This document shows, one piece after another, positions 1 through 64,000 of a stretch of 64,000 bases of DNA (the stretch's first letter is position 1; each line of letters opens with the position of its first letter). The position numbers and the translations under genes were made by a program. Under the pieces are notes generated by a model. The model was not told the DNA's origin. It saw nothing but the letters and a program-made list of their open reading frames with translations, and did no database searches. The stretch covers positions 97,499 to 161,498 of the forward strand of contig CAZSUU010000005.1 in the NCBI GenBank assembly GCA_964610105.1. Direction: 5' to 3'. The DNA comes from an uncultured Verrucomicrobiota bacterium. Lineage in GTDB: Bacteria > Verrucomicrobiota > Kiritimatiellia > PWTM01.

Positions 1-2324
1 GCGGTCAGCCCCTGAAGATCCTCGACCACGTCCGGATCGGACATCTCGCGCCGGACCTCGTCGTAGATCGGTTTGCGCGTGAGGGCGAAGAAGCCGCCGA
101 GATCGTCGCGGATGTACTTCACCTCGCGCCGGTTCTCCTCGTGCGCGCCCGCCAGCCGCTGCAGCGCCGACACCTCGGCGCGGCCCAGCCGGCCCGTCTC
201 CATGCCCACCGTCCGCGGAAGCATCTGACGCAGGCCGGCCCCCAGGTCCTCCTCGCGGCGCGCCGCCTCGCGCAGGCGGTTGATGAAGTTGCGCGCCGTG
301 AACGTATCCAGCGAGTCGCTCCCCGACTCGATCATGCCGCGCAGGGCCTCGAGGGCGGCCGCCTGCTGCTCCATCGCCTGCTGCAGATCCTCCGACCGGC
401 GGGCGGCGTTCATGGCCGCCTGGCGCATCGCCTGGGCGGCGCTGTTCATCGGCCCGCCGGCGGTCGACTGCATCCGGGCGGCGATCTCCGCCCACTCGCG
501 CAGGGTGGCGGCGGCGACGTCGCGGTTGCGCAGGCCCTCGCGGGCGAGACGGGCCAGATCCTCCGCCAGCCGCTGCACCTGCGCGGCGTTCATCCGCTCG
601 CCGCGCTCGTTCTCCGCCAGCGCCTGCTCCGCCCGCGCGGTCGCGAGGGCGTGGGTGTCCTCCGCGAGGCCGGCGTTGGCATTCAGCAGACGCTCTTCCT
701 CGCGCACCGCCTCCTCGAGCCGAGTCTGCAGATCGCGGAAACGCTCCTGCAGAAGGCGGGCGTGTTCCGCGCGGCTGAGCACGAAGATCCGGTACACGGG
801 CGATTCGGAGGGCGTCCGGTCCGGGAAGTAATCCATCGCCCGGGCGCACACATTCAGGGTGCTCCCCTCGCGAATCCCCAGCGCCACGGGGGAGAACGCC
901 GTCGAGCCCTCCAGACGGGTCCGGTCCGGGGCGCCCGCGGCCGGCGCCCGCGAGCGCACGGCGGGCGCCGCGCCGCCTTCCGCCCGCTCCTCCCACCAGT
1001 CCACCCAGAGACGCTGCACCCCGAAATCGTCCGTCGCGATGACCTTCATCGTCACGGTCTCGTCCTCCAGGATCGCGACCGAGCCGCGCAGGCCTTCGCA
1101 CTGGAGGAGGGGCGGCTCGTCCGACCGTCCCCGCAGCTCCAGCCGGAAGGGCGTGGTGCAGTGCAGGCCATGGGTGTCGGTCCAGCGGAACTCGATCGCC
1201 GCCGCCCGCGGCGGGCCGCCCGTGGCCGGCGCCGGGCCGCCCAACCACTGATCGAGCGGCAGGGCTTCCGTGCGAAAGACGGCGCCGGATACCGCCAGGG
1301 GCCGGACGGTCGCACGGCTGACCTCCGCCGCGGACACCGGCCGGTTCGCCTGCCCCTCGAAGGCGACGGTGGCGCCCTGCAGGATCTGGATCGAGGCGTT
1401 CTCGACGGGCAGCCGGTCCGGCGCGCGTCCCAGGTAGCCGGGCCACTGAACGTCGGCCGCCAGGCGCGCCAGCTCCGGCCTGTACATCGGCCTCAATGAG
1501 AGGTGTCGGGTCGCGTCGCCGGCCCGGACGTTGAGCCGCCCGGCCCGTGTCTGCCCCGGGAACCTGAACACCGCCAGGCCCCCGCGGAACACGGCGCTCA
1601 CCACCGGTTGATCCTCGATGCGCGCCTGGGCGGCCGCCGGTTTCCAGCGCGAGCGGTCCTTCAGCCGGCACGCGATCTCGAACGGTTCGCCGTGCGGCAC
1701 GACCAGCTCCGCGGGCAGCGCGTCGAGGCCGACGAAGGTGTAGCGTTCGAGCGGCGCGAGCGGCCGGAACCACCGCGAGAGCGCGTTGCGCGCCGCCTCC
1801 GGCGCGACCCACACCAGGACCGAAACCCCGCCGAGCGCGGCCGCGGCGGCGAGCGCGAGCCGGCGCGGCCGGCGGGTGTCGACCGCGCGGCGGAAATCGT
1901 AGGCGCGGGTCTCCGCCGCCACCTGCCGGATGGCCGCGCGCCGCAGGGCCGGCGAGACGACCTCCACGTCCGTCCCGTTTCCGGCCAGCTCCACCGCCCC
2001 GAGGAGCCGGTCGCCCATCCGCGGGAAGTGCCGCTGAACCAGCCGCGAGAGCGCACGGGCGTCCCGGCGCGCCCATCCCCAATGCCCCGCCCACCACAGC
2101 AGGACGGCCAGGGGAGCCGCCAGGCCCGCGACCGCGAACAGCAGACGCAGGAGGCGCGGCGTGTCCACCAGCCGGTCGAAGCCGAAGAGCAGCAGATACC
2201 CCGCGAGGAGCCCCGCCACGCCCGCGCCCGCCGCGGCGACGGTCTCCATCCCGCGCAGCCGCCCCTCGAACGTGCGCAGCTGCTGCTTCAGTTCGTCCGG
2301 AAGCTCTGGGGGCCACCTGTTCAC
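1..2324 (-). CDS. Large membrane-anchored, coiled-coil-rich protein of MoxR/BatA clusters (3' end runs off the window)
   Basis: Open frame from GTG 2324 (VNRWPPELPDELKQQLRTFEGRLRGMET...LLFGFDRLVDTP) to the window edge; N-terminal TM helices then helical Glu/Arg/Ala-rich region; last gene of the MoxR operon. Absent from the ORF track because it has no stop in the window. Confidence 0.75.
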   Translation of the reverse strand, partial: MNRWPPELPDELKQQLRTFEGRLRGMETVAAAGAGVAGLLAGYLLLFGFDRLVDTPRLLRLLFAVAGLAAPLAVLLWWAGHWGWARRDARALSRLVQRHFPRMGDRLLGAVELAGNGTDVEVVSPALRRAAIRQVAAETRAYDFRRAVDTRRPRRLALAAAAALGGVSVLVWVAPEAARNALSRWFRPLAPLERYTFVGLDALPAELVVPHGEPFEIACRLKDRSRWKPAAAQARIEDQPVVSAVFRGGLAVFRFPGQTRAGRLNVRAGDATRHLSLRPMYRPELARLAADVQWPGYLGRAPDRLPVENASIQILQGATVAFEGQANRPVSAAEVSRATVRPLAVSGAVFRTEALPLDQWLGGPAPATGGPPRAAAIEFRWTDTHGLHCTTPFRLELRGRSDEPPLLQCEGLRGSVAILEDETVTMKVIATDDFGVQRLWVDWWEERAEGGAAPAVRSRAPAAGAPDRTRLEGSTAFSPVALGIREGSTLNVCARAMDYFPDRTPSESPVYRIFVLSRAEHARLLQERFRDLQTRLEEAVREEERLLNANAGLAEDTHALATARAEQALAENERGERMNAAQVQRLAEDLARLAREGLRNRDVAAATLREWAEIAARMQSTAGGPMNSAAQAMRQAAMNAARRSEDLQQAMEQQAAALEALRGMIESGSDSLDTFTARNFINRLREAARREEDLGAGLRQMLPRTVGMETGRLGRAEVSALQRLAGAHEENRREVKYIRDDLGGFFALTRKPIYDEVRREMSDPDVVEDLQGLT

Positions 2325-2411
2325 GTATTCGCGCCATTCACCCGCGTCACCGCGCGGGCAGCGAACGGCCCATTCCCGGTTGCATTCTCCACCCTCGTTC
2401 CGAGTTGTCCA

Positions 2412-4616
2412 TCATATCTGTCCCTGCCATTTCCGCGCCACCCAGTAGGCGGCGAGCAGACCGACGACGAGCGCGGCCCACAGGGGGTGACACCAGAGGC
2501 GGAATCGCCGCTCCTCGGGCCTCCGGTCCGGCAGCACCCGCACCGCCTCGATCAGCCGGTCGAGGTCCGGCGTCCCGACGCAGAGGCCGCCGGTGATGTT
2601 CGCCACCTCGCGCAGGACCTCGGCGCGCGCGGGGCGGCCGATCTGCTCGCGCCGCGGCTGATGGACGGGGATCGCGGCCGTCACGCGCCGGCCGGTGTCG
2701 AGGCACACGGCCTCCGCCGCGTATTCGCCCCCCTCCGTCGCGACGAACGATCCTCCGCTGACGCCCCACCCGCCGGGGTCCGGGAGCAGGTCGACGATCT
2801 GCGACGCGCCGCCGGGCGTCCGCAGATGGACCTGCACGCGGGCTTGGTCGATCGGCGCCCCGCCGGCGTCGAACGCCGTGGCGTGGAGGAACACGCGATC
2901 GCCGCGGTTCGGCGCCTCGGGCACGAAGAAGAAGCGTATGCCCTCGGTGTGCGCGAGATGGCGCTGGTGGGCCATCCAGCGGACGACCTGGCCCCAGAAG
3001 CGGTAGTGGTAGAAGTCCTCCACCCCGCGGCGCCAGCGCCAGGCGCTGTCGGTGCCCATGAACAGGACCTTGCCGTTGCCCGCCGCGCGCGTAACCAGCA
3101 GGGGGATGCGCCCCGACACGTTCCGCGCGTCGGAGTGAACCGCCAGCACATCGCCGCCCGGCTTGGCGCGCACCACGGGCGCATACCAGAAGAAGCCGGG
3201 CAGGCCACGCCAGACCGACTCGTTCTCCTCGGCCGTGCCGGCCAGCAGGGTCAGGAGGTGGCCCCGGCCCCGCGTCGTCAGCGCCAGCCGCGATTCGAGC
3301 GAGAAACCGAACCCGCCCGGGGCGCTCTCGTCCAGGACCACCGGCATCAGATCGGCGAGCGGCGACGTCCGCAGGCTGGACTGGCGCCCCATCGGCCCCG
3401 GCAGGAACACCAACCCGCTCGCCTGCTGCTCGACGAGGCCCCGGATCTGCCGGACCTGCTCCTCGGTCAGGCCTTCCGGCCCCATGCCGACATCGCCGAG
3501 GAACACGACGTCGTACTTCGACAGCGCGTCGCGGGTCCCCGGGAACGCGGAGAGGTAGAACCGTCCACCGCCCGGCCCGAGGCCTGGATGCAGAAGCAGG
3601 CAGTCCACGTCCGCGCCCGGATCGCGCACCAGCGCGTTGCGCAGGTAGCGGTACTCCCAGCGGGGCGCGCTGTCGATGAGCAGCACCTTGAGCACCTCCC
3701 GGCGGACGGCGATGTGGAACGCGCGTTCGTTGTTGTCGCGCCGGATCTCTTCGGGATCCGCGGGAAGCCGGAGCTTGAGCGCCTGGTCGCCCTCGGCGGA
3801 CGGCACCCAGACCACGCTGGCCTGCGCCTGCGCCATGGGGGGGACGACGATCTCCCTGCGCGCGACCACGCCCGCCCCGCCCTCCAGCTCGACGGTGGCG
3901 CGGATCTCGCGCGGGATGCGGCTCTGGACGGTGAACGGGAGGTTGATCTGCTCGTCGACCAGCCCGTAGGCCGGCACCGCCACCGCCTGGAGTTCCAGGT
4001 CCGGCAGATGCTTCTCGCTGCCCACGGCCACGCAGAACACCGGCGCCTCGCGGGCGCGCAGGCGTGTCGCCGCGCCCACGGGCGAGAGCCCCTCGTTCCA
4101 GTCGCCGTCGGTCAGCAGCACGACGGCGCGCAGATTGCCGTGCAGGGTGACGGCCCGGTCAAGGGCCGCATTGATGTCGGTGCCCGGATCCGGCGAGGCC
4201 CCCTCCTCCTGGGGCGGGGCCGCGAAATCGGCCGTCTGGACCTCGTAGAGGGATTCGAGGGGGGTCCAGAAACGGCGGGCTTGCTGTTCCGCCAGCCACG
4301 CCTCGCGGGCAAGGACGCCGGCCACCCCCCCGGTGGCCACCGCCACGTCCTTCGTCGCCATGCTCCCCGAACGATCGGCGAGCACGACAATGCCGGGCTT
4401 CCGCTCCCGCTTCACGACGTGGACGCGCTCGGGCCGGAGGAGGGTCAGAGCGAAGGCGGCCACGGCGGCCACCCGAAGCGCGTCGGTCCACCGGATGCCG
4501 CGACGGACGCGGTCGCGACGGACCTGGCGGACGGCCAGCGTGACGGCCAGCAGCAGGGCCGCCGCCACGGCCGCCAGGCGCCACGACGCCAGATCGAATG
4601 ACCAGAAGCCTTCCAT
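2412..4616 (-). CDS. vWA domain + glutamine-amidotransferase-like (DUF1355-type) membrane protein
   Basis: vWA MIDAS-like 'LADRSGSM', 'LLTDG'; 'VLLIDSAPRWEYRYLRNAL', 'YDVVFLGD', 'TDSAWRWR'; terminal TM helices. Confidence 0.8.
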   Translation of the reverse strand: MEGFWSFDLASWRLAAVAAALLLAVTLAVRQVRRDRVRRGIRWTDALRVAAVAAFALTLLRPERVHVVKRERKPGIVVLADRSGSMATKDVAVATGGVAGVLAREAWLAEQQARRFWTPLESLYEVQTADFAAPPQEEGASPDPGTDINAALDRAVTLHGNLRAVVLLTDGDWNEGLSPVGAATRLRAREAPVFCVAVGSEKHLPDLELQAVAVPAYGLVDEQINLPFTVQSRIPREIRATVELEGGAGVVARREIVVPPMAQAQASVVWVPSAEGDQALKLRLPADPEEIRRDNNERAFHIAVRREVLKVLLIDSAPRWEYRYLRNALVRDPGADVDCLLLHPGLGPGGGRFYLSAFPGTRDALSKYDVVFLGDVGMGPEGLTEEQVRQIRGLVEQQASGLVFLPGPMGRQSSLRTSPLADLMPVVLDESAPGGFGFSLESRLALTTRGRGHLLTLLAGTAEENESVWRGLPGFFWYAPVVRAKPGGDVLAVHSDARNVSGRIPLLVTRAAGNGKVLFMGTDSAWRWRRGVEDFYHYRFWGQVVRWMAHQRHLAHTEGIRFFFVPEAPNRGDRVFLHATAFDAGGAPIDQARVQVHLRTPGGASQIVDLLPDPGGWGVSGGSFVATEGGEYAAEAVCLDTGRRVTAAIPVHQPRREQIGRPARAEVLREVANITGGLCVGTPDLDRLIEAVRVLPDRRPEERRFRLWCHPLWAALVVGLLAAYWVARKWQGQI

Positions 4617-4885
4617 CGCTCATCCGCCCGGGATCACCGACTCGCGCCCCGCCGCGCTCACGCCACACTTTGAAAAGGGTGCCGCGGCCCGCATGTCGCG
4701 TCGCGGCCGGGCAGTCCGGAATGTGCTTTGCGGAGTGCGACGATTCGTCATCGCCACACCTCCAGGTCGGTCACCCGGAAGCGCACACTCAGATGGACAC
4801 ACTTTGAAAAGTGTGACGCGGCCATATGCCGGAGACCGGCGGCGAAGAAGCCGCACCGGGTCGGCGCGGCGCGCGTGGCCGAGGA

Positions 4886-6892
4886 TCATGGCCCCGTTCC
4901 TCCCGCGGCGGCCGTCCGGGCGGGCACCGTTTCAGCCAGGATCAGCAGCGATTCCGCGGCCAGGAACAGGAGCCCGAGCACGATCATCGCGGGCCAGATC
5001 TCGGTCGGCATCGGCGTCTTCCCCCCGGCCAGAACGTCGGAGACCGTCACATCCACTCCCGGGAACAGGCGGCGAATCCGCGCCGCATCCACCGTCTCCG
5101 GATCGTCCTCCGCGGGCGGGCGGTTCAGGGCGACCATGCGGGCGCCGGACCGATACACCCCCGCCCGCGTGAGCGGATCGGCGGTCTCGCCGCCGCCGAC
5201 CGGGGCCCAGATCTCGCCGACCGATCCCGGCCGCCACTCGCCGCACCACGCGAGTTCCACGCCCGCGAGCCGCCGGGCGCCCTGCGCCAGCAATCGCTGG
5301 ATCATCGGCACCAGGATCCAGCCCTCGTGGAGGTTGGAATCCGCGGGGTCCGGCAGCGCGGCGACGGCATACATCCAGCCGCGCCCGACCGGGCGACGCG
5401 TCAGGAAGGGCCTGCCGTCGACGAAGGCGGCGAGCGCCGTCCACCGACCGCCCTCGGGGCTGTCGCCGGACGCCGTGGGCACGACCCTCCGCGTCACGGC
5501 GAGTTCAGGGACAGGCAGGTGGCGGCCGTCCGCCGTGTCGGCCAGCGGGCCTTCGCGTTCCTCCCACGAGGCCACCCGGAAGGGGCGCTCCGGCGGGGCG
5601 GGTTCGGCCGCCGACCAGGCAAGGCCCCACGCCGGGTTGCCGCCGTCCCCCGACGGCGGCAGCAGCAGAACGGATCCGCCGTCGCCGGCGAAGCGCTCCA
5701 GCGCCGCCGCCGCCTCGCCGGCCGGCAGGGCCCCCTGCCATGCGACCATCGCATGCGCGCCCAGCGGCGGGAGGGTCGTCGTGGGGGTGTGGAGCTCGCC
5801 CACGCCCGGCAGGGCGGCGGAGGGGGCGACGGCCAGCTGCAGAACGCGGCCGATCGCGGAGGATTCGGCGAAGACCGCGGCGCGAAGCTCGGCGGCGCCG
5901 CCGTAGACCAGGTACACCTCGTTGTCGCGCGCGTTCTCGTCGGCCGGAAGGGAGAACATCCCCCAGCCCTGGGAAACCTCGTCCTCGGCGACGTCCAGGG
6001 TTCGGGTGAAGTCCACGCGGGAGGCCCGTCGTTCGAATTCGTAGGTCGCCCGGCGGCCGTTGATCACCTCCGCCAGCGGCACATCGGCGCCCGCGGCGGC
6101 CGGTCCGAGGCACGTGAGCGCCGCCTGCACCCGCGGCCGGCCCGCCGCGCGGACGACCTGGACGTCGCGCAGCGAGAGCGAGCAATTGCGCGCGGCCGCG
6201 CCGCCCAGGCCGAGGACGCGGATCCGGATCTTCTGCGGAAGGGCGGCGAAGCGGCTCGCGAGGGCGCTCCACTCGCCCGCCGAGGGTTTCCAGTTGGATT
6301 CCTGGAGATCCGACGCCACCCAGATCTCGGGGCGCCCGGGTTGGTGGCGCTGCAGGTGGTCGGCCGCGGCGCGGAAGAGCGCCGGCCAGTCGGCGGCCGT
6401 GTCCGACGGCCCGGCGGAGGCCATGGCGGCGAGGGCCTCCAGCGACGCGACCTCCTGCGGCGCGACGCGGGCGCTGTCGATGAGGACATACCGGGTCGTG
6501 CGGCCGACGGTGCGCGCGGCCTCGGCGAGCATCCGGAGCGCCATCTGCCGGCGGCTGGCCTGCTGGCGGGGGTCGGTGGCCTCCATGCTCGCCGACCGGT
6601 CGAGCAGCACGATCACCATCTCCGGCGAGCCCCCCAGTACCGTTCCCAGCCAGCCGCCGGTGAGCGGACGGCAGAGCGCCCACGCGAAGAGCAGCACGGC
6701 CATGGTGCGGCAGAACAGGATCAGGTAATGGCGCAGCCTGGCGTTGCGCGTGGAGCTGCGCGCGGCCTTGATGAGGAAGAGCATGGCCGCCCATTTCACC
6801 GACCGGTACCGCAGGCGGTTGAGCAGGTGGATCAGGACGGGGATGGATGCCGCCGCCAGCCCCCAGAGCATCACCGGTTGAAGCAGGGTCAT
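4886..6892 (-). CDS. BatA N-terminal double-TM domain + vWA protein
   Basis: 'MTLLQPVMLWGLAAASIPVLIHLLNRLRYRSVKWAAMLFL' BatA motif; 'LLDRSASM'; ATG overlaps DUF58 stop (ATGA). Confidence 0.85.
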   Translation of the reverse strand: MTLLQPVMLWGLAAASIPVLIHLLNRLRYRSVKWAAMLFLIKAARSSTRNARLRHYLILFCRTMAVLLFAWALCRPLTGGWLGTVLGGSPEMVIVLLDRSASMEATDPRQQASRRQMALRMLAEAARTVGRTTRYVLIDSARVAPQEVASLEALAAMASAGPSDTAADWPALFRAAADHLQRHQPGRPEIWVASDLQESNWKPSAGEWSALASRFAALPQKIRIRVLGLGGAAARNCSLSLRDVQVVRAAGRPRVQAALTCLGPAAAGADVPLAEVINGRRATYEFERRASRVDFTRTLDVAEDEVSQGWGMFSLPADENARDNEVYLVYGGAAELRAAVFAESSAIGRVLQLAVAPSAALPGVGELHTPTTTLPPLGAHAMVAWQGALPAGEAAAALERFAGDGGSVLLLPPSGDGGNPAWGLAWSAAEPAPPERPFRVASWEEREGPLADTADGRHLPVPELAVTRRVVPTASGDSPEGGRWTALAAFVDGRPFLTRRPVGRGWMYAVAALPDPADSNLHEGWILVPMIQRLLAQGARRLAGVELAWCGEWRPGSVGEIWAPVGGGETADPLTRAGVYRSGARMVALNRPPAEDDPETVDAARIRRLFPGVDVTVSDVLAGGKTPMPTEIWPAMIVLGLLFLAAESLLILAETVPARTAAAGGTGP

Positions 6893-7809
6893 GCCCGGCC
6901 TCCCGGACCCTGACGCCGACGCATGCGCGGCAGGAGAAACGCGGCGAGCACCTTCTCGTAGTCCTGGTCGGTGGTCACCCGCTGGTAGTCGACGCCGAAC
7001 TCGCGGCATCCGCGTTGCAGGCCGCCCAGCCAGCCGTCCAGCTCCCGCCGGTAGTCGGAGGCGATGACGGCGGGATCGGTGACGAGCTGAAAGGGCGATT
7101 CAAGGTCCACGAAGCGGATTGGCCGGTCGAACTCGAACGCCATCTCCTCGTCGTCCAGCAGGTGGAAGGCCGCGACGTCGTGCCGCTGGAACCGGAGGTG
7201 GCGGAAGGCGCGCATCAGCGGCTCGACCTCGGCGAACAGATCGGAGAAGACCAGCACCAGCGCGCGGCGCCGCAGCCGGTCGGCCAGGCCGTGCAGCGCG
7301 GTCACCAGATCCGCCTGTCCGTGCGGCTTCAGGCCGGCGAGCTCATCGAACAGGACCTTGAGGTGCGCGGGCGAGCGGCGCGGCGGGATCTCGCGGGCGT
7401 CCTTCGCCCCGACGCAGAGCAATCCGATGGCGTCGCCCTGGTGGGCCAGGAGGTAGGCCAGCGTGGCGGCGAGGCGCCGCGCGTACGCCAGGCGCGATCC
7501 GTGCCGGCCCGCGAAGGCCATGGACCCGCTGGTGTCGAACACGAGCATGCAGCGCAGGTTGGTGTCCGCCTCGAACTCCTTCATGTAGAACCGGTCCGTG
7601 CGGGCGTACACGCGCCAGTCCACGTGCCGCACGTCGTCGCCGGGCACGTACTTGCGGTACTCCGCGAACTCGACGCTGGAGCCGCGCGTGGCGCTGCGGT
7701 GGATGCCGGTCACGGTCCCCAGCATCGGCGCGCGGGCGTTGACCGACAGCCGGGACAGCCGGGCGAGCACCGCGGAATCGAGGAACTCGCGATGGGGAGG
7801 GGCGGGCAA
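6889..7809 (-). CDS. DUF58 domain protein (MoxR partner)
   Basis: 'GSSVEFAEYRKYVPGDDVRHVDWRVYAR', 'FDTSGSM'. Confidence 0.92.
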   Translation of the reverse strand: MPAPPHREFLDSAVLARLSRLSVNARAPMLGTVTGIHRSATRGSSVEFAEYRKYVPGDDVRHVDWRVYARTDRFYMKEFEADTNLRCMLVFDTSGSMAFAGRHGSRLAYARRLAATLAYLLAHQGDAIGLLCVGAKDAREIPPRRSPAHLKVLFDELAGLKPHGQADLVTALHGLADRLRRRALVLVFSDLFAEVEPLMRAFRHLRFQRHDVAAFHLLDDEEMAFEFDRPIRFVDLESPFQLVTDPAVIASDYRRELDGWLGGLQRGCREFGVDYQRVTTDQDYEKVLAAFLLPRMRRRQGPGGRA

Positions 7810-7812
7810 GGG

Positions 7813-8850
<1,038 letters not shown>

Positions 8851-9186
8851 AGGTGACGCTTCCTTTCCCGGGTCTTTCGGTTGCGTGCGAACGTATCGCA
8901 CCCACACCCTTACATCAAACGCTTTATACCCCACCCTTCTTCAGGGGATGACGAAGAACAGGACACGACGGAGTGGACCGGCGTTCAATGCCGCGGCGCC
9001 CAAAAGCGGCAGGCGCGCCCTTGCCGCTCCGTCGGATCCGCCGCGACCCGCCGGGTGCGTGTCCGCGACTCAACCGCGATGGGAGCACCGGAGGATGGCG
9101 TGCGCACGTCTCCCGGGTGTTTGGCCGCGTCAAGCGGCGAGATCAGGAAGCCCGCGCGCGTTCGGATGTGCCGCGAATCGCCCCCC

Positions 9187-10104
9187 TCACCGCCGCGCGG
9201 TGGGCGCCGTGTCGGCGAGCGCGACCACGAGGGCCCCGATGTGCTCGGGCGTCGTGCCGCAGCAGCCGCCGACCACGCTGACGCCGTAACGCGTAACGAA
9301 CGCGCGCAGGTGGCGGGCGAAATCGCCGGGGGAAAGGCGGTACACCGTCCGGCCCTCGCGCACCTCGGGCAGGCCGGCGTTCGGAAGGCAGGAGATGCGC
9401 CCCGGCCAGTGGTGCGACAGGTATCGCACGTGCGACTCCATCGCCTCGGGACCGGTGGCGCAGTTCAGGCCCAGCGAAAACAGCGGAAAGGGCTCCAGCG
9501 TCGCGCACACCGCCCCGATGTCCGACCCGACCAGCAGCGTCCCCGTCTGCTCGATCGTCACCGAGACCATCAGCGGCACCTCCCGCCGCAGCTCGCGCAT
9601 CGCGCCGAGCGCCGCGATGACGGCGGTCTTCACCTGCAGCAGGTCCTGGCAGGTCTCGACGATCAGCGCGTCCACGCCCGCGTCCAGGAGCGCCCGCATC
9701 TGTTCGTGGTAGCTCGCCCCCAGCGCGTCCACCGTCGTGTGACCGAGCGAGACCAGCTTGGTCGTCGGACCCACCGACCCGGCCACCCACCGGCCCGGCC
9801 GGCCCGCGATGGCCTTCCGCGCGCGGGCGACCGCGGCGGCGTTGATCTCGGCCACCCGCCCCTCCAGACCGTACTCCGCGAGGACGATCGAGTTGGCTCC
9901 GAAGGTGTTGGTCTCGAGCACGCGGGCGCCGGCATCGACGAACGAGCGGTGCAGGTCCTCGACGACATCCGGCGCGGCGACATTGAGCCACTCGTTGCAA
10001 CCCTCCCGGCCCGCCCAGGCCGACGCGGGGATGCTCATGCGCTGCAGGTTCGTTCCGCAAGCGCCGTCGAGAACGAGGAGGGGCTCGTTGGCAAAATCGC
10101 TCAT
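9187..10104 (-). CDS. Homocysteine S-methyltransferase family protein (stand-alone Hcy-binding module of MetH)
   Basis: 'LDGACGT', 'ETNTFGAN', 'GLNCATGP', 'PNAGLP', Zn-binding 'GGCCGTTPEHI'; ends after about 305 aa. Confidence 0.88.
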   Translation of the reverse strand: MSDFANEPLLVLDGACGTNLQRMSIPASAWAGREGCNEWLNVAAPDVVEDLHRSFVDAGARVLETNTFGANSIVLAEYGLEGRVAEINAAAVARARKAIAGRPGRWVAGSVGPTTKLVSLGHTTVDALGASYHEQMRALLDAGVDALIVETCQDLLQVKTAVIAALGAMRELRREVPLMVSVTIEQTGTLLVGSDIGAVCATLEPFPLFSLGLNCATGPEAMESHVRYLSHHWPGRISCLPNAGLPEVREGRTVYRLSPGDFARHLRAFVTRYGVSVVGGCCGTTPEHIGALVVALADTAPTARR

Positions 10105-10289
10105 GCGGCGCAGCGTACCGCAGCCCGGACGCGTTGGCGAGCGCCCGGTCCGGCCGCGAGGCCGAGGAAATCCGAAGGAAACCGGAATGCCGAACGGGGG
10201 AATCCGCTGTTGGCGTTTGGGATCGAGACTTGAGGATTGCGACCGGGATGGGGGTTGCCGAGGCGTGCCCAACGTCCGGCAAGGCGCCA

Positions 10290-11912
10290 TCAGTCCTCGA
10301 TCGGCCCGCCGGGGACGTCGCGGATGACCGTCTCGCGCCCGTCGAGGCGGTGATCGGTGTCGGGATAATCGAGGGTGTAGTGGAGACCCCGGCTCTCGTG
10401 GCGCTGAATGGCGGAGCGGATGACGAGCTCGGCCACGCAGGCGATGTTGCGCAGCTCGATGACGTCGGGGGTGACCAGGTACTGGAGGTAGTACTGCCGG
10501 ATCTCGCGCCGGAGGTTCCGGATGCGCCGCAGCGCCCGCTCCAGTCGCTTGTCGGTGCGCACGATGCCGACGTAGTCCCACATGCAGGTGCGGACCTCGT
10601 TCCAGTTGTGCTCCACCACCACGGCCTCGTCGCTCGGCACCGCGTCTCCGCTCTTCCAGTCCGGGATCTCCACCCGCGACGCGCCTCCGCCCGCCCCTCT
10701 CTCGGCGAGGATGGCCGCGGCGGCGTTGGAGGCGCAGACCACCGCCTCCAGCAGCGAATTGCTCGCCAGCCGGTTGGCCCCGTGCAGGCCGGTGCAGGCG
10801 ACCTCGCCGACCGCGAACAGGTTCGGCATGGCCGTGCGGCCGTCCGGGTCCGTCTCGACGCCGCCGGAAAAGTAGTGCGCCGCGGGCACGACCGGTATGC
10901 GATCGCGCGCCATGTCGATGCCGTGCCGCAGGCAGTTGGCGTAGATGTTCGGGAAGCGGTTGACCAGGAAGTCGGCGCTCTGGTGGGTGATGTCGAGATA
11001 GACGCAGGGGTCGCCGCGCGTCTTCATCTCGTTGTCGATCGCGCGGGCGACGATGTCGCGCGAGGCGAGCTCCCCCCGCGGGTCGTAGCGGGGCATGAAG
11101 CGTTCGCCGGCGGCGTTGAGCAGCCGGGCGCCCTCGCCCCGAACGGCCTCGCTGACGAGGAACGACTTCGCGGCCGGGTGGTAGAGCACGGTCGGGTGGA
11201 ACTGGACGAACTCCATGTTCTTGATCGGGAGACCCGCGTGCCAGGCCATCGCCACCCCGTCGCCCGTCGCGATGTCCGGGTTGCTGGTGTAGAGGTACAC
11301 CTTCCCCGCCCCCCCCGTCGCCAGCACGGTCCATCCGGCGCGCACGGCGAGGATCTCGCCCGTTTGGTGATCGATGCAGTAGGCGCCGATGCAGCGGTTG
11401 GGACCGGGCCGCCGGAGCCAGCCGGTGGTGACGAGGTCGATGGCGAGGACATCCGACCGGAGCTGGATGCCCGGGCTGCGCTCGACGACGTCGAGCAGGA
11501 CGCGGATCAGCTCGCGGCCCGTGATGTCGCCCGCGTGCAGCACGCGGCGCCGCGAGTGCCCACCTTCCTTGCCGAGGTCATACTCCTCGCCCGAACCTTC
11601 CAGGCGTTCGAAGGAGATCCCCAGCTTCTCCAGCTCCCGCACGCACCGGGGGCCGGCGCCGATGATCGCGCGCACCGCGGCCTCGTTGCCCAACCCGCAG
11701 CCCGTCGCCAGCGTGTCCTGCACGTGCGATTCCACGCTGTCGCCCGGCGCGATGGCGCAGGCGATGCCCCCCTGGGCGTAGTTCGTGTTGCTCTCGGTCA
11801 GCTCGCGCTTGGTGGCCACGACCACCCGCCCGTGCGGGGCGAGGTGGTACGCCGTGAGCAACCCCGCCAGCCCGCTGCCCAGGATCAGAAAATCGCATTC
11901 GATCGTTCGCAT
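10290..11912 (-). CDS. nadB: L-aspartate oxidase
   Basis: 'GSGLAGL', 'SNTNYAQGGIA', 'EGGHSRRRVLH', 'QFHPT', 'SEAVRGEG', 'HGANRLASNSLLE', 'ESRGLHY'. Confidence 0.96.
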   Translation of the reverse strand: MRTIECDFLILGSGLAGLLTAYHLAPHGRVVVATKRELTESNTNYAQGGIACAIAPGDSVESHVQDTLATGCGLGNEAAVRAIIGAGPRCVRELEKLGISFERLEGSGEEYDLGKEGGHSRRRVLHAGDITGRELIRVLLDVVERSPGIQLRSDVLAIDLVTTGWLRRPGPNRCIGAYCIDHQTGEILAVRAGWTVLATGGAGKVYLYTSNPDIATGDGVAMAWHAGLPIKNMEFVQFHPTVLYHPAAKSFLVSEAVRGEGARLLNAAGERFMPRYDPRGELASRDIVARAIDNEMKTRGDPCVYLDITHQSADFLVNRFPNIYANCLRHGIDMARDRIPVVPAAHYFSGGVETDPDGRTAMPNLFAVGEVACTGLHGANRLASNSLLEAVVCASNAAAAILAERGAGGGASRVEIPDWKSGDAVPSDEAVVVEHNWNEVRTCMWDYVGIVRTDKRLERALRRIRNLRREIRQYYLQYLVTPDVIELRNIACVAELVIRSAIQRHESRGLHYTLDYPDTDHRLDGRETVIRDVPGGPIED

Positions 11913-11982
11913 GCTTGTACCCGTTTCCGGCCCCCATCGTACCAGACTCCCCCCTCCGCTCGAACTCCCAATCGCACCTCGG

Positions 11983-12079
11983 AGTTCAGCGTTCGGTGTT
12001 CAGTGTTCAGTGTTCAGTGTTCGGTGTTCAGTGTTCAGTGTTCGGTGTTCAGTGTTCGGTGTTCAGTGTTCGGAGTTCA
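11983..12079. repeat. Tandem heptamer array (TGTTCRG) x14
   Basis: About 14 consecutive units TGTTCAG/TGTTCGG read directly from the sequence, upstream of nadB. Confidence 0.95.
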
Positions 12080-12141
12080 TCGGCGACCGAAGGAACGGGG
12101 CGGTTTGAACCACCTCGTCCTTCCTGGTCCGTCCGTGTTCC

Positions 12142-13311
12142 TCAGGGGCCTGACGCGCGGTTGGCTGCGCCCTCCCCGCGCTCCCGCCCGTAGATGGGGA
12201 ACTCCAGCAGGCGGCATTCGATCGGGCCGTTGAACAGCGTGCGGATGCGGCCGGCCTTGAGCCCGATGCGGCGCGAGAGCCGCAGGTTGCCGGTGAACAG
12301 ATACCCGGCCCCGCCCGTCGCCTGGGCGCGGAAGAACCGGCCGATGCGGCGGTAGGTCTCGATCAACTCGTCCTCCTCGCCCATCCGCTCCCCGTATTCC
12401 GGGTTCAGCACGATGCACGGCCGGCCCGGCGGAACCGGGGTATCGGCGAAGTCGCACACCTTCCACTCGATGAACGGTTCGACCCCGGCCGCCCGCGCGT
12501 TGCGCCGGGCGGCCGCCACCGCACCGGGATCGCGGTCGGCGGCGACGAGGCGCGACGCCGGCGCCGGCCGCAGCCGCGCGCGGGCCTCCCGCCGGACCGC
12601 CTCCCAGGCGTCCGGATCATGGCCGCGCAGGTGCAGGAAGGCGAAGTCGCTGCGCGCGAGGGCCGGCGCGCGATGCAGGGCGATCAGGGCCGCCTCGATG
12701 GCCAGCGTCCCGCTGCCGCACATCGGATTGACGAAGGGCGCGCTCCCGTCCCAGCCCGTCGCGAGGACGATGCCGGCCGCGAGCGACTCGCGCAGGGGGG
12801 CCGCGAGCCCGGCGCGCCGGTAGCCGCGGTGCGAGAGGGAGACCCCGGTGGTGTCGAGGTACACGTCGGCCCGCTCGTCTTCCCAGCGCAGGAAAAGCGC
12901 CGCGCCGGCCGTCCGGGGTCCGGAATCCGGCCGCCGGCCCAGCCGCGCGCGCAGGCGGTCGGCCACCGCGTCCTTCAGTTTGAGGGCCCCGTAGCGGGAA
13001 TCCCGGACGGCCGGCGTCCGCACGGACGCGCGGACGGTGAACGGCACGTCGCCGCGCAGCCAGTCCTCCCACGGCAACCGGACGGCGGCGGCGTGAAGAT
13101 CGTCCGGGGTGGCGGCGGCGAACCGCCCCACCCGCATGAGCACGCGATGAGCGGTGCGCAGATGGAGGTTGAGGCGCATCGCCTCCGCCAGTCCCCCGCG
13201 GGCGTGGACGCCCGACTCGCCGGCCGCGGGCGCCGCCTCCAGTCCGAGCGCCGCGACCTCTTCCCGGAGCACATCCGCGAGGCCGCGCGCGCAGGTGGCG
13301 AACAGCGTCAT
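12142..13311 (-). CDS. THUMP-domain RNA methyltransferase (RlmL/YpsC-like)
   Basis: 'FATCARGL', 'LDTTGVSLSHRGYR', 'APLRESLAAG', 'NPMCGSGT', 'LNPEYGER'. Confidence 0.88.
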   Translation of the reverse strand: MTLFATCARGLADVLREEVAALGLEAAPAAGESGVHARGGLAEAMRLNLHLRTAHRVLMRVGRFAAATPDDLHAAAVRLPWEDWLRGDVPFTVRASVRTPAVRDSRYGALKLKDAVADRLRARLGRRPDSGPRTAGAALFLRWEDERADVYLDTTGVSLSHRGYRRAGLAAPLRESLAAGIVLATGWDGSAPFVNPMCGSGTLAIEAALIALHRAPALARSDFAFLHLRGHDPDAWEAVRREARARLRPAPASRLVAADRDPGAVAAARRNARAAGVEPFIEWKVCDFADTPVPPGRPCIVLNPEYGERMGEEDELIETYRRIGRFFRAQATGGAGYLFTGNLRLSRRIGLKAGRIRTLFNGPIECRLLEFPIYGRERGEGAANRASGP

Positions 13312-13372
13312 GCCTTCCGGCGCCCCGTCGGGGGAACGGCTCCGCGCTTGACCGCCCTCTTCGCGCCTTCTA

Positions 13373-14386
13373 ATGTCTCCACCCGTGACCCTACGTGCAT
13401 TCATCCGGACCGCCGGCGTCGCGGCGGCCCTCTGTCTCGTCGGCGGAACCGCCCTCGCCGCGGCCGAACCATACCGCGAAGTCCAGAAGCGGAGAAGCTG
13501 GTTCAGCTTCATGCGGCCCGCCAAGGCGACGCCGCAGGAGCAGCTGGCGTACGCCCGCGCGCTGCGCGCCGGGCGCCATGTCTTCCGCGCCAGCCGCCAC
13601 TATCGCGCCCTGGTGTCCAGCTGGCCGAGCGCCCCGGAGGCCCCCATCGCGCAGCGCGAGATCGCGGAGATGCTGGACGCGCGGGGCTGGATCGAAAGCG
13701 CCTTCGATCAGTACCAGCTGCTCGTGGAGAAGTATCCCGACGCCTGCGACTTCGATGCCGTCATTGCGCGGCAGTACGCGCTGGCGGAACGCATGCGGAC
13801 CGTCCGCCACGCCCCGCTCCTGTTCGGGGGCTGGAGGACGCCGGAGCGCGCGATCCCGCTCTACGAGCGGATCGTGCTCAACGCCCCCATGTGGACCAAC
13901 GCGCCGCAGGTCCAGTTCACGATCGGCGCGCTGCAGGAGGCGGCCGCGAACTACGCCGAAGCCTCGGTGGCCTTCCAGGAAGTGCAGTACCGCTACCCCC
14001 GCAGCCCGCCGGCCGAGGAAGCCGCGTTCCGGCGGGCGCGCTGCCTGTACTGGATGTCGATGGAGGCGCCGAACGACCCCACGACGCTGGACGAGGCATG
14101 GACCGCGCTGAGCCAGTTCGCCCGCGAGCGGCCCGCGTCGCGGTTCGCCTCCGACGCCATGCGGCTCCGCGACACCCTGCAGACCCGCCGCGTCCGCGCC
14201 GCCTACGAGATCGCCTGCTACTACGACCGCCACGGGCGCTCGCCCGAGAACGCGCTCATGGCCTACGAGCGGTTCCTCACCCTCTTCCCGAACACCGAAT
14301 GGACCCCCACCGTCCAGCAACGGCTGGAGGCAATCAAGAAGACCAAGGGAGCGCCGGCAAATGAAACTGGCCAGAAGGATTCGTAA
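13373..14386 (+). CDS. TPR protein, outer-membrane assembly factor BamD-like
   Basis: Signal peptide, repeated TPR helices ('FQEVQYRYPRSPPAEEAAF', 'YERFLTLFPNTEW'); precedes lptE. Confidence 0.75.
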   Translation: MSPPVTLRAFIRTAGVAAALCLVGGTALAAAEPYREVQKRRSWFSFMRPAKATPQEQLAYARALRAGRHVFRASRHYRALVSSWPSAPEAPIAQREIAEMLDARGWIESAFDQYQLLVEKYPDACDFDAVIARQYALAERMRTVRHAPLLFGGWRTPERAIPLYERIVLNAPMWTNAPQVQFTIGALQEAAANYAEASVAFQEVQYRYPRSPPAEEAAFRRARCLYWMSMEAPNDPTTLDEAWTALSQFARERPASRFASDAMRLRDTLQTRRVRAAYEIACYYDRHGRSPENALMAYERFLTLFPNTEWTPTVQQRLEAIKKTKGAPANETGQKDS

Positions 14387-14891
14387 GGCCGCGGGACCGG
14401 GTCTGGCGGCGGTCATGCTGCTCATGCCGGGCTGCGTCGGATACCAGCTCGGATCCACCCTGCCCCCCGGCCTCAATCGGGTGTGCGTGCCGGTGTTCGT
14501 CAATGAGACCGACGAGCCCCTGATCGAGAACGACGTGACCCGCCAGGTCATTGCCTCGATCCAGCGCGAAGGCTCGCTGAAGGTCGTGCCCGAGGCCGAG
14601 GCCGACACGGTGTTGAGGGTCAGTCTGAGGAAGTTCATCTTCTCGCCCGTCGGATTCAGCCGCGATCAACGCACGCGGGCCAATGAGTACCGGTTGATCA
14701 TCAGCGCCTCCTTCGTCTTCGCCAACGCCAGGACGGGCCAGGTGATCGTGGAGCATCCGGCGGTCGAGGGAACCTCCCTGGCGCCCATTGTCGGCGACAT
14801 GACGACGAGCAAGCGGGCGGCCATGCCCGAGGCCTCCAAACGGCTGGCCTACGATATCGTGGAGAAGATCGTCGAGACGTGGCCGGAATAG
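14361..14891 (+). CDS. lptE: LPS assembly lipoprotein LptE
   Basis: Lipobox 'LMPGC', 'GYQLGSTLPP', 'VPVFVNETDEPLIE'. Confidence 0.8.
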   Translation: MKLARRIRKAAGPGLAAVMLLMPGCVGYQLGSTLPPGLNRVCVPVFVNETDEPLIENDVTRQVIASIQREGSLKVVPEAEADTVLRVSLRKFIFSPVGFSRDQRTRANEYRLIISASFVFANARTGQVIVEHPAVEGTSLAPIVGDMTTSKRAAMPEASKRLAYDIVEKIVETWPE

Positions 14892-15002
14892 CGCCTCCTC
14901 AAGCGGCATGGAAGGTCTCGCGCCGTCCCTTCCTGCCTGTCCCCTGTCGTCCCCTCTACGTCAGCGCCGCCCCGACGGGCCGCCCGGATCGCGGGCGGAG
15001 GG

Positions 15003-16304
15003 CTAGCGGACGACCGGGAGGAGGACGATATTGCGGAATTCCTTGGCGGAGCCTTCCGCCTGGAGGCAGATCTTGCCCGGGACCTCCTCGACCTCGGTCG
15101 CGACGTTCTGCAGCAGGCGATTGACGTAGATGCGCAGGTCGCCGCCGTTGAGATACACCTCGTACTCGTTCCACTCGCCGATGGGTTTCTCGTTCGACGG
15201 GTTCATCTTGACCGTGTGTCGGCCCTGCGTACGTTCCGCGGCGACCTTCATCGGGAACTGGTCGATGTTCCAGATGTCGCCCATGCTGCCGGACTGCCCC
15301 TGCGCCTCGATGGACTTCGGCCAGACCTTGTCCGGCCCCACGCTCCGCAGCAGCACTCCGCTGTTGCCGGGCTGGACGTGCCGCAACTGGAGACGGACGA
15401 CGTAGTTGGCGAAGTCCCTCTCGGTGCGGATGTATCCCGCCGGCTTCCCGGTGTCGGTCATCACACCGTCTCTGACGCCGAAGGTGTCCTTGAGGGCATC
15501 GCTGGAGAACGTCCACCCGGCCAGATCCTTGCCGTTGAAAAGGCGCTCGGCCCTTCCGTACCGCTCGGGGAGGTGCGTCAGGAGGATGTCCTTGAACTCC
15601 ACGACCATGGGAGGCCCGGCGTGAATCTGCAGGGCCAGCAGTCCCTCGAGCGCGGCGCCCTTGTTGTCGCGCGGGTCGTTCGGGTCGGTCACGCGGTCGT
15701 TGTCGATCAGCTCGACGGTCGGATAGCCGTTCAGGTAGTGGAGGATGTGGTTCCCGCGCGCGATGATGGCGTATTCGTTCCAGTCCTTGTCCTTGTAGTA
15801 TCCCGCGGCCTTGAGCGCCTCGACATCGGCGATCTTGCCGACGACGCTCTTCCCGCCCTTCTCGTCGATGACCATGAAGTCGCCCACGTCGACGAGCCAC
15901 CCGCGTCCGCCTTCATGGTAAAGGAATCCCGCCTTGCCGGGGTTGTTCTCGACCTCGGCCTGGTAGCCGGCGATCCGCCACTTGTCGAACTCCTTGCTGC
16001 GATACTGGATGCCCGAGTTGCCGCCTTCGATGCGGAACTTGATCTTGAGGATGAAGTCCTTGACCTTGCCGCCCCGCCAGACGCAGAAGGTGTTGCCGTT
16101 GGCGGGATTCTCCTTCGTCGTCTCGCCGCGGATCACACCCTCCTTGACGGACCATAGCCGCGGATCCCCCTCCCAGCCGCTCAGGTCCTTGCCGTTGAAG
16201 AGACTGACCGCCTCCGGCTCGACGCCGCACGCCGGACGGCTCCAGAGGGCGCCGGCGGTCAGGCTGGCCACGATAAGCACGCCGCGTACACACGATCTTC
16301 TCAT
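15003..16304 (-). CDS. Tandem DUF1080 (3-keto-disaccharide hydrolase-like) secreted protein
   Basis: Two 'LFNGKDL.GW' domains, 'NSGIQYRS', 'GYQAE', 'GLLALQIH', 'ICLQAEG'; signal peptide. Confidence 0.9.
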   Translation of the reverse strand: MRRSCVRGVLIVASLTAGALWSRPACGVEPEAVSLFNGKDLSGWEGDPRLWSVKEGVIRGETTKENPANGNTFCVWRGGKVKDFILKIKFRIEGGNSGIQYRSKEFDKWRIAGYQAEVENNPGKAGFLYHEGGRGWLVDVGDFMVIDEKGGKSVVGKIADVEALKAAGYYKDKDWNEYAIIARGNHILHYLNGYPTVELIDNDRVTDPNDPRDNKGAALEGLLALQIHAGPPMVVEFKDILLTHLPERYGRAERLFNGKDLAGWTFSSDALKDTFGVRDGVMTDTGKPAGYIRTERDFANYVVRLQLRHVQPGNSGVLLRSVGPDKVWPKSIEAQGQSGSMGDIWNIDQFPMKVAAERTQGRHTVKMNPSNEKPIGEWNEYEVYLNGGDLRIYVNRLLQNVATEVEEVPGKICLQAEGSAKEFRNIVLLPVVR

Positions 16305-16484
16305 CTCACACCTTCCTTGCTCGCACGTCACCTTGCCTTCACACAAACACACCCCACCCGCGGCAAATCGAACGTGCCACGAATGGCGGAATGATAACAC
16401 CGACGCGGCTCATTCTTCAATGCGATTCTCAGCAAGAACCTGGTCTTGGGCGGTTGACCGTCGCGGACGCGTCGGGCGCGCCCG

Positions 16485-17150
16485 TCATTTTGCGTTCTTC
16501 AGGGCGTCCACCAGACGGGTCACGAATTCAGTCATCGCCTTGTCCACCTCCTCCGCGGATGCGCCTTTCTGGTCCTCCCTGGGCGTCAGGATCGTGACCC
16601 CCGGCACGCTTCGGGCGCCCGCCTCCTTGAACGCCTTGTCGGCAACCGCCATGGCCTCCTTCCCCTTGCTCTCGGGGTACCATGCGGGGATGATCGTTGA
16701 GCAGAGCAATCCGGGATGGCGTGCGACAACCTCCTTGAGTTTGGGATACAGTGCGGCGAGTTGTTCGGGTTGCTTGCTGAAATGCGCCGGCCCGGCGAAA
16801 ATGACCACATCCGCGCGGTCTCCCGCGCGATCCGGGGCGGCGGAGAGGCACGTCAGATCCTTGCACGCGGAAAAGGGAACAACCTTCACGTCCGTGTCCA
16901 TCGCCGCGAGTTTCCCGATGAGCACAGTCGTCAGCGAATAGGTGTTAATCCCTTTCGTCGTCGGCTGTGTGATGGCGTCGACCCCCTCCGGTTTCTTTGC
17001 ATCGGGTAGATATCCTCCGCCCTGGATCACCACGGCATGATATTTCGCTTTCGGAGGATTCCCATCCGTGGCTGCAGAAAAGACGGTCAGGTAGATAGCG
17101 CACGGAACAAGAAACGACACCAGAACCAGACCCTTGATCTTCATCTTCAT
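16485..17150 (-). CDS. Secreted flavodoxin-like hypothetical protein
   Basis: 221-aa ORF with signal peptide; alpha/beta pattern 'ADVVIFAGPAHFS'; more AT-rich than flanks. Confidence 0.55.
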   Translation of the reverse strand: MKMKIKGLVLVSFLVPCAIYLTVFSAATDGNPPKAKYHAVVIQGGGYLPDAKKPEGVDAITQPTTKGINTYSLTTVLIGKLAAMDTDVKVVPFSACKDLTCLSAAPDRAGDRADVVIFAGPAHFSKQPEQLAALYPKLKEVVARHPGLLCSTIIPAWYPESKGKEAMAVADKAFKEAGARSVPGVTILTPREDQKGASAEEVDKAMTEFVTRLVDALKNAK

Positions 17151-17245
17151 AGACAGCCCCTTTCAGGCCAACACCCAACACGTCTTTCGCCGTCTGCTCA
17201 CCGCAGTTCTCCATGGGCAGCGTTCCGCTCAGGTCTCGTGCTCTT

Positions 17246-17896
17246 TCACCCCTCCTTTCCATAGCGGGTGAACTGTCGCAGTATCGCCTCGGCGGTCCAT
17301 CGGCTGGCCGTTCCCACGATGAACGGGCAGTCGCCTCTGCCCTTGTCCCTGACGTCTTTGCACAGAACGCTTCCGTATGCGTTCCTGAATCGTTCATAGA
17401 CCGAGTGGATCAGGGCGTGCGCCAGGCTCGTGTCCCCGAAAGCGGACCTCCCGCACAGGTAACCGATGATCATGCCCGCCCCCGTGAACGCCCCGCAGTT
17501 CTGCACCCCGGAGCCCGTGGCTCCTCCGTCCAGGCAGCACGCGGCTCTGAAGAGGTCGTCGTCGGCCGGGATGAACTCGATGGTTTTCTGAAGGGCCGCC
17601 ACGGTGCAGCGACAACATCCGCCGTGCTTCCCCTCGTACTCGTGGCCCAGTCGGTAGGCCTGTTCCAGGATCTCGTCCCCCCTGCCGCCGACATCGATCC
17701 GGGTCGTACGGTCGAAGGCCTTGAACGGCATCGCCTCCCCCTCCGCGCTTCCGGCCCGGCGCGGCGCCAGGAACGCCAGCAGACCGGCGCCCCCGCACTC
17801 CAGGAACGCACGCCGGCGTCGGTCCGGTCTTCGCCCCACGCCGCCGCCGCTGTGCTCCGCGCGCGTGGCTGTCGTCCTCGTCGCCGGAGAGGCCAT
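17246..17896 (-). CDS. C_GCAxxG_C_C family redox-active protein with Tat-like leader
   Basis: 'GGCCRC', 'NCGAFTGA', 'VLCKDV', 'DCP'; 'RRRAFL' leader. Start uncertain. Confidence 0.8.
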   Translation of the reverse strand: MASPATRTTATRAEHSGGGVGRRPDRRRRAFLECGGAGLLAFLAPRRAGSAEGEAMPFKAFDRTTRIDVGGRGDEILEQAYRLGHEYEGKHGGCCRCTVAALQKTIEFIPADDDLFRAACCLDGGATGSGVQNCGAFTGAGMIIGYLCGRSAFGDTSLAHALIHSVYERFRNAYGSVLCKDVRDKGRGDCPFIVGTASRWTAEAILRQFTRYGKEG

Positions 17897-18202
17897 GGCT
17901 CTGCCGCGGATGGGAGAAGACACACCGGTCTTTTCAAGAGGTGCGCTCACGTCTCGGCTACCCTGCCAAACGGAAGGGGGTGTGTCAAGCGGGCGGGACG
18001 GCGACAGGCGAGACGGCCACCTCCGGAATTGCGCAACCGGACGCAGATCGCGCGCGGCCTTGACGATCCGGGTGTCTGGCGGTAGAAGTCGCATTGCGCG
18101 CGCGGCGCGCGGGGGGCTTCGTGGCGGGATTCGTCCTTCACGGCCGGGTGGGGAGAGCGGGGCAGACCGGCGTTCGGAACAGAGCATGAGGAATCGAGAG
18201 CC

Positions 18203-19144
18203 ATGAGTGAATCCAACCGCAGGACAGGGCATGTGGACCGGCGCGACTTCCTTCGCATCGCGCTCGCGGGCGGCGGCGTGCTGTGGCTGCCCGCGACTCC
18301 CCGCGCGGCCGAGCCCGGACCGTCGGTGGACGTCTGGGTCATACACGGAGAGGACAAGGCGCGACTGATGGCCGAGGCCCTCAAGATCATCCGCGCCAAC
18401 GGCGGATTCGGGCGGGGTGCGAGGTCGCTGGCGCTGAAGGTCAATGCCGCCTGGACGCGGACGCCGGAGATGGGCGCGTGCACCCATCCCGATCTCGTGT
18501 CGGCGTTCATATCCGGGGCGAAGGAGGATGGTCTGACGAACATCGAGGTGCCCGAGAACCCGTGTAACCGCGCCGAGGAGTCGTTTGCGCGCAGCGGCGT
18601 GGAGGCCGCGGTCAGGAAGGCCGGCGCCAAGATGTACGACCTCAAGAAGGAGGCGCGTTTCTTCGCCGAGACGGCCCTCCCCAGGGGCCGCGTTCTCCAG
18701 AAGGCCAAGGTCGCGAAACAATTCCTGGAAGCGGATGTCGTCGTGAACATGCCGGTGGCCAAGCACCATGGCGCCGCCGTGCTGACCATGGCGATGAAGA
18801 ACTGGATGGGGGCGGTCGAGGACCGGTCGTTCTGGCACCGGAACAACCTCATGCAGTGCATCGCCGACTTCTGCTCGCTGGTCCGGCCGCACTGGACGCT
18901 GATTGACGCCACGCGCGTCATGCTCAAACGAGGCCCGCAGGGCGGCGAGCTCGCCTTCCTGAAGTCGCCGAGCCCGAACCTTCTCATCGTGTCGAAGGAC
19001 CAGGTGGCCGCGGACGCCTATGCGACGATGCTCTTCGACAAGAAGCCGGCGGACGTGGCGTACCTCGGATTCGCGGCGGAGATGAATCTCGGCATCACGG
19101 ACCTCGCCCGCATCAAGGTCCACGCGGTGGAAGCGGGGGCGTGA
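18203..19144 (+). CDS. DUF362 domain protein, Tat-exported
   Basis: 'RRDFL' Tat motif; 'LKVNAAW', 'THPDLV', 'NMPVAKHHGAAVLTMAMKNWMG'. Confidence 0.88.
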   Translation: MSESNRRTGHVDRRDFLRIALAGGGVLWLPATPRAAEPGPSVDVWVIHGEDKARLMAEALKIIRANGGFGRGARSLALKVNAAWTRTPEMGACTHPDLVSAFISGAKEDGLTNIEVPENPCNRAEESFARSGVEAAVRKAGAKMYDLKKEARFFAETALPRGRVLQKAKVAKQFLEADVVVNMPVAKHHGAAVLTMAMKNWMGAVEDRSFWHRNNLMQCIADFCSLVRPHWTLIDATRVMLKRGPQGGELAFLKSPSPNLLIVSKDQVAADAYATMLFDKKPADVAYLGFAAEMNLGITDLARIKVHAVEAGA

Positions 19145-20553
19145 ACTCCTCGCCTCGCGGGGCGCAGCCCGAACCAGCCCCGCCGGCTCCGGCGGGCCGG
19201 CGGAGGGGTCGGGGGATTCGTTGGGGGGTGCGAGGGGCCTGCCTCGCCGCGGCGGTACTCCTGGCCCTGGGGGGGCCGCTGCCCGACATGGTGAAGCGGA
19301 TGTTTCCGTCGCTGAGTCCGCTCACCCTCTGCCTCGACTCGATCACCCAGCGGCGCTGGTACGCGGGCGTGTTCTGGGGTCTTCCCGCGCTCGCGGTGCT
19401 TGCGGCGGCCGTCGCGCGGGGTCGCTTTTTCTGCCGATGGATCTGCCCGGCCGGAACGGTGTATGCCGCAGCGGAACCGATCGCGCTGCGCAAGCCGATC
19501 TGGCGCCGGAAGATCAACGGTGTGCTGTTCTGGACGCTGGCGGCCGGGGCGCTGGCGGGGTTTCCGCTGTTCCTCGGTCTGGACCCCCTGTCCTCCTTCA
19601 ACCGGATGACGCCGCTGCTTCGAGGGTGGCACGGAGTGGCCGTCCTGATCCCCGGCCTGGTGGTGCCGTTGTTCCTCGTGCTCAGCGCCGTCCAGCCGCA
19701 TCTCTGGTGCACGCACTTCTGCCCGCTGGGGTATCTGTTCGACCTGGTGCGCCTCCGCCCGGCGGGCCAGGGCCGACCCGACCGGGTGCGGCGCGACCTG
19801 GTGATCGGCCTCGCCGTGGGCGTCCCGCTGGCCGTGGCCGGCCGGAGGCTTCGTCTCGTCCCCCCTCTCACGGGCGAGCCGGAGTGGCCGGTCCTGCCCC
19901 CGGGCGCCAGACCCGCGATGGAATTCGCCGCCCTGTGCACGCGGTGCTACGCCTGCGTCAACGCCTGTCCCACCGGCGTGATCGGCGTCGGCCCGTTGGC
20001 GGGGCGTCCGGTCGGCCAGTGGTTCCAGCCGGAGCTGAACACGTTGCGCGCCTGCTGCGAGGAATTCTGCACCGCGTGCACGCGGGTCTGTCCCGCGGGC
20101 GCGATCGTGCGGCTGACCGAGGACGAGAAGCGCCACCGCCGCATCGGAACGGCCGTGATCATCCGTGAGGCTTGTCTCGCCTGGGAGGACAAGGAACGCT
20201 GCACGGTCTGCGACGAGTACTGCCCGTACCACGCCATCGAGTTCGACGAGTCGGAGGAGGGCATCCCCCGCCCCATCGTCAACGAGGCCATCTGCCGGGG
20301 GTGTGGCGCCTGCAGCGCCAACTGCCCCGCCGTGCGCGCCGGGTGCGCCATTGTCATCCGCGGGGTGCCGGCCCAGGGCGTAGCGAAGGACTACGTCGAC
20401 GATCCGGCTTCGACGGCCCGCGCCTCCACGAAGAACTCGTCGTCCGCATCGGTGGCGCAGACCACCCGGAATCCGTGCTCCTCCAGCAACCTCGCCGTCC
20501 CCCGCGCGCAGGGCATCCGGTCGTGGCGGACGGGCTCCGAGAATCCCGCGTGA
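19141..20553 (+). CDS. Membrane polyferredoxin (NapH/MauN-like 4Fe-4S binding domains + NapF-like diclusters)
   Basis: 'GRFFCRWICPAG', 'WCTHFCPLG', 'CTRCYACVNACP', 'CTVCDEYCP', 'CRGCGACSANCP'; GTG overlaps DUF362 stop. Confidence 0.88.
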   Translation: MNSSPRGAQPEPAPPAPAGRRRGRGIRWGVRGACLAAAVLLALGGPLPDMVKRMFPSLSPLTLCLDSITQRRWYAGVFWGLPALAVLAAAVARGRFFCRWICPAGTVYAAAEPIALRKPIWRRKINGVLFWTLAAGALAGFPLFLGLDPLSSFNRMTPLLRGWHGVAVLIPGLVVPLFLVLSAVQPHLWCTHFCPLGYLFDLVRLRPAGQGRPDRVRRDLVIGLAVGVPLAVAGRRLRLVPPLTGEPEWPVLPPGARPAMEFAALCTRCYACVNACPTGVIGVGPLAGRPVGQWFQPELNTLRACCEEFCTACTRVCPAGAIVRLTEDEKRHRRIGTAVIIREACLAWEDKERCTVCDEYCPYHAIEFDESEEGIPRPIVNEAICRGCGACSANCPAVRAGCAIVIRGVPAQGVAKDYVDDPASTARASTKNSSSASVAQTTRNPCSSSNLAVPRAQGIRSWRTGSENPA

Positions 20554-21008
20554 AGGGCGTTCAGGCGGGCGCTGCCTTCCAGGTTGGCGATCACCAGCCG
20601 CCCCCCCGGCGCCAGGCCGGGACGAAGATGGCGAAGCACGGCCCCCTTGTCGTCGAAGTGGGGGAAGACGCGGAACAGGATCGCCAGGTCCCAGGCGGCG
20701 GGCTGCAGTTCCACCGTCTCCGCCGCGGCCTCGACCGTCTCGACGTTGCGCCGGCGGCCGAGGCGCCGGCGGCATTCCCGGACCATGCCGGGACTGGCGT
20801 CGAAGGCGAGCACGCGCCCGGCGGGGCCGACCCAGGCGGAGAGGTACTCCGTCAGCGGCCCGACGCCGCAGCCGGGCTCGAGGACCCGCATCCCGGCGAT
20901 GTCCCCGATCCGCTGGCGCAACCTCGCGACCTTGCGGCGGTCGTCGTCCGTGAACAGCAGCGGGTCGTCGCTGACCGCGACCCGGTCGAAGAACGCTCGT
21001 TTGCTCAT
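20391..21008 (-). CDS. Class I SAM-dependent methyltransferase
   Basis: 'VLEPGCGVG', 'FDASPGM', 'VFPHFDDK', 'LAPGGRL'; ATG overlaps permease stop. Confidence 0.85.
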   Translation of the reverse strand: MSKRAFFDRVAVSDDPLLFTDDDRRKVARLRQRIGDIAGMRVLEPGCGVGPLTEYLSAWVGPAGRVLAFDASPGMVRECRRRLGRRRNVETVEAAAETVELQPAAWDLAILFRVFPHFDDKGAVLRHLRPGLAPGGRLVIANLEGSARLNALHAGFSEPVRHDRMPCARGTARLLEEHGFRVVCATDADDEFFVEARAVEAGSST

Positions 21009-21826
21009 CCCCACCCCCCGCGGGTCACCGCCGCGCCCCGCGCGCCCAACGCGCGCAGGCCCAGGGCGGCGGCGTACACCAGCGAAGACACCAGCACGAT
21101 GCTCGCGCCGGCCGGCCAATCGAGCCCGAACGACAGGGCCAGCCCCCCCGCGGCGCAGAGCGCGCCCAGCCCCATGGCCCCCGCGACGGCGGCCCGGTAC
21201 GTCCGCGCGAATTGCAGGGCCGCCACCGCCGGATTGGTCAGCAGGCTGTACAGCATCAGTCCGCCGACGATGTTGAGGTTCACGGTGACCGTGAAACCGC
21301 ACAGCGCGATGATGGCGTAGTAGATCGCCGCGGCGTGAATCCCGCAGGCGCGCGCGATCTCGCGGTCGAACAGGACCGCCTTGGTCTCCTTGGCGAAGAC
21401 GACCAGCAGAATCAGCGGCAGCAGCCACGCCAGGACCAGCGGCGGCAGGTCCGCCCAGCGCACCAGCAGCAGGTTGCCCCACATCAGGCCGAGCAGCTCC
21501 GAGCGCTGATCCTGCATGAGGCCGATCCCGAGGAAGGCGAGCCCGAGGGTCAGGGAGAACAGGATGCTCATGACCGTATTGGCGTGCGTGCGCGTGCGGT
21601 CGGCGAGCGGCCCGACCAGGGCGGCGACGCCCAGCGAGAACGCGAGGGCGGTGCCCACGACGGGCGTGCCCAGGAAGTGCGCCAGCACCGCGCCGGCCAG
21701 CGCGGCGTGCGCCAGGCAGACGCCCATGAACGGCAGGTTCAGCGAGATCAGCAGGAAGCCGGCCAGGCCGCAGCCGGCGCCGCCGACCAGCGCCGTCAAC
21801 AGCCACTTCGCCTGGAGCGCCGTCAT
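21005..21826 (-). CDS. Metal ABC transporter permease (ZnuB/ABC-3 family)
   Basis: 'HAALAG', 'LMWGNLL', 'LFDREIARACG', 'VGGLMLYSLLTNPA'. Confidence 0.9.
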   Translation of the reverse strand: MTALQAKWLLTALVGGAGCGLAGFLLISLNLPFMGVCLAHAALAGAVLAHFLGTPVVGTALAFSLGVAALVGPLADRTRTHANTVMSILFSLTLGLAFLGIGLMQDQRSELLGLMWGNLLLVRWADLPPLVLAWLLPLILLVVFAKETKAVLFDREIARACGIHAAAIYYAIIALCGFTVTVNLNIVGGLMLYSLLTNPAVAALQFARTYRAAVAGAMGLGALCAAGGLALSFGLDWPAGASIVLVSSLVYAAALGLRALGARGAAVTRGGWG

Positions 21827-22617
21827 CGCAGGACCTCCGGCAGGACGACGTACCGTCCGTCCGTCTCGAGGATGCGCAGCGGCAGCCCGTAGAGATCCGA
21901 CAGCAGCGCGCCGTCCATGGCCTCCGCGAGCGTGCCCATGCGGACCAGGCGGCCGCCGCTGAGGATGGCCCCGTGCGTGATACCGGTCGGCAGATGCCGG
22001 GGATCGTGGGTGACCATGATCACCGTCAGACCCGAGCCCCGCCACATCCGGCCGACCAGCTGCGTGATCGCCTCCTGCCAGCGCAGATCGAGATGGCCGG
22101 CCGGCTCGTCCAGAAGGAGGAGATCCGGCTGCTGCGCCAGGGCGCGGGCGAGATGGACCTTGCGCTGCTCGCCTCCCGACAGCACGCCGAAGGAGCGGTC
22201 GGCAATCCGGTCCAGCTCCACCTGCCGCATCACGTGGTCGCAGATGCTCCGGTCGTCCGGAGTCAACGGCCGGCCCGGCCCCCTCACGCCGGCGCGGCCC
22301 GTCTCCACGACCTCCCGCACGGACAGCGGCATGACCGAGGCGGCCCGCGCATGCAGCTGCGGAACGTAGCCGATGCGCCTCCGCAGCCGGCCGCGCGCGA
22401 GCGGGGAGAGCCGGGACACGTCGGCGTCCAGCACCCGCAGGCTGCCCGAGAAGGGGACCAGCGCCGGGATCGTGTTCAGGAGCGTGGTCTTCCCGGCGCC
22501 GTTCGGTCCCAGCACGGCCAGGAAGGCGCCCCGGGGGAGGGAGAACGACACGTCGTCGAGGATGACGGTCCGCTGCTGTCGTACGGTCAGCCGGACCATG
22601 TCGACGGCCGCGGTCAC
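21823..22617 (-). CDS. Metal ABC transporter ATP-binding protein
   Basis: 'GPNGAGKTT', 'LSGGEQRK', 'LLLLDEP'. Confidence 0.92.
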   Translation of the reverse strand: MTAAVDMVRLTVRQQRTVILDDVSFSLPRGAFLAVLGPNGAGKTTLLNTIPALVPFSGSLRVLDADVSRLSPLARGRLRRRIGYVPQLHARAASVMPLSVREVVETGRAGVRGPGRPLTPDDRSICDHVMRQVELDRIADRSFGVLSGGEQRKVHLARALAQQPDLLLLDEPAGHLDLRWQEAITQLVGRMWRGSGLTVIMVTHDPRHLPTGITHGAILSGGRLVRMGTLAEAMDGALLSDLYGLPLRILETDGRYVVLPEVLR

Positions 22618-23429
22618 GGGAATCCCTTCTGAAGGGCGCTCAGATTGGCCTCCAGCAGCCGCCAGTAGGCCCCCGCCTCGCCGCCGTCGGGGAAGTTGCT
22701 CAGCATGATCCCCGGCAGCCGGGAGGCCTCGGCCAGCGCCTCCAGGTGGCGGGGCCCCCACTGCAGGTTGCCGATGACCGCCTCGGCGCCCGCCGTGCGG
22801 GCCATGTCCACGGCGCGGCTGAGCTGGAAGGCCGATTCGTCGGTCCCGGCCTGGAAACTCGCGACCGCGTCGAGGCCCAGCCACCGGCAGAAATCGCGCT
22901 GGTAGCGGGCGCAGAGCACCTTCCGGCCCCGGAGCCGCGCCGTCCGCGCGGCCAGCGCCTTCTCCGCCTCCGCCGCCCGGCTCCGCACGCCGGCCAGTCC
23001 GGTCTGAATCCCGGCGGCCTTCTCCGGCCACGCCCGCGCCAGGCGCTCCGCCAGCTCCGCGCACATGGCCGTGTAGTGGGCGGGAATGGTGAAGGCGGGA
23101 CGCGACGCGAGCGCCACGATGCGGTTCGTCGACAATCCGCTCTTCGCCACCCCCGCATCGAGGCTGCCCTGGAAATCGTGCCGGATGAAGAGCCCCGCGG
23201 AGGAGAGGCGCCTGACCTGGCCGGGATCGAGATCAAAATGCCCGGGGCAGGACCCGGGCGGCATCAGGCGCACCACCGGCGCACCGTCCCCCATGAGATC
23301 GCGCACGGCCGTCTCGATGAGCGTGGTGGTCACGACGATGCCCCCGCCCGGCGTCGCCTCCCCGGCGCACGCGGGGCGCGCCATGCCGGCCAGGACGAGC
23401 AACGACCCCGCTATCCATCCGCGGTTCAT
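22614..23429 (-). CDS. Metal ABC transporter substrate-binding protein (ZnuA/TroA fold)
   Basis: Signal peptide; 'IVVTTTLIETAVRDLMG', 'LMPPGSCPGHFDL', 'FIRHDFQ'. Confidence 0.8.
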   Translation of the reverse strand: MNRGWIAGSLLVLAGMARPACAGEATPGGGIVVTTTLIETAVRDLMGDGAPVVRLMPPGSCPGHFDLDPGQVRRLSSAGLFIRHDFQGSLDAGVAKSGLSTNRIVALASRPAFTIPAHYTAMCAELAERLARAWPEKAAGIQTGLAGVRSRAAEAEKALAARTARLRGRKVLCARYQRDFCRWLGLDAVASFQAGTDESAFQLSRAVDMARTAGAEAVIGNLQWGPRHLEALAEASRLPGIMLSNFPDGGEAGAYWRLLEANLSALQKGFP

Positions 23430-24058
23430 GGCGTCTGAAAGGCGTCCCTCCCCCGGGGCTTTATGCGGGCGATCACCCCGTGGTCGCCGGTCTCCCGGTA
23501 CCACGTGAAGGCCGGAATCGGCGCCCGCGCGTTCAGGGCCTTCTCCTGGCCCTGGCGGGGGCCCAGGCTCCACACCACCCAGTCCAGCGGAACCTCCGCG
23601 TCCTCCCGGTAGCGGCCGTCGTCGCTCTGGCAGGCCGGGAAATCGTCGGGGACGAACATGGCGAAGTTCTCCTCCTGCGGCGAGCCGTTGAGGAGGTACG
23701 GCCCGATGGTCGCGTACTTGTACGTGCGCCCGCGGTTGAAAGGGTCCTCCATCCCGCACGACATGCCGCCCCGTCCGCCGCCGGGCAGGTAGTCGCCCTC
23801 GGCCAGCTCGGGCGGGAGCTGGCACCAGTGGTCGCGCTCGCTGGTGTTGCACGAGACGCGCACGGGCGGATACCGCCGCTGGTCCTGGAAGTACATCTCC
23901 AGCGCCAGGCCGATCTGCCGCAGCTCGACGAGCGCCTTGGTCACGCGCGCCTTCTCGCGGGCGGGCGACAGGGCCGGCGCCAGCAGGGCGATCAGCAGCC
24001 CGATGATCCCGACGACCACCAGGAGTTCCACCAGCGTGAATCCGGCGCGCCGCGTCAT
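23426..24058 (-). CDS. Prepilin-type N-terminal cleavage/methylation domain protein
   Basis: Class III signal 'RRAG|FTLVELLVVVGIIGLLIALLAPAL', then 'AREKARVTKALVELRQIG'; Cys pair 'VSCNTSERDHWC'. Confidence 0.92.
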   Translation of the reverse strand: MTRRAGFTLVELLVVVGIIGLLIALLAPALSPAREKARVTKALVELRQIGLALEMYFQDQRRYPPVRVSCNTSERDHWCQLPPELAEGDYLPGGGRGGMSCGMEDPFNRGRTYKYATIGPYLLNGSPQEENFAMFVPDDFPACQSDDGRYREDAEVPLDWVVWSLGPRQGQEKALNARAPIPAFTWYRETGDHGVIARIKPRGRDAFQTP

Positions 24059-24060
24059 GG

Positions 24061-25194
24061 TCAATCCTGTTGCCTCAATCGGTAGAACCTGGCCGGACCG
24101 CCGGCGGCGGCCGGGTCCTCTTCCACCGCGATCCACCTCGCGGGCGGCGATTCCACGCGCTGCCAGCCCGACGTGGCGGTCAGGTTCGTCGTGAATTCCA
24201 GGGCGTAATTCGTGTAGGTCGCCGGCCAGTAGATCAGGGTCGTCCCGCCGCTCGACGCCACGCGCAGCGTCGGCCCGATCTCCTGCACGAACAGCTCGTA
24301 GCCGAACGTGCCGTCCGTCCCCGACCCGGACTCCTGGTTGAGGATGCCGACGGCCGAGAACCAGCCCGAGGGCGCGGGACCCAGGTCGGCCCGCGGCATG
24401 CGCAGGGGGAAGAACCGCCCCTCGCCATCGGTCGCCGTGCACAGGCGATCGGCCCATGCCGACGCGCCCCACCCGCCCGATCCGTAGTAGTTGGTCGCCA
24501 TGCGGATGGACTCCAGGCGCACCCGCATCCCCTGGTAGCGCTCGCCCCCGCTCAGGCGGTCCTGGTCGAAGATGTCCTCGCGCGTCCCGGGATCGTCGTC
24601 ATCGACGCGCACGAGGTCGGAGAGGTGCAATACCTCCGGCTCCGGGAGACCGTACCCCGCCTGCACCAGGGAGATCGCGAAGTCGTTGGCGTTGGTGATC
24701 CGGTGCGACTCGTTGACGTTGCGCTTGCCCCCGTAGAACAGCGACTTGCGCGCCGTCACCTCCACCAGGTCGCCCTTGCGGAAGCGGCGCAGGGTGTTCG
24801 GGTCGTAATGGACCCGCTGCATTTCGTTCGACCACTCCGCCTCCGGGTAGCTGTTGCCGGGCGGGACGAACGGGCCTATGCTGTTGTAGTTCTGTCCCAT
24901 CCACAGGGCCGTGCCTCCCCGATCGCCGCCCGCCGCCGCCTGGATGAAGATCTGCCACTCCGCGCCCATGCGGTTGCCGCCCTCCGCGCCCGGATCCCAC
25001 GCGGCGTCGAGCATCTCCTCGGGATCGTTCAGGATCACCCCCTGCAGGGCGAACGGATGCGTCCCCGCCCACGCGCTGACGCCGGCGGCGTCGACCGCCT
25101 GCAGGGCCGCGTGCGTCTCCGCCCACCCCCATTCCGCCCCGCCCGCCAGCAGTCCCAGCACCACCGCCGCCATCCGCGCGCCGTCGCACTTCAT
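24061..25194 (-). CDS. Secreted/surface protein with OB-fold-like segments and C-terminal FYR-type domain
   Basis: Signal peptide; 'RKGDLVEV', 'YQGMRVRL'; C-terminus 'TLIYWPAT..YALEFTTNL...W...ARFYRLRQQD'. Confidence 0.75.
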   Translation of the reverse strand: MKCDGARMAAVVLGLLAGGAEWGWAETHAALQAVDAAGVSAWAGTHPFALQGVILNDPEEMLDAAWDPGAEGGNRMGAEWQIFIQAAAGGDRGGTALWMGQNYNSIGPFVPPGNSYPEAEWSNEMQRVHYDPNTLRRFRKGDLVEVTARKSLFYGGKRNVNESHRITNANDFAISLVQAGYGLPEPEVLHLSDLVRVDDDDPGTREDIFDQDRLSGGERYQGMRVRLESIRMATNYYGSGGWGASAWADRLCTATDGEGRFFPLRMPRADLGPAPSGWFSAVGILNQESGSGTDGTFGYELFVQEIGPTLRVASSGGTTLIYWPATYTNYALEFTTNLTATSGWQRVESPPARWIAVEEDPAAAGGPARFYRLRQQD

Positions 25195-25228
25195 TCCTTC
25201 ACCCCTTCCGACGAACCGTTCCAGAACC

Positions 25229-25262
25229 GTAACAACTTACTTGAAATCGTAACACGAAGCAA
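25229..25262 (-). promoter_or_regulatory. sigma70-type promoter (TTGCTT-N17-TAAGTT) overlapped by candidate NikR operator (GTGTTAC-N13-TTGTTAC)
   Basis: Minus-strand -35 at 25257-25262, -10 at 25234-25239, 17-nt spacer, 40 nt upstream of ATG 25194; AT-rich island; repeat half-sites at 25229-25235 and 25249-25255. Confidence 0.6.
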
Positions 25263-25424
25263 CACGGAAATCGCGGCGCGCAACCGAAGGGCCACGAGCA
25301 CGCGGCGAGGGCGGCGCGTCCCCCGACGGCGTCCCGTGTTCCCCTGGAAATGCGGCCGGGCCGCTCGCCCATGGTCGACAGGCCGGCGGCGGGCAGGGCG
25401 AGGGCTCCGACCGGGCCGCGGCGC

Positions 25425-25838
25425 TCAGGGGAGATGGGCGCCGGTGGTGCCGGCGGCGAGGGAGACGTGCTTCAGTCCTTTGACGGCTTTCAGACGCCTG
25501 GCGATGGCATCGATCCGAATTGGCTCGCCGCGCACCGCGACGATCTCGAGACAGTTGTCGTGGTCCAGGTGGATGTGCTGGGTCGAGATGATGGACTCGT
25601 GGCAGTCGTGCTGGACGTCGGTGAGCTTGCGGACGATATCGCGCTTGTGGTGGTCATAGACGAGGACGATCGCCCCCGCCACCTCCGCCCCCTTCTGCCA
25701 TTCCGCCCGGACAAGGGCGCCGCGGATCAGGTCGCCCACCGCCTTGGATCGGGTCGGACAACGCTCGGCCTTGATCTTCCGGTCGAACCGGGCGACCAGT
25801 TCCCTGTCGAGCGACACACTGAACCTGACCAGCGACAT
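25425..25838 (-). CDS. nikR: Nickel-responsive regulator NikR
   Basis: RHH N-terminus 'VRFSVSLD', 'RSKAVGDLIR'; metal site 'VYDHH', 'STQHIHLDHDNCLE'. Confidence 0.95.
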   Translation of the reverse strand: MSLVRFSVSLDRELVARFDRKIKAERCPTRSKAVGDLIRGALVRAEWQKGAEVAGAIVLVYDHHKRDIVRKLTDVQHDCHESIISTQHIHLDHDNCLEIVAVRGEPIRIDAIARRLKAVKGLKHVSLAAGTTGAHLP

Positions 25839-26113
25839 ATCTTCACCATGGGTTGACCGGCGGCCACGCTATCACGCCCCCTCCCCCGCCGCAATGCCGT
25901 CCCGCCCGATCGCGATCTGCGCGCAGGGGGGGGCTAGACTCACGACGAGACCGCGTCGCCCTACCCTCCGTGGATTCGGCAAGCCGACCCGGTGAGGCGG
26001 CGAGGCTCGAAAGGCCGCGCCGGTCATGCACCCGGCCTCCGGGGGCCGGGGAGGCCTCTCGGCACACCTCCGCCGGCGCAGCGGCGGGGCGGGCCTCCGC
26101 CCCGCGCCCCGGC

Positions 26114-26148
26114 ACAGCCGCGGGCGGCGCAACACCGCCCGCGGCTGT
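26114..26148. terminator. 14-bp perfect hairpin downstream of the peroxiredoxin gene (no U-tract)
   Basis: ACAGCCGCGGGCGG-cgcaaca-CCGCCCGCGGCTGT, 10 nt past the stop at 26158. Confidence 0.5.
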
Positions 26149-26157
26149 CCCGCGCGT

Positions 26158-26841
26158 CTATTTGGACGGGCACTTCTTCAGGCACATGAACCAGTCGAGA
26201 CACTTCACGTCTTCGTCCGGCTTCTCCATGCGATCCTTCGCCGTGCCGCAGGAACCCGGAGGCGGCACGATCACGTCGTCGCCCGGCTGCCAGTTGGCGG
26301 GCGTCGCGATCTTGAACTGGTCCGAGTACTGCATGGCCACCAGCAGGCGCTTCACCTCGTCCATGTTCCGCCCGTTCGAGAGCGGGTAGTACAGGATCGC
26401 CCGGACGATGCCGTTGGGGTCGATGATGAACACCGCCCGGACGGCCTGGGTGTTGCTGGCGCCCGGCTGCAGCATGCCGAAGGCCTTCGACACCTCCATC
26501 GTCAGGTCGCTGATCACCGGGAACATGACCTCGACGTTCTTCATGTCCTTGTAGGCGATCTTCTCCTTGATCGTCCGCAGCCACGCGATGTGGCTGTAGG
26601 TGCTGTCGATCGAGAGGCCGAGCAGCTTGCAGTTCAGCTTCTCGAACTCCGGCGCCATCGTGGCGAAGGTCATGAACTCGGTGGTGCACACCGGCGTGAA
26701 GTCCGCCGGATGCGAGAAGAACACGACCCACTTCCCCTTGAAGTCGTCCGGAAAGTTGATCGGTCCCTGCGTCGTCTCCGCCTTGAAGGCCGGGGCCTTC
26801 TCCCCGATCAGGGGCAAGCGTACGGTTCCTTCTTCACACAT
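26158..26841 (-). CDS. Peroxiredoxin (Prx6/archaeal-type)
   Basis: 'FFSHPADFTPVCTTEF', 'GRNMDE', 'ATPANW', C-terminal 'CLDWFMC'. Confidence 0.93.
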   Translation of the reverse strand: MCEEGTVRLPLIGEKAPAFKAETTQGPINFPDDFKGKWVVFFSHPADFTPVCTTEFMTFATMAPEFEKLNCKLLGLSIDSTYSHIAWLRTIKEKIAYKDMKNVEVMFPVISDLTMEVSKAFGMLQPGASNTQAVRAVFIIDPNGIVRAILYYPLSNGRNMDEVKRLLVAMQYSDQFKIATPANWQPGDDVIVPPPGSCGTAKDRMEKPDEDVKCLDWFMCLKKCPSK

Positions 26842-26970
26842 GGTCTTTCCCTTTCCTGGTTGCGGTTCTCTTGTCTTCTCAGAGCGCCTCAATCTCCGTC
26901 AAAATCCGCGTCTTTCAAGTCCGTTTGTGGCAGCCTGCCATCACTTCTCCGCCGCGAGTTGCCTCGCATG

Positions 26971-28668
26971 CTATTTTTCGCGTTTGAACGGCCACGCCAC
27001 GATGCCCCCTTCCATCACTTTCACATGACGCCACCCATGCGCATGCAGCAGGCTTGCCGCCTCGTATCCGCGCAGGGAAATCTTGCAGAAACAGATGATC
27101 TCCTTGTCCTTATCCTTGGGAAAGTCATCGAGGCGCTTTCGCAGGGCGCCGAGGGGGATGAGCACCTCCCCGATGCCGAGCCTCATCTGCTCGTACTCGG
27201 CGGGATCGCGCGTATCGAGAAGGAACATGTCCTCGCCGGCATCGGCCTTTCGCTTGACTTCACTGCACGAGATCCCGGCCATGCGCCCGTGCATCTTGTT
27301 CTCCAGCGCGTGTGCCGCGGTGATCATGTTGTCGATCGCGGGAGAGAACGGCGGGGCGTAGGGCAGGTCGGCGACGGTCAGGTCGGTGACCGACAGCTTG
27401 CCGTGCAACGCCATGGCGGCACAGGCCAGGCGTTTGCTCACGTCGCCGGTGCCAATACACTGAACCCCCAGCAGCCGTCCCGTGTCCTTCTCGGCCACCA
27501 TCTTCATGATGAGCAATTTGCCCCCCATGAAACCCGGCTTGTCGGGAGCGGCTGTCAACACGCTCGCCGTTTTAAGACCCGCACGGTGCGCGGCGGTCTC
27601 CGAGAGACCGGTGGCTCCGGCCGCATAGTCGAACACCTTGCAGACTCCCGTCTGCAGCGTTCCGGGGAACTTCGCGCACGGCCCCGTGATCACGTTCTGC
27701 CCGACGATTCGTCCCTGAAGATTGGCCAGATCGCCGTACGGCGCATGAACGCGGGCGCCGGTGATAAGGTGGGGAATCTCCACACAGTCCCCCGCGGCAT
27801 AGATGTCGGGATCGGACGTCTGCATGAATTCGTTCACTAGGATGCCGCCCTTGTGCCCCACCTCGAGGCCGGCATGCTTCGCAAGCTTCCCGTTGGGCCT
27901 GACGCCGGTGGCCACCACGGCCAGCTCGCACGGGAGCTCGGTGCCGTTCCTCAGCCGCACGCTCGTGAGCTTGCCGTTCTCGCCCAGGAATGCGGCAACG
28001 GGGTTGTCCGTGACGATATGTGCGCCCTTGGCCCGCATGTGATTCTCAACCAGCCGGGCCATCTCCCAATCCAGGAACATCAGGATCTGCGGCATCATCT
28101 CGACCACGGTGATGGCGATTCCCGCCAGGTGCAGGGCTTCACAGGTTTCGACCCCGATCAGCCCGCCCCCCACCACGACCGCCCTTTTGATCCGGTGCTC
28201 GTCACGAATCCGGCGCAGGTAGTCGGCATCCCGCATGGACTGCAGCGTGGAGATGCCCTCGAGATCCCTTCCCGGAACCGGCGGCACGATGGGCGTCGCG
28301 CCGGTGGCCAGAACCAGCCGGTCGTAGGGGATCTCCTTCGGTTCGCCCCCGCTGGCCGCGCGACAGTGGACGACATGCCGCTCCCGGTCTATCGAGACCG
28401 CCTCGGTCTCCGTCAAGGCGGCGATCCCCTTGGCGTTCATGTAGTACAGGGGATCGCGCACCGCCCCGGTGGGCGTGCACAGCAGTTGGTTGCGATCATT
28501 GAAGACTCCGCCGACATAGTAGGGATAACCGCACGAGGCCATGGACAGGTCGGGATCCTTCTGGATGATGGTGATCTCCGCGTGCTGATCCATGCGGCGA
28601 GCCTTGGCGGCGGTCTTGGGCCCCGCGGCCGAACCCCCGATGATGACGATGCGCTTCACGTTCTTCAT
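26971..28668 (-). CDS. CoA-disulfide/persulfide reductase with C-terminal rhodanese domain
   Basis: 'GGSAAG', redox Cys 'SMASCGYPY', 'VVGGGLIG', 'LPYAPPFS', rhodanese 'CFCKISLRG', 'MEGG'. Confidence 0.9.
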   Translation of the reverse strand: MKNVKRIVIIGGSAAGPKTAAKARRMDQHAEITIIQKDPDLSMASCGYPYYVGGVFNDRNQLLCTPTGAVRDPLYYMNAKGIAALTETEAVSIDRERHVVHCRAASGGEPKEIPYDRLVLATGATPIVPPVPGRDLEGISTLQSMRDADYLRRIRDEHRIKRAVVVGGGLIGVETCEALHLAGIAITVVEMMPQILMFLDWEMARLVENHMRAKGAHIVTDNPVAAFLGENGKLTSVRLRNGTELPCELAVVATGVRPNGKLAKHAGLEVGHKGGILVNEFMQTSDPDIYAAGDCVEIPHLITGARVHAPYGDLANLQGRIVGQNVITGPCAKFPGTLQTGVCKVFDYAAGATGLSETAAHRAGLKTASVLTAAPDKPGFMGGKLLIMKMVAEKDTGRLLGVQCIGTGDVSKRLACAAMALHGKLSVTDLTVADLPYAPPFSPAIDNMITAAHALENKMHGRMAGISCSEVKRKADAGEDMFLLDTRDPAEYEQMRLGIGEVLIPLGALRKRLDDFPKDKDKEIICFCKISLRGYEAASLLHAHGWRHVKVMEGGIVAWPFKREK

Positions 28669-28681
28669 GGACTCCTTCCGC

Positions 28682-29161
28682 TCAGCCTGAGATTCTCAGA
28701 ACCCCGGTCCGACCATCGGGATTCAGCTTCACGTCGAACTTGCGCAACGACGTTTTCGCGAAACCCTTTTTCCGGGCGCCATCCGTGCCGAAGGTGGAAT
28801 GCCCGAGGCTCGCGCAACGGAACTGGTTGTCTTTGTGCCGGTATTCGACCTCGGCGCCACGATGCGGGCAGAGCAGGGAAACGGCGGCGTATTCCGAGTC
28901 GCCGATCCGCCCGATGATCATCGGCTGGGGCAGGCGGGGATCGATCACCTTCACCGCCCCTCCGACCGCTCTCAGCTCCGGCACCTTGTCCAGGGAGACG
29001 GTGACCGTCCGGCCATCGATGGCATACGCGTCGGTCGCGATGGCCGGCGTGTTCCCGATCTTGGTGAAGGTGGCGCACCCGGTGGCGCCGCACAGACACG
29101 CGCCCGCGCCCGCCGCGGCGGCCAGCCCGGTGATGAAGTCCCTGCGGTTGATCTCTGTCAT
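28682..29161 (-). CDS. Tat-exported Rieske 2Fe-2S domain protein
   Basis: 'RRDF' Tat motif; 'CPHRG' and 'FRCASLGHSTF'. Confidence 0.8.
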   Translation of the reverse strand: MTEINRRDFITGLAAAAGAGACLCGATGCATFTKIGNTPAIATDAYAIDGRTVTVSLDKVPELRAVGGAVKVIDPRLPQPMIIGRIGDSEYAAVSLLCPHRGAEVEYRHKDNQFRCASLGHSTFGTDGARKKGFAKTSLRKFDVKLNPDGRTGVLRISG

Positions 29162-29199
29162 GTCGATCCGTCCTTTCTCATGCGCGCCTTTCCCGATCT

Positions 29200-30489
29200 T
29201 CAGTGGTCACAGACATTATCTCCGGTTTGAAGCGTGCCGGCGAGATAGGCTTCCACCAGCGCTTCCGGCGTCTCCGCCGGGGCGCCGACCTGGACCGCGA
29301 TGCCGTTTTGCTTGAACAGCGCCTGCGCCCGGCTGCCCATCCCACCGGCTATGATCATGGTCGCGCCTTGCTCGTGCAGCCATCGCGGCAGCACTCCCGG
29401 TTCGTGGGGTGGCGGATCGAGCATCCGCTTGCCCACGATCTTCTTCGTCTTCTCGTCCACCTCCACCAGGGCGAACTGCTCGCAGTGTCCGAAATGCATG
29501 CACAGCTTCCCTTCCGCCACCGGTATCGCAATCTTCATGATGTCTCCTGTTTCCTTCTGGCTCACCGCAGTCTCGGAAACGTCCTTGGTCTCGTCCGCCC
29601 GAACCAGTATCTGCGCGGTCACCCGCTCAAAGGCCTTGGCCGTCTCCGTCCGCCCATAGTGGTAGACGAACGGCATGCCGGCATCGCACGCCTCGCCGAC
29701 TGCCGGGTCGATCGGGATGCGGCCGAGAAAGGGCACGCCCGTCTCCCGCGCCATCTGTTCCCCGCCGCCCGACTTGAAGATATCCGTGACCTCCCCGCAC
29801 TTCGGGCAGACGAATCCGCTCATGTTCTCGACGACGCCCAGCACGGGCAGGTTCAGCTGCCGGCAGAAACCGATGGACCGGCGGACATCGGCGGTCGACA
29901 CCTCCTGCGGCGTGGTGACCACGATCGCCCCGTCCGCGTTCTGCACCAACTGGCACACCGACAGCGGCTCGTCGCCCGTCCCCGGCGGCGAATCGATCAC
30001 CAGGTAGTCCAGCTCGCCCCAGTCCACATCCTGGAGGAACTGCCGGATGACGTTCATCTTCATCGGCCCCCGCCAGATCACCGCGTCGTCGGAGTTCCGG
30101 AGCAGGAAGCCGATGGACATGATCTTCAGCCCGGCCTTCGCCACCGGTTGAATCGCGCCGTCCCTGACCTGGGCCCGCGCGTCGTCCAGCCGCAGCATCT
30201 TGGGGATGCTGGGGCCGTGGATGTCGACATCCAGCAGGCCGACCTTCCTTCCCGCGAGGGCGAGCGAGATCGCCAGGTTCGCCGCGACCGTGCTCTTGCC
30301 CACCCCGCCCTTGCCGGAGAGGACGATGATCTTGTGTCGAATCAGGCCCATGCGCTCCTGGAGCGCCTTGTGTTCGAGCCACGCGTCGAGGGACTGTTCC
30401 TCGCCGCGGGTCGTCGAGGGGCCGGCCGCCCCCTGCCCCGCCGCGCAACCCATATTCTCCGCCTCACGCTTTCCGCTGTCGTCTGCCAT
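29200..30489 (-). CDS. Mrp/NBP35 (ApbC) Fe-S carrier ATPase fused to NifB/NifX domain (Mrp-ORP type)
   Basis: 'SGKGGVGKST', 'DVDIHGPS', 'IWRGPMK', 'DSPPGTGD', 'FVCPKC'; C-terminal 'MKIAIPVAEGKLCMHFGHCEQF...GGMG'. Confidence 0.92.
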   Translation of the reverse strand: MADDSGKREAENMGCAAGQGAAGPSTTRGEEQSLDAWLEHKALQERMGLIRHKIIVLSGKGGVGKSTVAANLAISLALAGRKVGLLDVDIHGPSIPKMLRLDDARAQVRDGAIQPVAKAGLKIMSIGFLLRNSDDAVIWRGPMKMNVIRQFLQDVDWGELDYLVIDSPPGTGDEPLSVCQLVQNADGAIVVTTPQEVSTADVRRSIGFCRQLNLPVLGVVENMSGFVCPKCGEVTDIFKSGGGEQMARETGVPFLGRIPIDPAVGEACDAGMPFVYHYGRTETAKAFERVTAQILVRADETKDVSETAVSQKETGDIMKIAIPVAEGKLCMHFGHCEQFALVEVDEKTKKIVGKRMLDPPPHEPGVLPRWLHEQGATMIIAGGMGSRAQALFKQNGIAVQVGAPAETPEALVEAYLAGTLQTGDNVCDH

Positions 30490-30510
30490 GTCTGTTCCTT
30501 TCGTTTGCCG

Positions 30511-31347
30511 TCAGAACTCGAACCTCGTGCCGGCGCCGCCGGCCAGGCATTTCGCGCCGAAGGCCGTCTGCATGGCCGCCGCGGCCCTCTCCCCCGTGCA
30601 GTGCAGGGGGCAGAGGACCCCGACATCCATCCGGCACAGCGCGTCGACGGTCCACGCGATCCGCGCATCGGACGCCGCACGCAGGTGCATGCCGCCGATT
30701 ACGGCGCGCAGGGCCTGGCCCTCCGCCAGGTGCCGGACACGGTCCAGGGTGTTGATCACGCCGGCATGCGCGCAACCCAGCAGCACGACGAGGCCGGATG
30801 GCGTCAGCACGTACAGCGCCTGGTCGTCGACCACCGGATCGCCGCGCCCGCCGTCCTCGTCCAGAAAAAACCCCTCTTCGCCGCGTTCCTCGGCGTGCCG
30901 CCGGGGAATCACGCCGGTCAGGAAGACGCCCGCCGCAATCTCGGTCGGTTTCTCGACCGGACAGAACCGCACCTGCGGACGGCGCAGGGCCTCGCGGGCG
31001 CGACCGGGAATCCCGATATAGCGCGCGACGGAACCCGCCCGGTGGTACTTGGACGGGAGGGCGTCCGGATGAAGATAGACGGCGACGGGCCCCGCCACGC
31101 ACGCCAGCACGTCCGCCAGCCCGCCGGTGTGATCGTAATGACCGTGGCTCAGCGCGATCGTGTCGACGGCGCCGAGGTCGATGCCCAGCGCCGTCGCGTT
31201 GGCGCACACCAGGCCGCTCTGCCCCGTATCGAAAAGAACGCGGTCCGTGGCGGTTTCGATCCAGAAGGCCAGCCCGTGTTCCGACCCCACGTCGGGGCGG
31301 GCGGCGCGGTTCTCCACGAGGACGGTGATGTTCACGTTCAGGGGCAT
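30511..31347 (-). CDS. MBL-fold metallo-hydrolase
   Basis: 'SEHGLAF', 'LFDTG', 'LSHGHYDHTGGL', 'DDQAL', 'GCAHAG', 'GGMHL', 'HCTG'. Confidence 0.88.
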   Translation of the reverse strand: MPLNVNITVLVENRAARPDVGSEHGLAFWIETATDRVLFDTGQSGLVCANATALGIDLGAVDTIALSHGHYDHTGGLADVLACVAGPVAVYLHPDALPSKYHRAGSVARYIGIPGRAREALRRPQVRFCPVEKPTEIAAGVFLTGVIPRRHAEERGEEGFFLDEDGGRGDPVVDDQALYVLTPSGLVVLLGCAHAGVINTLDRVRHLAEGQALRAVIGGMHLRAASDARIAWTVDALCRMDVGVLCPLHCTGERAAAAMQTAFGAKCLAGGAGTRFEF

Positions 31348-32213
31348 AGCGCCTCCCATACGGCCCGGACGTCGGCCCCCGCGACCGTCGCAGGCAGCTC
31401 GACCACCGCCTTGCCCCGCACCTGCGCCTCCGTGACCGCGCGATCGTAGCGGACGCGCCCCGCCAGCCGCGCGCCTCTGGCCCGCGACTCCCCCTCGATC
31501 CGCTCCGCCATCTCCGGGTTCAGGTCCCACTTGTTCACGCACACGGCCGCGGGGATCCCGAAGTGGCCCGTGAGGTCCAGGACCCGCGCCAGATCGTGCG
31601 CGCCCGAAAGGGTGGGCTCGGTGACCACGACCACAAGGGATGCGCCCGTGATCGAGGCGATCACCGGGCAGCCGATCCCCGGGGGGCCGTCGACAAGGAC
31701 GACGTCCGCCTTCCGCTCTCCGGCCAGCGACCGGGCGGTCTCCCGCACCTGGCTGACCAGCTTGCCCGAGTTCTCGCCGCCGGGATTCAGACGGGCGTGG
31801 ACCATGGGGCCGTGCCGGGTGTTCGAAACGTACCACTCGCCGGCCTCGCGCTCGCGGAAGTCGATCGCCTTGACCGGGCAATGGTCCACGCACACCCGGC
31901 ATCCTTCGCAGGCGGTCGGATCGATCGAGAAATCCGCCTCGCCCGCCCGGCCCGGACCCTTCCTCACCGCGCCGAACCGGCATCGCGCGAGGCAGGCGCC
32001 GCAGCGGAGGCAATCCGCCCGCCGGATGGCCGCCTCGTGCCCGCAGCGAAACGGCTCGCGGCGGAGAATCTCCGGCGCCAGCACCAGGTGCAGGTCGGCC
32101 GCATCGACGTCGCAGTCGGCCAGCACGGCCTTCCGCGCCAGCGCGGCGAAGGAGGCAACGATGCTCGTCTTGCCGGTGCCGCCCTTGCCGCTGATGACCA
32201 CGATTTCCTTCAT
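31338..32213 (-). CDS. MinD-superfamily P-loop ATPase with 4Fe-4S insert (orp-type)
   Basis: 'ISGKGGTGKTS', 'DCDVDAADLH', 'CLRCGAC..RC', 'CEGCRVC..HCP', 'NSGKLV', 'DGPPGIGCP'. Confidence 0.92.
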   Translation of the reverse strand: MKEIVVISGKGGTGKTSIVASFAALARKAVLADCDVDAADLHLVLAPEILRREPFRCGHEAAIRRADCLRCGACLARCRFGAVRKGPGRAGEADFSIDPTACEGCRVCVDHCPVKAIDFREREAGEWYVSNTRHGPMVHARLNPGGENSGKLVSQVRETARSLAGERKADVVLVDGPPGIGCPVIASITGASLVVVVTEPTLSGAHDLARVLDLTGHFGIPAAVCVNKWDLNPEMAERIEGESRARGARLAGRVRYDRAVTEAQVRGKAVVELPATVAGADVRAVWEALCP

Positions 32214-33103
32214 GGATGCGACCGTCGATTCGATCCCTTCGCTCCGTTCCGAGAGTCTTTCACCACCAGCGCACCCACGGGGGCGCCGATGACCTCCGCG
32301 ATCTTGGGGCACTTGACGGTGAGCAGGAAGAACACGTTCTTATGGGTGTCCGACAAGGTCTCGTAGTTGCCCTGGCCTTTGGCGACGATCAGATCGGCGC
32401 GGTCAAACCGGGAACGGAACTCCTCCGAGCACTCCTCGATCACCGTGCCCGGCGCGTCGGATCCGTTGTCGATGACCGGGGCGATGCGAGAGATGCCGGC
32501 CACCTCCGCGTCGGGCCGCGTGGCGTCGTTGATCGCCGGAGCCCCGCGCACAACTACCGTCACCCTCCCGCGGGGAAGCGCCTCGACCAGCAGGCGGTCG
32601 AAGACGATCTCGCCCGCATTGTCCGCGAGGTAGAGGATGCGGCGGGCGCGATCGGCGGCCCGGAACAGGGCGGCGACGCTGCCGACCAGCGGCATGTCCC
32701 ATATTCCATCCAGGTGCGCCGGCAGGTCCTCCGGGGCGAGGCGGTTCTTCGACCCGGCATCCAGCAGGTTCCCGGCGATCGCCATGCGCACCGCGGCCTC
32801 GCGCGGATTGCGATGGCGGCGAGCGGCGACGCTCATGGCGGGCAGCAGGTCCAGGGCCATCCGGTTCATCCGATCCTTGAGCGGACGGTAGGGGTCCGAC
32901 TGTCCGGTTTCTTCGCGGATCAGCCGCTGGATGCGTTGTGAAATCGCCACCGGCATGACCGCCCAGTCGGCGTCGGCGATCTCGTACAGCAGACGGCGCA
33001 GGATGCGTTCCTGCCGCCGCTTCCCGACCGCCGACATCTCGACGGCCTCCACCGCCTGGCGGACAAAGCACGGAATGCATTCAAGAGCAGTTTTCATCTT
33101 CAC
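32210..33103 (-). CDS. DUF89/ARMT1-like damage-control phosphatase
   Basis: 'CIPCF', 'DPY..K', 'AGNLLD', 'DNAGEI.FD', 'KGQGNYE'. Confidence 0.9.
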   Translation of the reverse strand: MKMKTALECIPCFVRQAVEAVEMSAVGKRRQERILRRLLYEIADADWAVMPVAISQRIQRLIREETGQSDPYRPLKDRMNRMALDLLPAMSVAARRHRNPREAAVRMAIAGNLLDAGSKNRLAPEDLPAHLDGIWDMPLVGSVAALFRAADRARRILYLADNAGEIVFDRLLVEALPRGRVTVVVRGAPAINDATRPDAEVAGISRIAPVIDNGSDAPGTVIEECSEEFRSRFDRADLIVAKGQGNYETLSDTHKNVFFLLTVKCPKIAEVIGAPVGALVVKDSRNGAKGSNRRSHP

Positions 33104-33891
33104 CGTGCCTCCCGCGCGCCGCCGCGCCCGTCCGCTGCGCGTTGTCCCGGATGGTTCGTGTTTCCCGCGGCGGTGGATCCGCGCTCCGCTCCTGCCGGTT
33201 GTCCCTCCGTCCTCGTGAAACTCAACACCGTCCCCGTGACACAGCCATGGCCGTGCCACAGACGCGCTTCGCGCCGACCGCGCAAGCCGAATCCCGCGTC
33301 CTCGATTTCCCGAACGAGGTCCTCGATCGTCACGCCCCGGAAGAAGCCCGTCGCGTGGTCGCCCTGTACGTGCGCGGGATGCACCGAAAGCGCGCCACCG
33401 GGGCCGAGGATCTCGCGGAAGGCGCCGTAGAGGACCCTCCGATCGTTCCGATTGATCATGTGCAGGACATCGTAGAGCAGGACGGTCGGACGGCCGCGGC
33501 CTTCCAGAAGACGGGGCACTTCGGCCACGGATGACGCCGTTCGAATGTTGTGCAGTCCACGTGCGGCGACCCTGCGCGACAGGTGGACCATCGCCCGTGC
33601 GCGGACGTCCACCGCGACAACCAGCCCGGCGGCGCCGACCCGCACGGCGGCGGGGATGGTGTAGGCGCCGGAACCGCACCCGAAATCCACCACCGTATCG
33701 CCGGGGGCGATGCCTATGCCGCCGAGAAAGACGACGCCGTCCTCGTTCTCCCACCGCATCCGACGCCGGCGTTGCAGAGGATTGCACGCGGCGAGCAGGT
33801 GCAGGACCTCCCGCCGCACTTGCAGGAAGCCCGCACGGACGGCGGATTCCCATCCTCCGGCGAACGTCGATCCTGGCGCATGATTCGTCAT
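33100..33891 (-). CDS. Class I SAM-dependent methyltransferase
   Basis: 'VVDFGCGSG', 'LLYDVLH'. Confidence 0.75.
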   Translation of the reverse strand: MTNHAPGSTFAGGWESAVRAGFLQVRREVLHLLAACNPLQRRRRMRWENEDGVVFLGGIGIAPGDTVVDFGCGSGAYTIPAAVRVGAAGLVVAVDVRARAMVHLSRRVAARGLHNIRTASSVAEVPRLLEGRGRPTVLLYDVLHMINRNDRRVLYGAFREILGPGGALSVHPAHVQGDHATGFFRGVTIEDLVREIEDAGFGLRGRREARLWHGHGCVTGTVLSFTRTEGQPAGAERGSTAAGNTNHPGQRAADGRGGAREAR

Positions 33892-34733
33892 GGCGTCGTT
33901 TCCATCCCGATCGCTTCCCACAGGCGCAGCATCATCCCGGGCCACTCCGGCAGGACGCGCGCGGCCATGAGTCCGCGGGAGTAGGCCTCCGCCACCCGGC
34001 GGTCGTCGGGGAGCTCGGCCAGCACCGGGATACCCGCGGTGGCGCAGTACGCCTGCACCCGGCGATCGCCGCCGTCGGCGCGGTTGATCGCCACGCCGTG
34101 CCGGAGGCCGAGCGAACGGATCGTCTCCACCGCCAACCGCAGGTCGTGGAGGCCGAACGGCGTGGGCTCGGTGACCAGGAGCACGAAATCCGCATCGCGG
34201 ACCGTCGCGACCACCGGGCACGACGTGCCCGGCGGCGCGTCCATGACCGCCACGCCCCCGGAGGCCGTCTTCGCTTTCACGGCGCGAACGAGCGGCGGGG
34301 CCATGGCTTCTCCGACATTCAGGCGTCCCTGGACAAAAGCCACCCGGTCGGCCCATCCCGTCTCGACCACGCCGATCGGGCGATTCTCCTCGCGAATGGC
34401 GCCCTCCGGGCACACCAGCATGCAGCCGCCGCATCCGTGACAGAGCTCGGGGAACACCAGCGGTTTCTTGAGGACCGCGATCGCATGGTACTGGCAGACC
34501 TCGGCGCACTTGCCGCCCCCCGTGCACTTCTGCTCATCCACCACGGGCACGGGGATGCCCACCGGCTCGCGGGTGGTGATCCGGGGCCTGAGGAAGATAT
34601 GGCCGTTCGGTTCCTCCACGTCGCAGTCAAGGTACTGAACCGTCTCGCCGCCATCCGCAAGGACCCAGGCCAGGTTGACCGCGACCGTGGTCTTCCCGGT
34701 CCCCCCCTTGCCGCTGGCGATGGTGATTCGCAT
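33888..34733 (-). CDS. MinD-superfamily P-loop ATPase with 4Fe-4S insert (orp-type), second paralog
   Basis: 'IASGKGGTGKTT', 'DCDVEEPN', 'CHGCGGC..VCP', 'DAPPGTSCP', 'TEPTPFGLHDL'. Confidence 0.92.
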   Translation of the reverse strand: MRITIASGKGGTGKTTVAVNLAWVLADGGETVQYLDCDVEEPNGHIFLRPRITTREPVGIPVPVVDEQKCTGGGKCAEVCQYHAIAVLKKPLVFPELCHGCGGCMLVCPEGAIREENRPIGVVETGWADRVAFVQGRLNVGEAMAPPLVRAVKAKTASGGVAVMDAPPGTSCPVVATVRDADFVLLVTEPTPFGLHDLRLAVETIRSLGLRHGVAINRADGGDRRVQAYCATAGIPVLAELPDDRRVAEAYSRGLMAARVLPEWPGMMLRLWEAIGMETTP

Positions 34734-34744
34734 ATCCCGCATTC

Positions 34745-35569
34745 TTATCCGATCGTTCTTCTGGCCCAACTCCAGCTGGCACAGGCCGCCAGACTGATTC
34801 CGAGAAACAACGCTACACCGACTCCGGCCGAAAAATCCATCCGCTGGGAGAAGATCAGGCCGGCCGCCGAACTGACCGCGCCAGTCACCGATGCAACCAG
34901 CAGGCGGGTGCCCCACCGGCGGGAGAACAATGCCGAAACGGTGGCCGGAATGACAAGAAAGCAGAAGGTGACGATCACGCCGGCCAGCCGAACGGCCACG
35001 GTAATTACAATACCGCAGAGGGCGTAGAACAGGAAGTCCCAACCCACCACGGACATCCCGGCCGCAATGGCGTCTTCATATCCGTCGGAAATCCGCTGGA
35101 ATGTCCGGCCAAACAGGGCAAAACAAGCTCCGACGGCCGCAAAAACGGCGCTCGCCCATGCCAGGTCCGACGCCGTCACCCACAGAAGGGCGCCGCTCAG
35201 CATCGCCTGCACATGCGTGTGGCCGCCGGTTCCCTTTCCGATCATGAACAGGGCGCCGGCGGCGGCCACGGCATAGGTGATGCCGATCACCGCCTCGATG
35301 GGGATCTGCGTGGCCTTGCGGCGTGCAATAGCAAAGAAGACCGCCGCCAGCAGGGTGGCGCCAATTCCAGACAACAAGGCCGGGACGGAATCGCCGGGCA
35401 CATCGAACAAGAGGTGGGCCATCAAGGCTCCCATCACGGCAATCTGCGCCATCGCAATGTCGATGAAGATGACCTCCCGTTTGAGCACGTGAAACCCCAG
35501 GTAGCCGAGCACAAGGCTGAGCAACACGCACGCAAGGAAGGGAAGCCCGAGCATGGACACCATGTTCAT
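34745..35569 (-). CDS. Metal ABC transporter permease (ABC-3 family)
   Basis: 'GFHVLKREVIFIDIAMAQIA', 'EAVIG..Y', 'WDFLFY', 'FLVIPA'. Confidence 0.85.
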   Translation of the reverse strand: MNMVSMLGLPFLACVLLSLVLGYLGFHVLKREVIFIDIAMAQIAVMGALMAHLLFDVPGDSVPALLSGIGATLLAAVFFAIARRKATQIPIEAVIGITYAVAAAGALFMIGKGTGGHTHVQAMLSGALLWVTASDLAWASAVFAAVGACFALFGRTFQRISDGYEDAIAAGMSVVGWDFLFYALCGIVITVAVRLAGVIVTFCFLVIPATVSALFSRRWGTRLLVASVTGAVSSAAGLIFSQRMDFSAGVGVALFLGISLAACASWSWARRTIG

Positions 35570-36438
35570 GGCGTGCCTCCCGACCCCGTTTGCATTGCGG
35601 TGCTGGGCAACACGCCGCGCGCCGCGCTTTTGCGAACGGTGATCCAGGTGCTTACCACAAGCGCCACCATGAAAACAAGCCCCATGGCCAACATGAGAGT
35701 GGGCCCATATGGACTGTCCGTCTTGTAAGCCCCAATGACGCCCGCTGCGCACGCGACGAAACCCGCTCCCCATCCGATCAGGAGCGCTGGAATCCATCGC
35801 TTGGAAAACATCGTGCCGATGGCGGCTGGGATCATCAGGAAACCGTACGCCAGCAGGACGCCTGCAACCGGGACAATCAGGATCGTGACAATGCCTTGCG
35901 TCACAAAGAACAGGAAGTCCCACGCGGTCCTGCGCGGCCATGTGGAGGCATCCTCGGTCAGCCGCAGGATTGGCCTTCTGCACAGAATGTGCAAAAGGCC
36001 CAGTCCAACGTAGAGCCCCATCGTAACCCACACCAGCGGCCAAGACACCCAGAGCATGTATCCCACCAAGGTCGTGCTGAAGGACGAGCCTCCTTCATGG
36101 AGCTTGTCCGCCAGGAGCAGTGAACCCACCAGTGCCATTCCATACAGAATGCCGATCACGGCTTCCTGGGGGATGTGCTTGTTCTTCGGGCGCAACACCG
36201 CCAGAAGCACGCAACCCACCAACGTCGCGCTAAGGGCAAGGACATAAGACAAGGGTGTTCCGTACCGGATGCCGCAACCGATGCCGAGCACTATCCCGAA
36301 AGCGGCCAGTTGATCGAGCACCAGATCGCTGAAGATGATGCCGCGCCGGATGATGTGAAGTCCGATATAGGTATGCAGAACCAGTACCACCGCGATCAGG
36401 CTGATCTGCATGACAAAGAAATCGGCTACCGCATTCAT
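35566..36438 (-). CDS. Metal ABC transporter permease (ABC-3 family), paralog
   Basis: 'GLHIIRRGIIFSDLVLDQLA', 'EAVIGILY', 'WDFLFF', 'FLMIPA'. Confidence 0.85.
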   Translation of the reverse strand: MNAVADFFVMQISLIAVVLVLHTYIGLHIIRRGIIFSDLVLDQLAAFGIVLGIGCGIRYGTPLSYVLALSATLVGCVLLAVLRPKNKHIPQEAVIGILYGMALVGSLLLADKLHEGGSSFSTTLVGYMLWVSWPLVWVTMGLYVGLGLLHILCRRPILRLTEDASTWPRRTAWDFLFFVTQGIVTILIVPVAGVLLAYGFLMIPAAIGTMFSKRWIPALLIGWGAGFVACAAGVIGAYKTDSPYGPTLMLAMGLVFMVALVVSTWITVRKSAARGVLPSTAMQTGSGGTP

Positions 36439-37499
36439 GTGGCGTCCTGCTTGATCACCTGCTTGGTCCGTGCCGCGGCCAGGAGGCGGTTCACCCACAA
36501 GTCCACCAGTTCGAAATACGTTTGCACACCCTTTTCGCCCCCGACGTACAGCGGCACGATAACGGCCTCGGCATTGACTCGCGCGGCAACGGTTCTGACC
36601 TGATGCTGATCGAAGTAACTCGCCGCCAGAAGAATGCGGACGTCTCGTCGGCGCATATGGTCGATGAGCCCCAGGACATGATTCGGCGAGGGCGGGATAC
36701 CCGGTTTCGGCTCCACCGTGCCGGCTTCCTCAAGCTCGAAGAGGGTGAAGAAGTAGACCCAGTTCTTATGATACGTGACGATCATCTGCCCGCGGAGGGG
36801 AAGCATCTGCTTCATCCATCCGTCAAGCCGTTCGATCAGGGGTTTGCCCTCATGGGTCTGCTTCTCGAGAAAGCCGTACAGCTTGCCCTGAGCGGCGAGT
36901 CTGGCCAGCGTGTCGCCGCCCAGCATCTCCACCAACGCCTTGCCGAACGTCCGTTCGTCCAGTTCACGGAGGAATCGTACCAGGCCTTCCTCGTAAACCG
37001 CCTTTCCGCCGGGGTCATTGGAGATGAGTCCGGCTGTGATGTTTCGCGCCACCGTTCTCATGTTGACCGGGCTGCACGTGATGTGCGGATTGCCGTACAC
37101 ATGGACCCCCCCCTCGGATCGTGACAGGACCTTCGGCTTTTCCAGGAGATCCAAGCCCTTGGCGACGGCCACATACCCCGACTGACCGCTGCGAACCCTC
37201 GCGTTTCCTGATTTGTCCACCACGGTCGGCAACCACATCTCAAGGTCCAGTCCCGTGTCCAGCAGCACATCGGCATCGCGAACCATGGCCACGAACGAGG
37301 GCTTGGGCCGGATGTAGTGCGCATCCTGGTCCCCCAACACGATCGCCTGAGCGTTTATCCGGTCGCCGCCGATCGCCTTCGCGATCACCGCATAGTCCGG
37401 CAATGTCGCGACCACTCGCAACGGTTTTTCCGATGCCCACCCTGGCACGGCCATTCCCGCCACTGTCCATCCCAGCAGAACCGTTCGATACATTCTCAT
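36435..37499 (-). CDS. Metal ABC transporter substrate-binding protein (ZnuA/TroA)
   Basis: 'DAHY..PKPS', 'GGVHVYGNPH', 'TYHKNW.YF', 'EPKPGIPPS'. Confidence 0.9.
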   Translation of the reverse strand: MRMYRTVLLGWTVAGMAVPGWASEKPLRVVATLPDYAVIAKAIGGDRINAQAIVLGDQDAHYIRPKPSFVAMVRDADVLLDTGLDLEMWLPTVVDKSGNARVRSGQSGYVAVAKGLDLLEKPKVLSRSEGGVHVYGNPHITCSPVNMRTVARNITAGLISNDPGGKAVYEEGLVRFLRELDERTFGKALVEMLGGDTLARLAAQGKLYGFLEKQTHEGKPLIERLDGWMKQMLPLRGQMIVTYHKNWVYFFTLFELEEAGTVEPKPGIPPSPNHVLGLIDHMRRRDVRILLAASYFDQHQVRTVAARVNAEAVIVPLYVGGEKGVQTYFELVDLWVNRLLAAARTKQVIKQDAT

Positions 37500-37535
37500 G
37501 ATAGAAGACCTTCTCCACGATCCCCCATTCGCAGT

Positions 37536-38789
37536 TCAGTAACGTTCGTGCTTGTGTGGTCCGGCCGCGAAGATGCACTGCAGCCAGACCACCCGCTCTT
37601 CCGGACCCGTCCCGTCCCCGTCCTGGTGATCGTACTCTGCCCGAAAATGAACGAATGGACTTTGATACCACGTGAGATAGGGGCCCACCTGCCAGCGGCG
37701 AGCGCCCTCCTCGGAGGCGATCATCGGGGAGAGGCATTCCGGGGCGGATGCGGCATAGGTTTTCACCGCAGGTTCGAAGTAGTCACCCCGAACGCCCACA
37801 CTCACCGTCCGCGACACCTTCGCGTCCACGTAGCTGTACATGCCCCAGGAATCCACGGCGTCCTCCCCCGAGCCATCGGGGGCGAGGATGTCCTTGTTCA
37901 GCGCATAGGCTTCCGTACGCCAGGTCACGCTCCGGTACCGCATGCGATCGGTCGGCTCCCACAGGAGCGTGAGATCCATACCGAATACCCAGGCGTCCAA
38001 GGTCTCGTCGATCGTGCTTTCGCCGACCGTCCACTCATTGTTCCTTCCGTAGAGTCCGCTGAATCCCATCTCGGCATAGGTGGAGGGGGTGAGATCCCTA
38101 AACAGCTTGTAATGAACCAGCCCACTCGGGATGTTGTCCGCGTTCTCGGCAAACACCTGGTCGTTGTCGCCATCCGTCACCTGGAAGATCAACTCCTGAG
38201 AATTGCCGGCCAGATCAGGCATGGCCCACTCGATCGAACCGCCGGTCTGATTCAGCCCGGCCGGCCCGAAAATCCGGCGCAGGGCCAGCGGGAAGTCCAC
38301 CTGATCCAGCCCGTGTTTGTGCCATCGGTTCACGACACCGAACTGCTGGCGAAACTTGCCCAGCGTCACGTTGACCTGCGGCAGTACTCCGAAGCGAGTC
38401 ATATAGGCTTCGCCCAGCACCGTCTCGTTTTCGCCGACGGAAAAGGCCGCCTTGAAGCGCGTGAACGGATCCAGATAGGCCTCCGCATGGATGCCAAGGC
38501 CGCGGAACAGGAAGTCCCACTCCTTGTCCGCCGTCTCGCTGTCGGTATAGGACCCGAGAATATCGCCCGTGATGCTGATCTCGGGGTTCAACGCCTGGAG
38601 TCCCAGCGCGCCGGAGGTAAACGTTTCCTCCTGCGGTGGTTCGACCGCCTCTGTCGCGAGTTCCGCTTTCGCCGCTCGACGCAAATCTTCGATCGAAGCC
38701 TCCTCGCTCGCCTCCTGTCCGTACACGAGGCTCACGCAAAGGAGCACAGCGAGACCGTAACCTGCCAGACCGCCATGCCATGGTCTCAT
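37536..38789 (-). CDS. Putative outer-membrane beta-barrel metal channel/receptor (no TonB plug evident)
   Basis: 'ALNPEIS..GD', 'GKFRQQFG..NRWHKH..DQVD.P', amphipathic strands, 'FRAEY', C-terminal 'FAAGPHKH'. Confidence 0.7.
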   Translation of the reverse strand: MRPWHGGLAGYGLAVLLCVSLVYGQEASEEASIEDLRRAAKAELATEAVEPPQEETFTSGALGLQALNPEISITGDILGSYTDSETADKEWDFLFRGLGIHAEAYLDPFTRFKAAFSVGENETVLGEAYMTRFGVLPQVNVTLGKFRQQFGVVNRWHKHGLDQVDFPLALRRIFGPAGLNQTGGSIEWAMPDLAGNSQELIFQVTDGDNDQVFAENADNIPSGLVHYKLFRDLTPSTYAEMGFSGLYGRNNEWTVGESTIDETLDAWVFGMDLTLLWEPTDRMRYRSVTWRTEAYALNKDILAPDGSGEDAVDSWGMYSYVDAKVSRTVSVGVRGDYFEPAVKTYAASAPECLSPMIASEEGARRWQVGPYLTWYQSPFVHFRAEYDHQDGDGTGPEERVVWLQCIFAAGPHKHERY

Positions 38790-38964
38790 CCAAACGTCCT
38801 TTCACAATCGTTCGTTTGCCTGTGACGATTTCCGCCGCCAGGGTTCCCCTCCGGCGCCGCATTCGGGACTGGTTCCTCGGCCGATCGCTCCACCGGGCAG
38901 GGTGGCGCACCCCCGACGCCCGTCAGCGAATCCGAGGGTTCTCCTGCCTGATTGGGATTCGTCA

Positions 38965-39588
38965 TCATGGCGCGAGCAGGTAGTCCGCGATCGCCCGGTA
39001 GAGAGTTGTCACGGCCAGAATCGCGCAATGCCGCCCCGCTTCCGGCTCGCATTCGCCGGACCTGATGAGTTCACCCGCGCTGATCGAAAGCGCATCCGTG
39101 ATGGACCGGCCCTTCGCCCGGCGTGCCACGGCGCGACCACACGAACGGGTATTGCCGCATCCCGTCGTATAGTACCGAACGTCCTCAATCCGGTCGTCGC
39201 GAATGACCAGGTCAAACTGCATCTCGTCCCCGCACAAGCCCTGGATCGAAGCCGAGGCCGTTGGGTCGTTCAACCGTCCGAAAAACTCATCGCGCTGCGA
39301 CTCATCCATCGACCGCTCCTTACGAGTACACCGCTTTTTCTCTCTCTCACGCCACACATCGTACCGCTCGACCAATCGCGCCAGAAGCGCCCAGCCTTTG
39401 GAGGGCCGATCGCTTCGCCGGGACATAGCCATGCCACGCCCCCACCCCCGGCCTCCGCTGTCCGCACCCGTTCCTCTGCCCCCGCCACGCCCTTGGCCTT
39501 GCCCCATTCCCCCGCCAGGTCCGCCACCCATTCCCCTGCCGGTCCCCGAACCTGCACCCCTCGGTCCCATTCCGTATCCTCTCGGCAT
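38965..39588 (-). CDS. Gly-rich DUF5320-like N-terminus in frame with NifU/IscU-like scaffold domain (internal start at 39309)
   Basis: 'MPRGYGMGPRG...GRG' then 'GLCGDEM', 'GCGNTRSCG', 'HCAILA'; AAGGAG RBS before both ATG 39588 and ATG 39309. Confidence 0.7.
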   Translation of the reverse strand: MPRGYGMGPRGAGSGTGRGMGGGPGGGMGQGQGRGGGRGTGADSGGRGWGRGMAMSRRSDRPSKGWALLARLVERYDVWREREKKRCTRKERSMDESQRDEFFGRLNDPTASASIQGLCGDEMQFDLVIRDDRIEDVRYYTTGCGNTRSCGRAVARRAKGRSITDALSISAGELIRSGECEPEAGRHCAILAVTTLYRAIADYLLAP

Positions 39589-39658
39589 AGCCGTCTCCTT
39601 CGTGTTGCGCGTCCTTTCATCTTCGCCGCCTTCGCGCATCGTGCCGTGCCGCAACCGC

Positions 39659-40687
39659 TTACCCCCCCAAAGCCATCACCAGCGCGCCGAGGGTCAGGCC
39701 AACCGCCAGATTGGTCAATTTGATCACCACGAACGCCCGGCGGGAATGGGCCAGCATCGGCAACATGCCGTGTCCATCCTGCACGATCGAGCTGGCCAGC
39801 AGCACGCTGAAAGGAACGAGGCCCTGGGCGAACAGGGTCACGAAGATCAGATGCGGCCCGGATTCGGGAATGAGTCCGACCAGGGCCGCCGTCACCAGCA
39901 CCATCCACGGGCTCTCTCGAATCACATCTCCGACCTGCCAATGGCCTTCGATCAAGTGCATCGCCAGAAGGGCGCCGAAGGTCCACGCAAAAACGCGAGG
40001 AACGTGACCGCGCATGACATGGCCCCAGAGATGTTCCTCCAGAAAATGATCCGGAACCGTGGCGACAATGAAAAGGGCCGCCGAGGTTACGACCAGGAGC
40101 GAAATACGAATCCAGTTCCATTCCTCCGGCCCCACTTGGCCGAAAGACACCGCCAGCAGGAAGAGAAGCAACACGGCCGTGAGGATCCCACGGCTCGAGG
40201 AACATCGGCGCCACTGCGACGAAATTTCCTTGCGTGGAAAGCAGCGACAATCCGCGTCTGCGTGCAACTGGAAATCGGCGGCGCAGGAAAGGTTGGTCGT
40301 GAAGCGATGCCCGAGCACGCGATCCGTCAGCGCGCCTGCCAGCCAGCCGATCACCAACAGCGCGGCGGTCAGCCCCAAGGCCGTCCGGGGAATCATGGCC
40401 AGCATCACGAAGGTTTCGTCGCCGCTGGTCGCCACCATGGCCGCCACGACGGCCCCCAGCGACAACCTGCGGTGCGCGTACATGGCGACCACGGCAAACG
40501 CGCCCAGGCAGCCGGGCGTGGCGCCCAGGAAGGAGGCCAGGAGGTACTGCCCCCAGGGCCTGCGACTCAACCGATCCTGCCACTGCCCCCGGGTCAGCAC
40601 GTTGACATACTCGATCACCAGCATCATCACGCCGACAAACGCCGTGATCATGAGGGCCTGTTTGGTCAACGGAATCATCGCCGTCAT
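39659..40687 (-). CDS. Putative manganese/arsenic-resistance permease (ArsP-like)
   Basis: 'LGATPGCLGAF', 'ATSGDE', 'DHFLEEHLW.H', 'IPESGPHL', 'QDGHG.LP'. Confidence 0.8.
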   Translation of the reverse strand: MTAMIPLTKQALMITAFVGVMMLVIEYVNVLTRGQWQDRLSRRPWGQYLLASFLGATPGCLGAFAVVAMYAHRRLSLGAVVAAMVATSGDETFVMLAMIPRTALGLTAALLVIGWLAGALTDRVLGHRFTTNLSCAADFQLHADADCRCFPRKEISSQWRRCSSSRGILTAVLLLFLLAVSFGQVGPEEWNWIRISLLVVTSAALFIVATVPDHFLEEHLWGHVMRGHVPRVFAWTFGALLAMHLIEGHWQVGDVIRESPWMVLVTAALVGLIPESGPHLIFVTLFAQGLVPFSVLLASSIVQDGHGMLPMLAHSRRAFVVIKLTNLAVGLTLGALVMALGG

Positions 40688-40817
40688 GTTCTCCAGCCGA
40701 ACGGCATTCCTTCTCCGACACGACGATCACGATGCCGTACGCGCCCGCCGGCCAGGCCGCGGGCCCCGCGGCCCGTTCGGGCCGATAGGCCGCGGAATGC
40801 CGATCGAGCCACAACAG

Positions 40818-41075
40818 TCATTTCTCGCAACCCGGCGTGTCGCAACGCGCGCTGCGTCCGCAACAGGTGCGGCCCGTCGCTTCCAGCGCACAGGTTTCCG
40901 TTCCGGAGCGGCGTGCGCTTCCCCCACCCTTGAGGAAGATGCTTGCGCCCGTCCCGATGAGCCGCCGCACCCCTTTCCCGCATTTCGGACACGTCTTGAG
41001 CGGGGGCGCCGATATGGGATGCATGCGCTCGAAATGATAGCCACAGTGCGTGCACTCGTACTCGTAGGTGGGCAT
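40818..41075 (-). CDS. FmdB-family zinc-ribbon protein
   Basis: 'MPTYEYECTHCG', 'CPKCG', 'FLKGGG'. Confidence 0.88.
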   Translation of the reverse strand: MPTYEYECTHCGYHFERMHPISAPPLKTCPKCGKGVRRLIGTGASIFLKGGGSARRSGTETCALEATGRTCCGRSARCDTPGCEK

Positions 41076-41078
41076 GGG

Positions 41079-41432
41079 TCAGTCCTTCATTCCTCGGGGA
41101 CGGTTCTCCTCGGTCACACGGACGACCACCGGTCGTCTCGTTCGGGCCTCCTCGTCACTCATCACGCCGAAGGCCATGACGATCACGCGGTCGCCGACAT
41201 GGCCCAGACGGGCCGCGGCGCCGCGCAGGCCGACGCGACCTTTCCCGCCGACTATTGCGTACGTTTCCAAACGCGCTCCGTTGTTCATGTTCGCGACCAG
41301 GACCTTCTCTCCCGGCAGGATATCCGCGGCCCGCAACAGGGACGTGTCGCAGGCAATGCTGCCCTCGTACTCGAGTTCCGCATCCGTGATCGTGGCGCCA
41401 TGAATCTTGCTCTTCAGCATCTCGCGCAGCAT
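41079..41432 (-). CDS. panD: Aspartate 1-decarboxylase
   Basis: 'MLKSKIHGATIT', self-cleavage site 'YEG|SI', 'NGARLETY', 'GAAAR', 'GDRVI'. Confidence 0.94.
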   Translation of the reverse strand: MLREMLKSKIHGATITDAELEYEGSIACDTSLLRAADILPGEKVLVANMNNGARLETYAIVGGKGRVGLRGAAARLGHVGDRVIVMAFGVMSDEEARTRRPVVVRVTEENRPRGMKD

Positions 41433-41434
41433 GA

Positions 41435-42634
41435 TCAGGCCTCCTTCGTGACCGGTCCCAGGGCCTGGTCAATGTCCGCCAGGAGTTCGGCCACCGGTTC
41501 GATGCCGATGGACAGGCGGACGGTATTGGGCTTGACGCCGAAGGTCGTGCGCCGCTCGGGCGGCATGTAGAGCATGGTCGTCAGGAATGGAATGCAAATC
41601 AGCGATTCCGTGGAGCCCAGGCTGACCGCATGACGGATGACGTGGAGCGCGGAGATGAACCGTTTGGCGTCTTCCTGCGTCCGGCCCACGTCGAATGCCA
41701 GCATGCCGCCGAAACCGCGCTTCATCTGCCGGACGGCGATCCGGTGGCCTTCGCAGGTCTTCAGACCGGGATAGCGCACGGCCGACACCCCGCGGCATCG
41801 GGCGAGGTGCCGGGCGACCGTCATCGCGTTGGCGCACATCCGCTCGGCGCGCAGGGAGAAGGTCTTCAACCCGCGTTCGAGCAGCGAGGCCGAGTAGGCA
41901 TCGAGAGTGGTCCCGATCGCCTGCCGGGTGAACCACAGCTTGTCGTAGTCCTCCTTCGACCCGGCGATGGCGCCGGCCATGAGGTCGTTATGCCCGCCCA
42001 GGGCCTTGGTGGCGCTGTGAACGACCAGGTGCGCACCCAGCGCCAGGGGGGATTGATGGTAGGGCGTGGCAAACGTGTTATCCACCACCACCATGGCGCC
42101 CACCCGTTCGGCCATCGCCCGGACCGCGGCCACGTCGATGAGTTTGCAGAGCGGATTGCTCGGCGTTTCCAGGAAGATCATCTGCGTGGCCGGTTTGATG
42201 TGGCGGTCCAGCCGCCGCCAATCCGAGGCGTCCACCCACGTGACCTCCACTCCCAGATGCTCGAGGATCAGGGAAACCTTGTAGTGCGCGCCGTAGATGT
42301 CGTGAAAGAGGATCACGTGCCCTCCCGCGCGCAGGTAGGTCAGGTACACCATGGTGCAGGCGGCCATGCCCGTGGTGCACACGACGCAGTCCTCCGCGCC
42401 CTCCAGCGCGGCGATGCGCTTTTCGACCGCCCGCACGGTCGGGTTGTCGTCGCGGTGATAGGTGTAGCCGTCGATCTCCCCGTCCGTGATCTTCCGCAGC
42501 ACCTCGAAGTCGAGATACTCGTAGTTCACCGCATTGACGATCGGGGTCACCATCGGGCGGTTGCCGTAGGGTGTCAGGGGATCGGCGGGGTGCCGCCGTG
42601 CGTAGTGGGGACGAGAGGATTTCTTTCTGGCCAT
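41435..42634 (-). CDS. PLP-dependent Cys/Met metabolism enzyme (cystathionine gamma-synthase/lyase or methionine gamma-lyase family)
   Basis: 'YHRDDNPT', 'TTGMAA', 'ETPSNP', 'DNTFATP', PLP-Lys 'HSATKALGGH', 'SLGSTESL', 'RLSIGIE'. Confidence 0.9.
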   Translation of the reverse strand: MARKKSSRPHYARRHPADPLTPYGNRPMVTPIVNAVNYEYLDFEVLRKITDGEIDGYTYHRDDNPTVRAVEKRIAALEGAEDCVVCTTGMAACTMVYLTYLRAGGHVILFHDIYGAHYKVSLILEHLGVEVTWVDASDWRRLDRHIKPATQMIFLETPSNPLCKLIDVAAVRAMAERVGAMVVVDNTFATPYHQSPLALGAHLVVHSATKALGGHNDLMAGAIAGSKEDYDKLWFTRQAIGTTLDAYSASLLERGLKTFSLRAERMCANAMTVARHLARCRGVSAVRYPGLKTCEGHRIAVRQMKRGFGGMLAFDVGRTQEDAKRFISALHVIRHAVSLGSTESLICIPFLTTMLYMPPERRTTFGVKPNTVRLSIGIEPVAELLADIDQALGPVTKEA

Positions 42635-42639
42635 ACGGA

Positions 42640-43638
42640 TCACTCCGTGGGACTCGCGCGATCTTCGCGGTCCCGGTTGGATTTGGGGGCGGCGCGGAAG
42701 TAGACTTCCCCCCCGCGCCACTCGGGTTGGATGCGATGCGTACGCACCAGTTCGCCCGTGTGTTTCGAAACCTCGTTCACGTGCATGCCGAACGCCTTCC
42801 CGATCTCCAATGTCGTGCATGGACGCCGTCGAAGCAGATCCAGAATGGCGGTCTGGCCGGCGGCGACGCCCGCGCCATTGTGTGCGGGGAAGCCGGCAAT
42901 GACCTTGCCCGGCGGTCGAAACGTTGCGGCAAGAACCTCCATGCCTCCGTGATCCAAGGGCAACACCGACTGCTCCGCGGGGGGGCGCACAGCCGTGTTG
43001 AGATGGATCTCATCCGGCGCCAAGGATTCGACGATCCGGGCGATCTTCTTCACATCCTCGGGACGGGAGTTCACCCCTTCGATGAGAAAGACCTCGATCC
43101 ACAGCCGGCCGTGGAAGGCATGCCGGAAGGCGCGTTGTCCCTCGATCACCCGCTCAAAGTCGATGCCCGGATGCGGCCGGTTGACACGCTGGAACGAGGA
43201 CTGATCCCATGCGCTGAGCGAAAGCTTGACGAGTGCGGCGTGTCCCGCAGCTTCTCGCACGTCCGGCAGCCAGAACAACGTGCCGTTGGACAGCAGGGCC
43301 GTCGGAATGTCGGTTCGCGCCCGGATGAACTGGAGCACGTCTCCGAACCGGGTGTGCAATGTCGGTTCCCCGGACCCGGAGAGGGTAATGTAGTCCGCTC
43401 TCGCGCCTTCTCCGATCCAATTCTCCATTTCCGCTTCAACGACCGCCGTCGGCACATACTCCCTGCGCTCGATCGTCCTGCGGGTGGTCCGCCCCAGCTG
43501 GCAGAAAACGCAATCCAGCGAGCAGGTCTTGAACGGAGTCAGATCCACACCCAGCGACCTCCCCAGCCGCCGAGAAGGCACCGGCCCGAACAGATACCGA
43601 TACTCGCGCCGCGCGCGCGTCTGGATGCCCGTCAGCAT
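42640..43638 (-). CDS. Radical SAM Fe-S oxidoreductase
   Basis: 'FGPVPSRRLGRSLGVD', 'CSLDCVFC', 'SGSGEPTL'. Confidence 0.9.
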   Translation of the reverse strand: MLTGIQTRARREYRYLFGPVPSRRLGRSLGVDLTPFKTCSLDCVFCQLGRTTRRTIERREYVPTAVVEAEMENWIGEGARADYITLSGSGEPTLHTRFGDVLQFIRARTDIPTALLSNGTLFWLPDVREAAGHAALVKLSLSAWDQSSFQRVNRPHPGIDFERVIEGQRAFRHAFHGRLWIEVFLIEGVNSRPEDVKKIARIVESLAPDEIHLNTAVRPPAEQSVLPLDHGGMEVLAATFRPPGKVIAGFPAHNGAGVAAGQTAILDLLRRRPCTTLEIGKAFGMHVNEVSKHTGELVRTHRIQPEWRGGEVYFRAAPKSNRDREDRASPTE

Positions 43639-44279
43639 GGCGAACCGCCCGGTTTCCTTCCGCGAATGACCACGAACGATCCCGCCCCAAATCCGGCCCG
43701 CACGGGGTCGGGCGCCCGCATGGTATCGGGATGCATGAAGAGTGTCTGGCAATAGTCCAGTTCTGTGAAGCCATTCTGGGCCAGGAGTTCCGAGACCTCC
43801 GACGTGGCGAACAGGTGCGCGTTGCGATAGAAAGCGCTGGATTGCCGTTGGCACTCGTAGTCCTGCCCCAACGGGCTCTGGCGATCCACGAAGGCCACCA
43901 CCGCACAGCCGCCCGTGCGAAGGACACGGAGCACTTCCTGAACGCTCTTCACCGGGTCATCCACAAAACACAGCGTGGTCACCATCAGCACGGCATCGAA
44001 CCGATCCCCCGGGAAGGGCAGATGCTCGGCTGTGCCTTCTATGGCGTGGACCCCACGCTTCAAGGCCGCCCTGCGCATGGCGGCGGACGGCTCGATGGCG
44101 GCGGCAATTCCAAACGAAGCCGCAAAATGGCCCGCTCCAGAGCCCACTTCAAGACCCTCGCATGTCGGCGGCCAGAACGTGCGTATCGCGTTCAACTCGG
44201 ACTGAAACGCCGCGGCGTGTCGTTCGAACCACGACTCGTAGCGGTCCGCGTGTTGTTCAAATGCTTCCGTCTTCGGCAT
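43632..44279 (-). CDS. Class I SAM-dependent methyltransferase
   Basis: 'YESWF', 'GLEVGSGAGHF', 'AEHLPF', 'EVLRVL..GG'. Confidence 0.88.
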   Translation of the reverse strand: MPKTEAFEQHADRYESWFERHAAAFQSELNAIRTFWPPTCEGLEVGSGAGHFAASFGIAAAIEPSAAMRRAALKRGVHAIEGTAEHLPFPGDRFDAVLMVTTLCFVDDPVKSVQEVLRVLRTGGCAVVAFVDRQSPLGQDYECQRQSSAFYRNAHLFATSEVSELLAQNGFTELDYCQTLFMHPDTMRAPDPVRAGFGAGSFVVIRGRKPGGSPC

Positions 44280-44301
44280 CCAGAAACCAGGGCGGAACAA
44301 T

Positions 44302-44658
44302 TTAGAAGGTGATGATCTTGTCGCTTTCGACAACCCATTGGGCCAGGTCGGGCATGGTCGCTTTCTCGGCGCCATCGAAGTACGGATGATTTCGGTGAAC
44401 GCCGCATCGAGCCATGCAGGTCCCGCAGACCTTGACCACGACGCCCCTGGAAATGAGAGCCTTGAGCATCTGCGACAGGTCTTGATCATAGCCTTCCGGT
44501 GGCTTGCACACGTCGCGCGCCAGGTCCACGGCATCGTTCATCAGGAAGATCCGCACCTCCTGCCCTGTTTCCAGCAGTTTCCCTGCCAGGCGCAGGCCAT
44601 TCCACGTCACGTCCGTATTGTCGTACGGCGGACGGTTGAAGACGATCAGGATACGCAT
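44302..44658 (-). CDS. DsrE/F-like sulfur-relay protein (YchN-like)
   Basis: 'NRPPYD', 'FLMNDAV', 'VCGTCMARCG', 'SDKIITF'. Confidence 0.85.
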   Translation of the reverse strand: MRILIVFNRPPYDNTDVTWNGLRLAGKLLETGQEVRIFLMNDAVDLARDVCKPPEGYDQDLSQMLKALISRGVVVKVCGTCMARCGVHRNHPYFDGAEKATMPDLAQWVVESDKIITF

Positions 44659-44666
44659 ATCTTGCG

Positions 44667-44903
44667 CTACTGCCGCGTCATCGCCGCGCCGCAGGCGGGG
44701 CACTGGACCTGCGTGCAAGGCACCCCGCGCTGGTGCGGCACGGACTTCCCGCACTTCGGACAGACGCACGTGCCGCCGGCGCCGAATCCCAGTCCGCCCA
44801 TCCGGCCCCCGCCCTGACCCCTCCCCATACCGCCTCCTCCGCCCATGCCCCGGCCGCTGCCCGGCCCGGCGCCCATCGGTCCCGTTCCATTTCCGCGTGG
44901 CAT
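44667..44903 (-). CDS. Small DUF5320-like Gly-rich protein with C-terminal zinc ribbon
   Basis: 'MPRGNGTGPMG', 'CVCPKCG...PC..VQCPACG'. Confidence 0.8.
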   Translation of the reverse strand: MPRGNGTGPMGAGPGSGRGMGGGGGMGRGQGGGRMGGLGFGAGGTCVCPKCGKSVPHQRGVPCTQVQCPACGAAMTRQ

Positions 44904-44912
44904 GTGCTTCCC

Positions 44913-45293
44913 CTATGGCTCTGACTTCTCTGCTTCGAGTTGTTCGATCCGCTTGCGGAGATCACCCAGCGTACCTTCCAGGAACTCCGCCTGGCCCTTC
45001 ATCGCGTCCAGCTGCTGCTCGCGGGAAGGCATTCCAGCCGGGGGCAAGGCTCCGCCCCACGCCGGCCCGCCCGCCGCCGCGCGCTGCCATCCGGTCAGGC
45101 CCGTGGCGTAGAACATGTTCCGCCATCCGCGCCCTCCTCCCCGACCGCCGCGCCCTCGTCCGAATCCCATTCCGAATCCGCGGCCGCCGCCTCGGTTCGC
45201 GTATCCGGGCATCCCGAATCCCGCGCAGAATCCCGCGGCCCTTCCGGTCATAGGCCCCATACCCAGGGGTCCCGTTCCATCTCCTGCTGGCAT
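44913..45293 (-). CDS. DUF5320 family protein
   Basis: 'MPAGDGTGPLGMGPMTGRAAGFCAG', 'GRGWRNMFYATGLTGW', coiled C-terminus. Confidence 0.88.
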   Translation of the reverse strand: MPAGDGTGPLGMGPMTGRAAGFCAGFGMPGYANRGGGRGFGMGFGRGRGGRGGGRGWRNMFYATGLTGWQRAAAGGPAWGGALPPAGMPSREQQLDAMKGQAEFLEGTLGDLRKRIEQLEAEKSEP

Positions 45294-45316
45294 GACTGTC
45301 TCCTTCTGTGTTTCTC

Positions 45317-45883
45317 TCACATTCGGCGCGGCCGTCGAGCGAGGCTCGCGCCCGCTCGGCCCGCCGCGCCCCTTTTCTGAACGCGCACGCTCTTCCGCCC
45401 GTAGCCGCGCCGGCCCCGCCGGCGGGCGGTTCCCTCGTCCACCTCGTCCTGCCACCCGTTTCGCGTCGCTTCGATCCGGTCGAACTTCGCGGTGTAGGGC
45501 TTGATGTCGAGGAGCGGCGTCCCGTCCAGGACATCCAGACCGTCCACGTAAAGGACACGGCCCGCGCGCCGGATCAGCCGCACGACGCTCAATCCGAGGG
45601 GATTCGGACGGCAGGGCGCGCGCGTCGCGAACACCCCCCGCTCCACGTCCTGCAGATACGGCTTCACGGTCAGCCGGCACGGTCCCGCCCTGTGGAACGC
45701 GTAGAGAAGGTATACGTGGGAGAATCCCTCCAGGTCCCGCAGGCCATCGGCGTACTTCGCGAGGACCTCCACCCGACCCCTGCATCCCCCGGCGTAGGCC
45801 GGCTGGATCGGCGTGCGCTCCGGGACCGTGTGTTCGCTGCGGATCGTCCCGATCGGCTTGAAGACCATGCCCCCGCGACTCAT
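45317..45883 (-). CDS. tsaA: tRNA (N6-threonylcarbamoyladenosine37-N6)-methyltransferase TrmO/TsaA family
   Basis: 'LEGFSH', 'GVFATRAPCRPNPLGLS', 'LDGTPLLDIKPY'. Confidence 0.88.
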   Translation of the reverse strand: MSRGGMVFKPIGTIRSEHTVPERTPIQPAYAGGCRGRVEVLAKYADGLRDLEGFSHVYLLYAFHRAGPCRLTVKPYLQDVERGVFATRAPCRPNPLGLSVVRLIRRAGRVLYVDGLDVLDGTPLLDIKPYTAKFDRIEATRNGWQDEVDEGTARRRGRRGYGRKSVRVQKRGAAGRAGASLARRPRRM

Positions 45884-46242
45884 AGCCAGTGCCCCTCCGC
45901 GTTGGCCGCCGCGGCCTCCTTCAACGCGCCGGCCTTGAACTGGCGGACGGCGTCGGCCACCGTGCCTTCGCCGGCCAGGTACATCTTGACGCCCGCCGCC
46001 GCGAGGACGCGAAACGCCTTGGGACCCACGTGGCCCGTGATCACCGCCTCCACCCCCAGCCGCGCGACCGCCTCCCCCGCCTGAATGCCCGCGCCCTGCG
46101 CCGCATTCAGGTTCATGGCGTTGTCGTGGCAGGCCCACTCGCCCGACTCCGTGTCGACGATCAGGAAATGCCGGGCCCGCCCGAATCGCGGATCGATGGC
46201 GCTCGACAAGTCCGTGCCCATGGACGCTATGGCAATCTTCAT
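45880..46242 (-). CDS. NifB/NifX-family protein (orange protein ORP-like)
   Basis: 'MKIAIAS', 'DPRFGRARHF', 'AQGAGIQA', 'GHVGPKAF'. Confidence 0.9.
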   Translation of the reverse strand: MKIAIASMGTDLSSAIDPRFGRARHFLIVDTESGEWACHDNAMNLNAAQGAGIQAGEAVARLGVEAVITGHVGPKAFRVLAAAGVKMYLAGEGTVADAVRQFKAGALKEAAAANAEGHWL

Positions 46243-46691
46243 TCGTGCATCCTCCCGAATCCGGCATTCCGCTGTCCGCGTCCGCCACAACCCCACCCCC
46301 GTCCGCCTCCGCCCCGGCCTCCACCGCCGCCTCCGCCGCCGCGGCAGCGTCGCCGTCCGAAGCAGCCCGGCATGCTCAGCGTCGGGTCCGGCAGGCCTCC
46401 GGACAGCCATGCGGCCAACACCTCCTCCACCGCCCCGGCCGTGAACGGAACGACGCGGATGCCCGTATCGGCCAGCGTCGCGGCCATCGGCTGCGAGAGA
46501 GCGCCGCAGATCAACACCTCCGGCCCCACCGCCGCCAGCCCGTTCGCCTGGGCGCGTGGATCCGTCCCCGGCAGCTCGGCCTCGCGCCGCCCGACGATGC
46601 GCCCCCCCTCGATGTCGACCACCTCGACCCTTCGCGCGACATCGAAAACCGGAGAGATCCTCCCGTTCCACGTGGTCAGCGCCAGCCTCAC
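46239..46691 (-). CDS. NifB/NifX-family protein with Gly-rich tail
   Basis: 'RISPVFDVAR', 'LICGALS', 'MPGC', tail 'GGGGGGGRGGGGRG'. Confidence 0.85.
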   Translation of the reverse strand: MRLALTTWNGRISPVFDVARRVEVVDIEGGRIVGRREAELPGTDPRAQANGLAAVGPEVLICGALSQPMAATLADTGIRVVPFTAGAVEEVLAAWLSGGLPDPTLSMPGCFGRRRCRGGGGGGGGRGGGGRGWGCGGRGQRNAGFGRMHE

Positions 46692-46726
46692 GGTCTCGTT
46701 TCCCTTCCGCTCATGCCCGCTGTAGT

Positions 46727-46743
46727 ATCAGGAATCGTGCCAA
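46727..46743 (-). promoter_or_regulatory. Candidate sigma54 -24/-12 promoter (TTGGCACGATTCCTGAT)
   Basis: -24 TGGCAC perfect; -12 reads TGA instead of TGC; 36 nt upstream of the first NifX-like gene. Confidence 0.55.
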
Positions 46744-46825
46744 CCGCCGACGCGCGGAGCGCGATGGTCACAGCACGTTGCGGCGCCGTGGTTTACGAAT
46801 TGCCTGCGAGCGCGGCACCAAGCGA

Positions 46826-46851
46826 ATACAGTCGCGTTGTAGCGACTGTAT
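46826..46851. promoter_or_regulatory. Perfect 10-bp inverted repeat, candidate enhancer (UAS) for the adjacent sigma54 activator
   Basis: ATACAGTCGC-gttgta-GCGACTGTAT, about 85-110 nt upstream of the -24 element. Confidence 0.5.
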
Positions 46852-46893
46852 CGTGCGGTTAAAGAAGCGAGAACGCGACGGTATATCGCCGGC

Positions 46894-48258
46894 CTACTCG
46901 GAGTTGCCGGGCGACTGGAAGAGCAGGAAGAACCGATCCGCGGCCGGCGGATCGAGTTCCCGGACGAAGGCGAAGCCGGCCTGCCGAAGGTCCTCTTTCA
47001 CGAGGCCCGGTGCGATGCGACGGCGATGTCCGGACAGGCGACGCGGTTCGTCCGGCGGCCCGGCGCGATCGAGCACGGCCACGTAGCCGCCGGTGTCGAG
47101 CGATGCCCGAAGGCGACGCAGGAGGGGCGCAGGATCCCAGAGGCGGCTGTAGGCGTCGGCGAAGACCGCGGCATGAAGGACACCGTTGGTGAGGCCGGGC
47201 AGATCGCCCTTCGCCGTTCGGAAGATGGAGACCGCGGCGAGCCCGGCCGCATCCGCGCAGGCCGCCGGCCGTTCGTTCGTGACGGTGGTCCACTCCTCGA
47301 GGATCACGTCATGGACGTGCGCGCCCGGCCCGGACACCGCCCGGAGAGGCTCCAGCAGGGCCCGGCCGCGATCCACCCCTGCGAAGAGCGTGCGACGGTG
47401 TTCGCCGGAGATGGGCGGAAGGGCGGAGACCGCCTTGCGGACGTCGATCTCCGAGGGCAGATCGGGATCGCCGGCGGTCGTCGCGGCTTCGGCGGACGGC
47501 TTACGAAACACCAGGACGAACGGCCGGGGCTCGTGCCACAGGTCGTCGAGGAGGGTTTCGAACCGGAACCCCGCCTCGCGCGCGAGTCTGACCACCGTCG
47601 TCTCCCCGGTCCAGTAGTGCTTTCGCTCGCGCACCGCCATGTCCACCCACTCCCGCTGCGGTCCCTCCTCGCGATCGACGATGACGAGGAATCCGCCCGG
47701 TTTCAGGTCCTCCCGGAGCCGGGCCAGCATGCTCACGGGTTTGGCGAAATGGTGGAACACGGCATTCATGTAGACCAGGTCGACGGCGCCGTCGGGCAGG
47801 CAGGGATCCTCGGTTCCGCCCAGCAGGGCCACGACCTGGTCCAGGCCGCGTTCCTTCGCCCTGCGCAGAAGGTTCGTCTGCATGGCGCCGGTGATCTCCT
47901 CGCTGAAGACCTTCCCGGTCGGACCGACGATCTCCGCGAAGGTGAAGGTGTCCGCTCCCCCGCCGGCGCCCACGTCGGCGATCGACGCGCCCGGACCCAC
48001 CCCGAGCCGCTCGCAGACGCGCCGGAGCGCGTCCGCCCGCTTCCGGGCGGACTCCGCCGCGGCGGTCCGGGCCGGCGAATTCGTGATCCCAGGGCCTGCC
48101 GACGACGCCGGGGCATCGGCGCCGCGCCCCGCGACAGCGATCAGGCAGAGACATGCCGGCAGTGCGCAGCGCATCCATCTTGCCACGGAGGAGAACACCG
48201 GCATGCAGGGGGACATCCCCCGGCCCGACGGTCCCGGCATCCGACCTCGATCGTTCAT
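46894..48258 (-). CDS. Signal-peptide-bearing SAM methyltransferase with duplicated (degenerate) second domain
   Basis: 'LCLIAVAG', 'IADVGAGGG', 'LKPGG.L...DR'; second copy 'LDTGGYVAVLDR...AGF.F'. Confidence 0.75.
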   Translation of the reverse strand: MNDRGRMPGPSGRGMSPCMPVFSSVARWMRCALPACLCLIAVAGRGADAPASSAGPGITNSPARTAAAESARKRADALRRVCERLGVGPGASIADVGAGGGADTFTFAEIVGPTGKVFSEEITGAMQTNLLRRAKERGLDQVVALLGGTEDPCLPDGAVDLVYMNAVFHHFAKPVSMLARLREDLKPGGFLVIVDREEGPQREWVDMAVRERKHYWTGETTVVRLAREAGFRFETLLDDLWHEPRPFVLVFRKPSAEAATTAGDPDLPSEIDVRKAVSALPPISGEHRRTLFAGVDRGRALLEPLRAVSGPGAHVHDVILEEWTTVTNERPAACADAAGLAAVSIFRTAKGDLPGLTNGVLHAAVFADAYSRLWDPAPLLRRLRASLDTGGYVAVLDRAGPPDEPRRLSGHRRRIAPGLVKEDLRQAGFAFVRELDPPAADRFFLLFQSPGNSE

Positions 48259-49652
48259 GGGCCGGCCTCCTCGCGCGAGCGGCCGTCCTTCTCCGGGAGC
48301 ACGATGCCGGCGGCGCGGATCTTGCGGAAGAGCGTGCTCTTGTGGATGCCGAGCGCCCGCGCGGCGGCGAGGCGGTTGAATCCACTCCGTTCGAGCGCAG
48401 CGCGGATCGCCTGCGCCTCCGCGGCGCGAGTCCGGAGCGAGAGGGTGTCGCCCGCCGCCGCGGGCGCCGGAGGGCTGGAGCCGGCGAGCTCGGGGGGCAG
48501 ATGCCCGCGCTCGATCCTCCCCGAGCCGCAGAGCACGAAGGCGCGCTCCACGATGTTCTCCAACTCCCGCACGTTGCCCGGATAGTCGTGCGCCATGAGG
48601 AGGGCCAGGACATCCGGCGCGACGCCCGACACGGACCGGTTCTGCACCCGGTTGAAGCGCGCGACGAAGTGGTCCACGAGCAGCGGAATGTCCTCCCTGC
48701 GTTTCCGGAGCGGGGGAAGATCCAGCTTCACGACGTTCAATCGGTAATAGAGATCCTCCCGGAACGTCCCCTTGCGCATCAGGGCGGCCAGATCCCGATG
48801 GGTCGCGGCGACCACCCGCACGTTCGCGCGTCGCGACTGGGTCCCGCCCAGCGGTTCGTAGGACCGGTCCTGGAGCACGCGCAGCAGGCGGACCTGGAGC
48901 GCGGGACTGATGTCGCCGATCTCGTCGAGGAAGATCGTCCCGCCCTCCGCCCGGTCGAAGCGGCCGGGCTTGTCGCGCGTGGCGCCGGTGAACGCCCCTT
49001 TCACGTAGCCGAACAGCTCGGACTCCAGCAGCGTATCGGGCAGGGCGCCGCAGTGGACCGGCACGAACGGCCCTTTCGCGCGCGGGCTCAGCCCGTGGAG
49101 GGCGCGCGCCAGCAGCTCCTTGCCGGTCCCGGTCTCCCCGTGGATGAGCACCGTCGCGTCGCTGGCCGCGATCTGCGGAAGGAGGTCGAAGACGCGGCGC
49201 ATGGAGGCGCTCCGACTGACCAGGTCGCCCGCCTGGAACCGGCCTTCCAGCTCCTTGCGCAGCTCCTCCACGAGACTGAGGTCGCGGAAGGTCTCCGCGC
49301 CGCCGGTGATCCGCCCCCGCGCATCGCGGAGGATGGCGGTCGATACGGCGACGGGAATCCGGCGCCCCGCGGCGTTGACGATGAACCCGGACTTGTTGAT
49401 CACCGGCCGACCTGTCCTGACGGTCTGCCGCAGCGCGCATTCCGCCTCGCACATGCTGGCGCGGAAGACGTCGGAGCAGGTCCGGCCGATGGCGTCGCGG
49501 CGGCGGATGCCCGTGATGGTCTCGGCGGCGCGGTTGAAGGACGTGATGTGCCATTCGGCATCGACGGTGAACACGCCGTCCGAAATGCTCTCCAGGATCG
49601 CCTCGGCGCCCGTGCCGAGCGCGTGTCCCGCTTTCGTCATGCGACGGCCCAT
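48255..49652 (-). CDS. PAS-domain sigma54-dependent transcriptional activator (OrpR-like)
   Basis: PAS 'ILESISDGVFTVD', 'FNRAAE.ITG', 'CEAEC'; 'GETGTGKE', 'ESELFGY.KGAFTGA', 'FREDLYYRL'; Fis-type HTH. Confidence 0.95.
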   Translation of the reverse strand: MGRRMTKAGHALGTGAEAILESISDGVFTVDAEWHITSFNRAAETITGIRRRDAIGRTCSDVFRASMCEAECALRQTVRTGRPVINKSGFIVNAAGRRIPVAVSTAILRDARGRITGGAETFRDLSLVEELRKELEGRFQAGDLVSRSASMRRVFDLLPQIAASDATVLIHGETGTGKELLARALHGLSPRAKGPFVPVHCGALPDTLLESELFGYVKGAFTGATRDKPGRFDRAEGGTIFLDEIGDISPALQVRLLRVLQDRSYEPLGGTQSRRANVRVVAATHRDLAALMRKGTFREDLYYRLNVVKLDLPPLRKRREDIPLLVDHFVARFNRVQNRSVSGVAPDVLALLMAHDYPGNVRELENIVERAFVLCGSGRIERGHLPPELAGSSPPAPAAAGDTLSLRTRAAEAQAIRAALERSGFNRLAAARALGIHKSTLFRKIRAAGIVLPEKDGRSREEAGP

Positions 49653-49835
49653 GTCGTCTTCCTCTCCACCGTCTTCCGGGCGGCTCCGGAGCCGCCCGCC
49701 GATGTGCCGGGCGATCATTGCATTCCGTTCACGGTCCCTGCAATACCGCGTGTACCATCCTCTCACGGGCGCGGTCGTGACCAACCTGACGTTGGACGCC
49801 GGCGGCGAGGTCCTGCTCCCGCGCGGCCCGGGCGC

Positions 49836-50531
49836 CTACATCATTCGGGGTTCTCCCCTCGACTCCCGAATGCCCGCCGCGCCGGGCGGCATGACGCGGA
49901 CGGGGACCCGTGATGTCGAGTGAGGGGAAGCGAGCCCCCGGATGTGCGCTGCGGGGATCGCCCCTTCCCGCAGGATCTCGATGCCCGCCCCGGTCACGCG
50001 CACGACCGTGCTCGGCACGCCGCCGGGAACCGGGCCGCCATCCACGACCAGGTCGACCGCGTCGCCGAGCGCCGCCACCGCCGCGCCGGCCGTGAGGGCG
50101 TCGGGTCCGCCGCTCCGGTTCGCGCTGGTGGCCGCGACCGGACGTCCGAAGGCCCGCACGACGGCCTGCGGAAACGGGTGATCCGGCCAGCGGAAACCGG
50201 TCGGTCCACGCGGCGTGTCGATCACCAGCGTCAGCGGGCCGGGCCACAGGCGCTCCGCCAGCCGGCGGGCGCAACCGGCGAGCCGGCCGCCTTCGGACTC
50301 GATGTGCTCCAGCCCCGCGATCAGGAGGGCCACCGGCTTCCCGGCATCCCGCCCCTTGGCGGCGCCCAGGCGCGCCATGGCCTCCGGATCGCGCGGGTCC
50401 GCGGCCAGACCGTACACGGTCTCGGTGGGCAGGACGACCAATCCCCCCCGGCCGAGAACCCGGACGGCCTCGTCAATCGCGTCCCTGACCGGCGGAGCAC
50501 CCGCCGGCGCGCGCACGATACGCGGGCTCAT
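49836..50531 (-). CDS. tsaC: L-threonylcarbamoyladenylate synthase (Sua5/YrdC)
   Basis: 'PTETVYGLA', 'LWPGPLT', 'ATSANRSG', 'STVV', 'LREGAI'. Confidence 0.93.
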   Translation of the reverse strand: MSPRIVRAPAGAPPVRDAIDEAVRVLGRGGLVVLPTETVYGLAADPRDPEAMARLGAAKGRDAGKPVALLIAGLEHIESEGGRLAGCARRLAERLWPGPLTLVIDTPRGPTGFRWPDHPFPQAVVRAFGRPVAATSANRSGGPDALTAGAAVAALGDAVDLVVDGGPVPGGVPSTVVRVTGAGIEILREGAIPAAHIRGLASPHSTSRVPVRVMPPGAAGIRESRGEPRMM

Positions 50532-51799
50532 GGCGACGCCACGGTTGGCCGCAGGGCCTGGAGCCCGAGGAGCAGATCCACCGCGCGCTGCAGGGCGGCA
50601 TCGTTCTTGACCCGCTGGCGCAGCGCCCGGTCTTCCTTCTCGATGGCCAGGTCGCGCCGCCGCGGATTGAGGTCCACCACGTCGTCCTCCGACACCGGTT
50701 CATCGGACGGCGCGGCGCCGTCGGCCACCGCGATGTGCGGACGCACGGGCTCGGACGGATCGCCGTCGTCCGTGCCGGACCGGCCGCCGAGCCGCCGGGT
50801 GGCGACGTAGAGCACGCGGTTGGCGCCGAACGGCAGCCCCTCGCGGATCAGGGGATCGCCGGCCGTGGGCCGGCCGACGAGCAGGCGTCCGCCGCCCCCG
50901 GACTCCAGCACCGCGGCCAGCCACTCGGCCGCGCCGGCCGTGCCCGGCCCGATCAGGAACATGACCGGCAGCCGGACCGGCGTCGCGTTGGTCTCCGTCT
51001 GCCGCACGGATCCCTCCGGCGACGAACGCGCCACCGGCATGGGCAGCGCCGACCCCGGCGGCGCCAGGAGGCCCGCCAGCCGCACGGCTTCATCGAGGTC
51101 GTCGCCGGCCGCCGCGCGCAGGTCGATCACCGCCCCCGCGATCTTCTCGCGATCCCACGTCCGCAGGTGTTCTTCCACCGCCTTGAAGGCGCCGGGCCAG
51201 ATGCCGGCGAGGTGGATCAGGCCGATCCTCCGGGGCAGCATCTCACGGCGTGTCATCGCCGGCGGGCGCACCCACTCGACGCGGGCCTCGAGGTTCGTCA
51301 CCGCCTTCCCGCCCTTGCGAACGACGGTCAGCCCGACCGTGCCGTTGGTGGCGCTGCGCATCCACTCGTCGCGTCGCGCGGGCGGCACGCCCGTGACATG
51401 GCGGCCGTCGACGCTGTCGAGCACGTCGCCCGGCTTCAGTCCCGCCCTCGCCGCCGGCGTATCGGGCGGAACGGCGGTGGCGACCGACTGGCCGTTGGTC
51501 ACCGTCCATTCGACCCCGATCCCCCGCTGCCAGCCGCCCCGTTCCTTCAGAAAGGTCTCGAAATCGCCGGCGGTCGCCACCCATCCGCCCGGATCGACCG
51601 TCCGGACCACGCCCTCCAGCAGCCGCCGGCTGAGCGTGTCGGTCTTCGCCTGCAGCCCCTTGTCCTCCAGCATCCGGACCGCGTCGCACACGTCCATCGC
51701 CACCGGCGACAGGTTCGTCTGCGCCGCCGCGACGGACGCCCCAAGCGAGACCGCGAGGAGGCCCGCCATGCCCCGGCCCTTCATCGACCGCCGCCGCAT
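50528..51799 (-). CDS. PDZ + S41 (CtpA/Prc-like) peptidase-fold protein, catalytic residues apparently lost
   Basis: 'GIG', PDZ 'TPAARAGLKPGD', 'IDLRAAAG', 'GTAGAAE', 'VRPHIAV', 'DAALQRAVDLL'. Confidence 0.75.
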   Translation of the reverse strand: MRRRSMKGRGMAGLLAVSLGASVAAAQTNLSPVAMDVCDAVRMLEDKGLQAKTDTLSRRLLEGVVRTVDPGGWVATAGDFETFLKERGGWQRGIGVEWTVTNGQSVATAVPPDTPAARAGLKPGDVLDSVDGRHVTGVPPARRDEWMRSATNGTVGLTVVRKGGKAVTNLEARVEWVRPPAMTRREMLPRRIGLIHLAGIWPGAFKAVEEHLRTWDREKIAGAVIDLRAAAGDDLDEAVRLAGLLAPPGSALPMPVARSSPEGSVRQTETNATPVRLPVMFLIGPGTAGAAEWLAAVLESGGGGRLLVGRPTAGDPLIREGLPFGANRVLYVATRRLGGRSGTDDGDPSEPVRPHIAVADGAAPSDEPVSEDDVVDLNPRRRDLAIEKEDRALRQRVKNDAALQRAVDLLLGLQALRPTVASP

Positions 51800-51816
51800 C
51801 ACGTCGCGCCGCCCTC

Positions 51817-52329
51817 TCACTGGCTTCCCAGCTCCGCCTGCAGCTCGGCATTGACCTTGTCCACGTTCTCGCGCATCGACGCCTTGTGCGCCTCCAGCCT
51901 CGCCTGCAGGGCCGGATTGGAGAGGGCGAGGATCTCGACCGCCAGCAGGGCGGCGTTCACGGGGCCGGCCTTCCCGACGGCGACCGTGGCGACCGGGATG
52001 CCGCTGGGCATCTGCACGGTGGAATACAGCGCGTCGACCCCGTTCAGGGCCCCGCCGGCGACGGGGATGCCGATGACCGGCAGGGTGGTATGCGCCGCGA
52101 GCACGCCGGCGAGGTGCGCCGCGCCCCCGGCCGCGGCGATGATGACCTTCAGCCCGCGCCCCGCGGCCGCTCGCGCGAACTCCGCGGCGGCTTCCGGCGT
52201 GCGATGGGCGGAGCAGACCTTCACCTCCGCGCTCACGCCGTACTTGGCGAGGGTCTCGAAGGCCGGCCGGATCTCCGGCCAGTCGGACTTGCTGCCCATC
52301 AGGATCGCAACGGTCTTGGTCGTGCTCAC
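51817..52329 (-). CDS. purE: N5-carboxyaminoimidazole ribonucleotide mutase
   Basis: 'MGSKSD', 'SAHRTP', 'AGGAAHLAG', 'SIVQMP'-like 'STVQMPSGIPVATV'. Confidence 0.96.
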   Translation of the reverse strand: MSTTKTVAILMGSKSDWPEIRPAFETLAKYGVSAEVKVCSAHRTPEAAAEFARAAAGRGLKVIIAAAGGAAHLAGVLAAHTTLPVIGIPVAGGALNGVDALYSTVQMPSGIPVATVAVGKAGPVNAALLAVEILALSNPALQARLEAHKASMRENVDKVNAELQAELGSQ

Positions 52330-52366
52330 AAGGGACGCTCCCTCCTTGCCAGTTGGTCGTCATCGC

Positions 52367-52672
52367 CTAATGCGGCGAGCCGCGACTCACCGGCTCTGGC
52401 CGCTCAATCCTTCCACAACCCGAACCCTTTTGGGACTTTCTCTTCTCCACATCGAAATCGTTATCGGGATCGAAATCGCCTTGCTCGCGGCCGTCGAAGG
52501 CTCGCTCCCCGACCGCCTGGCAGCCCCGGCCGCCCAGTCGGCTGAGTATGGCTGCCATGCGGTCCGGTTCTTGTTTCCGGCCTTGGTTCAGCGCTTCCGA
52601 CTTCCTGCAAACCCATGCCACGCAGCCAATCGAGAGCCGATAAACGTCGAGTTTCTCGTGCCCAAGTCCCAT
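52367..52672 (-). pseudogene. Four-helix-bundle (23S rRNA IVP-like) gene with internal deletion
   Basis: N-terminus 'GHEKLDVYRLSIG' joined directly to C-terminal 'DRMAAILSRLGGRG'; central 'SI.LNIAEG' segment absent; flanked by GATCCC/GATTTC-type hexamer arrays. Confidence 0.75.
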
Positions 52673-52758
52673 CCCGATTCGATCCCGATGACGATCCCGA
52701 TTTCGATTTCGATCCTCAGTCCCGACAACCTACACTCTGTATCCTGCAAGGCGTGGCG

Positions 52759-53060
52759 TCAAGACCACCCCCGAGCAGCGGCATTCCTCATTCCCGGACG
52801 GTTCGTCGCGCCGGCCGATGCCGCCTGTGCTTCCAGCTCTTCCACCGTCTCGGGGCCGGGCGTGGAGATGCCGCGACGCGCGAGCAGGGATCCGTCGAGG
52901 CGGTGGAGATCGGCGAGTGTCTTGAAACAGTCGCCGGCCGCCTTGAGTTCCGTTAACTCGCTGTCCATGAGATCCCGCCGCGCCTGGTCGGAGAATGGCC
53001 TGGTTCACCTTCCGGAGTTCCCGCGGATCTCGAAGTTCGTGTTCCGACGGCGAGATTCCG
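52759..53060 (-). pseudogene. Unidentified frameshifted ORF remnant
   Basis: Protein-like text 'ELRKVNQAI' and 'FSDQARRDLMDSELTEL...' lie in adjacent frames separated by an apparent 1-nt frameshift near 52995. Confidence 0.3.
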
Positions 53061-53172
53061 TGTTGAAATCCCTCTTGCCTCCGTTGCATACTGCGCCGGT
53101 GCGTCACCCGCCCGGAACTGAGTGGACCGGGGGGAGCGCGGATGATCATGCATAACGACCAGGAGGAATGAC

Positions 53173-54216
53173 ATGGCCAGACCTGTCACGCTGTTCACCG
53201 GCCAGTGGGCCGATCTCTCGCTCAAGGACCTCGCCCCGCTCGTCAAGAAGATGGGCTACGACGGAGTCGAGCTCGCCTGCTGGGGCGATCACTTCGATCC
53301 GGAGCAGGCGGCGTCGAGCGCGAAGTACTGCAAGGAGCTCTGGCAGGTCCTGTGCGACAACGGCCTGACCTGCTTCGCGGTCTCCAACCACCTCGTCGGA
53401 CAGGCGATCTGCGACAACATCGACGAGCGCCACCAGGCGATTCTCTCCCCCGCGATCTGGGGCGACGGCGAGCCCGAGGGCGTCCGCAAGCGCGCCGCGA
53501 AGAACATGATCCTGGCGGCCAGGGCGGCCCGGAATTTCTTCAACGCGAAGCCCGGCCGCGGCAACAAGGACGCGTTCCCGGTGGTCGTCAACGGCTTCAC
53601 CGGGTCGAGCGTCTGGCACGCGATCTACGCCTTCCCGCCGACGAACCAGGCCTACCTGGAGAAGGGCTTCCAGGACTTCGCGAAGCGGTTCGGGCCCATC
53701 CTCGACGCCTTCGACAAGGTCGACGTCAACTTCGGCCTCGAGGTCCATCCGACCGAGATCGCGTTCGACATCGCCTCGTCGCAGCGCGCGATCGAAGCGG
53801 TGAAGGGGCACAAGCGGTTCGGATTCAACTACGACCCGTCCCACCTCGGCTACCAGGGCGTGGACTACGTCAAGTTCATCCGGACCTTCGCGTCCCGCAT
53901 CTTCCACTCGCACGTCAAGGACGCCTGGTGGGGCCATGGCGACGGGACCGTCGGCGTGTTCGGCGGGCACACGGACTTCTGCGATGCGCGGCGGTACTGG
54001 GATTTCCGCTCGCCCGGACGCGGCGACACGAACTTCGAGGAGATCATCGTCGCGCTCAACGACATCGGCTACGCCGGCCCGCTTTCCGTGGAGTGGGAGG
54101 ACGGCCGGATGGACCGCGTGCACGGCGCCACCGAGGCCTGCGCCCTCGTGCGCAAGCTCGACTTCGCGCCGAGCCGGATCGCGTTCGATTCGGCGTTCGA
54201 CAAGAAGAACCAGTAA
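53173..54216 (+). CDS. Sugar phosphate isomerase/epimerase (xylose-isomerase-like TIM barrel, IolE-like)
   Basis: 'LFTGQWADL', 'GYDGVEL', 'LEVHP', 'FNYDPSH', 'HVKDA', 'VEWED'. Confidence 0.9.
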
Positions 54217-54264
54217 GAGAAGATCCGAGTTCCAATACTCAAATTCCAAAGCAGGAGGACTGAA

Positions 54265-55428
54265 ATGACACGTATTCTTCGCATGGGTCTGGTCGGCGGC
54301 GGGCCGGGCGCCTTCATCGGCGAGGTTCACCGCAAGGCCGCGCGCATGGACGGGCACATCCGGCTGGTCGCCGGCGCGTTCGACATCAATCCCGACAAGA
54401 GCCGCCAGATGGGCGAGCAGCTCGGGCTGGACATGAGCCGCGTGTACGGCACGTACCGGGAGATGATCGAGGGCGAGAAGCAGGTGCCGCCCGAGCTGCG
54501 GGTGGACTTCGTGTCGGTGACGACGCCGAACAACTGGCACTTCCCGATCGCGAAGGACCTGATCGAGGCCGGTTTCCACGTCATGTGCGAGAAGCCCATG
54601 ACGCTGAACGTCGAGCAGGCGGTCGAACTCGAGGCCATCGTCAAGAAGTCCAAGCTCGTCTTCGGGCTGATGCACAACTACGTCGGCTACCCGATGGTCA
54701 AGCTCGCGAGGGACATGGTGAAGCAGGGCGACCTGGGCAGGATCCTCAAGGTCGTCGTGCAGTACCCGCAGGGCTGGCTGTGCCGCGCGATCGAGAAGGA
54801 GGGCCAGATGCAGGCCTCGTGGCGCACCGATCCGAAGCAGAGCGGCGCCGCCGGCTGCATGGGCGACATCGGGACGCACGCGGCCAACCTGGCCGAGTAC
54901 ATCAGCGGCCTCCGCATCCAGTCGGTCGCCGCGGACCTGACCACCTTCGTGAAGGGCCGCAAGCTCGACGACGACGGCAACGTGCTCCTGCGCTTCAACA
55001 AGGGCGCGAAGGGCGTGCTGCACGCGAGCCAGATCTCCATCGGCCAGGAGAACAACCTGGCGATCTGGGTGCACGGCGAGAACGCGAGCATCGAGTGGCA
55101 CCAGGAGCACCCGAACCACCTCTACGTGGACACGATCAACGCCCCCACGCAGGTGTGGAAACGCGGCAACGGCTACGTCGGCGCCAAGAGCGCCGCGGCC
55201 GGCCGGGCCACGCGGCTGCCCAACGGCCATCCCGAGGCGTTTCTCGAGGCGTTCGCGAACCACTACGTCAACTTCGCCGACACCGTGCGCGCGAAGATCG
55301 CGGGCAAGAAACCCGACCCGCTGGCGCTCGACTTCCCGGGCGTCGACGAGGGCGTGCGCGGGATGAAGTTCATCCGCGCCGTGGTCGCTTCCGGCAAGGC
55401 CAACGCCGCCTGGACGAAGATCGACTGA
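54265..55428 (+). CDS. Gfo/Idh/MocA family oxidoreductase
   Basis: 'MGLVGGG.GAFIG..H', 'TTPNNWH', 'CEKP', 'DIGTHA', 'GHPEAFLEAFAN'. Confidence 0.93.
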   Translation: MTRILRMGLVGGGPGAFIGEVHRKAARMDGHIRLVAGAFDINPDKSRQMGEQLGLDMSRVYGTYREMIEGEKQVPPELRVDFVSVTTPNNWHFPIAKDLIEAGFHVMCEKPMTLNVEQAVELEAIVKKSKLVFGLMHNYVGYPMVKLARDMVKQGDLGRILKVVVQYPQGWLCRAIEKEGQMQASWRTDPKQSGAAGCMGDIGTHAANLAEYISGLRIQSVAADLTTFVKGRKLDDDGNVLLRFNKGAKGVLHASQISIGQENNLAIWVHGENASIEWHQEHPNHLYVDTINAPTQVWKRGNGYVGAKSAAAGRATRLPNGHPEAFLEAFANHYVNFADTVRAKIAGKKPDPLALDFPGVDEGVRGMKFIRAVVASGKANAAWTKID

Positions 55429-55448
55429 CGCGACCCGTCAGAAGAATG

Positions 55449-55481
55449 AAAGCCCGCCCCCCACGGCGGGCTTTCTTCTTT
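55449..55481 (+). terminator. Rho-independent terminator
   Basis: AAAGCCCGCC-ccccac-GGCGGGCTTT followed by CTTCTTT, 20 nt after the stop. Confidence 0.85.
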
Positions 55482-55497
55482 CCGGGAAATGAAGCGC

Positions 55498-55770
55498 TCA
55501 TTCGTACTCCTCCGGCTCCTCCCGGCGCCACTGTCGCCACAGGCGGTGGAACCGCCGCACGTAGACCATCTCGAACAGGCGCATCCTCTGGGGAAACAGG
55601 CGCTCGGCCTCGGTCCGGAGGCGTTCGATCCGGATGGCGACGTCCGGCCACGGCAGATCGGTGTCGATGATCAGCCGCGACACCGCATCGGCCTTCGCCT
55701 GGAACCGCCGCAGGTTCCGGTGCTCCCTGGCTATCTGGTCCGCCCGCGACTCCAAGGTCTCCAGCCCCAA
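55498..55770 (-). CDS. Small helical hypothetical protein (may extend upstream through an in-frame TGA)
   Basis: 'LESRADQIAREHR..RRFQ..AD.VSRLI...W.DV.I...RLR...ERLFP.....FEMVY..RF.RLW.QWR' reads as a natural protein; start uncertain. Confidence 0.6.
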   Translation of the reverse strand: MGLETLESRADQIAREHRNLRRFQAKADAVSRLIIDTDLPWPDVAIRIERLRTEAERLFPQRMRLFEMVYVRRFHRLWRQWRREEPEEYE

Positions 55771-55931
55771 CCCTCAGGCGGCGAGCCGCACGCCCATGGC
55801 CCTGGCCGCGCCAGGGTCCGGCGCCCCGCGCCTTCGGGATTCGTCCGTTGGTGTTCTCACGTCCGTGACCTTCGTCTCGATCCGTATCGCGGCCGGGTCG
55901 CTGTTCGCGCGGGTGTCGGACCGCGGGGCGT

Positions 55932-56909
55932 TCATTCGCCGGGGAGCCACAGGTAGTACAGGCCCGAGCGCACGCGCAGGGCGCCGGGGAGACGCAGATT
56001 CACCACGCCGGGGGCGCGGGCGGATCCGGCGGGGGAGTAGAGATTGGCGTCCTTGCTGCGCTCGTAGGCATAGGTGACCACGTCGGCCGAGCGGATCCCG
56101 GCCTTCTGTTTCGCCGCATCGATCGTCTCGTCGAGGAAGCCGACGCTGTCGATCAACTTGCCTTCCAGCGCCTGGGCCGCCGTGAAGACACGGCCGTCGG
56201 CCTGCGGGCGCAGGCGTTCGAGCCCGCCCACCTGCGGCCGCTGCGCGAGGATCCAGTTCAGGAAGGCGGCATAGTCGGTCTCGATGAGTCCCTGGAAGAC
56301 CCTGCGTTCCTCGTCGGTCATCCGGCGGAACAGGCTCCCGATGTCCTTCATGCTGCCCGACTTGATGACGTCCTGCTCATAGCCCACCTTGTCCGCGAGC
56401 CGGTGCAGCTTGGGCAGGATCGCAATGACGCCGATGCTCCCGACGATCGCCGAGGGCTGGGCGTCGATCCGGTCGCAGGCGGAGGCGAGGTAGTAGGCGC
56501 CGGAACAGCCGAGACCGGTGATGTTCGCGAAGACCGGCCGGCCCGTCCGCCTCCTGAACTCCGCCACCTCGCGCGCGATCCGTTCGCTCGCGCCCACCGT
56601 GCCGCCGGGCGAGTCGATGCGCAACACGACGGCGCGGACGGAGGCGTCCCGCTCGGCCTTCTTCAGCACGGCGCGCAGGTAGTGGGGCGAACAGGCGAAC
56701 CCGCCGAAGAGTCCGCCATCGTCCCCTTCGGCGATCTCGCCGCTGATGTCCACGAGCAGCACCTTGTCGGCGAACCACCCCCCGGCCTTCTCCACCGTCA
56801 CCTCCTCCAGCTCGCGCGTGCCCAGCGAGCCGAGGTCCACCATGAGGCAGCCCGACACCGCCGCGGCCAGCGCCCCGGCCACGCCGACGACCCACGCCTG
56901 TCGTTTCAT
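55932..56909 (-). CDS. sppA: Signal peptide peptidase SppA (S49), lipoprotein
   Basis: Lipobox 'AVSGC', 'LRIDSPGG', 'GCSGAYYLAS', 'GSIGVI', 'KSG.MKD', 'ADGRVFT'. Confidence 0.9.
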   Translation of the reverse strand: MKRQAWVVGVAGALAAAVSGCLMVDLGSLGTRELEEVTVEKAGGWFADKVLLVDISGEIAEGDDGGLFGGFACSPHYLRAVLKKAERDASVRAVVLRIDSPGGTVGASERIAREVAEFRRRTGRPVFANITGLGCSGAYYLASACDRIDAQPSAIVGSIGVIAILPKLHRLADKVGYEQDVIKSGSMKDIGSLFRRMTDEERRVFQGLIETDYAAFLNWILAQRPQVGGLERLRPQADGRVFTAAQALEGKLIDSVGFLDETIDAAKQKAGIRSADVVTYAYERSKDANLYSPAGSARAPGVVNLRLPGALRVRSGLYYLWLPGE

Positions 56910-57310
56910 CCCGTTCTCCTTCCCGCGGCGGCGATCCGGAGCCCGGCGGCCCTGACCGTTCAACGCCTCCGCTCCAATCCGTCCGTTCCTCCGCGCGGCG
57001 GCGCCGCCTTCAGAGATGGTCCCGCCCCCTTTTACCACGGAGAAGCCCCACGGGAAACCCCGCGCATCGGCGTATCATCTCCCGCGCGACCCTGTAAGGT
57101 CACGGACGCCCGCTTGCGACTGCAGAAACCGCTTCACCCAGCGCGCGCAGGGCGGTCCATGCGTCGAATCCGGGCCGCCAGCCACGCTGCAAACGCATGC
57201 AAGTCCATTTCCTCGGACCTACTCACCCTCCCGTACCTGGTTGGCGGATAGAAGACGTGCACGTTCACAGCGACGGGGCCTCCGTAGCGTCGTGCGCGGA
57301 GGACAAAGCG

Positions 57311-57384
57311 GTTCGCGTTCACGTGCACGAGGAAACGATGTTCGTGAAGGGAGTATCGTGTACGGGTACGTGAACGGGAACGGG
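57311..57384. repeat. Inverted pair of hexamer arrays (GTTCAC/GTGAAC family) with no gene between
   Basis: Left GTTCGCGTTCACGTGCACG; right CGTGTACGGGTACGTGAACGGGAACGGG, whose reverse complement matches the left arm. Confidence 0.6.
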
Positions 57385-57432
57385 AAATCGGAAGGCCAAC
57401 AACATAGGGATTCGTTCCGACTCCGAGTCGGC

Positions 57433-57680
57433 GAGTAGAACAGCTCGATCCCGCTGTAGCTGATGCGCAGCGTCGCCGCGCCCCAGCCGAGTTCCTCCTT
57501 GCAGTACAGCCGGTACTCGCGCACGTCCTCCTCGCTGATGTCCTCCACCGTCGTGCAGGTGAAGTTCTGCAACGGCCGCATCGCCCGCAGGTACGACTGC
57601 GCACTGCGTTTCTGACGGTTCTTCCGACTCAGGTCTGCTGCAAACCGCTCGTAGATGCCGTCGTTCATCCTGCTCCTCAT
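57433..57680 (-). pseudogene. Truncated tyrosine recombinase (N-terminal SAM-like domain only; type usually paired with IS91-like transposases)
   Basis: 'ERFAADL...RSAQSYLRAMR......EDISEEDVREY..Y...E..W..ATLRISYSGIELFY'; homology stops near 57433 with no catalytic RHRY domain. Confidence 0.75.
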
Positions 57681-57784
57681 GGGTTACCACCCTGAAGGGC
57701 AAGACCGGCCTGCCCGCGAATGTCATCCCGCGTATCCCAGAACGACGGTGTCCTTGACAACCCTGCCGCGCCGCGGTTACTTGG

Positions 57785-57850
57785 ACCACCGGCTGCACCG
57801 TATTCCTCACCCGCAGCGGGTCCGGAATCCGGTGAGGCGTAATGTTCGGC
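57785..57850 (+). other. Degenerate attC-like site preceding first cassette
   Basis: Imperfect hairpin CACCGTATTCC...GGAATCCGGTG ending in R' GTTCGGC (57844-57850); R'' not intact. Confidence 0.4.
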
Positions 57851-57859
57851 AATAGGAGC

Positions 57860-58963
57860 ATGGCCATGACAAGGTTCATGTGCATGGCGTTGATGGTTGC
57901 GTTGACCGTCATTTCCGCTCCCGAGAGAGCGGTGGCGGTGAACGTGACCGACTTGACCTTTGTGTACGGAATCTATGGCGGCTGGTCCTACTATCACGGC
58001 ACCGTGGCGGTTAATGGCGGGTCAGCCGGAGAATGGACGGCTCGCGTCGATGGCAGACCGGCGTTGGGGTATTTCTTCAACCCCTTGAATTCAAGCATGA
58101 CGGGAGGATCGGTCACCAACCTCGGCAGCCTGGCGGGAGGCTACAAAGCCGCATGGCTGATCGACAATTTCGCGCTTGGGCTCGGAAACGAGGGCACACC
58201 AGCGGGCTGGGCTGGAGATCCCGTCAGCAGCGAGAACAAGCGGGCGGCTCTGGCCCTCGCGGTATTCGAGGTGGGCATGTCGCCCCCCGGCGACCCGCTT
58301 GATTTGGATGCCGGACACTTCAAGTTGTTCTTCACAGACGCTGTGCTTGTCAGCTTCGGCCAGGCCTATCTCGATGCGCTCGCGTCCGCGTCGCCAGACG
58401 AGTCGGCGTTGGAGGCCAAGTATGATGTTCTCATCGGCAACCAGTGGAATGGAAACGCGTATGCAACCTGGGTGGCCCTCGTGGAGCAACCGGTGCTGAA
58501 CCGAATTGATGTCGCCCCGTCGAACGCCACGCTTCACGTGGGGGAACAGCGCATCTTCGCCGCTGCCGGCACCGATCAATTCGGTTATCCCATGGCCTTC
58601 ACGCCGATCTGGTCAGCATCAGGCGGACCCATTGATGGCACGGGCTACTACATGCCGACGAACTCCGGCGTTTTTGAGCTCATCGCCCAATCCGCGGGCT
58701 CCCCGGTCCGGGGCACCAGCGTCGTAACGGCTACCGCCATTCCCATCACCGGCCTGACGCGCGGTCCCCCATTCGCTCTGACCTTCCCGAGTTACACGAC
58801 GACCCTGTACAGGCTTCAGCACAAGTCGAACTTGATGACGGGAGACTGGACCGACCTGCCTGGCGATGTGCGGGGTGTGGGTGGCCCCATGATGCTGACC
58901 GACACCAACGACGTCCTGGAGTCGATCCGCTTCTACCGACTGCTCTACTCTGTTGCGCCATGA
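57860..58963 (+). CDS. Cassette-borne secreted protein with Ig-like and C-terminal FYR-type domain
   Basis: RBS AGGAG, signal peptide, 'IDVAPSNATLHVGEQRIFAAAGTDQFG', C-terminus 'YRLQHKSNLMTGDW...IRFYRL'; AT-richer; followed by attC. Confidence 0.78.
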   Translation: MAMTRFMCMALMVALTVISAPERAVAVNVTDLTFVYGIYGGWSYYHGTVAVNGGSAGEWTARVDGRPALGYFFNPLNSSMTGGSVTNLGSLAGGYKAAWLIDNFALGLGNEGTPAGWAGDPVSSENKRAALALAVFEVGMSPPGDPLDLDAGHFKLFFTDAVLVSFGQAYLDALASASPDESALEAKYDVLIGNQWNGNAYATWVALVEQPVLNRIDVAPSNATLHVGEQRIFAAAGTDQFGYPMAFTPIWSASGGPIDGTGYYMPTNSGVFELIAQSAGSPVRGTSVVTATAIPITGLTRGPPFALTFPSYTTTLYRLQHKSNLMTGDWTDLPGDVRGVGGPMMLTDTNDVLESIRFYRLLYSVAP

Positions 58964-58977
58964 CGATCACGGAGATC

Positions 58978-59037
58978 GCCGAACCCGCAAACGCGGCCCA
59001 CCCCGCTTCGCTCCGAGGCGGGTGCGCGGCGTTGGGC
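58978..59037 (+). other. attC site
   Basis: R'' GCCGAAC and R' GTTGGGC bracket an imperfect palindrome, 15 nt after the cassette stop. Confidence 0.75.
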
Positions 59038-59272
59038 CACTTGAAAGCGGATACCGATGTCAGAGAAGCGCAGGAGACACGGACACGCGGGCGCGGCGGA
59101 GCATGCTCTCCTGGCTCACCGCCAGCGGGTTGGCACGAAACGGGCCGGGGCGCTCTCCACGGCCCCATTCACCTCCCGGACTGCGCCGAACGGCTTCGCT
59201 GGGTTGCCTGTCCCGCCATAGCTCCTGTGCCGCGATAGCTCCGCAGGGGCGACGGCGGATGCCATCTCGCCT

Positions 59273-59459
59273 CGCCCGGTCGGCCTTCCATGGGGTTCTT
59301 GTTCATCCGCTCGCGGCTCTTGCCTAGTCTTCCTCCAGCCGGACGGTGGCCCGCCCGACCTTGACTTCGGCGGGTGCTTGCCATGATGCTCTCGCTTCAT
59401 GTTCGACTCTCGCACTGGGGACTTGAAGCCCATCAGGACTGCGGCCATGCTGGGCGCAC
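59273..59459 (-). mobile_element. Group IIC-type intron 5' fragment inserted in attC (copy A)
   Basis: Minus strand begins GTGCGCCCAGCATGG at 59459 immediately after attC bottom-strand ...GT; no domain V or RT downstream. Confidence 0.8.
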
Positions 59460-59515
59460 ACCACGGCGTGCATGGTAGGCTCGCCAGCTCGCCACCATGA
59501 CGCCGACGTTCGGTG
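59460..59515 (+). other. attC site split at R'' by intron copy A
   Basis: (A)AC-CACGGCGT-GCATGGT...ACCATG-ACGCCGAC-GTTCGGT. Confidence 0.8.
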
Positions 59516-59558
59516 AGTAGACAAGGCAGAGATGCAATAGTAGTCTATGGATATCCTC

Positions 59559-59768
59559 ATGAACACGTATACAGCAGTAACAAAACGAGATGGTGATTGG
59601 TGGATCGGCTGGATCGAGGAAGTACCGGGCGTAAACTGCCAGGAGCGGACGCGTGAAGAACTCCTTCAGAGCCTAAGGATCACCCTGAAGGAAGCTCTGG
59701 ACTTCAACCGCCACGAAGCCATCGAAGCTGCCTCTGCCGATTTCTCAGAAGAACCACTCACGGTATGA
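59559..59768 (+). CDS. hicB: HicB-family antitoxin
   Basis: 'YTAVTKRDGDWWIGWIEEVPGVNCQERTREELL.SL...LKEAL'. Confidence 0.88.
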   Translation: MNTYTAVTKRDGDWWIGWIEEVPGVNCQERTREELLQSLRITLKEALDFNRHEAIEAASADFSEEPLTV

Positions 59769-59953
59769 AGCGGCAGCAACTGCTCAAGCATCTCCGAGAG
59801 CACGGATGCGTGTTTGTGCGAGAGGGCGGCAGCCATTCATGGTGGGCAAATCCCCAGCAGAATAGGCGTTCATCAATCCCTCGCCACACCGAGATCAGGG
59901 ATCTGCTGGCAAGGAAGATCTGCAAAGATCTCGGCATCCCATTTGTGAAATAA
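59765..59953 (+). CDS. hicA: HicA-family toxin
   Basis: 'MKRQQLLKHL..HGC...REGGSHSWW.NP.....S.IPRH.EI...LARKICK.L.IP'; ATGA overlap with hicB. Confidence 0.9.
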   Translation: MKRQQLLKHLREHGCVFVREGGSHSWWANPQQNRRSSIPRHTEIRDLLARKICKDLGIPFVK

Positions 59954-59954
59954 T

Positions 59955-60046
59955 CACCAACCATCGCCTCCAGTTCACGGCTTGTCCGGCACGCCTTTTG
60001 CGGAGCAGAAGTCGCGTTAGCCTGTGCCGATGCTGAGGCGTGACGT
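59955..60046 (+). other. attC site (R' GT|TGGCG split by mini-intron)
   Basis: R'' CACCAAC, arms CATCGCCTC...GAGGCGTGAC, R' GT at 60045-60046 completed by TGGCG at 60286-60290. Confidence 0.8.
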
Positions 60047-60285
60047 GTGTGCCGGGCATGACTGATGACTGAGAGGGGAGAGACCTCCGTCCAGGTAGGC
60101 GCGCAGCCGAAGAACTAGTGGAAACACAAGGGCTGCCGTCGCGAGGCGGGGTCTGAAGGAAGTGCAACCCCAAACGGGGGCTTCCCAAGTTGCAGGAGGT
60201 TTGCCAACGGAATCGCCGGGTACGTGATCCGTATGCCCGGGTGGTGTGGAAGAAGCGGCCTCGCGAGGCGCCCCCTTATCCCGAT
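60047..60285 (+). mobile_element. ORF-less 239-nt group IIC-type mini-intron
   Basis: 5' GTGTGCCGGGCATG; domain V GAATCGCCGGGTACGTGATCCGTATGCCCGGGTGGTG (60210-60246) with CGC triad; domain VI ending CCTTATCCCGAT. Confidence 0.85.
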
Positions 60286-60349
60286 TGGCGGAGAAGAAAA
60301 GAGAACTGCGGTCGATCAGGGTCGGGGTCGGGGTCGAAAAGGAGTCGGC

Positions 60350-60510
60350 ATGGCCTTCGGACACGAGAAGCTGGACGTCTATCGCGCCGCCATCGAGTAC
60401 GTCGGCTGGGCGTATCGGTTCTGCGAGGCGTTGGCCACAGAGGAAAACGAGAAGGCCAAGGCCCTGCCGGACCGGATCGTGGCGATGCTTACAGAGCTCG
60501 GGCACCGGCT
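60350..60510 (+). pseudogene. Four-helix-bundle gene cassette with internal deletion, 3' end fused to intron fragment
   Basis: 'MAFGHEKLDVYRAAIEYVGWAYRFCEAL|ATEENEKAKALPDRIVAMLTELG'; preceded by GGGGTC hexamers and RBS AAGGAG. Confidence 0.78.
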
Positions 60511-60530
60511 GTCGCAGGCGCGATTTCCTC

Positions 60531-60717
60531 CGCCCGGTCGGCCTTCTATGGGGTTTTTGTTCATCCGCTCGCGGCTCTTGCCGAGTCTTCCTCCAGCCGG
60601 ACGGTTGCCCGCCCGACCTTGACTTCGGCGGGTGCTTGCCATGATGCTCTCGCTTCATGTTCGACTCTCGCACTGGGGACTTGAACCCCATCAGGACTGC
60701 GCCCATGCGGGGCGCAG
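60531..60717 (-). mobile_element. Group IIC-type intron 5' fragment inserted in attC (copy B, about 96% identical to copy A)
   Basis: 8 mismatches over 187 nt vs 59273-59459; starts CTGCG (G1 mutated) after bottom-strand TTGT. Confidence 0.8.
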
Positions 60718-60775
60718 ACAACAGCTCGGACGTTATCGTCGCGAAGCGACCCGAAACGTCAAGGTGACGTTCGGC
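60718..60775 (+). other. attC site split at R'' by intron copy B
   Basis: (A)ACAACAGCTC-GGACGTT...AAACGTC-AAGGTGAC-GTTCGGC. Confidence 0.75.
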
Positions 60776-60785
60776 CGGAGAATGC

Positions 60786-61267
60786 ATGAATACGGTTGCG
60801 GATAGTGGTACACGTCGCAAGTACCTTGTGTACCTCGCCGGATTCGCGGATGAACTTCGCGGAGCCGAGGTGGTACTGAATGATGACATTGAGCGTCTCA
60901 ATCGAGAGTTGGACGGATTCATCCAGCAACCCAAGGCCAACGAATGTGAACTCCCTCTGATCAAAGCCCTTGAAGACTCCCGCATGACGACAATCGCAAC
61001 GGCCCCAAGTACAACGTCATAAGGCCGTTCTACGCAAAGACACCGTCCCAGATGGGTGAGGATTTCGTTGGGTTCACCTTTGGCCAGTCTAAGCCGGATT
61101 CAGACGGTTTCGTGAGGCTCCGCTGCATCGTTCCCGTGAAGCCATTGCGGGGTTGTGCGGGGCAGCCAGAAGAACTCCGGGCGAAAACCGAAGGGTGTGT
61201 GTCCGTCTCGACGAGAACGGCAAGGTTCGGGGATTCGAAACAGAAGAACCCAATCGGGTCCCCGTGA
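60786..61267 (+). pseudogene. AT-richer cassette ORF, apparently frameshifted
   Basis: ORF 60786-61022 and a second frame open from about 60975 to 61267 overlap; starts 11 nt after attC. Confidence 0.4.
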
Positions 61268-61289
61268 CTGACTGAGGGGTACTCAGCCA

Positions 61290-61390
61290 GCCCCGGGTCC
61301 CCCGCCACCCTCCTTCGGCTACTCGTTTGCGATCCTGATCCTCCGGGAGAAGACGTGAACTCCATTAGTTCTTGGACGTGCTGGGCGTAC
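61290..61390 (-). mobile_element. Third group IIC-type intron 5' remnant (different lineage)
   Basis: Bottom-strand TTGT|GTACGCCCAGCA..GAACTAATGGAG...TAGCCGAAGG. Confidence 0.6.
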
Positions 61391-61443
61391 ACAATGAAAG
61401 GTCCGCACGTCGGCGCCGCCCGACGTGCAGCCTTGGGTTGAGC
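61391..61443 (+). other. attC-like site split at R''
   Basis: (A)ACAATGAAAGG..GCACGTCGG-cgccgc-CCGACGTGC..CCTT..GTTGAGC. Confidence 0.6.
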
Positions 61444-61723
61444 ACGCCGCGGGGCCATGGATTCTGCACGGCCGGCGGGTTCAGCGCGGGAGGGCCGTGA
61501 GCGGGAGCGCGGAACGGGCGGGGCGAGCGCGGGAGACGGGAACTGCTTCCATCGCACGGTGTGCAACCGCCGGGCGCGATGCGGATGGGGCCGGACGGGT
61601 TGCGCGTGATCCCGGCCCATCGGCGGCGGTGCCGCCGCGGGGGGGGGAAGAGAGGACCGTCGTACGTTCCTTGTCTTCCTAGGTGGCCTGGAATCTGCTT
61701 CTCTGCAGGTCGGGTGAGACGCC

Positions 61724-62887
61724 ATGAATAGACGCCTGAAACGGATGAAGCGGCTGACGGCGGGGCTGGCATGGGCGGCGGGCGCGGCCTGCGGCGCCGA
61801 GATACCGTGCGCGATCTTCCCGTCGAACAGTATCTGGAACATGCGCGTGGACGTCCTGCCGGTCCATCCGGCCTCCGCGGCCTTCATCGCGTCCATCGGC
61901 TCGAACACCGGCTTCCATGCCGACTTCGGCGCCGGCCTGTGGGAAGGGGGGCCGATCGGCATCCCGTTCGTCGTGGTCCCGAGCCATCAGCCGAAGGTGG
62001 AGGTGGACTTTGAATACGCGAACGAGAGCGATCCCGGCCCCTACCCCATCCCGCCGGACCCGCCGATCGAGGGGGGACCGGCCTCCACCGGCGACCGCCA
62101 CATCCTGATGGTCGACGCCCAGGGTGGCATGCTCTACGAGCTGTACAGCGCCTACACCAATGCCGACGGTTCGTGGCGCGCGGGATCGGGGGCGATCTTC
62201 GATCTCGCGTCGCACGCGCTTCGCTCCAACGGCTGGACGTCCGCCGATGCCGCCGGCCTCCCGATCCTGCCCGGGTTGGTCCGATACGAGGAGGTCGCCG
62301 CCGGCGAGATCCGGCATGCGATCCGCTTCACCGTCTCGCGGACGCGCCGCGCCTACGTATGGCCCGCCCGCCACTACGCGTCGAGCTACACGCAGACCAA
62401 CTACCCCCCGATGGGCCAGCGCTTCCGGCTCAGGAGGGATTTCGACATCAGCGGTTTCTCCAACGACGTGAAGGTGATTCTGCGCGCGATGAAGACCTAC
62501 GGCATCATCCTCGCCGACAACGGCAGCAACTGGTACCTCTCCGGCGCCCCCGACGAGCGGTGGAACAACGACCACCTGCAGCAGATGAAGAACGTCCGCG
62601 GCCGCGACATGGAGGCGGTGGACGCGTGCGTGCTGCAGATCCATCCCGATTCCGGCGAAGCCCGCAGTCCGATCCCCGGCATCCGCCATCTCCGCATTTC
62701 CGGCGCCCAGGCCAGCCTGGGGCTCGGCAATCTGCTCTCCAACGTGGGCTACCGCGTCGAGGCAGGGACCGGCCTCGCCGCCGGCGCCTGGCAGGAGGTC
62801 GGCCGCTTCACCGGCGCCGCCGACCAGCGCGAGTGGACCGGAGCCGTCGATGGCGCCCGGCGGTTCTACCGGCTGGCGGTCGAATGA
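61724..62887 (+). CDS. Secreted protein with C-terminal FYR-type domain
   Basis: Signal peptide; 'WN..VD.LPVHP.S', 'GIPF.VV', 'YPIP....IEGG', 'GDRH', 'AAGLPI..GL', 'YGIILADNG'; C-terminus 'YRVEAGTGLAAGAW...RRFYRL'. Confidence 0.8.
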   Translation: MNRRLKRMKRLTAGLAWAAGAACGAEIPCAIFPSNSIWNMRVDVLPVHPASAAFIASIGSNTGFHADFGAGLWEGGPIGIPFVVVPSHQPKVEVDFEYANESDPGPYPIPPDPPIEGGPASTGDRHILMVDAQGGMLYELYSAYTNADGSWRAGSGAIFDLASHALRSNGWTSADAAGLPILPGLVRYEEVAAGEIRHAIRFTVSRTRRAYVWPARHYASSYTQTNYPPMGQRFRLRRDFDISGFSNDVKVILRAMKTYGIILADNGSNWYLSGAPDERWNNDHLQQMKNVRGRDMEAVDACVLQIHPDSGEARSPIPGIRHLRISGAQASLGLGNLLSNVGYRVEAGTGLAAGAWQEVGRFTGAADQREWTGAVDGARRFYRLAVE

Positions 62888-64000
62888 TCCCCGATTCGGG
62901 GTCGCCGGAGGCCGGCTCCGGACATGATCCGCACCCGGATGGCGCGCTCCGGCCGGACCGGGCACGCGAATTCGCACGCCCCGCAGCCGTTGCAGCGGAC
63001 CGGGTCCACGACCGGCTCGGCGGAGAATCCGCCATCCGCCGACCGCGTGGTGATCGCCTCGCAGGGACACGCGCGGAGGCATTCGGTGCATTCCCGGCCG
63101 GCGGCCAGCAGGCAGGAGTCGGTATCGACCTCGGCCAACCCGATCACGGCGCGCCGCTTGGCCTCGAGCAGTAGCCGGGCGATCGCGCCGCTCGGACACG
63201 ACTGACCGCAGCGGTTGCAGTCCTCGCGGCAGTACCCGCGGTCGAAGTTCAGCACCGGTGCCAGCAGCCCCGCGAGGCCGTGGTCGATGCCGTCGGGCCG
63301 GATGATCTGCGTCGGACAGACCCGAACGCAGGTGCCGCACCGCACGCATACGCCGCCGAAGACGCTCCCCGCCGCGGCGCCGGGCGGTCGGAGGGGCGCC
63401 TCCCCTTCCGATGCCCGGACACCGAAGGCCCCCGCGCTTCCAAGGGCCAGACCCAGCACGGCGCGGCGCCCCAGGACCACCCCACCCCACGCCGGCGGAT
63501 GCGCGGCTTCCCGCGGGGGCGCCTCCCGCCTGCGCCTGCGCCGCGCCCTCGCCGGCCACGCGAGCGTCTCCTGCAGGGCGCCGAGCGGGCACATGCGAAG
63601 GCACCAGATCCGCGGCATCGCGAGATCGAGCAGCAGAAGGGCGGGCAGGCCGAGGGCCGCGGACAGCCCCGCCATGGTCACCGGCCTACCCCAGACGGCG
63701 AAGAAGCCGTTGAACACCGCCAGCGGATCCATCCAGAGGAACAGCGGGATCCCGAACAGGGCGCCGCCCACGGTCAGCGCCAGGAGCCACGGACCCACCG
63801 GCGGCATGCGCAGCCACGGACGGCGCGCCGCGGGGCGGAGCCGTTCCAGCCCTTCCTGAAGCAGTCCCACCGGACAGGCGAAGCGGCAGAATCCCCGCCG
63901 CCGCCAAAGGGCGAGCAGCCCCACGGGCAACGCCACGGCCGCGAGGAGGCCGGCCGAACGCAGGGCGATCGCGGATCCCATCGCGACGAACGGACTGAAC
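62866..64000 (-). CDS. Membrane polyferredoxin (paralog of 19141-20553), 5' end beyond window
   Basis: 'RGFCRFACPVG', 'WCLRMCPLG', 'CVRCGTCVRVCP', 'CNGCGACEFACP'; frame open to the edge ('FSPFVAM'). Confidence 0.85.
   Translation of the reverse strand, partial: FSPFVAMGSAIALRSAGLLAAVALPVGLLALWRRRGFCRFACPVGLLQEGLERLRPAARRPWLRMPPVGPWLLALTVGGALFGIPLFLWMDPLAVFNGFFAVWGRPVTMAGLSAALGLPALLLLDLAMPRIWCLRMCPLGALQETLAWPARARRRRRREAPPREAAHPPAWGGVVLGRRAVLGLALGSAGAFGVRASEGEAPLRPPGAAAGSVFGGVCVRCGTCVRVCPTQIIRPDGIDHGLAGLLAPVLNFDRGYCREDCNRCGQSCPSGAIARLLLEAKRRAVIGLAEVDTDSCLLAAGRECTECLRACPCEAITTRSADGGFSAEPVVDPVRCNGCGACEFACPVRPERAIRVRIMSGAGLRRPRIGDHSTASR

Follow-up and report, generated by a model that had tools for sequence, protein, structure and literature searches.

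A putative NikR-controlled nickel operon in Verrucomicrobiota headed by a new secreted protein and a pilin-like protein

Introduction

The route by which nickel enters through the outer envelope has been established in few bacteria, and an earlier comparative genomics study found almost no recognisable nickel transporters in Verrucomicrobiota, Kiritimatiellia, Lentisphaerota and Planctomycetota (PMC2667541). In members of the same groups, pilin-like genes number from dozens to hundreds. The locus described here, located in a 64-kb stretch of DNA (the window) from an uncultured bacterium of the Kiritimatiellia, brings both subjects together: a nikR gene is followed by an operon in which a secreted protein and a prepilin precede the genes of a metal importer. 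What are these two exported proteins doing at the head of a nickel-regulated operon?

Results and Discussion

Organization of the operon

All seven genes lie on the minus strand. The gene for the nickel-responsive ribbon-helix-helix repressor NikR (137 aa, 25425-25838) is separated by a 230-nt spacer from six genes that encode, in this order, a secreted 377-aa protein (24061-25194), a prepilin/pseudopilin-like protein of 210 aa (23426-24058), a periplasmic metal-binding protein (SBP) of the ZnuA/TroA class (271 aa, 22614-23429), an ABC transporter ATPase with a GTG start (264 aa, 21823-22617), an ABC-3 family metal importer permease (273 aa, 21005-21826) and a cytoplasmic class I SAM-dependent methyltransferase (205 aa, 20391-21008). 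The gene order and junctions described in the initial annotation were confirmed on this strand. The TGA of the 377-aa ORF is followed by CC and by the prepilin ATG at 24058, a gap of 2 nt, and the remaining genes overlap, with ATGA between prepilin and SBP (SBP start at 23429, prepilin end at 23426), GTGA between SBP and ATPase (22617/22614), where the GTG start overlaps the upstream stop, and ATGA again between ATPase and permease (21826/21823) and between permease and methyltransferase (21008/21005). Translational coupling is present in the window and in the orthologs, those of the ATPase keeping the 4-nt overlap, and related contigs (L002, L006-L008, L014) share the seven-gene order, overlaps included, so that a chance arrangement is not the explanation. 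Profile matches also agree with the domain identities first given to NikR, the prepilin, the ZnuA-type SBP, the ATPase, the permease and the methyltransferase. The promoter that had been placed in front of the operon stood only in part: a sigma-70 consensus scan of positions 20000-26300 found no promoter, and the region is thus better described as an AT-rich patch with a NikR-type box inside.

NikR and its candidate operator

Judging from its sequence, the window NikR is a bona fide member of the family (Pfam RHH_1, 25.3 against a cutoff of 20.5; NikR_C, 101.7 against 22, E-value 2.5e-29; NCBIfam NF003381, 154.4 bits against 105). Residues H77, H88, H90 and C96, which by motif comparison we take to be the four nickel ligands His76, His87, His89 and Cys95 of E. 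coli NikR, show no variation across 47 orthologs, the window protein included.

A candidate operator, GTGTTAC-N13-TTGTTAC in minus-strand reading, was located at 25229-25255, 35 to 61 nt upstream of the ATG at 25194, and matches the class of the published NikR consensus GTGTTAC-N13/14-GTAACAC (PMC545781). It sits where the spacer has its one AT-rich patch, contains the sole GTGTTAC of the 64-kb window and is the sole conserved block among the aligned upstream regions (alignment A4). By our own reading, four positions of the site depart from the strict palindrome, and its right half-site is flipped as it is in the close relatives L006 and L014. A degenerate bipartite pattern, drawn up after the site was seen, gave one match in comparison with zero expected. 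Of the 50 high-scoring boxes in related genome loci totalling 1.31 Mb, 49 were found just upstream of the 377-aa gene, of nikR or of the divergent methyltransferase gene, and an independent 0.52-Mb metagenome set placed 51 of 53 in front of the module. NikR-type boxes are present in 66 of 80 related genome loci, and some loci without an adjacent nikR have them too (L025, L027, L063, L065, L070, L077). The NikR control initially proposed for the operon is therefore supported by the box upstream of its first gene, by the conservation of this box and by two independent collections.

The ABC importer and the methyltransferase

By family assignment, the SBP, the permease and the ATPase appear to form a cluster A-I (ZnuA/TroA) metal ABC importer (PF01297, 76 bits against a cutoff of 29, with ZnuA at 4.3e-21; PF00950, 143.8 against 20.1, 9e-42; PF00005 ABC_tran, 100.1 against 25, 2.1e-28). 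A profile comparison of the SBP with the PDB gave ZnuA 2xh8 at 3.8e-6, the best relatives being ZnuA, SitA and PsaA. Its predicted metal site is an atypical Cys/His one: H64 aligns with the ZnuA ligand His60, and C61, H64, D66 and C181 are invariant (C123 in 30 of 32), while conservation does not extend to the other canonical His ligands, Cys residues standing instead. Neither in Pfam nor in NCBIfam did any operon protein match NikABCDE, Nik/CbiMNQO, NiCoT, HupE/UreJ or FrpB4. The methyltransferase matches the Methyltransf_23/25/11/12 profiles, and its best NCBIfam matches, CpaM (48.7 bits) and the DVU_1556 family (37.8), are both far under their cutoffs. Its gene is found at 23 of the 24 loci that have the ABC genes, and goes with these rather than with the 377-aa/pilin pair, most of the loci with the pair lacking it.

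The importer and the methyltransferase bear on the form in which the metal would be taken up. Much as in the Ni/Co chelate capture first suggested, a chelate could be the substrate, the secreted protein binding a Ni-organic complex, the pilin relaying it inward and the methyltransferase making or modifying the ligand. Several observations point this way: the best NCBIfam matches of the ATPase (F420-0, heme, FecE) are importers of the chelate type, distant homologs of the methyltransferase are encoded directly after a TonB-dependent receptor (L085, L087) or inside a FecCD/Peripla_BP_2 importer operon with FmdE and DUF3786 (L086), and a nucleoside-hydrolase-like/FmdE fusion protein is encoded in the NikR-box region of the pair in 15 verrucomicrobial loci. 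However, the ZnuA/TroA class of the SBP argues for free ions rather than a chelate, as the solved members of the ZnuA/ABC-3 class, to which the permease also belongs, bind bare ions; moreover, the operon includes no metallophore synthesis genes, the riboswitch sought for it is not present and, as stated above, the methyltransferase is missing from most pair-bearing loci. We regard a chelate route as quite improbable.

The operon encodes no TonB-dependent receptor, just as the initial annotation claimed, and a single-query tblastn, which is a weak test, found no TonB-receptor-like sequence in 84 related loci. That the pair stands in for such a receptor, as first proposed, is a conjecture drawn from this absence.

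The secreted protein and the pilin-like protein

Neither the 377-aa protein nor the head of the prepilin has a characterised relative. The former showed no match to Pfam, NCBIfam or PDB sequences and defines a new family of more than 800 homologs (479 clusters at 50% identity). It carries a signal peptide and its relatives have PEP-CTERM, dockerin or PATR tails, which makes an extracytoplasmic location, or the surface one assigned to it at first, plausible. The AlphaFold model (pLDDT 85.6, pTM 0.80) shows two OB-like beta-barrels and a C-terminal Ig/FnIII-like domain. The top Foldseek matches were the OB folds of RPA, SSB, POT1 and Teb1, all of them weak (E=1e-3 or worse), with TM-scores of about 0.2 when normalised by the query, which is chance level, and of up to 0.55 when normalised by the target. 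A conserved x-Thr-His motif lies near the predicted mature N-terminus. Its histidine, His28, is conserved in 79 of 83 sequences and, following a crude (-3,-1) cleavage rule, would be mature position 1 in 57 of 79 or position 3 in 37 of 79; one clade (QTxVxTH) does not fit this pattern. An N-terminal His at position 1 is found in histidine-brace and NiSOD-hook sites and one at position 3 in ATCUN-type Ni/Cu sites. Separately, one relative (P0336) is fused to a weakly matching CorA-like copper-binding domain, and weak matches to DUF5689 occur in relatives.

The prepilin has a class III signal peptide, MTRRAG/FTLVELL (tested sequence MTRRAG/FTLVELLVVVGIIGLL), with a basic leader, Gly-1, Phe+1 and Glu+5, and exceeds the cutoffs of PF07963 (27.8 against 21.2) and TIGR02532 (23.1 against 16.3). 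Glu+5 is invariant in 79 of 79 sequences, which is compatible with assembly of the protein into a filament, the fibre first proposed. Its model (pLDDT 90.9) shows a pseudopilin helix, residues 9 to 60, joined to a predicted novel globular head that bears a CNx6HWC loop and a MEDPFNPGHTYKY motif. Solved pilins match the helix only, the part to which the PDB matches are confined, and no solved structural relative of the head was found. Every equivalog score for a named subfamily (GspG, PilA, ComGC, DUF1559) was under its cutoff, for instance GspG (48.5 against 88.85) and DUF1559/H-X9-DG (19.9 against 23.3). No pilin assembly genes (secretin, ATPase, prepilin peptidase) were found near the window operon, T2SS genes being adjacent only in L008, and a search of the literature found no pilin under NikR control.

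Linkage across PVC bacteria

The initial annotation had proposed co-occurrence across PVC genomes as a check on the association of the prepilin and the 377-aa protein with metal transport. Their homologs turned out to be almost always linked to each other, and often to NikR and a ZnuABC-type importer. Among 55 informative genome loci containing the 377-aa gene, the prepilin gene lies directly downstream in 54, NikR is adjacent in 31 (about 56%), the ABC importer genes in 24 (about 44%) and the methyltransferase gene is present in 25; an HMM analysis was consistent with these counts. In ten loci (about 18%) no NikR, ABC or methyltransferase gene was within reach, and several of these still have boxes. 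The reciprocal test in metagenomes found the pilin immediately preceded by the 377-aa gene in 48 of 54 loci, and in the other six the pilin still adjoins ABC, NikR or methyltransferase genes; in L096 and L141, for example, the 377-aa gene is missing and the pilin remains attached to the importer. Gene order varies, nikR being upstream, downstream or divergent and the methyltransferase gene divergent or terminal. Since the pair are near-obligate neighbours and the ABC genes are adjacent in only some 44% of the loci, the conserved core is the secreted protein plus the pilin and not the ABC system. One pilin subfamily and one secreted family of 479 clusters are thus placed in a concrete context, a NikR regulon with a predicted operator.

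Could the pair be ordinary secreted cargo with its pseudopilin, for instance a nucleic-acid- or polysaccharide-binding OB-fold protein, with no metal role and a merely inherited synteny? The ssDNA-binding OB folds (RPA, SSB, POT1) among the best fold matches, the weak DUF5689 matches in relatives and the huge expansion of pilin-like genes in PVC genomes would agree with it. Yet the fold matches are at chance-level TM, across several phyla and differing gene orders NikR boxes occur almost only before the module, and the linkage survives the rearrangement of nikR and of the methyltransferase gene. This explanation is very unlikely.

The pair could also belong to the NikR regulon without acquiring nickel, acting in NikR-activated envelope sequestration or buffering, or in some nickel-switched envelope function. 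NikR represses in some settings and also activates genes in some bacteria, so the direction of control is here assumed; in 19 of the 55 loci the pair is found with NikR alone, with no nearby transporter, and the fusion of P0336 to the CorA-like domain suggests metal binding over transport. On the other hand, the importer is co-transcribed with the pair in the window, as it is in about 44% of the loci, the pilin stays with it when the 377-aa gene is absent, and the box, 35 to 61 nt from the start codon in the presumed-promoter AT-rich patch, fits repression. We consider such a role unlikely.

Proposed mechanism

A NikR-repressed nickel-acquisition operon with a new extracytoplasmic front end is our best reading, and we place its chances somewhat above even. 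When nickel is plentiful, Ni-NikR would bind the bipartite box overlapping the promoter region and turn the operon off, and when it is scarce all six genes would be expressed from a single transcript. The SBP, the permease and the ATPase would then bring Ni(II), most likely as the free ion, across the inner membrane, using a metal site presumably built on His64 and the invariant Cys residues, and the methyltransferase may be an accessory of this importer. The 377-aa protein, predicted to be a tandem-OB protein with a near-invariant His at, or at most two residues from, its mature N-terminus, and the pilin-like protein, which its N-terminal helix would anchor or bring into an assembly, would be made in fixed proportion via translational coupling. 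Outside the cytoplasm and ahead of the importer, the pair would interact physically, gather nickel at the cell envelope by capturing or concentrating it, and send it on inward; in genomes without linked ABC genes, it may hand the metal to a transporter encoded elsewhere. As the pair recurs under one nickel control across the superphylum, it probably represents an undescribed way to acquire nickel. As a nickel-capture device, the pair would bring a new type of front end to metal import and could serve as a marker of nickel limitation in environmental metagenomes.

A bolder version, which we put forward as speculative and doubtful, is that the tandem-OB protein and its dedicated pseudopilin constitute a device of a new kind, one that spans the envelope and captures metal. 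At the cell surface, Ni(II) would be bound by the OB protein via its N-terminal His motif, and the pilin would form part of a short type II/IV-like filament that displays it or draws it back through the outer membrane, bringing nickel to the periplasmic binding proteins. If so, the pair would provide a TonB-independent outer-membrane route of metal uptake, and a first function would be assigned to one subfamily of the massively expanded PVC pilin-like proteins.

Comparison with known systems

In H. pylori, NikR-controlled, TonB-dependent outer-membrane nickel uptake by FrpB4/FecA3 precedes the inner-membrane transporter, as the envelope components proposed here would. In contrast, no TonB receptor is encoded in the operon or was found by the single-query tblastn in the related loci described here, and the predicted OB-fold protein and the pilin-like protein hold that genomic place. 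Small OB-fold periplasmic metal handlers are known from uptake and efflux operons, namely CusF and PA4066 (DUF3299) of the Zur-regulated PA4063-66 operon. The PA4066 structure, 4hsp, was among the fold matches of the 377-aa model, although weak (E=0.35), but the 377-aa protein is modelled with two barrels and an Ig-like domain and shares no sequence similarity with these proteins. The prepilin has the class III signal peptide, the Gly-1/Phe+1/Glu+5 residues and the long N-terminal helix of T2SS pseudopilins and type IV minor pilins, whereas its gene is solitary, without assembly genes, and its head has no solved relative. Competence pili take up DNA by retraction, and in DNA uptake there is precedent for a pilin that acts with a specific binding partner.

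The importer belongs to the same SBP, permease and ATPase families as ZnuABC, TroABCD and AztABCD, in which accessory periplasmic metallochaperones (ZinT, AztD) feed metal to the SBP, a parallel to the extra exported protein found here. However, the operon proteins miss the NCBIfam equivalog cutoffs of AztC, AztB, ZnuB and others, the canonical His/Asp ligands of the ZnuA-class site other than the first His are not conserved, with invariant Cys residues instead, the accessory proteins bear no relation to ZinT or AztD, and control would be exerted through NikR rather than Zur. There is a regulatory likeness to the NikR-nikABCDE system of E. coli and NikR-nikMNQO of delta-proteobacteria, where likewise a NikR gene is beside its target uptake operon, an ABC importer acts at the inner membrane and the operator consists, as here, of two 7-nt half-sites of the GTGTTAC/GTAACAC class placed 13-14 nt apart (PMC545781). 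In spite of this likeness, the importer here is of the ZnuA/ABC-3 type, neither of the peptide/nickel NikA class nor of the ECF-type NikMNQO, and two exported proteins of new families lead the operon and make up the most conserved part of the regulon.

Organization of the operon

All real genes between positions 20391 and 25838 of the window, which has a G+C content of about 70%, lie on the minus strand. The nikR gene (25838-25425) is followed by a 230-nt spacer that contains the sole AT-rich patch of the operon region, and then by a 377-aa ORF (25194-24061) without Pfam or NCBIfam matches. A prepilin gene (24058-23426, 210 aa) starts 2 nt past the TGA of this ORF. The genes further downstream overlap one another and encode a ZnuA-type binding protein, or SBP (23429-22614, 271 aa, ATGA overlap), an ABC ATPase (22617-21823, 264 aa, GTGA), an ABC-3 permease (21826-21005, 273 aa, ATGA) and a class I SAM methyltransferase (21008-20391, 205 aa, ATGA). 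The initial annotation had reported this arrangement as a single metal-uptake operon, and both the layout and all the gene assignments were borne out, as Pfam and NCBIfam agreed with each assignment made. The best-supported account, to which we give somewhat better than even chances, is that of a NikR-repressed nickel-acquisition operon.

We also looked for expression signals. A sigma-70 scan yielded no consensus match for the promoter, and no riboswitch was detected when the window and seven loci lacking nikR were scanned with Rfam at gathering thresholds. Three terminator-like matches were found in the terminator scan against 1.4 expected, one of them within the SBP gene, and they were judged to be due to chance. 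A convergent ferredoxin-like ORF (19141-20553, plus strand) shares 163 nt (20391-20553) with the 3' end of the methyltransferase gene; its tail may not be real coding sequence because the last ~60 residues lie beyond the last Fe-S domain.

NikR and its operator-like sites

The NikR protein of the operon passed the NCBIfam NikR equivalog cutoff (154 bits vs 105). Residues H77, H88, H90 and C96, which by motif comparison we take to be the high-affinity Ni site of the E. coli protein, were invariant in 47/47 orthologs. On the minus strand, at plus-strand coordinates 25229-25255 and 35-61 nt 5' of the first start codon, a GTGTTAC-N13-TTGTTAC box was located at which NikR would repress rather than activate the operon. 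The NikR signal of delta-proteobacteria is GTGTTAC-[N13/14]-GTAACAC, and sites with reversed half-site orientation have also been noted (Rodionov et al., PMC545781). The left half-site of the box is a perfect match and the sole GTGTTAC in the 64 kb window; the right half-site is flipped, likewise in the closest relatives (loci L006 and L014). A degenerate bipartite pattern occurred once in the window vs zero expected, a count that carries little weight alone because the pattern was designed after the site was seen. More telling is the upstream alignment of eight Kiritimatiellia-like loci, in which the box was the only conserved block (T.TTACG ... GT..TAC).

All 1.31 Mb of the related genome loci were then scored for GTrTTAC-N13/14-GTAAyAC-like sites. 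Of the 50 sites with a score of 13 or more out of 14, 49 lay just 5' of the 377-aa gene, of nikR when it heads the operon or of a divergent methyltransferase gene, and a site scoring at least 12 was present in 66/80 loci. Boxes were also found in loci without an adjacent nikR (L025, L027, L063, L065, L070 and L077). A metagenome replicate (0.52 Mb) placed 51/53 sites at the 5' regions of genes of this module, including the pilin gene where the 377-aa gene is missing. The concentration of boxes at the module is extreme, the counts being descriptive since the scoring matrix was built after inspecting the regions and the acceptance windows were generous. In many verrucomicrobial loci a second box covers the start codon of the 377-aa gene, with ATGAACGTAACAC reading Met-Asn-Val-Thr (for example, L046:9959-9986, L078:2225-2252 and L083:9878-9905), which hints at a leaderless or operator-embedded start.

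Conservation of the gene pair and its neighborhood

More than 800 homologs of the 377-aa protein are detectable, and its family profile retrieved 479 clusters at E<=1e-3 (167 at E<=1e-30) from 1.84 billion representative proteins. With each GTDB species represented by a single genome, a scan gave 198 relatives. The best 80 of these loci were mostly from Verrucomicrobiota, with others from Kiritimatiellia, Lentisphaerota/Victivallales, Phycisphaerae/Planctomycetaceae and Omnitrophota (labels as deposited). Among the 55 of these 80 with enough flanking DNA, an orthologous prepilin gene was found directly 3' of the 377-aa gene in 54. NikR was nearby in 31/55, a ZnuABC-type importer in 24/55 (with the methyltransferase in 23 of those) and the methyltransferase in 25/55, while ten of the 55 had no NikR, ABC or methyltransferase gene within reach. 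HMM searches agreed with these counts.

Pairing was also evident with the pilin as query in a separate collection, which gave 329 relatives in metagenome contigs. In the 54 loci with at least 700 nt 5' of the pilin gene, the 377-aa gene preceded it in 48, and in the six exceptions the pilin gene still adjoins ABC genes, NikR or the methyltransferase. The gene order varies: nikR-box-pair-ABC-methyltransferase in Kiritimatiellia-like loci, and, in many Verrucomicrobiota, a methyltransferase gene divergent across the box from pair-ABC-nikR. Another clade has nikR co-transcribed with the pair and no ABC genes, and other loci show the order pair-nikR. That the linkage is kept through these rearrangements indicates function rather than frozen synteny, and we consider it very improbable that the two genes encode a pseudopilin and a cargo unrelated to metals. 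A NikR-regulated role other than uptake, such as sequestration, is possible, if on the unlikely side; under the nickel-acquisition account, the pair in genomes that carry it alone would work before a transporter whose genes lie elsewhere.

In the cultured verrucomicrobium Fontisphaera persica (CP116615.1, L001:7251-9188), the secreted-protein gene is divergent from an orthologous methyltransferase gene and has no pilin, NikR or ZnuABC gene near it; NikR-type half-sites are present in the shared spacer. The pair itself has a cultured carrier in the Limisphaera sp. of locus L055.

The secreted protein and the pilin-like protein

In the AlphaFold model of the 377-aa protein, which is confident (pLDDT 85.6, pTM 0.80), the signal peptide is followed by a pair of beta-barrel domains and, at the C-terminus, by a beta-sandwich. 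Foldseek returned nothing significant from the PDB; tandem OB-fold proteins (RPA, SSB, POT1, Teb1) topped the list at E=1e-3 or weaker and TM ~0.2, and the C-terminus matched FnIII/Ig domains. A family profile search of PDB sequences stayed empty even at E=10. In relatives the first ~300 residues are retained and the tail is replaced by PEP-CTERM, dockerin or PATR elements, which supports a probable exported location, at the cell surface or secreted. Pfam scans of the long relatives found these surface-sorting tails, weak DUF5689 and CorA-like matches and nothing else. One of them, P0336 (967 aa), has the conserved 350-aa module as its C-terminal part and a weak CorA-like methanotroph copper(I)-binding domain upstream (32.3 bits vs 27).

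The invariant or near-invariant residues include H28, D91, D142, N159, N161, E162, H164, E218, C252 and D256. H28 belongs to a conserved x-Thr-His motif just past the hydrophobic signal sequence (ETH in 49/83 sequences). Cleavage sites allowed by the simple (-3,-1) rule would make this His residue 3 of the mature protein in 37/79 sequences, or residue 1 in 57/79. A histidine at position 3 is found in ATCUN-type sites and one at position 1 in the histidine-brace or NiSOD-hook, all of which bind Ni or Cu. This only hints at a Ni/Cu-type site at the mature N-terminus, and in the QTxVxTH clade of the family the His fits neither position.

The pilin model (pLDDT 90.9) predicts the canonical long N-terminal helix (residues 9-60). 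Gly-1, Phe+1 and Glu+5 were invariant (E11 in 79/79); Glu+5 is typical of subunits entering a filament, and filament formation by this protein would be in keeping with it. The pilin remained under the cutoffs of all named pilin families in Pfam and NCBIfam, including GspG and DUF1559, and it resembles T2SS pseudopilins in the N-terminal helix only. Its globular head has no solved relative and bears the conserved motifs CNx6HWC (a loop), MEDPFNPGHTYKY, PDDFP and WxxWSLGP; the only matches to the protein were PulG and EpsG, both weak. The window contains a single prepilin motif. As for dedicated assembly machinery, T2SS E/F/secretin genes were located by nikR solely in L002/L008, which are one contig, and this was treated as coincidence.

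Importer and methyltransferase

The SBP had no match in the PDB as a single sequence; its profile reached nothing closer than distantly related ZnuA, SitA and PsaA proteins (best 2xh8, E=3.8e-6). His64 aligned with the ZnuA ligand His60. At the remaining canonical positions His is not conserved, and the conserved residues are instead Cys61, Cys123 and Cys181. Such a Cys/His site would be a good fit for thiophilic ions, Ni(II) among them. According to the nickel-acquisition account, the secreted OB-fold protein and the pseudopilin paired with it, which may interact physically, would work on the outer side of the inner membrane at a step before the ZnuABC-type importer, to which nickel would be handed off.

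The methyltransferase belongs to a small family, lacks a signal peptide on sequence inspection and tracks the ABC genes, not the pair. Distant homologs occur directly after a TonB-dependent receptor (L085:4037-6606 and L087:4035-6639) and inside a FecCD/ABC/Peripla_BP_2 importer operon followed by FmdE and DUF3786 (L086:2950-8049), so the enzyme seems to recur as an accessory to metal import. In 15 verrucomicrobial loci, mostly without ABC genes, a ~520-aa inosine-uridine nucleoside-hydrolase-like/FmdE fusion is encoded divergently from or beside the pair (L055:11826-13463, plus strand; also L025, L032, L035, L040, L041, L058, L059, L061, L063, L064 and L069). As the fusion gene and the pair have the NikR-box region in common, the fusion is probably another member of the NikR regulon. 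These methyltransferase and fusion neighborhoods leave room for uptake of a metal chelate with involvement of the methyltransferase, but the SBP class as a whole binds bare ions, and we regard this route as quite improbable. The initial annotation had proposed that a pilin fibre and a surface protein capture a Ni/Co chelate; nickel control and the linkage to a metal importer stand, whereas the chelate is argued against by the SBP class.

Other features of the window

A second cluster at 34745-37499 (minus strand, 34.7-37.5 kb), with a methyltransferase nearby, comprises an unrelated ZnuA-type binding protein (36435-37499) and then two ABC-3-like permease ORFs; none of its products is a close paralog of an operon protein, and no support was drawn from it. 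An anaerobe-typical cluster (29200-34527, minus strand) encodes an Mrp/NBP35-NifX-like fusion, two MinD-like ATPases with 4Fe-4S domains, a metallo-beta-lactamase-fold protein, an ARMT1-like (DUF89) protein and another class I methyltransferase. A possible metal(loid) or methylation-related island (39659-49554, minus strand) contains an ArsP_2-type 10-TM metal(loid) exporter together with a Cys/Met PLP enzyme, a radical SAM protein, two more ORFs with methyltransferase domains, DUF5320 and a TrmO-like domain. A BatA/DUF58-VWA/MoxR-type AAA ATPase "aerotolerance" operon (4886-8934, minus strand) is consistent with an anaerobic PVC organism. Rfam identified a group II intron D1-D4 region (RF02001) at 59143-59356 (minus strand; 35.4 bits vs 32 gathering), and no intron-encoded protein was identified near it.

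Comparison with known systems

Since the pair and the NikR boxes are conserved across the superphylum, the finding is stronger than the initial annotation could know. According to an earlier survey (PMC2667541), the small number of PVC genomes available at that time had essentially no known nickel transporters. Literature searches on NikR with prepilin, Verrucomicrobia or Planctomycetes, on DUF1559, and on FmdE with ABC, methyltransferase and nickel turned up neither a NikR-controlled pilin nor this pair in the searchable literature. NikR-controlled nickel uptake is of a known kind, and what is new is the front end formed by the pair; that it amounts to an envelope capture device of an entirely new, TonB-independent category is conceivable, though we hold it doubtful. 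The operon shares its regulatory logic and its inner-membrane step with known NikR regulons and cluster A-I importers, and the concept of an accessory protein is similar to that of ZinT/AztD feeding ZnuA/AztC and of the CusF-type OB-fold metallochaperones.

Follow-up and report, generated by a model that had tools for sequence, protein, structure and literature searches.

What do the many genes that accompany the orp (orange-protein) core at this locus do for the Orp complex, and do they form one unit with it? Cell division was the role first proposed for this complex in DvH. Accessory genes that are common to the orp loci of many anaerobes offer testable clues to its job. The orp genes have already been described as anaerobe-wide (PMC3897727).

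Here, we describe an orp gene array in a 64,000-nucleotide stretch of DNA (the window) and compare it with the loci of 80 genomes fetched through MrpORP, with further counts for 18 loci from the Planctomycetes-Verrucomicrobia-Chlamydiae (PVC) group; neighbours were counted within 10 kb of MrpORP. The host is an uncultured PVC-superphylum anaerobe, Kiritimatiellia-like (Kiritimatiellia/Lentisphaerota group), from digesters, wastewater and soil. The non-sulfate-reducer context recorded in the initial annotation is supported, the host being PVC-type and not a known sulfate reducer.

Gene content of the array

GC3-guided gene calling, combined with Pfam and NCBIfam, gives 28 consecutive minus-strand genes at 26158-49652, from the peroxiredoxin to the PAS-sigma54 activator (Table 1). 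The array had been described as about 27 minus-strand genes with stop/start overlaps; the common strand and the overlaps (~10, in a tightly packed array) stand, the count is 28 and the co-directional run overshoots the borders, extending from 21005 to 52329. All the domain types listed earlier are present, and two small Gly-rich DUF5320-type genes (the DUF5320 and 78-aa proteins in Table 1) join them. The start of the PLP enzyme was set at 42634 because the gap sequence holds an in-frame ATG and the L091 homologue has 399 aa. ORF 40684-41055 was rejected as spurious, the true gene encoding the Zn_ribbon_8 protein.

Table 1. Features of the array, listed in minus-strand order with window coordinates
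Feature	Coordinates	Strand	Evidence
OrpR-like sigma54 enhancer-binding protein (PAS, AAA+, HTH_8)	48255..49652	-	Pfam; PAS motif TCSDVFRASMCEAEC
Methyltransferase MT3	46894..48174	-	Pfam; translation; signal-peptide-like N-terminus, second MTase-like half
Perfect palindrome ATACAGTCGC-N6-GCGACTGTAT, candidate OrpR enhancer (UAS)	46826..46851	.	Pattern and shuffle comparison
Predicted sigma54 -24/-12 promoter TGGCACGATTCCTGAT	46727..46742	-	35 nt upstream of ORP2 start
ORP2: NifX-like domain, then MPGC motif and cationic Gly/Arg tail (IssA/IssX-like)	46239..46691	-	PF02579
ORP1: single-domain NifX-like orange protein	45880..46242	-	PF02579; PDB matches
TrmO/TsaA-like SAM-binding protein	45317..45868	-	PF01980; PDB 7btu, 2nv4
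DUF5320 protein, Gly/Arg-rich N-terminus and coiled-coil C-terminus	44913..45293	-	PF17253 7.5e-23
78-aa Gly-rich protein, CPKC...CPAC zinc ribbon	44667..44903	-	Sequence, motif
DsrE/TusD-like sulfur carrier	44302..44658	-	PF02635
Class I SAM methyltransferase MT2	43632..44279	-	Pfam
Radical SAM enzyme (CSLDCVFC), winged-helix-like C-terminal region	42640..43638	-	PF04055
PLP-dependent Cys/Met gamma-lyase or gamma-synthase family enzyme, 399 aa	41435..42634	-	PF01053 1e-110
PanD aspartate 1-decarboxylase	41079..41432	-	PF02261 1e-41
Zn_ribbon_8 (FmdB-like) 85-aa protein	40818..41075	-	Homologues annotated PF09723 in L005, L091
ArsP_2 10-TM permease	39659..40687	-	PF11449; NF037962
U-type Fe-S scaffold (NifU_N), Gly/Arg-rich DUF5320-like N-extension	38965..39591	-	PF01592
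Outer-membrane porin-like beta-barrel with signal peptide	37536..38789	-	AF2 model, DSSP, Foldseek
ZnuA/TroA-type periplasmic metal-binding protein	36435..37499	-	PF01297
Two ABC-3 permeases (35566-36438, 34745-35569)	34745..36438	-	PF00950
MinD-like ATPase with ferredoxin insert (Orp3/Orp4 type, paralogue b)	33888..34769	-	CbiA, Fer4; Walker A, Cys motif
Class I SAM methyltransferase MT1	33100..33921	-	Pfam
DUF89/ARMT1 damage-control phosphatase family protein (CIPC N-terminus)	32210..33097	-	PF01937 3e-56; PDB 2g8l, 2ffj
MinD-like ATPase, two CxxCxxCxxxC motifs (Orp3/Orp4 type, paralogue a)	31338..32213	-	Domain matches; motifs
MBL-fold hydrolase, TM1679-like	30511..31347	-	Pfam; PDB 3h3e, 2p4z
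MrpORP: Mrp/NBP35 P-loop domain fused to NifX-like domain	29200..30489	-	NF041136 equivalog
TAT-signal Rieske-like protein	28682..29161	-	Weak Pfam matches; sequence
CoA-disulfide/persulfide reductase-rhodanese fusion	26971..28668	-	Pfam; PDB 6pfz 1.8e-140, 3icr, 3nta, 8a56 (CoA-persulfide reductase)
1-Cys-type peroxiredoxin (PVCTTE)	26158..26841	-	Pfam; motif
GC-rich hairpin	26110..26152	-	18-nt arms, 94% complementary, immediately 3' of peroxiredoxin stop

Judged by homology, the locus is a genuine orp metal-sulfur cluster locus with orthologues of all Orp components. The four Desulfovibrio orp types reported initially are borne out by MrpORP, which scores 559.7 bits against the NCBI equivalog NF041136 (cut-off 450) and carries GKGGVGKS, CPKC, CMHFGHCE and PPPHEPG; by ORP1, which matches the D. 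gigas ORP structure 2wfb at 1.2e-19, as well as TM1290 and MTH1175; by the two MinD-ferredoxin ATPases (paralogue a in 55/80 loci, paralogue b in 48/80); and by the OrpR motif and sigma54 promoter described below. ORP2 has a tail of 42% glycine and pI 11.7, and the MPGC motif with its cationic tail is present in the ORP2 homologues of 26 related loci.

Several accessory assignments are supported by score or motif. The TrmO-like protein reaches 120 bits against the tRNA-methyltransferase equivalog TIGR00104 (cut-off 93), the NifU ligand motifs CGD, GCG and HC are intact (the core by itself lies at 38965-39309), and the CoA-disulfide reductase-rhodanese fusion retains Cys46 together with its rhodanese loop, CKISLR. 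No NCBIfam model at cut-off and no PDB relative was obtained for the radical SAM enzyme. The porin, which has no match in Pfam or NCBIfam, was recognized from its AF2 model (pLDDT 80, ~17 strands), for which Foldseek returns OprP, OprO and OmpT at 5e-12. The earlier description of a metal ABC system with an outer-membrane protein was right about the porin, the ZnuA-type protein (whose His-rich loop is absent) and the two permeases; a cognate ATPase is missing, the sole ABC signature in the window being at 22182.

Comparison with other orp neighbourhoods

Dozens of genomes, spread over several phyla, carry accessory families of the array near MrpORP, and the recurrence is strongest in the PVC group. 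The recurrent neighbours are the radical SAM enzyme (24/80 loci, usually in the order ORP1-DUF5320-radical SAM), NifU (22/80), the PLP C-S lyase (72-87% identical in 15 loci), DsrE (7 of the 18 PVC loci), DUF89 (26/80 within 10 kb of MrpORP; 14/18 PVC), the MBL hydrolase (47/80; 17/18 PVC), the TrmO-like gene (adjoining orp genes in 15/80), the CoA-persulfide reductase-rhodanese (18/80) and the peroxiredoxin (16/80), which is 73-92% identical among PVC loci and usually sits right behind MrpORP. DUF5320 is found in 24/80 loci, the PanD-Zn_ribbon_8 pair also in L005 and L091, and the 78-aa zinc-ribbon protein is fused onto the ORP2 tail in several Desulfobacterota loci. Array genes with homologues in the fetched loci have their best match in a PVC locus, except for ArsP_2 in this first 80-locus set; wider protein searches place the nearest relatives of both ArsP_2 and the porin in PVC as well.

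Four features are specific to the lineage: the ATPase-less porin-ZnuA-two-permease cassette, the position of ArsP_2, the Rieske protein and two methyltransferases. The cassette is also found in L009, L091 and the P0139 contig, the Rieske-like gene is absent from all 80 loci, MT1 is rare beside orp genes (2/80) and MT3 has no homologue within 10 kb of MrpORP in the 80 loci. The array had been called an expanded orp cluster; sulfur and metal genes do accompany the core, but because most of these additions are recurrent orp neighbours elsewhere, that description is only partly right. On these comparisons, the accessory set appears to be what PVC orp neighbourhoods usually contain, with a metal-uptake cassette inserted in this lineage.

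A predicted OrpR/sigma54 operon

The PAS motif of the activator, TCSDVFRASMCEAEC, has the spacing of the C52/D54/C61/C65 motif of DvH OrpR (C-x-D-x6-C-x3-C, with the Fe-S cysteine triad; PMC8359166), and the OrpR-type motif is found in 22 of 24 orp-linked activators. TGGCACG-N5-TG occurs once in the window, in the promoter before ORP2, and 25 of 27 loci have an equivalent sigma54 element ahead of their ORP2 homologue (1.4 in shuffled sequences). The palindrome core AGTCGC-N(4-14)-GCGACT likewise occurs once in the window, a match that also arises in 13 of 100 shuffles; related loci show enrichment of the half-sites GCGACT/AGTCGC between -134 and -198 (21 observed versus 4.3 in shuffles). The promoter and the candidate enhancer are conserved across phyla. 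We found one OrpR-type promoter, and the hairpin behind the peroxiredoxin likely marks the 3' end of the unit. The predicted layout would be orpR and MT3, which lies between orpR and the enhancer, then the enhancer palindrome, the sigma54 promoter, 26 packed genes from ORP2 to the peroxiredoxin, and the hairpin. From this we infer one operon under one OrpR regulon.

Possibly, the array is instead a mosaic of independent units that share an orientation, with OrpR and sigma54 controlling the ORP-proximal genes only, and with the ArsP_2-NifU pair, the porin-ZnuA-permease cassette and the peroxiredoxin serving metal homeostasis and peroxide defence from promoters of their own. The three gaps longer than 50 nt between ORP2 and the peroxiredoxin directly precede ArsP_2 (~130 nt), the porin (175 nt) and the peroxiredoxin (129 nt), and could have room for promoters of an unrecognised PVC type. 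The four-gene metal cassette is free-standing in another genome, accessory gene order is shuffled between genomes, GC3 is heterogeneous, and NikR with a complete second ZnuABC set lies just downstream of the array. Against this reading, many array genes overlap by 4-34 nt, terminator-like sites are no more frequent than chance, no sigma70-like site was found, the accessory families recur beside MrpORP as described above, and ArsP_2 lies within the orp clusters of L091, L093, L046 and L095 and takes other positions in the clusters of relatives.

Composition and origin

The AT-richer core noted initially is real and located at third codon positions. GC3 is 0.70-0.80 over 34.7-45.3 kb (except the PLP lyase, 0.88, and the 78-aa zinc-ribbon gene, 0.84), rising to 0.83-0.91 at the edges of the island and to 0.90-0.96 in the majority of the flanking genes, a pattern that points to a separate history for part of the array. 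Two unrelated studies supplied contigs, of 20 kb and 16.8 kb, that span 32168-49900 with 0 and 1 base differences and at even depth, which rules out an assembly chimera.

It is unlikely that the locus or its low-GC3 core was recently acquired as a unit from a lower-GC donor, even though the GC3 difference would fit and the Mrp/NBP35 family has reportedly been shaped by horizontal transfer (PMC6345978). Neither a tRNA nor border repeats were found, a Pfam scan of the 36 genes from 21005 to 51802 gave no integrase or transposase domain, and read depth is even over the borders. The best homologues are PVC, as set out above, and a sister genome, with 93% porin identity, has a 12.7-kb contig on which the stretch between PLP lyase and MBL hydrolase is in identical order. 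The low-GC3 block also takes in canonical PVC orp genes (radical SAM, NifU, DsrE and DUF5320) besides the inserted cassette. For the term ‘island’, the support is compositional only.

Proposed function

The locus is probably a low-redox-induced OrpR/sigma54 operon that has a sulfur and metal supply of its own and serves the assembly and trafficking of Fe-S or heterometal-sulfide clusters. OrpR with a [4Fe-4S] cluster would activate sigma54 transcription when the redox potential is low. Sulfur would be mobilised through the PLP C-S lyase, the DsrE carrier and the CoA-persulfide reductase with its rhodanese domain, and metal would enter through the porin, the ZnuA protein and the two permeases with an ATPase borrowed from elsewhere; ArsP_2 is perhaps a second metal entry route. 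Clusters would be built on the U-type NifU scaffold, with the radical SAM enzyme alongside, and MrpORP would hand them on to the MinD-ferredoxin/ORP complex. Cationic Gly/Arg segments occur in four proteins, IssA-like ORP2 among them, which may hold anionic metal-sulfide species, and the peroxiredoxin and DUF89 may protect or repair. The roles given to the radical SAM enzyme, the TrmO-like protein, the MBL hydrolase, DUF89 and the methyltransferases are guesses. The metal-plus-sulfur theme of the initial annotation is upheld by the genes that accompany the orp core; its ‘self-contained’ assembly fails because the ABC system has no ATPase.

We doubt strongly that the Orp proteins act here in cell division or positioning, with the MinD-like ATPases as polar factors and the accessory genes as bystanders. 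DvH orpR mutants are morphologically defective, MrpORP is polar there, Orp3 and Orp4 have MinD-like amphipathic helices (PMC8359166, PMC6345978), and MinD models give weak matches here. However, what is conserved around the orp genes is a U-type scaffold, sulfur carriers, a C-S lyase and a persulfide reductase; division genes are not among these neighbours, and in vitro, MrpORP of DvH passes Fe-S clusters on to Orp3-Orp4-Orp8 (PMC6345978).

An arsenic/metalloid detoxification and methylation island, in which ArsP efflux would be joined by ArsM-like methyltransferases, thiol reductases and a radical SAM enzyme bearing an ArsR-like helix-turn-helix, is very improbable. In its favour, ArsP_2 scores 133.8 bits against NF037962 (‘arsenic efflux protein’; cut-off 100), the best weak matches of the three methyltransferases are ArsM-type models, and a weak ArsR/SmtB match was obtained for the radical SAM enzyme. 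However, the methyltransferases, MT2 included, reach 22-48 bits where the ArsM cut-offs are 240-575, and ArsR, ArsC, ArsB/Acr3 and ArsA were not found in the window. In relatives, the ArsP_2 homologues had no ars genes next to them, the closest candidate being an HTH_5, ArsR-type, regulator ~4.5 kb off in L095; these homologues often lie within orp clusters, and NCBI also names them ‘putative manganese transporter’.

Comparison with the DvH system

In DvH, OrpR works when the redox potential is low, and oxidation switches it off (PMC8359166), so the ‘redox-stress regulon’ suggested earlier inverts the known biology. The MrpORP described here shares the CMHFGHCE and PPPHxPG motifs of DvH MrpORP (PMC6345978). 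The regulatory sites are less alike: the -12 element here reads TGA, not TGC, and the palindrome does not match the OrpR site of DvH, GGGCGYRTTTTGCGCCC.

Gene calls and organization of the array

Because the window has a GC content of about 70%, raw ORF lists are crowded with spurious frames. Genes were therefore called with the guidance of codon usage and then scanned with Pfam and NCBIfam models. These calls give an unbroken minus-strand series from the peroxiredoxin to the PAS-sigma54 activator, and the gene list of the initial annotation stands with small corrections: an ORF at 40684-41055 is an artefact occupying the place of a real Zn-ribbon gene, and two extra small DUF5320-type genes have been added. 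About ten gene pairs in the array overlap, and only three gaps between ORP2 and the peroxiredoxin exceed 50 nt. The co-directional run is wider than the array on both sides, extending from 21005 to 52329. In each of two independent metagenome assemblies, a single contig of even depth spans 32168-49900 with no more than one base difference, so the array is not a chimera.

Genes of the array, from the low-coordinate end going upstream (all minus strand), followed by sites and neighboring regions
Feature	Position	Remarks
Peroxiredoxin	start 26841	GC-rich hairpin directly 3' of the gene
CoA-disulfide reductase (CoADR)-rhodanese		
Rieske protein		TAT signal
MrpORP	29200-30489	
MBL hydrolase		
MinD-ferredoxin ATPase, paralogue a	31338-32213	
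DUF89		
MT1		SAM methyltransferase
MinD-ferredoxin ATPase, paralogue b	33888-34769	
Two ABC-3 permeases		metal cassette (34745-38789)
ZnuA		metal cassette
417-aa protein		metal cassette; no family match
NifU		N-extension 39410-39591
ArsP_2		
Zn_ribbon_8	40818-41075	
PanD		
Cys/Met PLP enzyme	start 42634	
Radical SAM enzyme	42640-43638	
MT2		SAM methyltransferase
DsrE		
78-aa Gly-rich Zn-ribbon protein	44667-44903	
DUF5320	44913-45293	
TrmO-like	45317-45868	
ORP1	45880-46242	NifX-like
ORP2	46239-46691	NifX-like
MT3	46894-48174	SAM methyltransferase; start codon uncertain
orpR	48255-49652	PAS-sigma54 activator
C_GCAxxG_C_C, DUF362, poly-ferredoxin gene	17246-20553	upstream of the transporters; more redox/Fe-S proteins nearby
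Second transporter region	21005-25838	same strand, directly downstream of the array
LSGGE signature	22182	different operon
Direct repeats	25195-25280	TGTTACGATT-like; upstream of second transporter operon
Non-coding spacer	38790-38964	175 nt; upstream of the porin
Sigma54 -24/-12 element	46727-46742	TGGCACGATTCCTGAT; 35 nt upstream of ORP2 start
Palindrome	46826-46851	perfect 10+10; about 85 nt upstream of sigma54 element
Sua5/YrdC	49836-50441	t6A synthesis; just upstream of orpR
Group II intron D1-D4	59143-59356 (-)	marginal Rfam match, 35.4 bits (cut-off 32)

The orp core

The Orp complex has been under study since 2011, in a single sulfate reducer, and its regulator and one Fe-S carrier have been characterized. 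The proposal that our locus is an orp (orange-protein) system holds, with MrpORP, NifX-like ORPs, two MinD-ferredoxin ATPases and an OrpR-type activator all present. We regard it as a new, elaborate form of the known system; the wider interpretation offered at the outset, a metal-plus-sulfur cofactor assembly and redox-stress regulon, is partly supported.

MrpORP joins an Mrp/NBP35 P-loop domain with CXXC to a NifX-like (Di-Nase) domain, passes the NCBI equivalog NF041136 (559.7 bits against a cut-off of 450) and contains the motifs GKGGVGKS (Walker A), CPKC, CMHFGHCE and DPPPHEPGVLP. CXXC, CXHFGHCE and PPPHxPG motifs have been described for D. vulgaris MrpORP, which in vitro transfers Fe-S clusters to an Orp3-Orp4-Orp8 complex (PMC6345978). 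ORP1 and ORP2 are single-domain PF02579 proteins of the DVU2107/DVU2108 type; ORP1 matches the solved D. gigas ORP (2wfb) at 1.2e-19, and counterparts of both occupy the syntenic position in Desulfobacterota loci. Both MinD-like ATPases (Orp3/Orp4) combine CbiA/ParA with Fer4, paralogue a having two CxxCxxCxxxC motifs and paralogue b one canonical motif and a second Fer4 stretch, and in most loci with both paralogues b precedes a. For Orp5 (DVU2105) there is a possible counterpart by position: DUF5320 heads the MinD pair in loci of the divergent type (L085), as DVU2105 does in Desulfovibrio vulgaris Hildenborough (DvH). The window does not have two divergent operons around orpR; all genes are on one strand, with orpR upstream and co-directional. 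Relatives show both layouts, three of the loci that we compared (L007, L063 and L085) being divergent and most others co-directional.

Regulation

The PAS domain of the activator carries the OrpR motif C-S-D-x6-C-x3-C, and the same cysteines and acidic residue are found in 22 of 24 activators adjoining orp genes in other genomes. In OrpR, three cysteines and an acidic residue of this domain hold a redox-sensing [4Fe-4S] cluster, and the protein is active while the cluster is intact at low redox potential and inactive once oxidized (PMC8359166).

A predicted sigma54 promoter element lies in front of ORP2 with a palindrome upstream that is a candidate OrpR site, and both classes of element are kept in related loci. 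The palindrome core, AGTCGC-N(4-14)-GCGACT, and the TGGCACG-N5-TG element each occur once in 64 kb. We compared the window with 26 other non-identical loci from the Planctomycetes-Verrucomicrobia-Chlamydiae (PVC) group, Planctomycetota, Syntrophales and Anaerolineales. A -24/-12 element precedes the ORP2 homologue at the equivalent position in 25 of these 27 regions (1.4 in shuffles), and GCGACT/AGTCGC half-sites are enriched at a constant distance, with 21 observed against 4.3 expected. The -12 triplet of the window is TGA, not TGC.

No further sigma54 site was found in the intergenic gaps, and from the gene spacing and this lone promoter we infer that the array is a single operon. A search for RNA runs containing the region found none. 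General promoter and terminator scans returned chance-level results, which are uninformative for a GC-rich PVC genome. Two other sigma54-like sites were rejected: one upstream of orpR (TGGTAC...TTGCA) has a GG-to-GC spacing 3 nt too long, and a one-mismatch site inside MT1 at 33243 lacks an enhancer, such matches occurring at background frequency.

orp neighbors in other genomes

The initial annotation presented the locus as an expansion, but most of the additions are not peculiar to it. We fetched 80 genomic loci via MrpORP, searched them with all window proteins and counted homologues within 10 kb of MrpORP. The MBL hydrolase is present in 47 of the 80 loci, followed by DUF89 (26), the radical SAM enzyme and DUF5320 (24 each), NifU (22), CoADR-rhodanese (18), peroxiredoxin (16), the PLP enzyme and TrmO-like protein (15 each), Zn_ribbon_8 (12), DsrE (7) and PanD (5). 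Of the 18 PVC loci with enough flanking sequence, 17 have the MBL hydrolase and 14 have DUF89; the radical SAM enzyme and the PLP enzyme each occur in 10, DsrE and peroxiredoxin each in 7. A typical PVC cluster (L026, L031, L032) reads ORP1-DUF5320-radical SAM-PLP-NifU-DsrE-DUF89-MinD-MinD-MrpORP-peroxiredoxin-MBL on one strand. Specific to this lineage are the porin-ZnuA-two-permease cassette, the Rieske protein, MT3 (in none of the 80 loci) and MT1, which is rare.

In one 9.3-kb contig (L093, ERZ22681045) whose MrpORP is 77% identical, OsmC, ArsP_2 and a PS-decarboxylase-like gene lie between the MinD pair and MrpORP. These are followed by two YeeE/Sulf_transp genes and one ferritin-like gene, adding another connection with sulfur import and iron storage.

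The metal cassette and the second transporter

The cassette contains ZnuA and two ABC-3 permeases, and its 417-aa protein models as a porin-like beta-barrel (pLDDT 80) resembling OprP, OprO and OmpT. The family to which this porin belongs counts over 1,350 homologues, every one labelled 'hypothetical', and has no Pfam model. The cassette is not a cluster A-I importer with binding protein, permeases and cognate ATPase in one operon: in a search of the window, no ABC ATPase was found in the array, and the sole LSGGE signature lies elsewhere. The cassette also occurs without an ATPase in three other contexts (L009, the 12.7-kb sister contig L091 and the P0139 contig), one of them far from any orp gene. 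This free-standing occurrence favors the main rival explanation, that the array is a mosaic of independent units, and the recurrence of most other array genes beside MrpORP speaks against it; we consider a mosaic a real possibility but an unlikely one.

The second transporter region comprises NikR, a 377-aa protein unrelated to the porin, a PVC-type prepilin/DUF1559 protein and a complete ZnuA-ATPase-ABC-3 set. In three other loci (L015, L022, L064), too, a NikR homologue is found close to an orp cluster. The sister contig matches the spacer upstream of the porin at 97% identity. This spacer contains the palindrome AATCGT-N13-ACGATT; the palindrome and the direct repeats before the second transporter operon might serve as common metalloregulator sites. 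A 60-aa ORF that others had called in the spacer was rejected, its substitutions relative to the sister contig not being concentrated at third positions.

Individual accessory proteins

All ligand motifs of the U-type scaffold NifU are intact, as are the active-site cysteine of the CoADR domain and the C-x4-R loop of its rhodanese; this protein is closest to persulfide and CoA-persulfide reductases. The MBL hydrolase is TM1679-like, not an ETHE1-type persulfide dioxygenase. For the radical SAM enzyme, no membership of NifB, MoaA or another family and no solved relative were found; its CSLDCVFC motif is preceded by an N-terminal GPVPSRRLGRSLGVDL motif, and its C-terminus has a winged-helix-like segment. 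MT3 appears to have a signal-peptide-like N-terminus (MRCALPACLCLIAVAGRGADA) and a second, degenerate methyltransferase-like half; a secreted SAM methyltransferase would be odd. The TrmO-like protein passes the equivalog cut-off for m6t6A tRNA methyltransferase, and its co-occurrence with Sua5/YrdC may be coincidence or a link.

Host and origin of the array

The closest homologues of MrpORP, the porin and ArsP_2 (65-93% identity) come from Kiritimatiellia, Verrucomicrobiota and Lentisphaerota MAGs, and the prepilin/DUF1559 protein nearby is typical of PVC. The sequence occurs in biogas, digester, wastewater and soil metagenomes.

An AT-richer core had been noticed, and the region had been called an island. 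The core is real and resides at third codon positions: third-codon-position GC (GC3) is 0.70-0.80 in most genes between 34.7 and 45.3 kb, compared with 0.90-0.96 in most flanking genes and a native 0.92-0.96 in the second transporter region. Only composition favors an island, and mobility hallmarks were not found: the borders consist of housekeeping genes (Sua5, S41 peptidase, PurE) and the NikR-linked second ZnuABC set, no tRNA was found in the 64 kb, and of the 36 genes of 21005-51802 none showed an integrase or transposase domain in a Pfam scan. Moreover, nearly all array genes have their best matches within PVC. The sole close relative found, the sister contig with 93% porin identity, is fully collinear with the window from PLP enzyme through MBL hydrolase, and more distant PVC genomes carry orp clusters without the metal cassette. 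With the GC3 dip on one side and the borders and best matches on the other, recent acquisition of the core by horizontal transfer seems to us quite improbable. Outside the array, the group II intron match falls in a lower-GC stretch at 57-61 kb with several ORFs without family matches, and no reverse-transcriptase ORF was detected near it, at about 59.2 kb.

Cationic Gly/Arg tails

At the C-terminus of ORP2, and of its homologues in 26 related loci, a conserved MPGC motif leads into a cationic Gly/Arg tail; in the window this tail is 42% glycine and has a pI of 11.7. The motif is of the type MPGC(C)GRRR, and the tail pI is 9-12 in most related loci (L007-L088). Several Desulfobacterota loci have the tail joined in one protein to a CPxC Zn-ribbon; in the window this Zn-ribbon is encoded by the separate 78-aa gene. 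Similar segments, Gly/Arg-rich and starting with MPxG-G-GP, open DUF5320, the Zn-ribbon protein and the NifU N-extension. The tail of P. furiosus IssA has been proposed to bind anionic thioferrate, and an 'IssX' clade is uncharacterized (PMC5524996). By analogy, the resemblance to the IssA tail suggests that the cationic-tail proteins may hold anionic metal-sulfide species; we treat this likeness, seen in sequence, as a lead.

Proposed function

Outside Desulfovibrio, orp genes travel with recurrent partners: a U-type scaffold, C-S lyase, DsrE carrier, CoA-persulfide reductase, radical SAM enzyme, DUF89, MBL hydrolase and peroxiredoxin. As judged from sequence, the sigma54 promoter, enhancer motif and OrpR cysteine triad are conserved across phyla. 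Together, these partners and regulatory elements point to a role of the Orp proteins in metal-sulfur cluster supply and away from cell division, a role for them that we regard as very improbable.

In the mechanism that we think probable, reducing conditions would switch the array on. Sulfur would come from the C-S lyase and a persulfide relay of DsrE, rhodanese and CoA-persulfide reductase, metal would enter by the porin and ABC route, and clusters would be built on NifU and passed to MrpORP and then to the MinD-ferredoxin/ORP complex. PanD and DUF89 may point to a connection with CoA and pantetheine; any roles for the radical SAM enzyme, TrmO-like protein, MBL hydrolase and methyltransferases are guesses.

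A bolder version, which we put forward tentatively and think rather unlikely to be right as a whole, is that the extended array is a complete, so far unrecognized anaerobic pathway for inorganic metal-sulfide species, including IssA-like storage. Here the relay would supply the sulfur and the porin and ABC route would be dedicated to the metal, the radical SAM enzyme would help assembly on the U-type scaffold, and the product would be anionic Fe-S polymers (thioferrate) or thiometallate clusters. This product would be held by the cationic tails of ORP2, DUF5320, the Zn-ribbon protein and the NifU N-extension, three P-loop ATPases would distribute it, and OrpR, as Fe-S redox sensor, would act as the switch for the entire system. 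If this is true, the Orp complex gains a defined function across anaerobic phyla.

An arsenic island can be dismissed as highly improbable: the permease does pass the ArsP-type model NF037962 (133.8 bits, cut-off 100), but the methyltransferases score only 22-48 bits against ArsM-type cut-offs of 240-575, and neither ArsR, ArsC, ArsB/Acr3 nor ArsA appears among the Pfam and NCBIfam hits of the scanned window genes, the only ArsR-like trace being a weak stretch at the radical SAM C-terminus. The ArsP_2 family is also named 'putative manganese transporter', and its homologues in other relatives often lie inside orp clusters, at different positions, not in ars operons; ars genes were not seen beside them.

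The locus is of value chiefly for the comparative pattern that it reveals. This pattern makes it easier to test what the Orp complex does, and the comparison also draws attention to an IssA-like cationic tail on one of the ORP paralogues. The window is one rather elaborate example of that pattern, not a unique invention, and relatives in culture that have the cluster, Victivallis vadensis among them, are possible models.

Comparison with known systems

With the orp1/orp2 operons and OrpR of DvH (DVU2103-DVU2109), the window shares the MrpORP fusion with CXXC, CXHFGHCE and PPPHxPG, the NifX-like ORPs, two MinD-like ATPases with ferredoxin inserts, a PAS-sigma54 activator with a C-x8-C-x3-C Fe-S motif, and a predicted sigma54 promoter with a palindrome upstream. 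DvH, a sulfate reducer, has two divergent operons around orpR, whereas the PVC window has a single co-directional array with about 20 genes beyond the DvH set. The palindrome is AGTCGC-N6-GCGACT in the window and GGGCGYRTTTTGCGCCC in DvH, and the activators have GAFTGA and GAFTDA, respectively.

The extended orp clusters of Kiritimatiellia, Verrucomicrobiota and Lentisphaerota MAGs (for example L026, L031, L032 and L007; known from automatic annotation only) share with the window, on one strand and at 50-92% identity, ORP1, DUF5320, the radical SAM enzyme, PLP lyase, NifU, DsrE, DUF89, two MinD-ferredoxin ATPases, MrpORP, peroxiredoxin, MBL hydrolase, TrmO and CoADR. The window differs in having the porin-ZnuA-two-permease cassette between NifU and MinD-ferredoxin paralogue b, ArsP_2 and PanD-Zn-ribbon in mid-array, the additional Rieske, MT1 and MT3 genes, and MinD genes separated by MT1 and DUF89.

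The cassette's ZnuA-family binding protein and two ABC-3 permeases resemble TroA/TroC/TroD of the TroABCD/ZnuABC cluster A-I importers, but it has no ATPase gene in four independent contexts and has a dedicated porin-like barrel in front. CoADR-rhodanese matches A. fulgidus NoxA-3 (6pfz), S. loihica Npsr (3nta), E. faecalis CoAPR (8a56) and B. anthracis CoADR-RHD (3icr) over the full length, FAD/NAD domains and C-terminal rhodanese included; unlike CoA-persulfide/polysulfide reductases in CstR-type sulfide-stress operons, its gene lies in an orp array. ORP2 shares with IssA/'IssX' an IPR003731/NifX-like domain followed by a disordered, Gly-rich cationic tail, and ORP1 matches MTH1175, the structural template used for IssA; the ORP2 tail is not as long, contains more Arg, Gly and Cys, and follows the conserved MPGC, and the ORP2 gene lies in an orp operon.

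Follow-up and report, generated by a model that had tools for sequence, protein, structure and literature searches.

A probable decayed integron cassette array, without its own integrase and with group IIC intron relics in its sites, in a Verrucomicrobiota genome

RESULTS

Organization of the locus

The window (the whole stretch of 64,000 nucleotides that was analysed, from an uncultured Verrucomicrobiota bacterium) contains a low-GC island at 57.15–61.45 kb. GC is 0.55–0.63 between ~57.15 and 61.4 kb and ~0.70 outside, in agreement with the AT-richer cassettes described in an earlier sequence-only reading. The island comprises five cassette-length units on the plus strand, bounded by six attC-type sites (0 and A–E), the top strand of which is the plus strand in every case. 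The ORFs of the array are co-oriented, and ORF ends lie 1–15 nt 5′ of the sites.

The product of the cassette 1 ORF (57860–58963, plus strand) is secreted, carrying a signal peptide, and its C-terminal tail reads ...RFYRL; it has no Pfam or NCBIfam match. The AGGAG ribosome-binding site of this ORF lies right behind the TTCGGC cassette start. Cassette 3 (59547–59953), annotated as hicBA in the sequence-only reading, is the only intact small cassette of the array, and the genome holds no second copy of it. The hicA toxin gene (59765–59953, plus strand) is confirmed by HicA_toxin PF07927 (E = 2e-12), while the hicB-like antitoxin ORF (59547 or 59559 to 59768, plus strand) gives a weak UPF0150-like match (E = 0.016). 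A mini four-helix-bundle ORF (60351–60530, plus strand) has ~57 aa that belong to its family, after which the frame stays open into the next intron stub; the window copy has no Pfam match. Its paralogs of the same short form are found on contigs C34, C58/C88 and C24 of the same genome, and a full-length 161-aa relative is a cassette on C41. The 78-aa ORF of cassette 5 (60786–61022, plus strand), possibly continued in another frame at 61052–61267, has no significant family match. The 'cassettes' at 59032–59508 and 60286–60769 consist of little but intron debris and the 57-aa four-helix-bundle mini-gene.

attC-type sites

Covariance scores were calculated with our own surrogate models (R1, R2 and R3) in place of the IntegronFinder model, and the surrogates were validated on intI-adjacent arrays in other bacteria. 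R2, trained on non-window sites only, gave 48 matches, clustered in arrays next to intI of unrelated bacteria and confined to a single strand per array; 45 of these 48 matches were used to train R3. In 57–62 kb, sites C, B, A and 0 are the best R3 matches, all on the minus strand (E = 0.027–0.62), and over the whole window B and D rank first and third with R1. The window sites score 8–16 bits, well below the 16–50 bits of intact attC sites, and none reaches whole-window significance with any surrogate model (best E = 0.083 for B with R1 and 0.35 for C with R3). The covariance-model check proposed in the sequence-only reading, carried out with these surrogates, thus yields weak to moderate support: four sites come out on top locally, with low scores.

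At or beside each position proposed as an attC site lies an imperfect palindrome that terminates in a GTT-type box. The description of five of them as convincing is overstated: sites B, D and E are strongly supported by intron targeting and paralogs, site C has good support once re-delimited, and site A is weak. Specifically, site A (58978–59037, plus strand), a possible attC, has good boxes (R″ GCCGAAC; R′ GTTGGGC, 59031–59037), but its fold is no better than that of shuffled sequence (z = −0.7). Its R-box-enforced fold is only 1–1.3 kcal/mol off the MFE, and it scores 11.1 bits with R2 and 9.5 bits with R3 (local E = 0.25). Site 0 (57796–57850, plus strand) is an attC-type hairpin (fold z = −2.7) with R′ GTTCGGC (57844–57850) and without R″ and the outer stem. 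It is a 5′-truncated paralog of sites elsewhere in the genome, with compensatory changes (ATTCC/GGAAT versus ACGGC/GCCGT) in the paralogs at C2:147474 and C22:33565. With R3 the C22 paralog scores 23.5 bits, and the window copy 7.8 bits (local E = 0.62).

Sites B (59460–59514, plus strand) and D (60718–60775, plus strand) each lack the first 5 nt of R″ and end in R′ GTTCGGT (59508–59514) and GTTCGGC (60769–60775), respectively. Each L box carries a single extrahelical base (GGCGT[G]CATGGT/ACCATGACGCC in B, CTC[G]GACGTT/AACGTCAAG in D), and both folds have z = −2.3. Site B is the best R1 match in the window (16.1 bits, E = 0.083), with an R3 local E of 0.067; site D is the third R1 match (11.6 bits, E = 1.2) and has no match with R3.

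Site C (plus strand) is divided into a main part (59955–60046), with R″ CACCAAC, spacer TGAC and the first 2 nt of R′ (GT, 60045–60046), and the remainder of R′ (TGGCG, 60286–60290). The sequence-only reading ended this site at GTTAGCC (60015–60021), a motif that instead lies within the loop. The L box is CGCCTC[C]AG/CTGAGGCG; when the two parts are joined, a 6-bp R box and an L box with an extrahelical G are formed, whereas the un-joined fold is not better than shuffled sequence. Site C is the best R3 match in the window (13.5 bits, local E = 0.027), with minus as its bottom strand.

Site E (plus strand) is likewise divided, into the start of R″ (ACCCA, 61248–61252) and a main part (61391–61443) with the last 2 nt of R″ (AC), an L box carrying an extrahelical base, and R′ GTTGAGC (61437–61443). 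The joined R″ reads ACCCAAC, for which the overlapping CTTGGGT (61432–61438) is a better partner than GTTGAGC. The fold has z = −3.2, or −3.3 with the flanks joined, and no match is obtained with any of R1–R3. An uninterrupted paralog lies at C9:550–608 (...TTGT|TGCGC) and a decayed one on C17; homology with both runs ~95 nt beyond R′, which a simple cassette boundary would not predict. Palindromic AAC...GTT repeats also occur outside arrays in this genome, for example at 61561–61605.

Group IIC intron relics split four of the six sites

Group IIC-attC introns target R″ on the attC bottom strand, inserting inside TTGT/T and against the direction of cassette transcription (PMC7923331; PMC3001079). 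In the array, group IIC intron relics of three lineages interrupt four of the six sites, in each case at GT|T of an R box; two are 5′ stubs (lin1a and lin1b) and two are mini-introns with both ends (lin2 and lin3). No window copy matches RF00029 or carries an IEP or a recognisable D5/D6, which identifies all four as relics. The sequence-only reading of the array does not mention them, nor the loss of the R″ halves at B and D or a truncated recombinase gene at 57405–57680. It had also read RYYYAAC boxes at 59460, 60718 and 61391; these (ACACCAC, AGACAAC and ACACAAT) are chimeras in which only the last two bases (AC) derive from attC, the preceding bases being reverse-complemented sequence from the 5′ end of a group II intron.

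Lin1a (59144–59459, minus strand) starts GTGCGCCCAGCATGG, contains an internal insertion of ~49 nt, and lacks an IEP, D5/D6 and a 3′ end. Its 5′ exon is site B, which terminates ...GTGGT|. It scores 34.4 bits with RF02001, above the gathering score, and shares 95–97% identity with the copies on C78, C88 and C24 (90–93 bits). Lin1b (60531–60717, minus strand), a 187-nt 5′ stub of the same lineage (RF02001, 25.4 bits), has site D as its 5′ exon, terminating ...GTTGT|, and belongs to a 212-nt direct repeat with 59273–59484 (92% identity). Six aligned lin1 copies share the start ...TTGT|GTGCGCCCAGCATGG, and the imperfect palindrome in front of it differs from copy to copy.

Lin3 (61253–61390, minus strand), a 138-nt group IIC-attC mini-intron in site E, starts GTACGCCCAGCACG... 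and ends ...ACCCGAT. Its 5′ 79 nt are 88.6% identical to C10:1434–1512, and its 3′ part is 90% identical to C4:218553–218620 and 74% identical to the 3′ end of the C78 intron. Read on the minus strand, its 3′ end is ...GGGGACCCGAT, followed by TGGGT. The lin3 start matches that of our positive control, the intact intron of plasmid pLNU-11, whose IEP is 59% identical to that of the C78 copy and which scores 135 bits with RF02001 and 50 bits with RF00029. The control exon junctions are TTCTAAC...CCGGTG[C]AGCGCCTTGT|intron|TAAGC, beyond which an antisense cassette ORF has its stop codon.

Lin2 (60047–60285, plus strand) is a 239-nt group IIC mini-intron with 5′ end GTGTGCCGGG... and 3′ end ...GGGTGGTGTGG...CCCGAT. 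It sits in the top strand at R′ of site C, in the sense orientation relative to the cassettes. Its 5′ 144 nt are 91.5% identical to C41:5839–5968, a copy that scores 73.5 bits with RF02001; the window copy gives a partial match of 27.7 bits. Two independent insertions of this lineage (site C and C41:5965), both relics, are located after ...CGT| in R′, in sense with the upstream ORF, hinting at a lineage preference rather than an accident.

The palindromes might instead be generic stem-loops, terminator- or REP-like, in a mobile-DNA junkyard where group IIC introns would in any case settle behind such hairpins and where likeness to attC boxes would arise by chance in a GC-rich genome. Group IIC introns do in general target stem-loops (PMC7923331), and the low covariance-model scores, the non-significant folds of site A and un-joined site C, the dispersed AAC...GTT palindromes such as 61561–61605, and the ~95 nt of homology downstream of site E would all fit. 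We nevertheless consider this explanation unlikely. In particular, YYNAAC stands at the stem base in 7 or 8 of 10 intron 5′ exons in the genome, compared with 9.7% of random windows (binomial P ~1e-5), and in 9 of the 10 the stem-base AAC is paired with the insertion-point GT. Furthermore, the intron 3′ exons TGGGT and TGGCG complete RYYYAAC/GTTRRRY boxes complementary to the opposite box, restoring perfect or near-perfect R boxes (ACCCA|AC at site E, GT|TGGCG at site C). The single extra base lies on the arm where an attC should carry it, models built from these genomic sites recover true intI-adjacent arrays in other phyla, the reverse-trained model places the window sites at the top locally and on one strand, and the co-oriented ORFs stop 1–15 nt ahead of the sites.

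Integrase genes in the genome

A TIGR02249 search of the genome found no intI on C5, the contig that holds the window, confirming its reported absence from the window. The same search, suggested in the sequence-only reading, located a complete intI on a different contig, C1 (425 bits against a cut-off of 265). This integrase is most similar to those of PVC-group, Verrucomicrobiota and Kiritimatiellota MAGs. The genome contains many other arrays, and one four-helix-bundle cassette with its attC is present at least six times, with identity breaking exactly at AA|C of R′, the crossover point, which supports IntI activity in this genome.

With a complete intI in the genome, the array could be a working reservoir from which the C1 IntI excises and reshuffles cassettes in trans, with the intron relics tolerated or perhaps of use, for instance as outward promoters. 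Strand exchange takes place at R′, and this box is intact in sites 0, A, B, D and E; IIC-attC introns carry outward promoters in domains I–II that drive the next cassette (PMC3001079), and every stub has retained this 5′ part immediately upstream of a cassette. This reading is nonetheless improbable. Sites B and D, having lost five of the seven R″ bases, can no longer form an R box; the box is split by 239 nt at C and 138 nt at E, and R″ is absent at site 0. Furthermore, no sigma-70-like promoter was found in 57–62 kb, where 1.3 were expected, and the neighbouring cassettes are gutted. The array is most likely frozen; with the R″ halves of B and D gone, it is very probably immobile.

The truncated tyrosine recombinase gene (57405–57680, minus strand) encodes an N-terminal 92-aa segment with the SAM-like domain only (Pfam Phage_int_SAM_4, E = 3e-8). 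Its closest full-length relatives (~290 aa, 63% identity) reach 163 bits, where the cut-off for IntI is 265, and several of them carry fused IS91 transposase pieces; a family-level relative adjoins an IS91 transposase. The gene is therefore IS91-associated or Xer-like rather than an IntI, though it occupies the usual position of intI. That it is a leftover intI of a once complete integron is very unlikely: it is divergent from the array, directly adjoins the first site as intI does, and shares its N-terminal domain type with IntI, but it has no TIGR02249 match (true intI N-terminal fragments elsewhere in the genome give 62 bits in the same model region) and no tblastn similarity to the C1 IntI, its Xer-like relatives match the model in two stretches, and the neighbouring site 0 is a complete L hairpin with R′, not an attI junction.

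DISCUSSION

Our analysis indicates that the island at 57.15–61.45 kb is very likely a decayed integron cassette array without its own integrase (CALIN), with group IIC intron relics in its sites. The core of the sequence-only reading, a chromosomal attC array with no nearby integrase in a PVC-like genome, therefore stands. The anatomy of the sequence, the identity of the introns, the paralogs and the lack of intI on the contig are shown directly, whereas assembly by IntI in the past, the sequence of events and the immobility of today's array are inferred. The cassettes presumably entered through an integrase of the IntI type that used folded bottom strands (here the minus strand) as substrate. 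Later, group IIC introns of three lineages would have retrohomed into four of the six sites at GT|T of an R box. Three of these insertions are antisense to the cassettes, in the R″ of the bottom strand, as is classical for IIC-attC introns; the fourth lies in sense, in the R′ of the top strand. All four introns would then have lost the reverse-transcriptase gene and most of the ribozyme; in the two 5′ stubs the loss would also have taken the outer half of R″ (sites B and D), while the other two persist as mini-introns, 239 nt long in site C and 138 nt long in site E, and still divide these sites. Site 0 has lost its R″ side, beside the IS91-type recombinase remnant.

Elements of this kind are already known, and what is unusual is how intron-ridden the present one is. 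In a published survey, CALINs (clusters of attC sites lacking integron-integrase) had five attC sites on average, and for half of them the genome encoded IntI elsewhere (Cury et al. 2016; PMC4889954). The window array resembles them in its small attC cluster, co-oriented and mostly unknown cassettes, lack of a nearby intI, IntI elsewhere in the genome, and mobile-element remnants at its edge. It differs in that intron relics physically interrupt most of its sites and in the low covariance-model scores of the sites; IntegronFinder would probably detect it only in part.

The relics belong to the same family (RF02001) as the group IIC-attC introns S.ma.I2, E.c.I7 and Kl.pn.I1 (PMC3001079) and the pLNU-11 copy (NZ_KX863568). 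They share the 5′ sequence GT[GA]CGCCCAGCA[TC]GG...GAACAAGAAC and the insertion point, TTGT| in bottom-strand R″, antisense to the cassettes. In contrast to the described introns, usually one per array and mostly in the last cassettes, four lie in a single 3.7-kb array. For the top strand, a single group IIC case is reported, in an Enterobacter cloacae integron (cited in PMC7923331); here two same-lineage insertions, at site C and C41:5965, are in that strand.

A further parallel is the CALIN of Halorhodospira halochloris, also an integrase-less array with fragmented, non-functional group II introns and toxin–antitoxin cassettes nearby (PMC7923331). Its fragments are group IIB, 5′-truncated and keep their 3′ ends, whereas the relics in the window are group IIC and keep their 5′ ends, two of them with both ends.

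The window holds a genuine, probably fossil CALIN

CALINs (clusters of attC sites without an integron integrase) and group IIC-attC introns are established elements, and integrons have been found beyond the Proteobacteria; the locus is a further example of these established element types and represents no new category. In the window (C5:97499–161498 of a source assembly of 5.6 Mb in 93 contigs), the whole array and its remnants sit within a low-GC island at ~57.15–61.4 kb (GC 0.55–0.63 versus ~0.70 outside), flanked on the left by sppA (55932–57038, minus strand; Peptidase_S49) and on the right by a GC-rich secreted-protein gene (61724–62887). Palindromes with GTT-type box ends were found at every position at which the sequence-only reading had placed an attC site; as delimited here, these are site 0 (57796–57850), site A (58978–59037), site B (59460–59514), site C (59955–60046 plus 60286–60290), site D (60718–60775) and site E (61248–61252 plus 61391–61443). 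Its description of the locus as a CALIN holds in so far as the array is genuine and lacks an integrase, TIGR02249 having no match anywhere on contig C5, but has to be amended as to its state, since the R boxes are absent or split at five of the six sites. The locus is judged a genuine CALIN, probably a fossil one.

Relics of three group IIC intron lineages occupy four of the six sites

The target of group IIC-attC introns is R'' on the bottom strand of attC, which they enter within TTGT/T, antisense to the cassettes (PMC7923331; PMC3001079; slashes mark insertion points throughout). The intron of plasmid pLNU-11, which occupies an attC, served as an intact control for this insertion rule. It matches RF02001 at 135 bits and RF00029 at 50 bits, its junctions read TTCTAAC-GACAAA-GCTCACCGG...CCGGTG[C]AGC-GCC-TTGT/intron...CCCGAT/TAAGC, and an antisense cassette ORF has its stop codon immediately after TAAGC. 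The intron-encoded proteins (IEPs) of IIC-attC introns make up a monophyletic clade. An IEP fragment of one intron copy in the source genome, on contig C78, is 59% identical to the IEP of this control.

Four relics were identified in the array: lin1a (59144–59459) and lin1b (60531–60717) on the minus strand, lin2 (60047–60285) on the plus strand, and lin3 (61253–61390) on the minus strand. A 212-nt direct repeat (59273–59484 and 60531–60742, 92% identical) is matched on the minus strand of both copies by the group II intron family RF02001 (Rfam), which also matches the plus strand at 60135–60206; the scores are 34.4 bits for lin1a, 27.7 for lin2 and 25.4 for lin1b against a gathering score of 32, and near-identical intron copies elsewhere in the genome (C78, C24, C88 and C41) reach 73–93 bits. 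RF00029 (D5/D6) has no match in the window, and only homology and the ...CCCGAT end identify the 3' modules of lin2 and lin3.

Six aligned lin1 copies have the common 5' end ...TTGT/GTGCGCCCAGCATGGGCGCAGTCC, and each is preceded by its own, different imperfect palindrome starting with RYYYAAC-like letters. In the window, the minus-strand 5' exons end in TGGT/ at lin1a and in TTGT/ at lin1b and lin3 (5' end at 61390), and all three relics are inserted in the bottom strand, in R'', antisense to the cassettes. The lin1 and lin3 relics resemble the pLNU-11 intron in having the same 5' sequence and the same 5' exon type; because they share the insertion rule, the 5' sequence and the exons with the control, the palindromes beside them are identified as attC sites. 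Consistent with this assignment, 7 or 8 of the genome's ten intron 5' exons carry YYNAAC at the stem base, compared with 9.7% of random 95-nt windows (P ~1e-5). A GAACAAGAAC loop, conserved in lin1 and the control, is predicted to be able to pair via ACAA with the TTGT exon end.

The lin2 relic departs from the bottom-strand R'' rule, as it is inserted in the top strand, in R', after CGT/ (5' end at 60047, plus strand). The genome has one additional copy each of lin2 (C41:5965) and lin3 (C10:1512), and the C41 copy of lin2, downstream of a co-oriented ORF, has the same orientation as the window copy: top strand, at R', sense to the cassettes. A single case of top-strand group IIC insertion is mentioned in the literature consulted (PMC7923331).

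The 3' junctions allow two interrupted sites to be rejoined. The minus-strand 3' end of lin3, ...GGGGACCCGAT, which is homologous to those of the copies on C78 (74%) and C4 (90%), extends to 61253 and is followed by TGGGT, indicating that R'' of site E is ACCCA/AC, a perfect RYYYAAC split by a 138-nt mini-intron. Likewise, the plus-strand 3' end of lin2, ...GGGTGGTGTGG...CCCGAT, extends to 60285 and is followed by TGGCG, indicating that R' of site C is GT/TGGCG, split by a 239-nt mini-intron. No intron 3' end was found beside lin1a or lin1b, and the outer five R'' bases are lost at sites B and D, next to these two relics. A motif search did not find the 3' end of the C41 copy of lin2, the motif being too loose for a GC-rich genome.

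All these introns are relics: the genome encodes no intact group II reverse transcriptase (best TIGR04416 score 112 bits versus a cut-off of 300), and the window copies have no IEP. What is unusual here is that, in one small array, four of six sites carry relics of three lineages, and that lin2 lies on the top strand in sense orientation.

Anatomy of the attC sites

An attC site has inverted, mutually complementary core boxes, R'' (RYYYAAC) and R' (GTTRRRY). This feature is present in three sites (A, joined C and joined E) and partial in three (B, D and 0). Specifically, site A has GCCGAAC and GTTGGGC; joined site C has CACCAAC and GTTGGCG, complementary at 6 of 7 positions; and joined site E has ACCCAAC with either CTTGGGT (6/7) or GTTGAGC (5/7). 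In sites B and D, R' is intact and R'' is reduced to its last 2 nt, while site 0 has R' only. The GTTAGCC at 60015–60021, which the sequence-only reading had taken for R' of site C, lies within the loop of that site, the actual R' being the split box.

Extrahelical bases on the L'' arm of attC mark the bottom strand as the recombining strand. In each of sites B, C, D and E, the 3' arm of the minus-strand stem has a single unpaired base (cytosine at B and D, guanine at C and E), in agreement with attC bottom-strand geometry; an unpaired C is also found in the pLNU-11 control site and in several genomic sites. When their flanks are joined, sites C and E fold as an R box, a spacer and an L box with the extrahelical G (fold z-scores −1.1 and −3.3, respectively). 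At site A the boxes are good and the fold is at chance level (z = −0.7), with the R-box fold ~1 kcal/mol above the minimum free energy.

Site 0 comprises a hairpin (57796–57834) and the R' box GTTCGGC, and has paralogs on contigs C2 and C22 that differ from it by a five-pair compensatory swap, from ATTCC paired with GGAAT to ACGGC paired with GCCGT. The homology of the window copy ends at the left edge of the hairpin, indicating that R'' and the outer stem are missing. Site E, which none of the surrogate covariance models matches, is supported instead by an uninterrupted paralog at C9:550–608 (...TTGT/TGCGC), by its fold (z = −3.2) and by its intron junctions. About 95 nt 3' of its R' (window 61444–61535) are conserved at C9:468–549 and C17:76356–76430, which would be unexpected if R' were a simple cassette boundary; the segment may represent a next cassette, or an array end, that the three loci have in common.

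Covariance models give modest, divided support

A CALIN is called from at least two attC sites less than 4 kb apart according to an attC covariance model (E < 1 in IntegronFinder). Scans with strict or relaxed attC grammars plus folding were unsuitable as a test: they missed the interrupted sites, returned many GC-rich false matches, and found almost nothing in a Verrucomicrobia IntI locus (L012). We built surrogate models from sites outside the window and the pLNU-11 site, one of the interrupted site form (R1) and one of intact sites (R2), using as seeds equal-length "mini-sites" with the variable loop cut out; this trimming kept the boxes in register under MAFFT, whereas alignments of full-length sites misplaced them.

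On 846 kb flanking 70 IntI genes of other bacteria, R2 gave 48 matches with E <= 1, clustered in arrays beside intI on a single strand per array (14 at L035 and 15 at L032, two of these loci), and is a valid though narrow attC detector. A third model, R3, was trained solely on 45 of these external matches. Applied to the source genome, R3 detects 17 sites, spread over at least 12 contigs; a site at C78:3657, absent from all training, scores 39 bits, and the C22 paralog of site 0 scores 23.5 bits.

Across the whole window, R3 ranks site C first (13.5 bits, E = 0.35), site B third (E = 0.85) and site A tenth, the E-values of matched sites ranging from 0.35 to 7.9. When the search is confined to 57–62 kb, its best five matches are C (E = 0.027), B (0.067), A on both strands (0.25 and 0.58) and 0 (0.62), and four of the five (C, B, one of the A matches and 0) have minus as the bottom strand. 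R3 does not match sites D and E. R1, searched over the whole window, places B at the top (16.1 bits, E = 0.083) and D in third position (E = 1.2), and R2 gives the interrupted sites only ~8 bits, as expected. The sequence-only reading had staked its sites on significant covariance scores, and the outcome is divided: sites C, B, A and 0 come out on top locally with R3, but its whole-window E-values are weak and it misses D and E. Covariance support for the sites is thus real but modest, as broken sites would give.

The genome has a complete intI elsewhere, and a recombinase remnant lies at the left end of the array

A whole-genome search with TIGR02249 identified a complete intI at C1:352542–353474 (425 bits, cut-off 265) and fragments on contigs C2, C22, C24 and C58. 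The relatives of this IntI belong to a "PVC group" MAG (77%), to a Verrucomicrobiota MAG (85%, partial) and to Verrucomicrobia and Kiritimatiellaeota (62%), which the earlier label "PVC-like", given from the DNA alone, appears to fit.

In the window, an ORF at 57405–57680 sits where intI would be expected and encodes a SAM-like N-terminal domain only. Integron integrases are marked by a match to the IntI-specific model and by an extra domain near patch III; the ORF was rejected as intI, having no TIGR02249 match, no catalytic domain and no similarity to the C1 IntI. Its best full-length relatives score 163 bits against the IntI cut-off of 265; the nearest are Xer-like proteins of ~290 aa, several of them joined to IS91 transposase pieces, and a family-level relative adjoins an IS91 transposase. 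No empty site could be demonstrated among 14 family genomes, in which the recombinase and a flanking 387-aa ORF each have one weak match.

Cassettes and four-helix-bundle genes

In a CALIN the ORFs share one orientation and mostly lack promoters of their own. Here all array ORFs lie on the plus strand and are closely trailed by a site: the stop codon of ORF1 is 15 nt before site A, and the hicA stop codon precedes site C by 1 nt. The secreted protein encoded by cassette 1 (57860–58963) has no family match. Cassette 2 lacks an ORF and consists mostly of the lin1a relic, while hicB-hicA make up cassette 3. Cassette 4 is composed of the lin2 relic, which lies inside site C, together with a four-helix-bundle mini-gene of 57 aa and lin1b; cassette 5 contains an ORF of 78 aa and what may be frameshifted remains. 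The hicBA cassette had been correctly recognised: HicA_toxin matches with E = 2e-12, and the upstream 73-aa ORF, weakly UPF0150-like (E = 0.016), overlaps hicA through ATGA. The exact HicA sequence has no record in public assemblies. The secreted proteins of cassette 1 and of the right flank (61724–62887) have a similar C-terminal motif, Y-R-[LV]-[QE]...W...RFYRL, so the cassette gene looks native to the lineage.

The four-helix-bundle gene with its attC (GTCAAAGCTCACCG...GGTGCAGCGCCTTGT/TGGGG) occurs in at least six copies in the genome, with full-length cassettes at C41:1000–1493, C24:43943 and C2:195792 and on C43, C70 and C16. Identity among these copies ends exactly at AA/C of bottom-strand R', the expected crossover point. 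These junctions, which lie outside the window, are indirect evidence of past integron recombination in the genome.

A 57-aa "two-helix" form is found in the window (60351–60530), at C34:12046–12204, at the C58/C88 junction and at C24:42795–42878, and is a recurrent family and not a single deletion. Three of its copies abut lin1 stubs at differing intron positions (~190, 330 and 345 nt), which suggests repeated recombination or insertion between 57-aa units and introns. At window 57254–57400, facing hexamer arrays encode "...VHVHEE..." and "...VYGYVNGNGKSEG", the leader and repetitive tail of four-helix-bundle units (compare "...IQVREEDIVYGYVNENGNEGQ" on C88); this segment, at the island's left end, resembles a four-helix-bundle unit that has been emptied.

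Proposed history of the array

Most likely, IntI assembled the cassettes, introns then retrohomed into folded attC strands and decayed by internal and 3' deletions, and the left end was damaged by an IS91-type element. Five of the six sites have missing or split R boxes, which probably leaves the cassettes fixed. Alternatively, the 5' intron stubs may have been retained as outward promoters. Such promoters are a known property of group IIC-attC introns (PMC3001079), but a sigma-70 consensus scan of the region found no promoter-like site, although PVC promoters may differ from that consensus.

Returning to assembly followed by invasion and decay, a more specific version, which we put forward tentatively and regard as rather doubtful when its two parts are taken together, holds that intron invasion and decay froze the array and that lin2 belongs to a lineage whose homing target is R' on the top strand. 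Introns would split the R boxes, and their decay would delete or permanently separate the halves, turning mobile cassettes into fixed chromosomal genes. The lin2 lineage would home at GT/T of R', one base off the IntI cleavage point and in sense to the cassettes, an idea that derives from the shared orientation of two independent insertions in the genome. If true, there would be a route to CALINs other than integrase loss or IS-mediated rearrangement, and a lin2-type intron would be transcribed together with the cassettes and could be removed from their mRNA by splicing, unlike all classical IIC-attC introns. Were the top-strand lineage real and active somewhere, it would provide a sense-oriented attC intron and bear on the old idea of an intron role in cassette formation.

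The array is a compact natural record of attC site death: a single 3.7-kb array presents three intron lineages, attack on both strands and two decay outcomes (5' stubs and mini-introns retaining both ends), and the uninterrupted paralogous sites elsewhere in the genome provide the "before" states. Such arrays would be under-called by covariance-model tools, because their R boxes are chimeric with intron ends.

Other IntI loci and repeats

The IntI at the complete locus (L001, C1:352542–354256) carries a second SAM-like domain in an N-terminal extension, giving an open frame of ~540 aa. Contig C1 ends in ...TAACTGTT ~65 nt upstream of the IntI start and has no k=55 overlap with other contigs, as would be expected if variation of the first cassette within the population broke the assembly at attI. 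At IntI loci L032, L038, L051 and L083 (Acidobacteriota and others), R2 matches lie downstream of intI with cassettes co-oriented with it, and L035 and others have the classical divergent arrangement.

An element of ~82 bp at window 57001–57085, just upstream of sppA, has more than 100 genome copies at 75–87% identity and looks like a REP- or MITE-type repeat. A 45-nt palindrome at 61561–61605 (GTGCAACC...GGTTGCGC) forms the core of a repeat at 61548–61680 that recurs about ten times elsewhere (contigs C1, C2, C7, C10, C19, C24, C36 and C37); its ends are attC-box-like, yet the repeat is scattered outside arrays.
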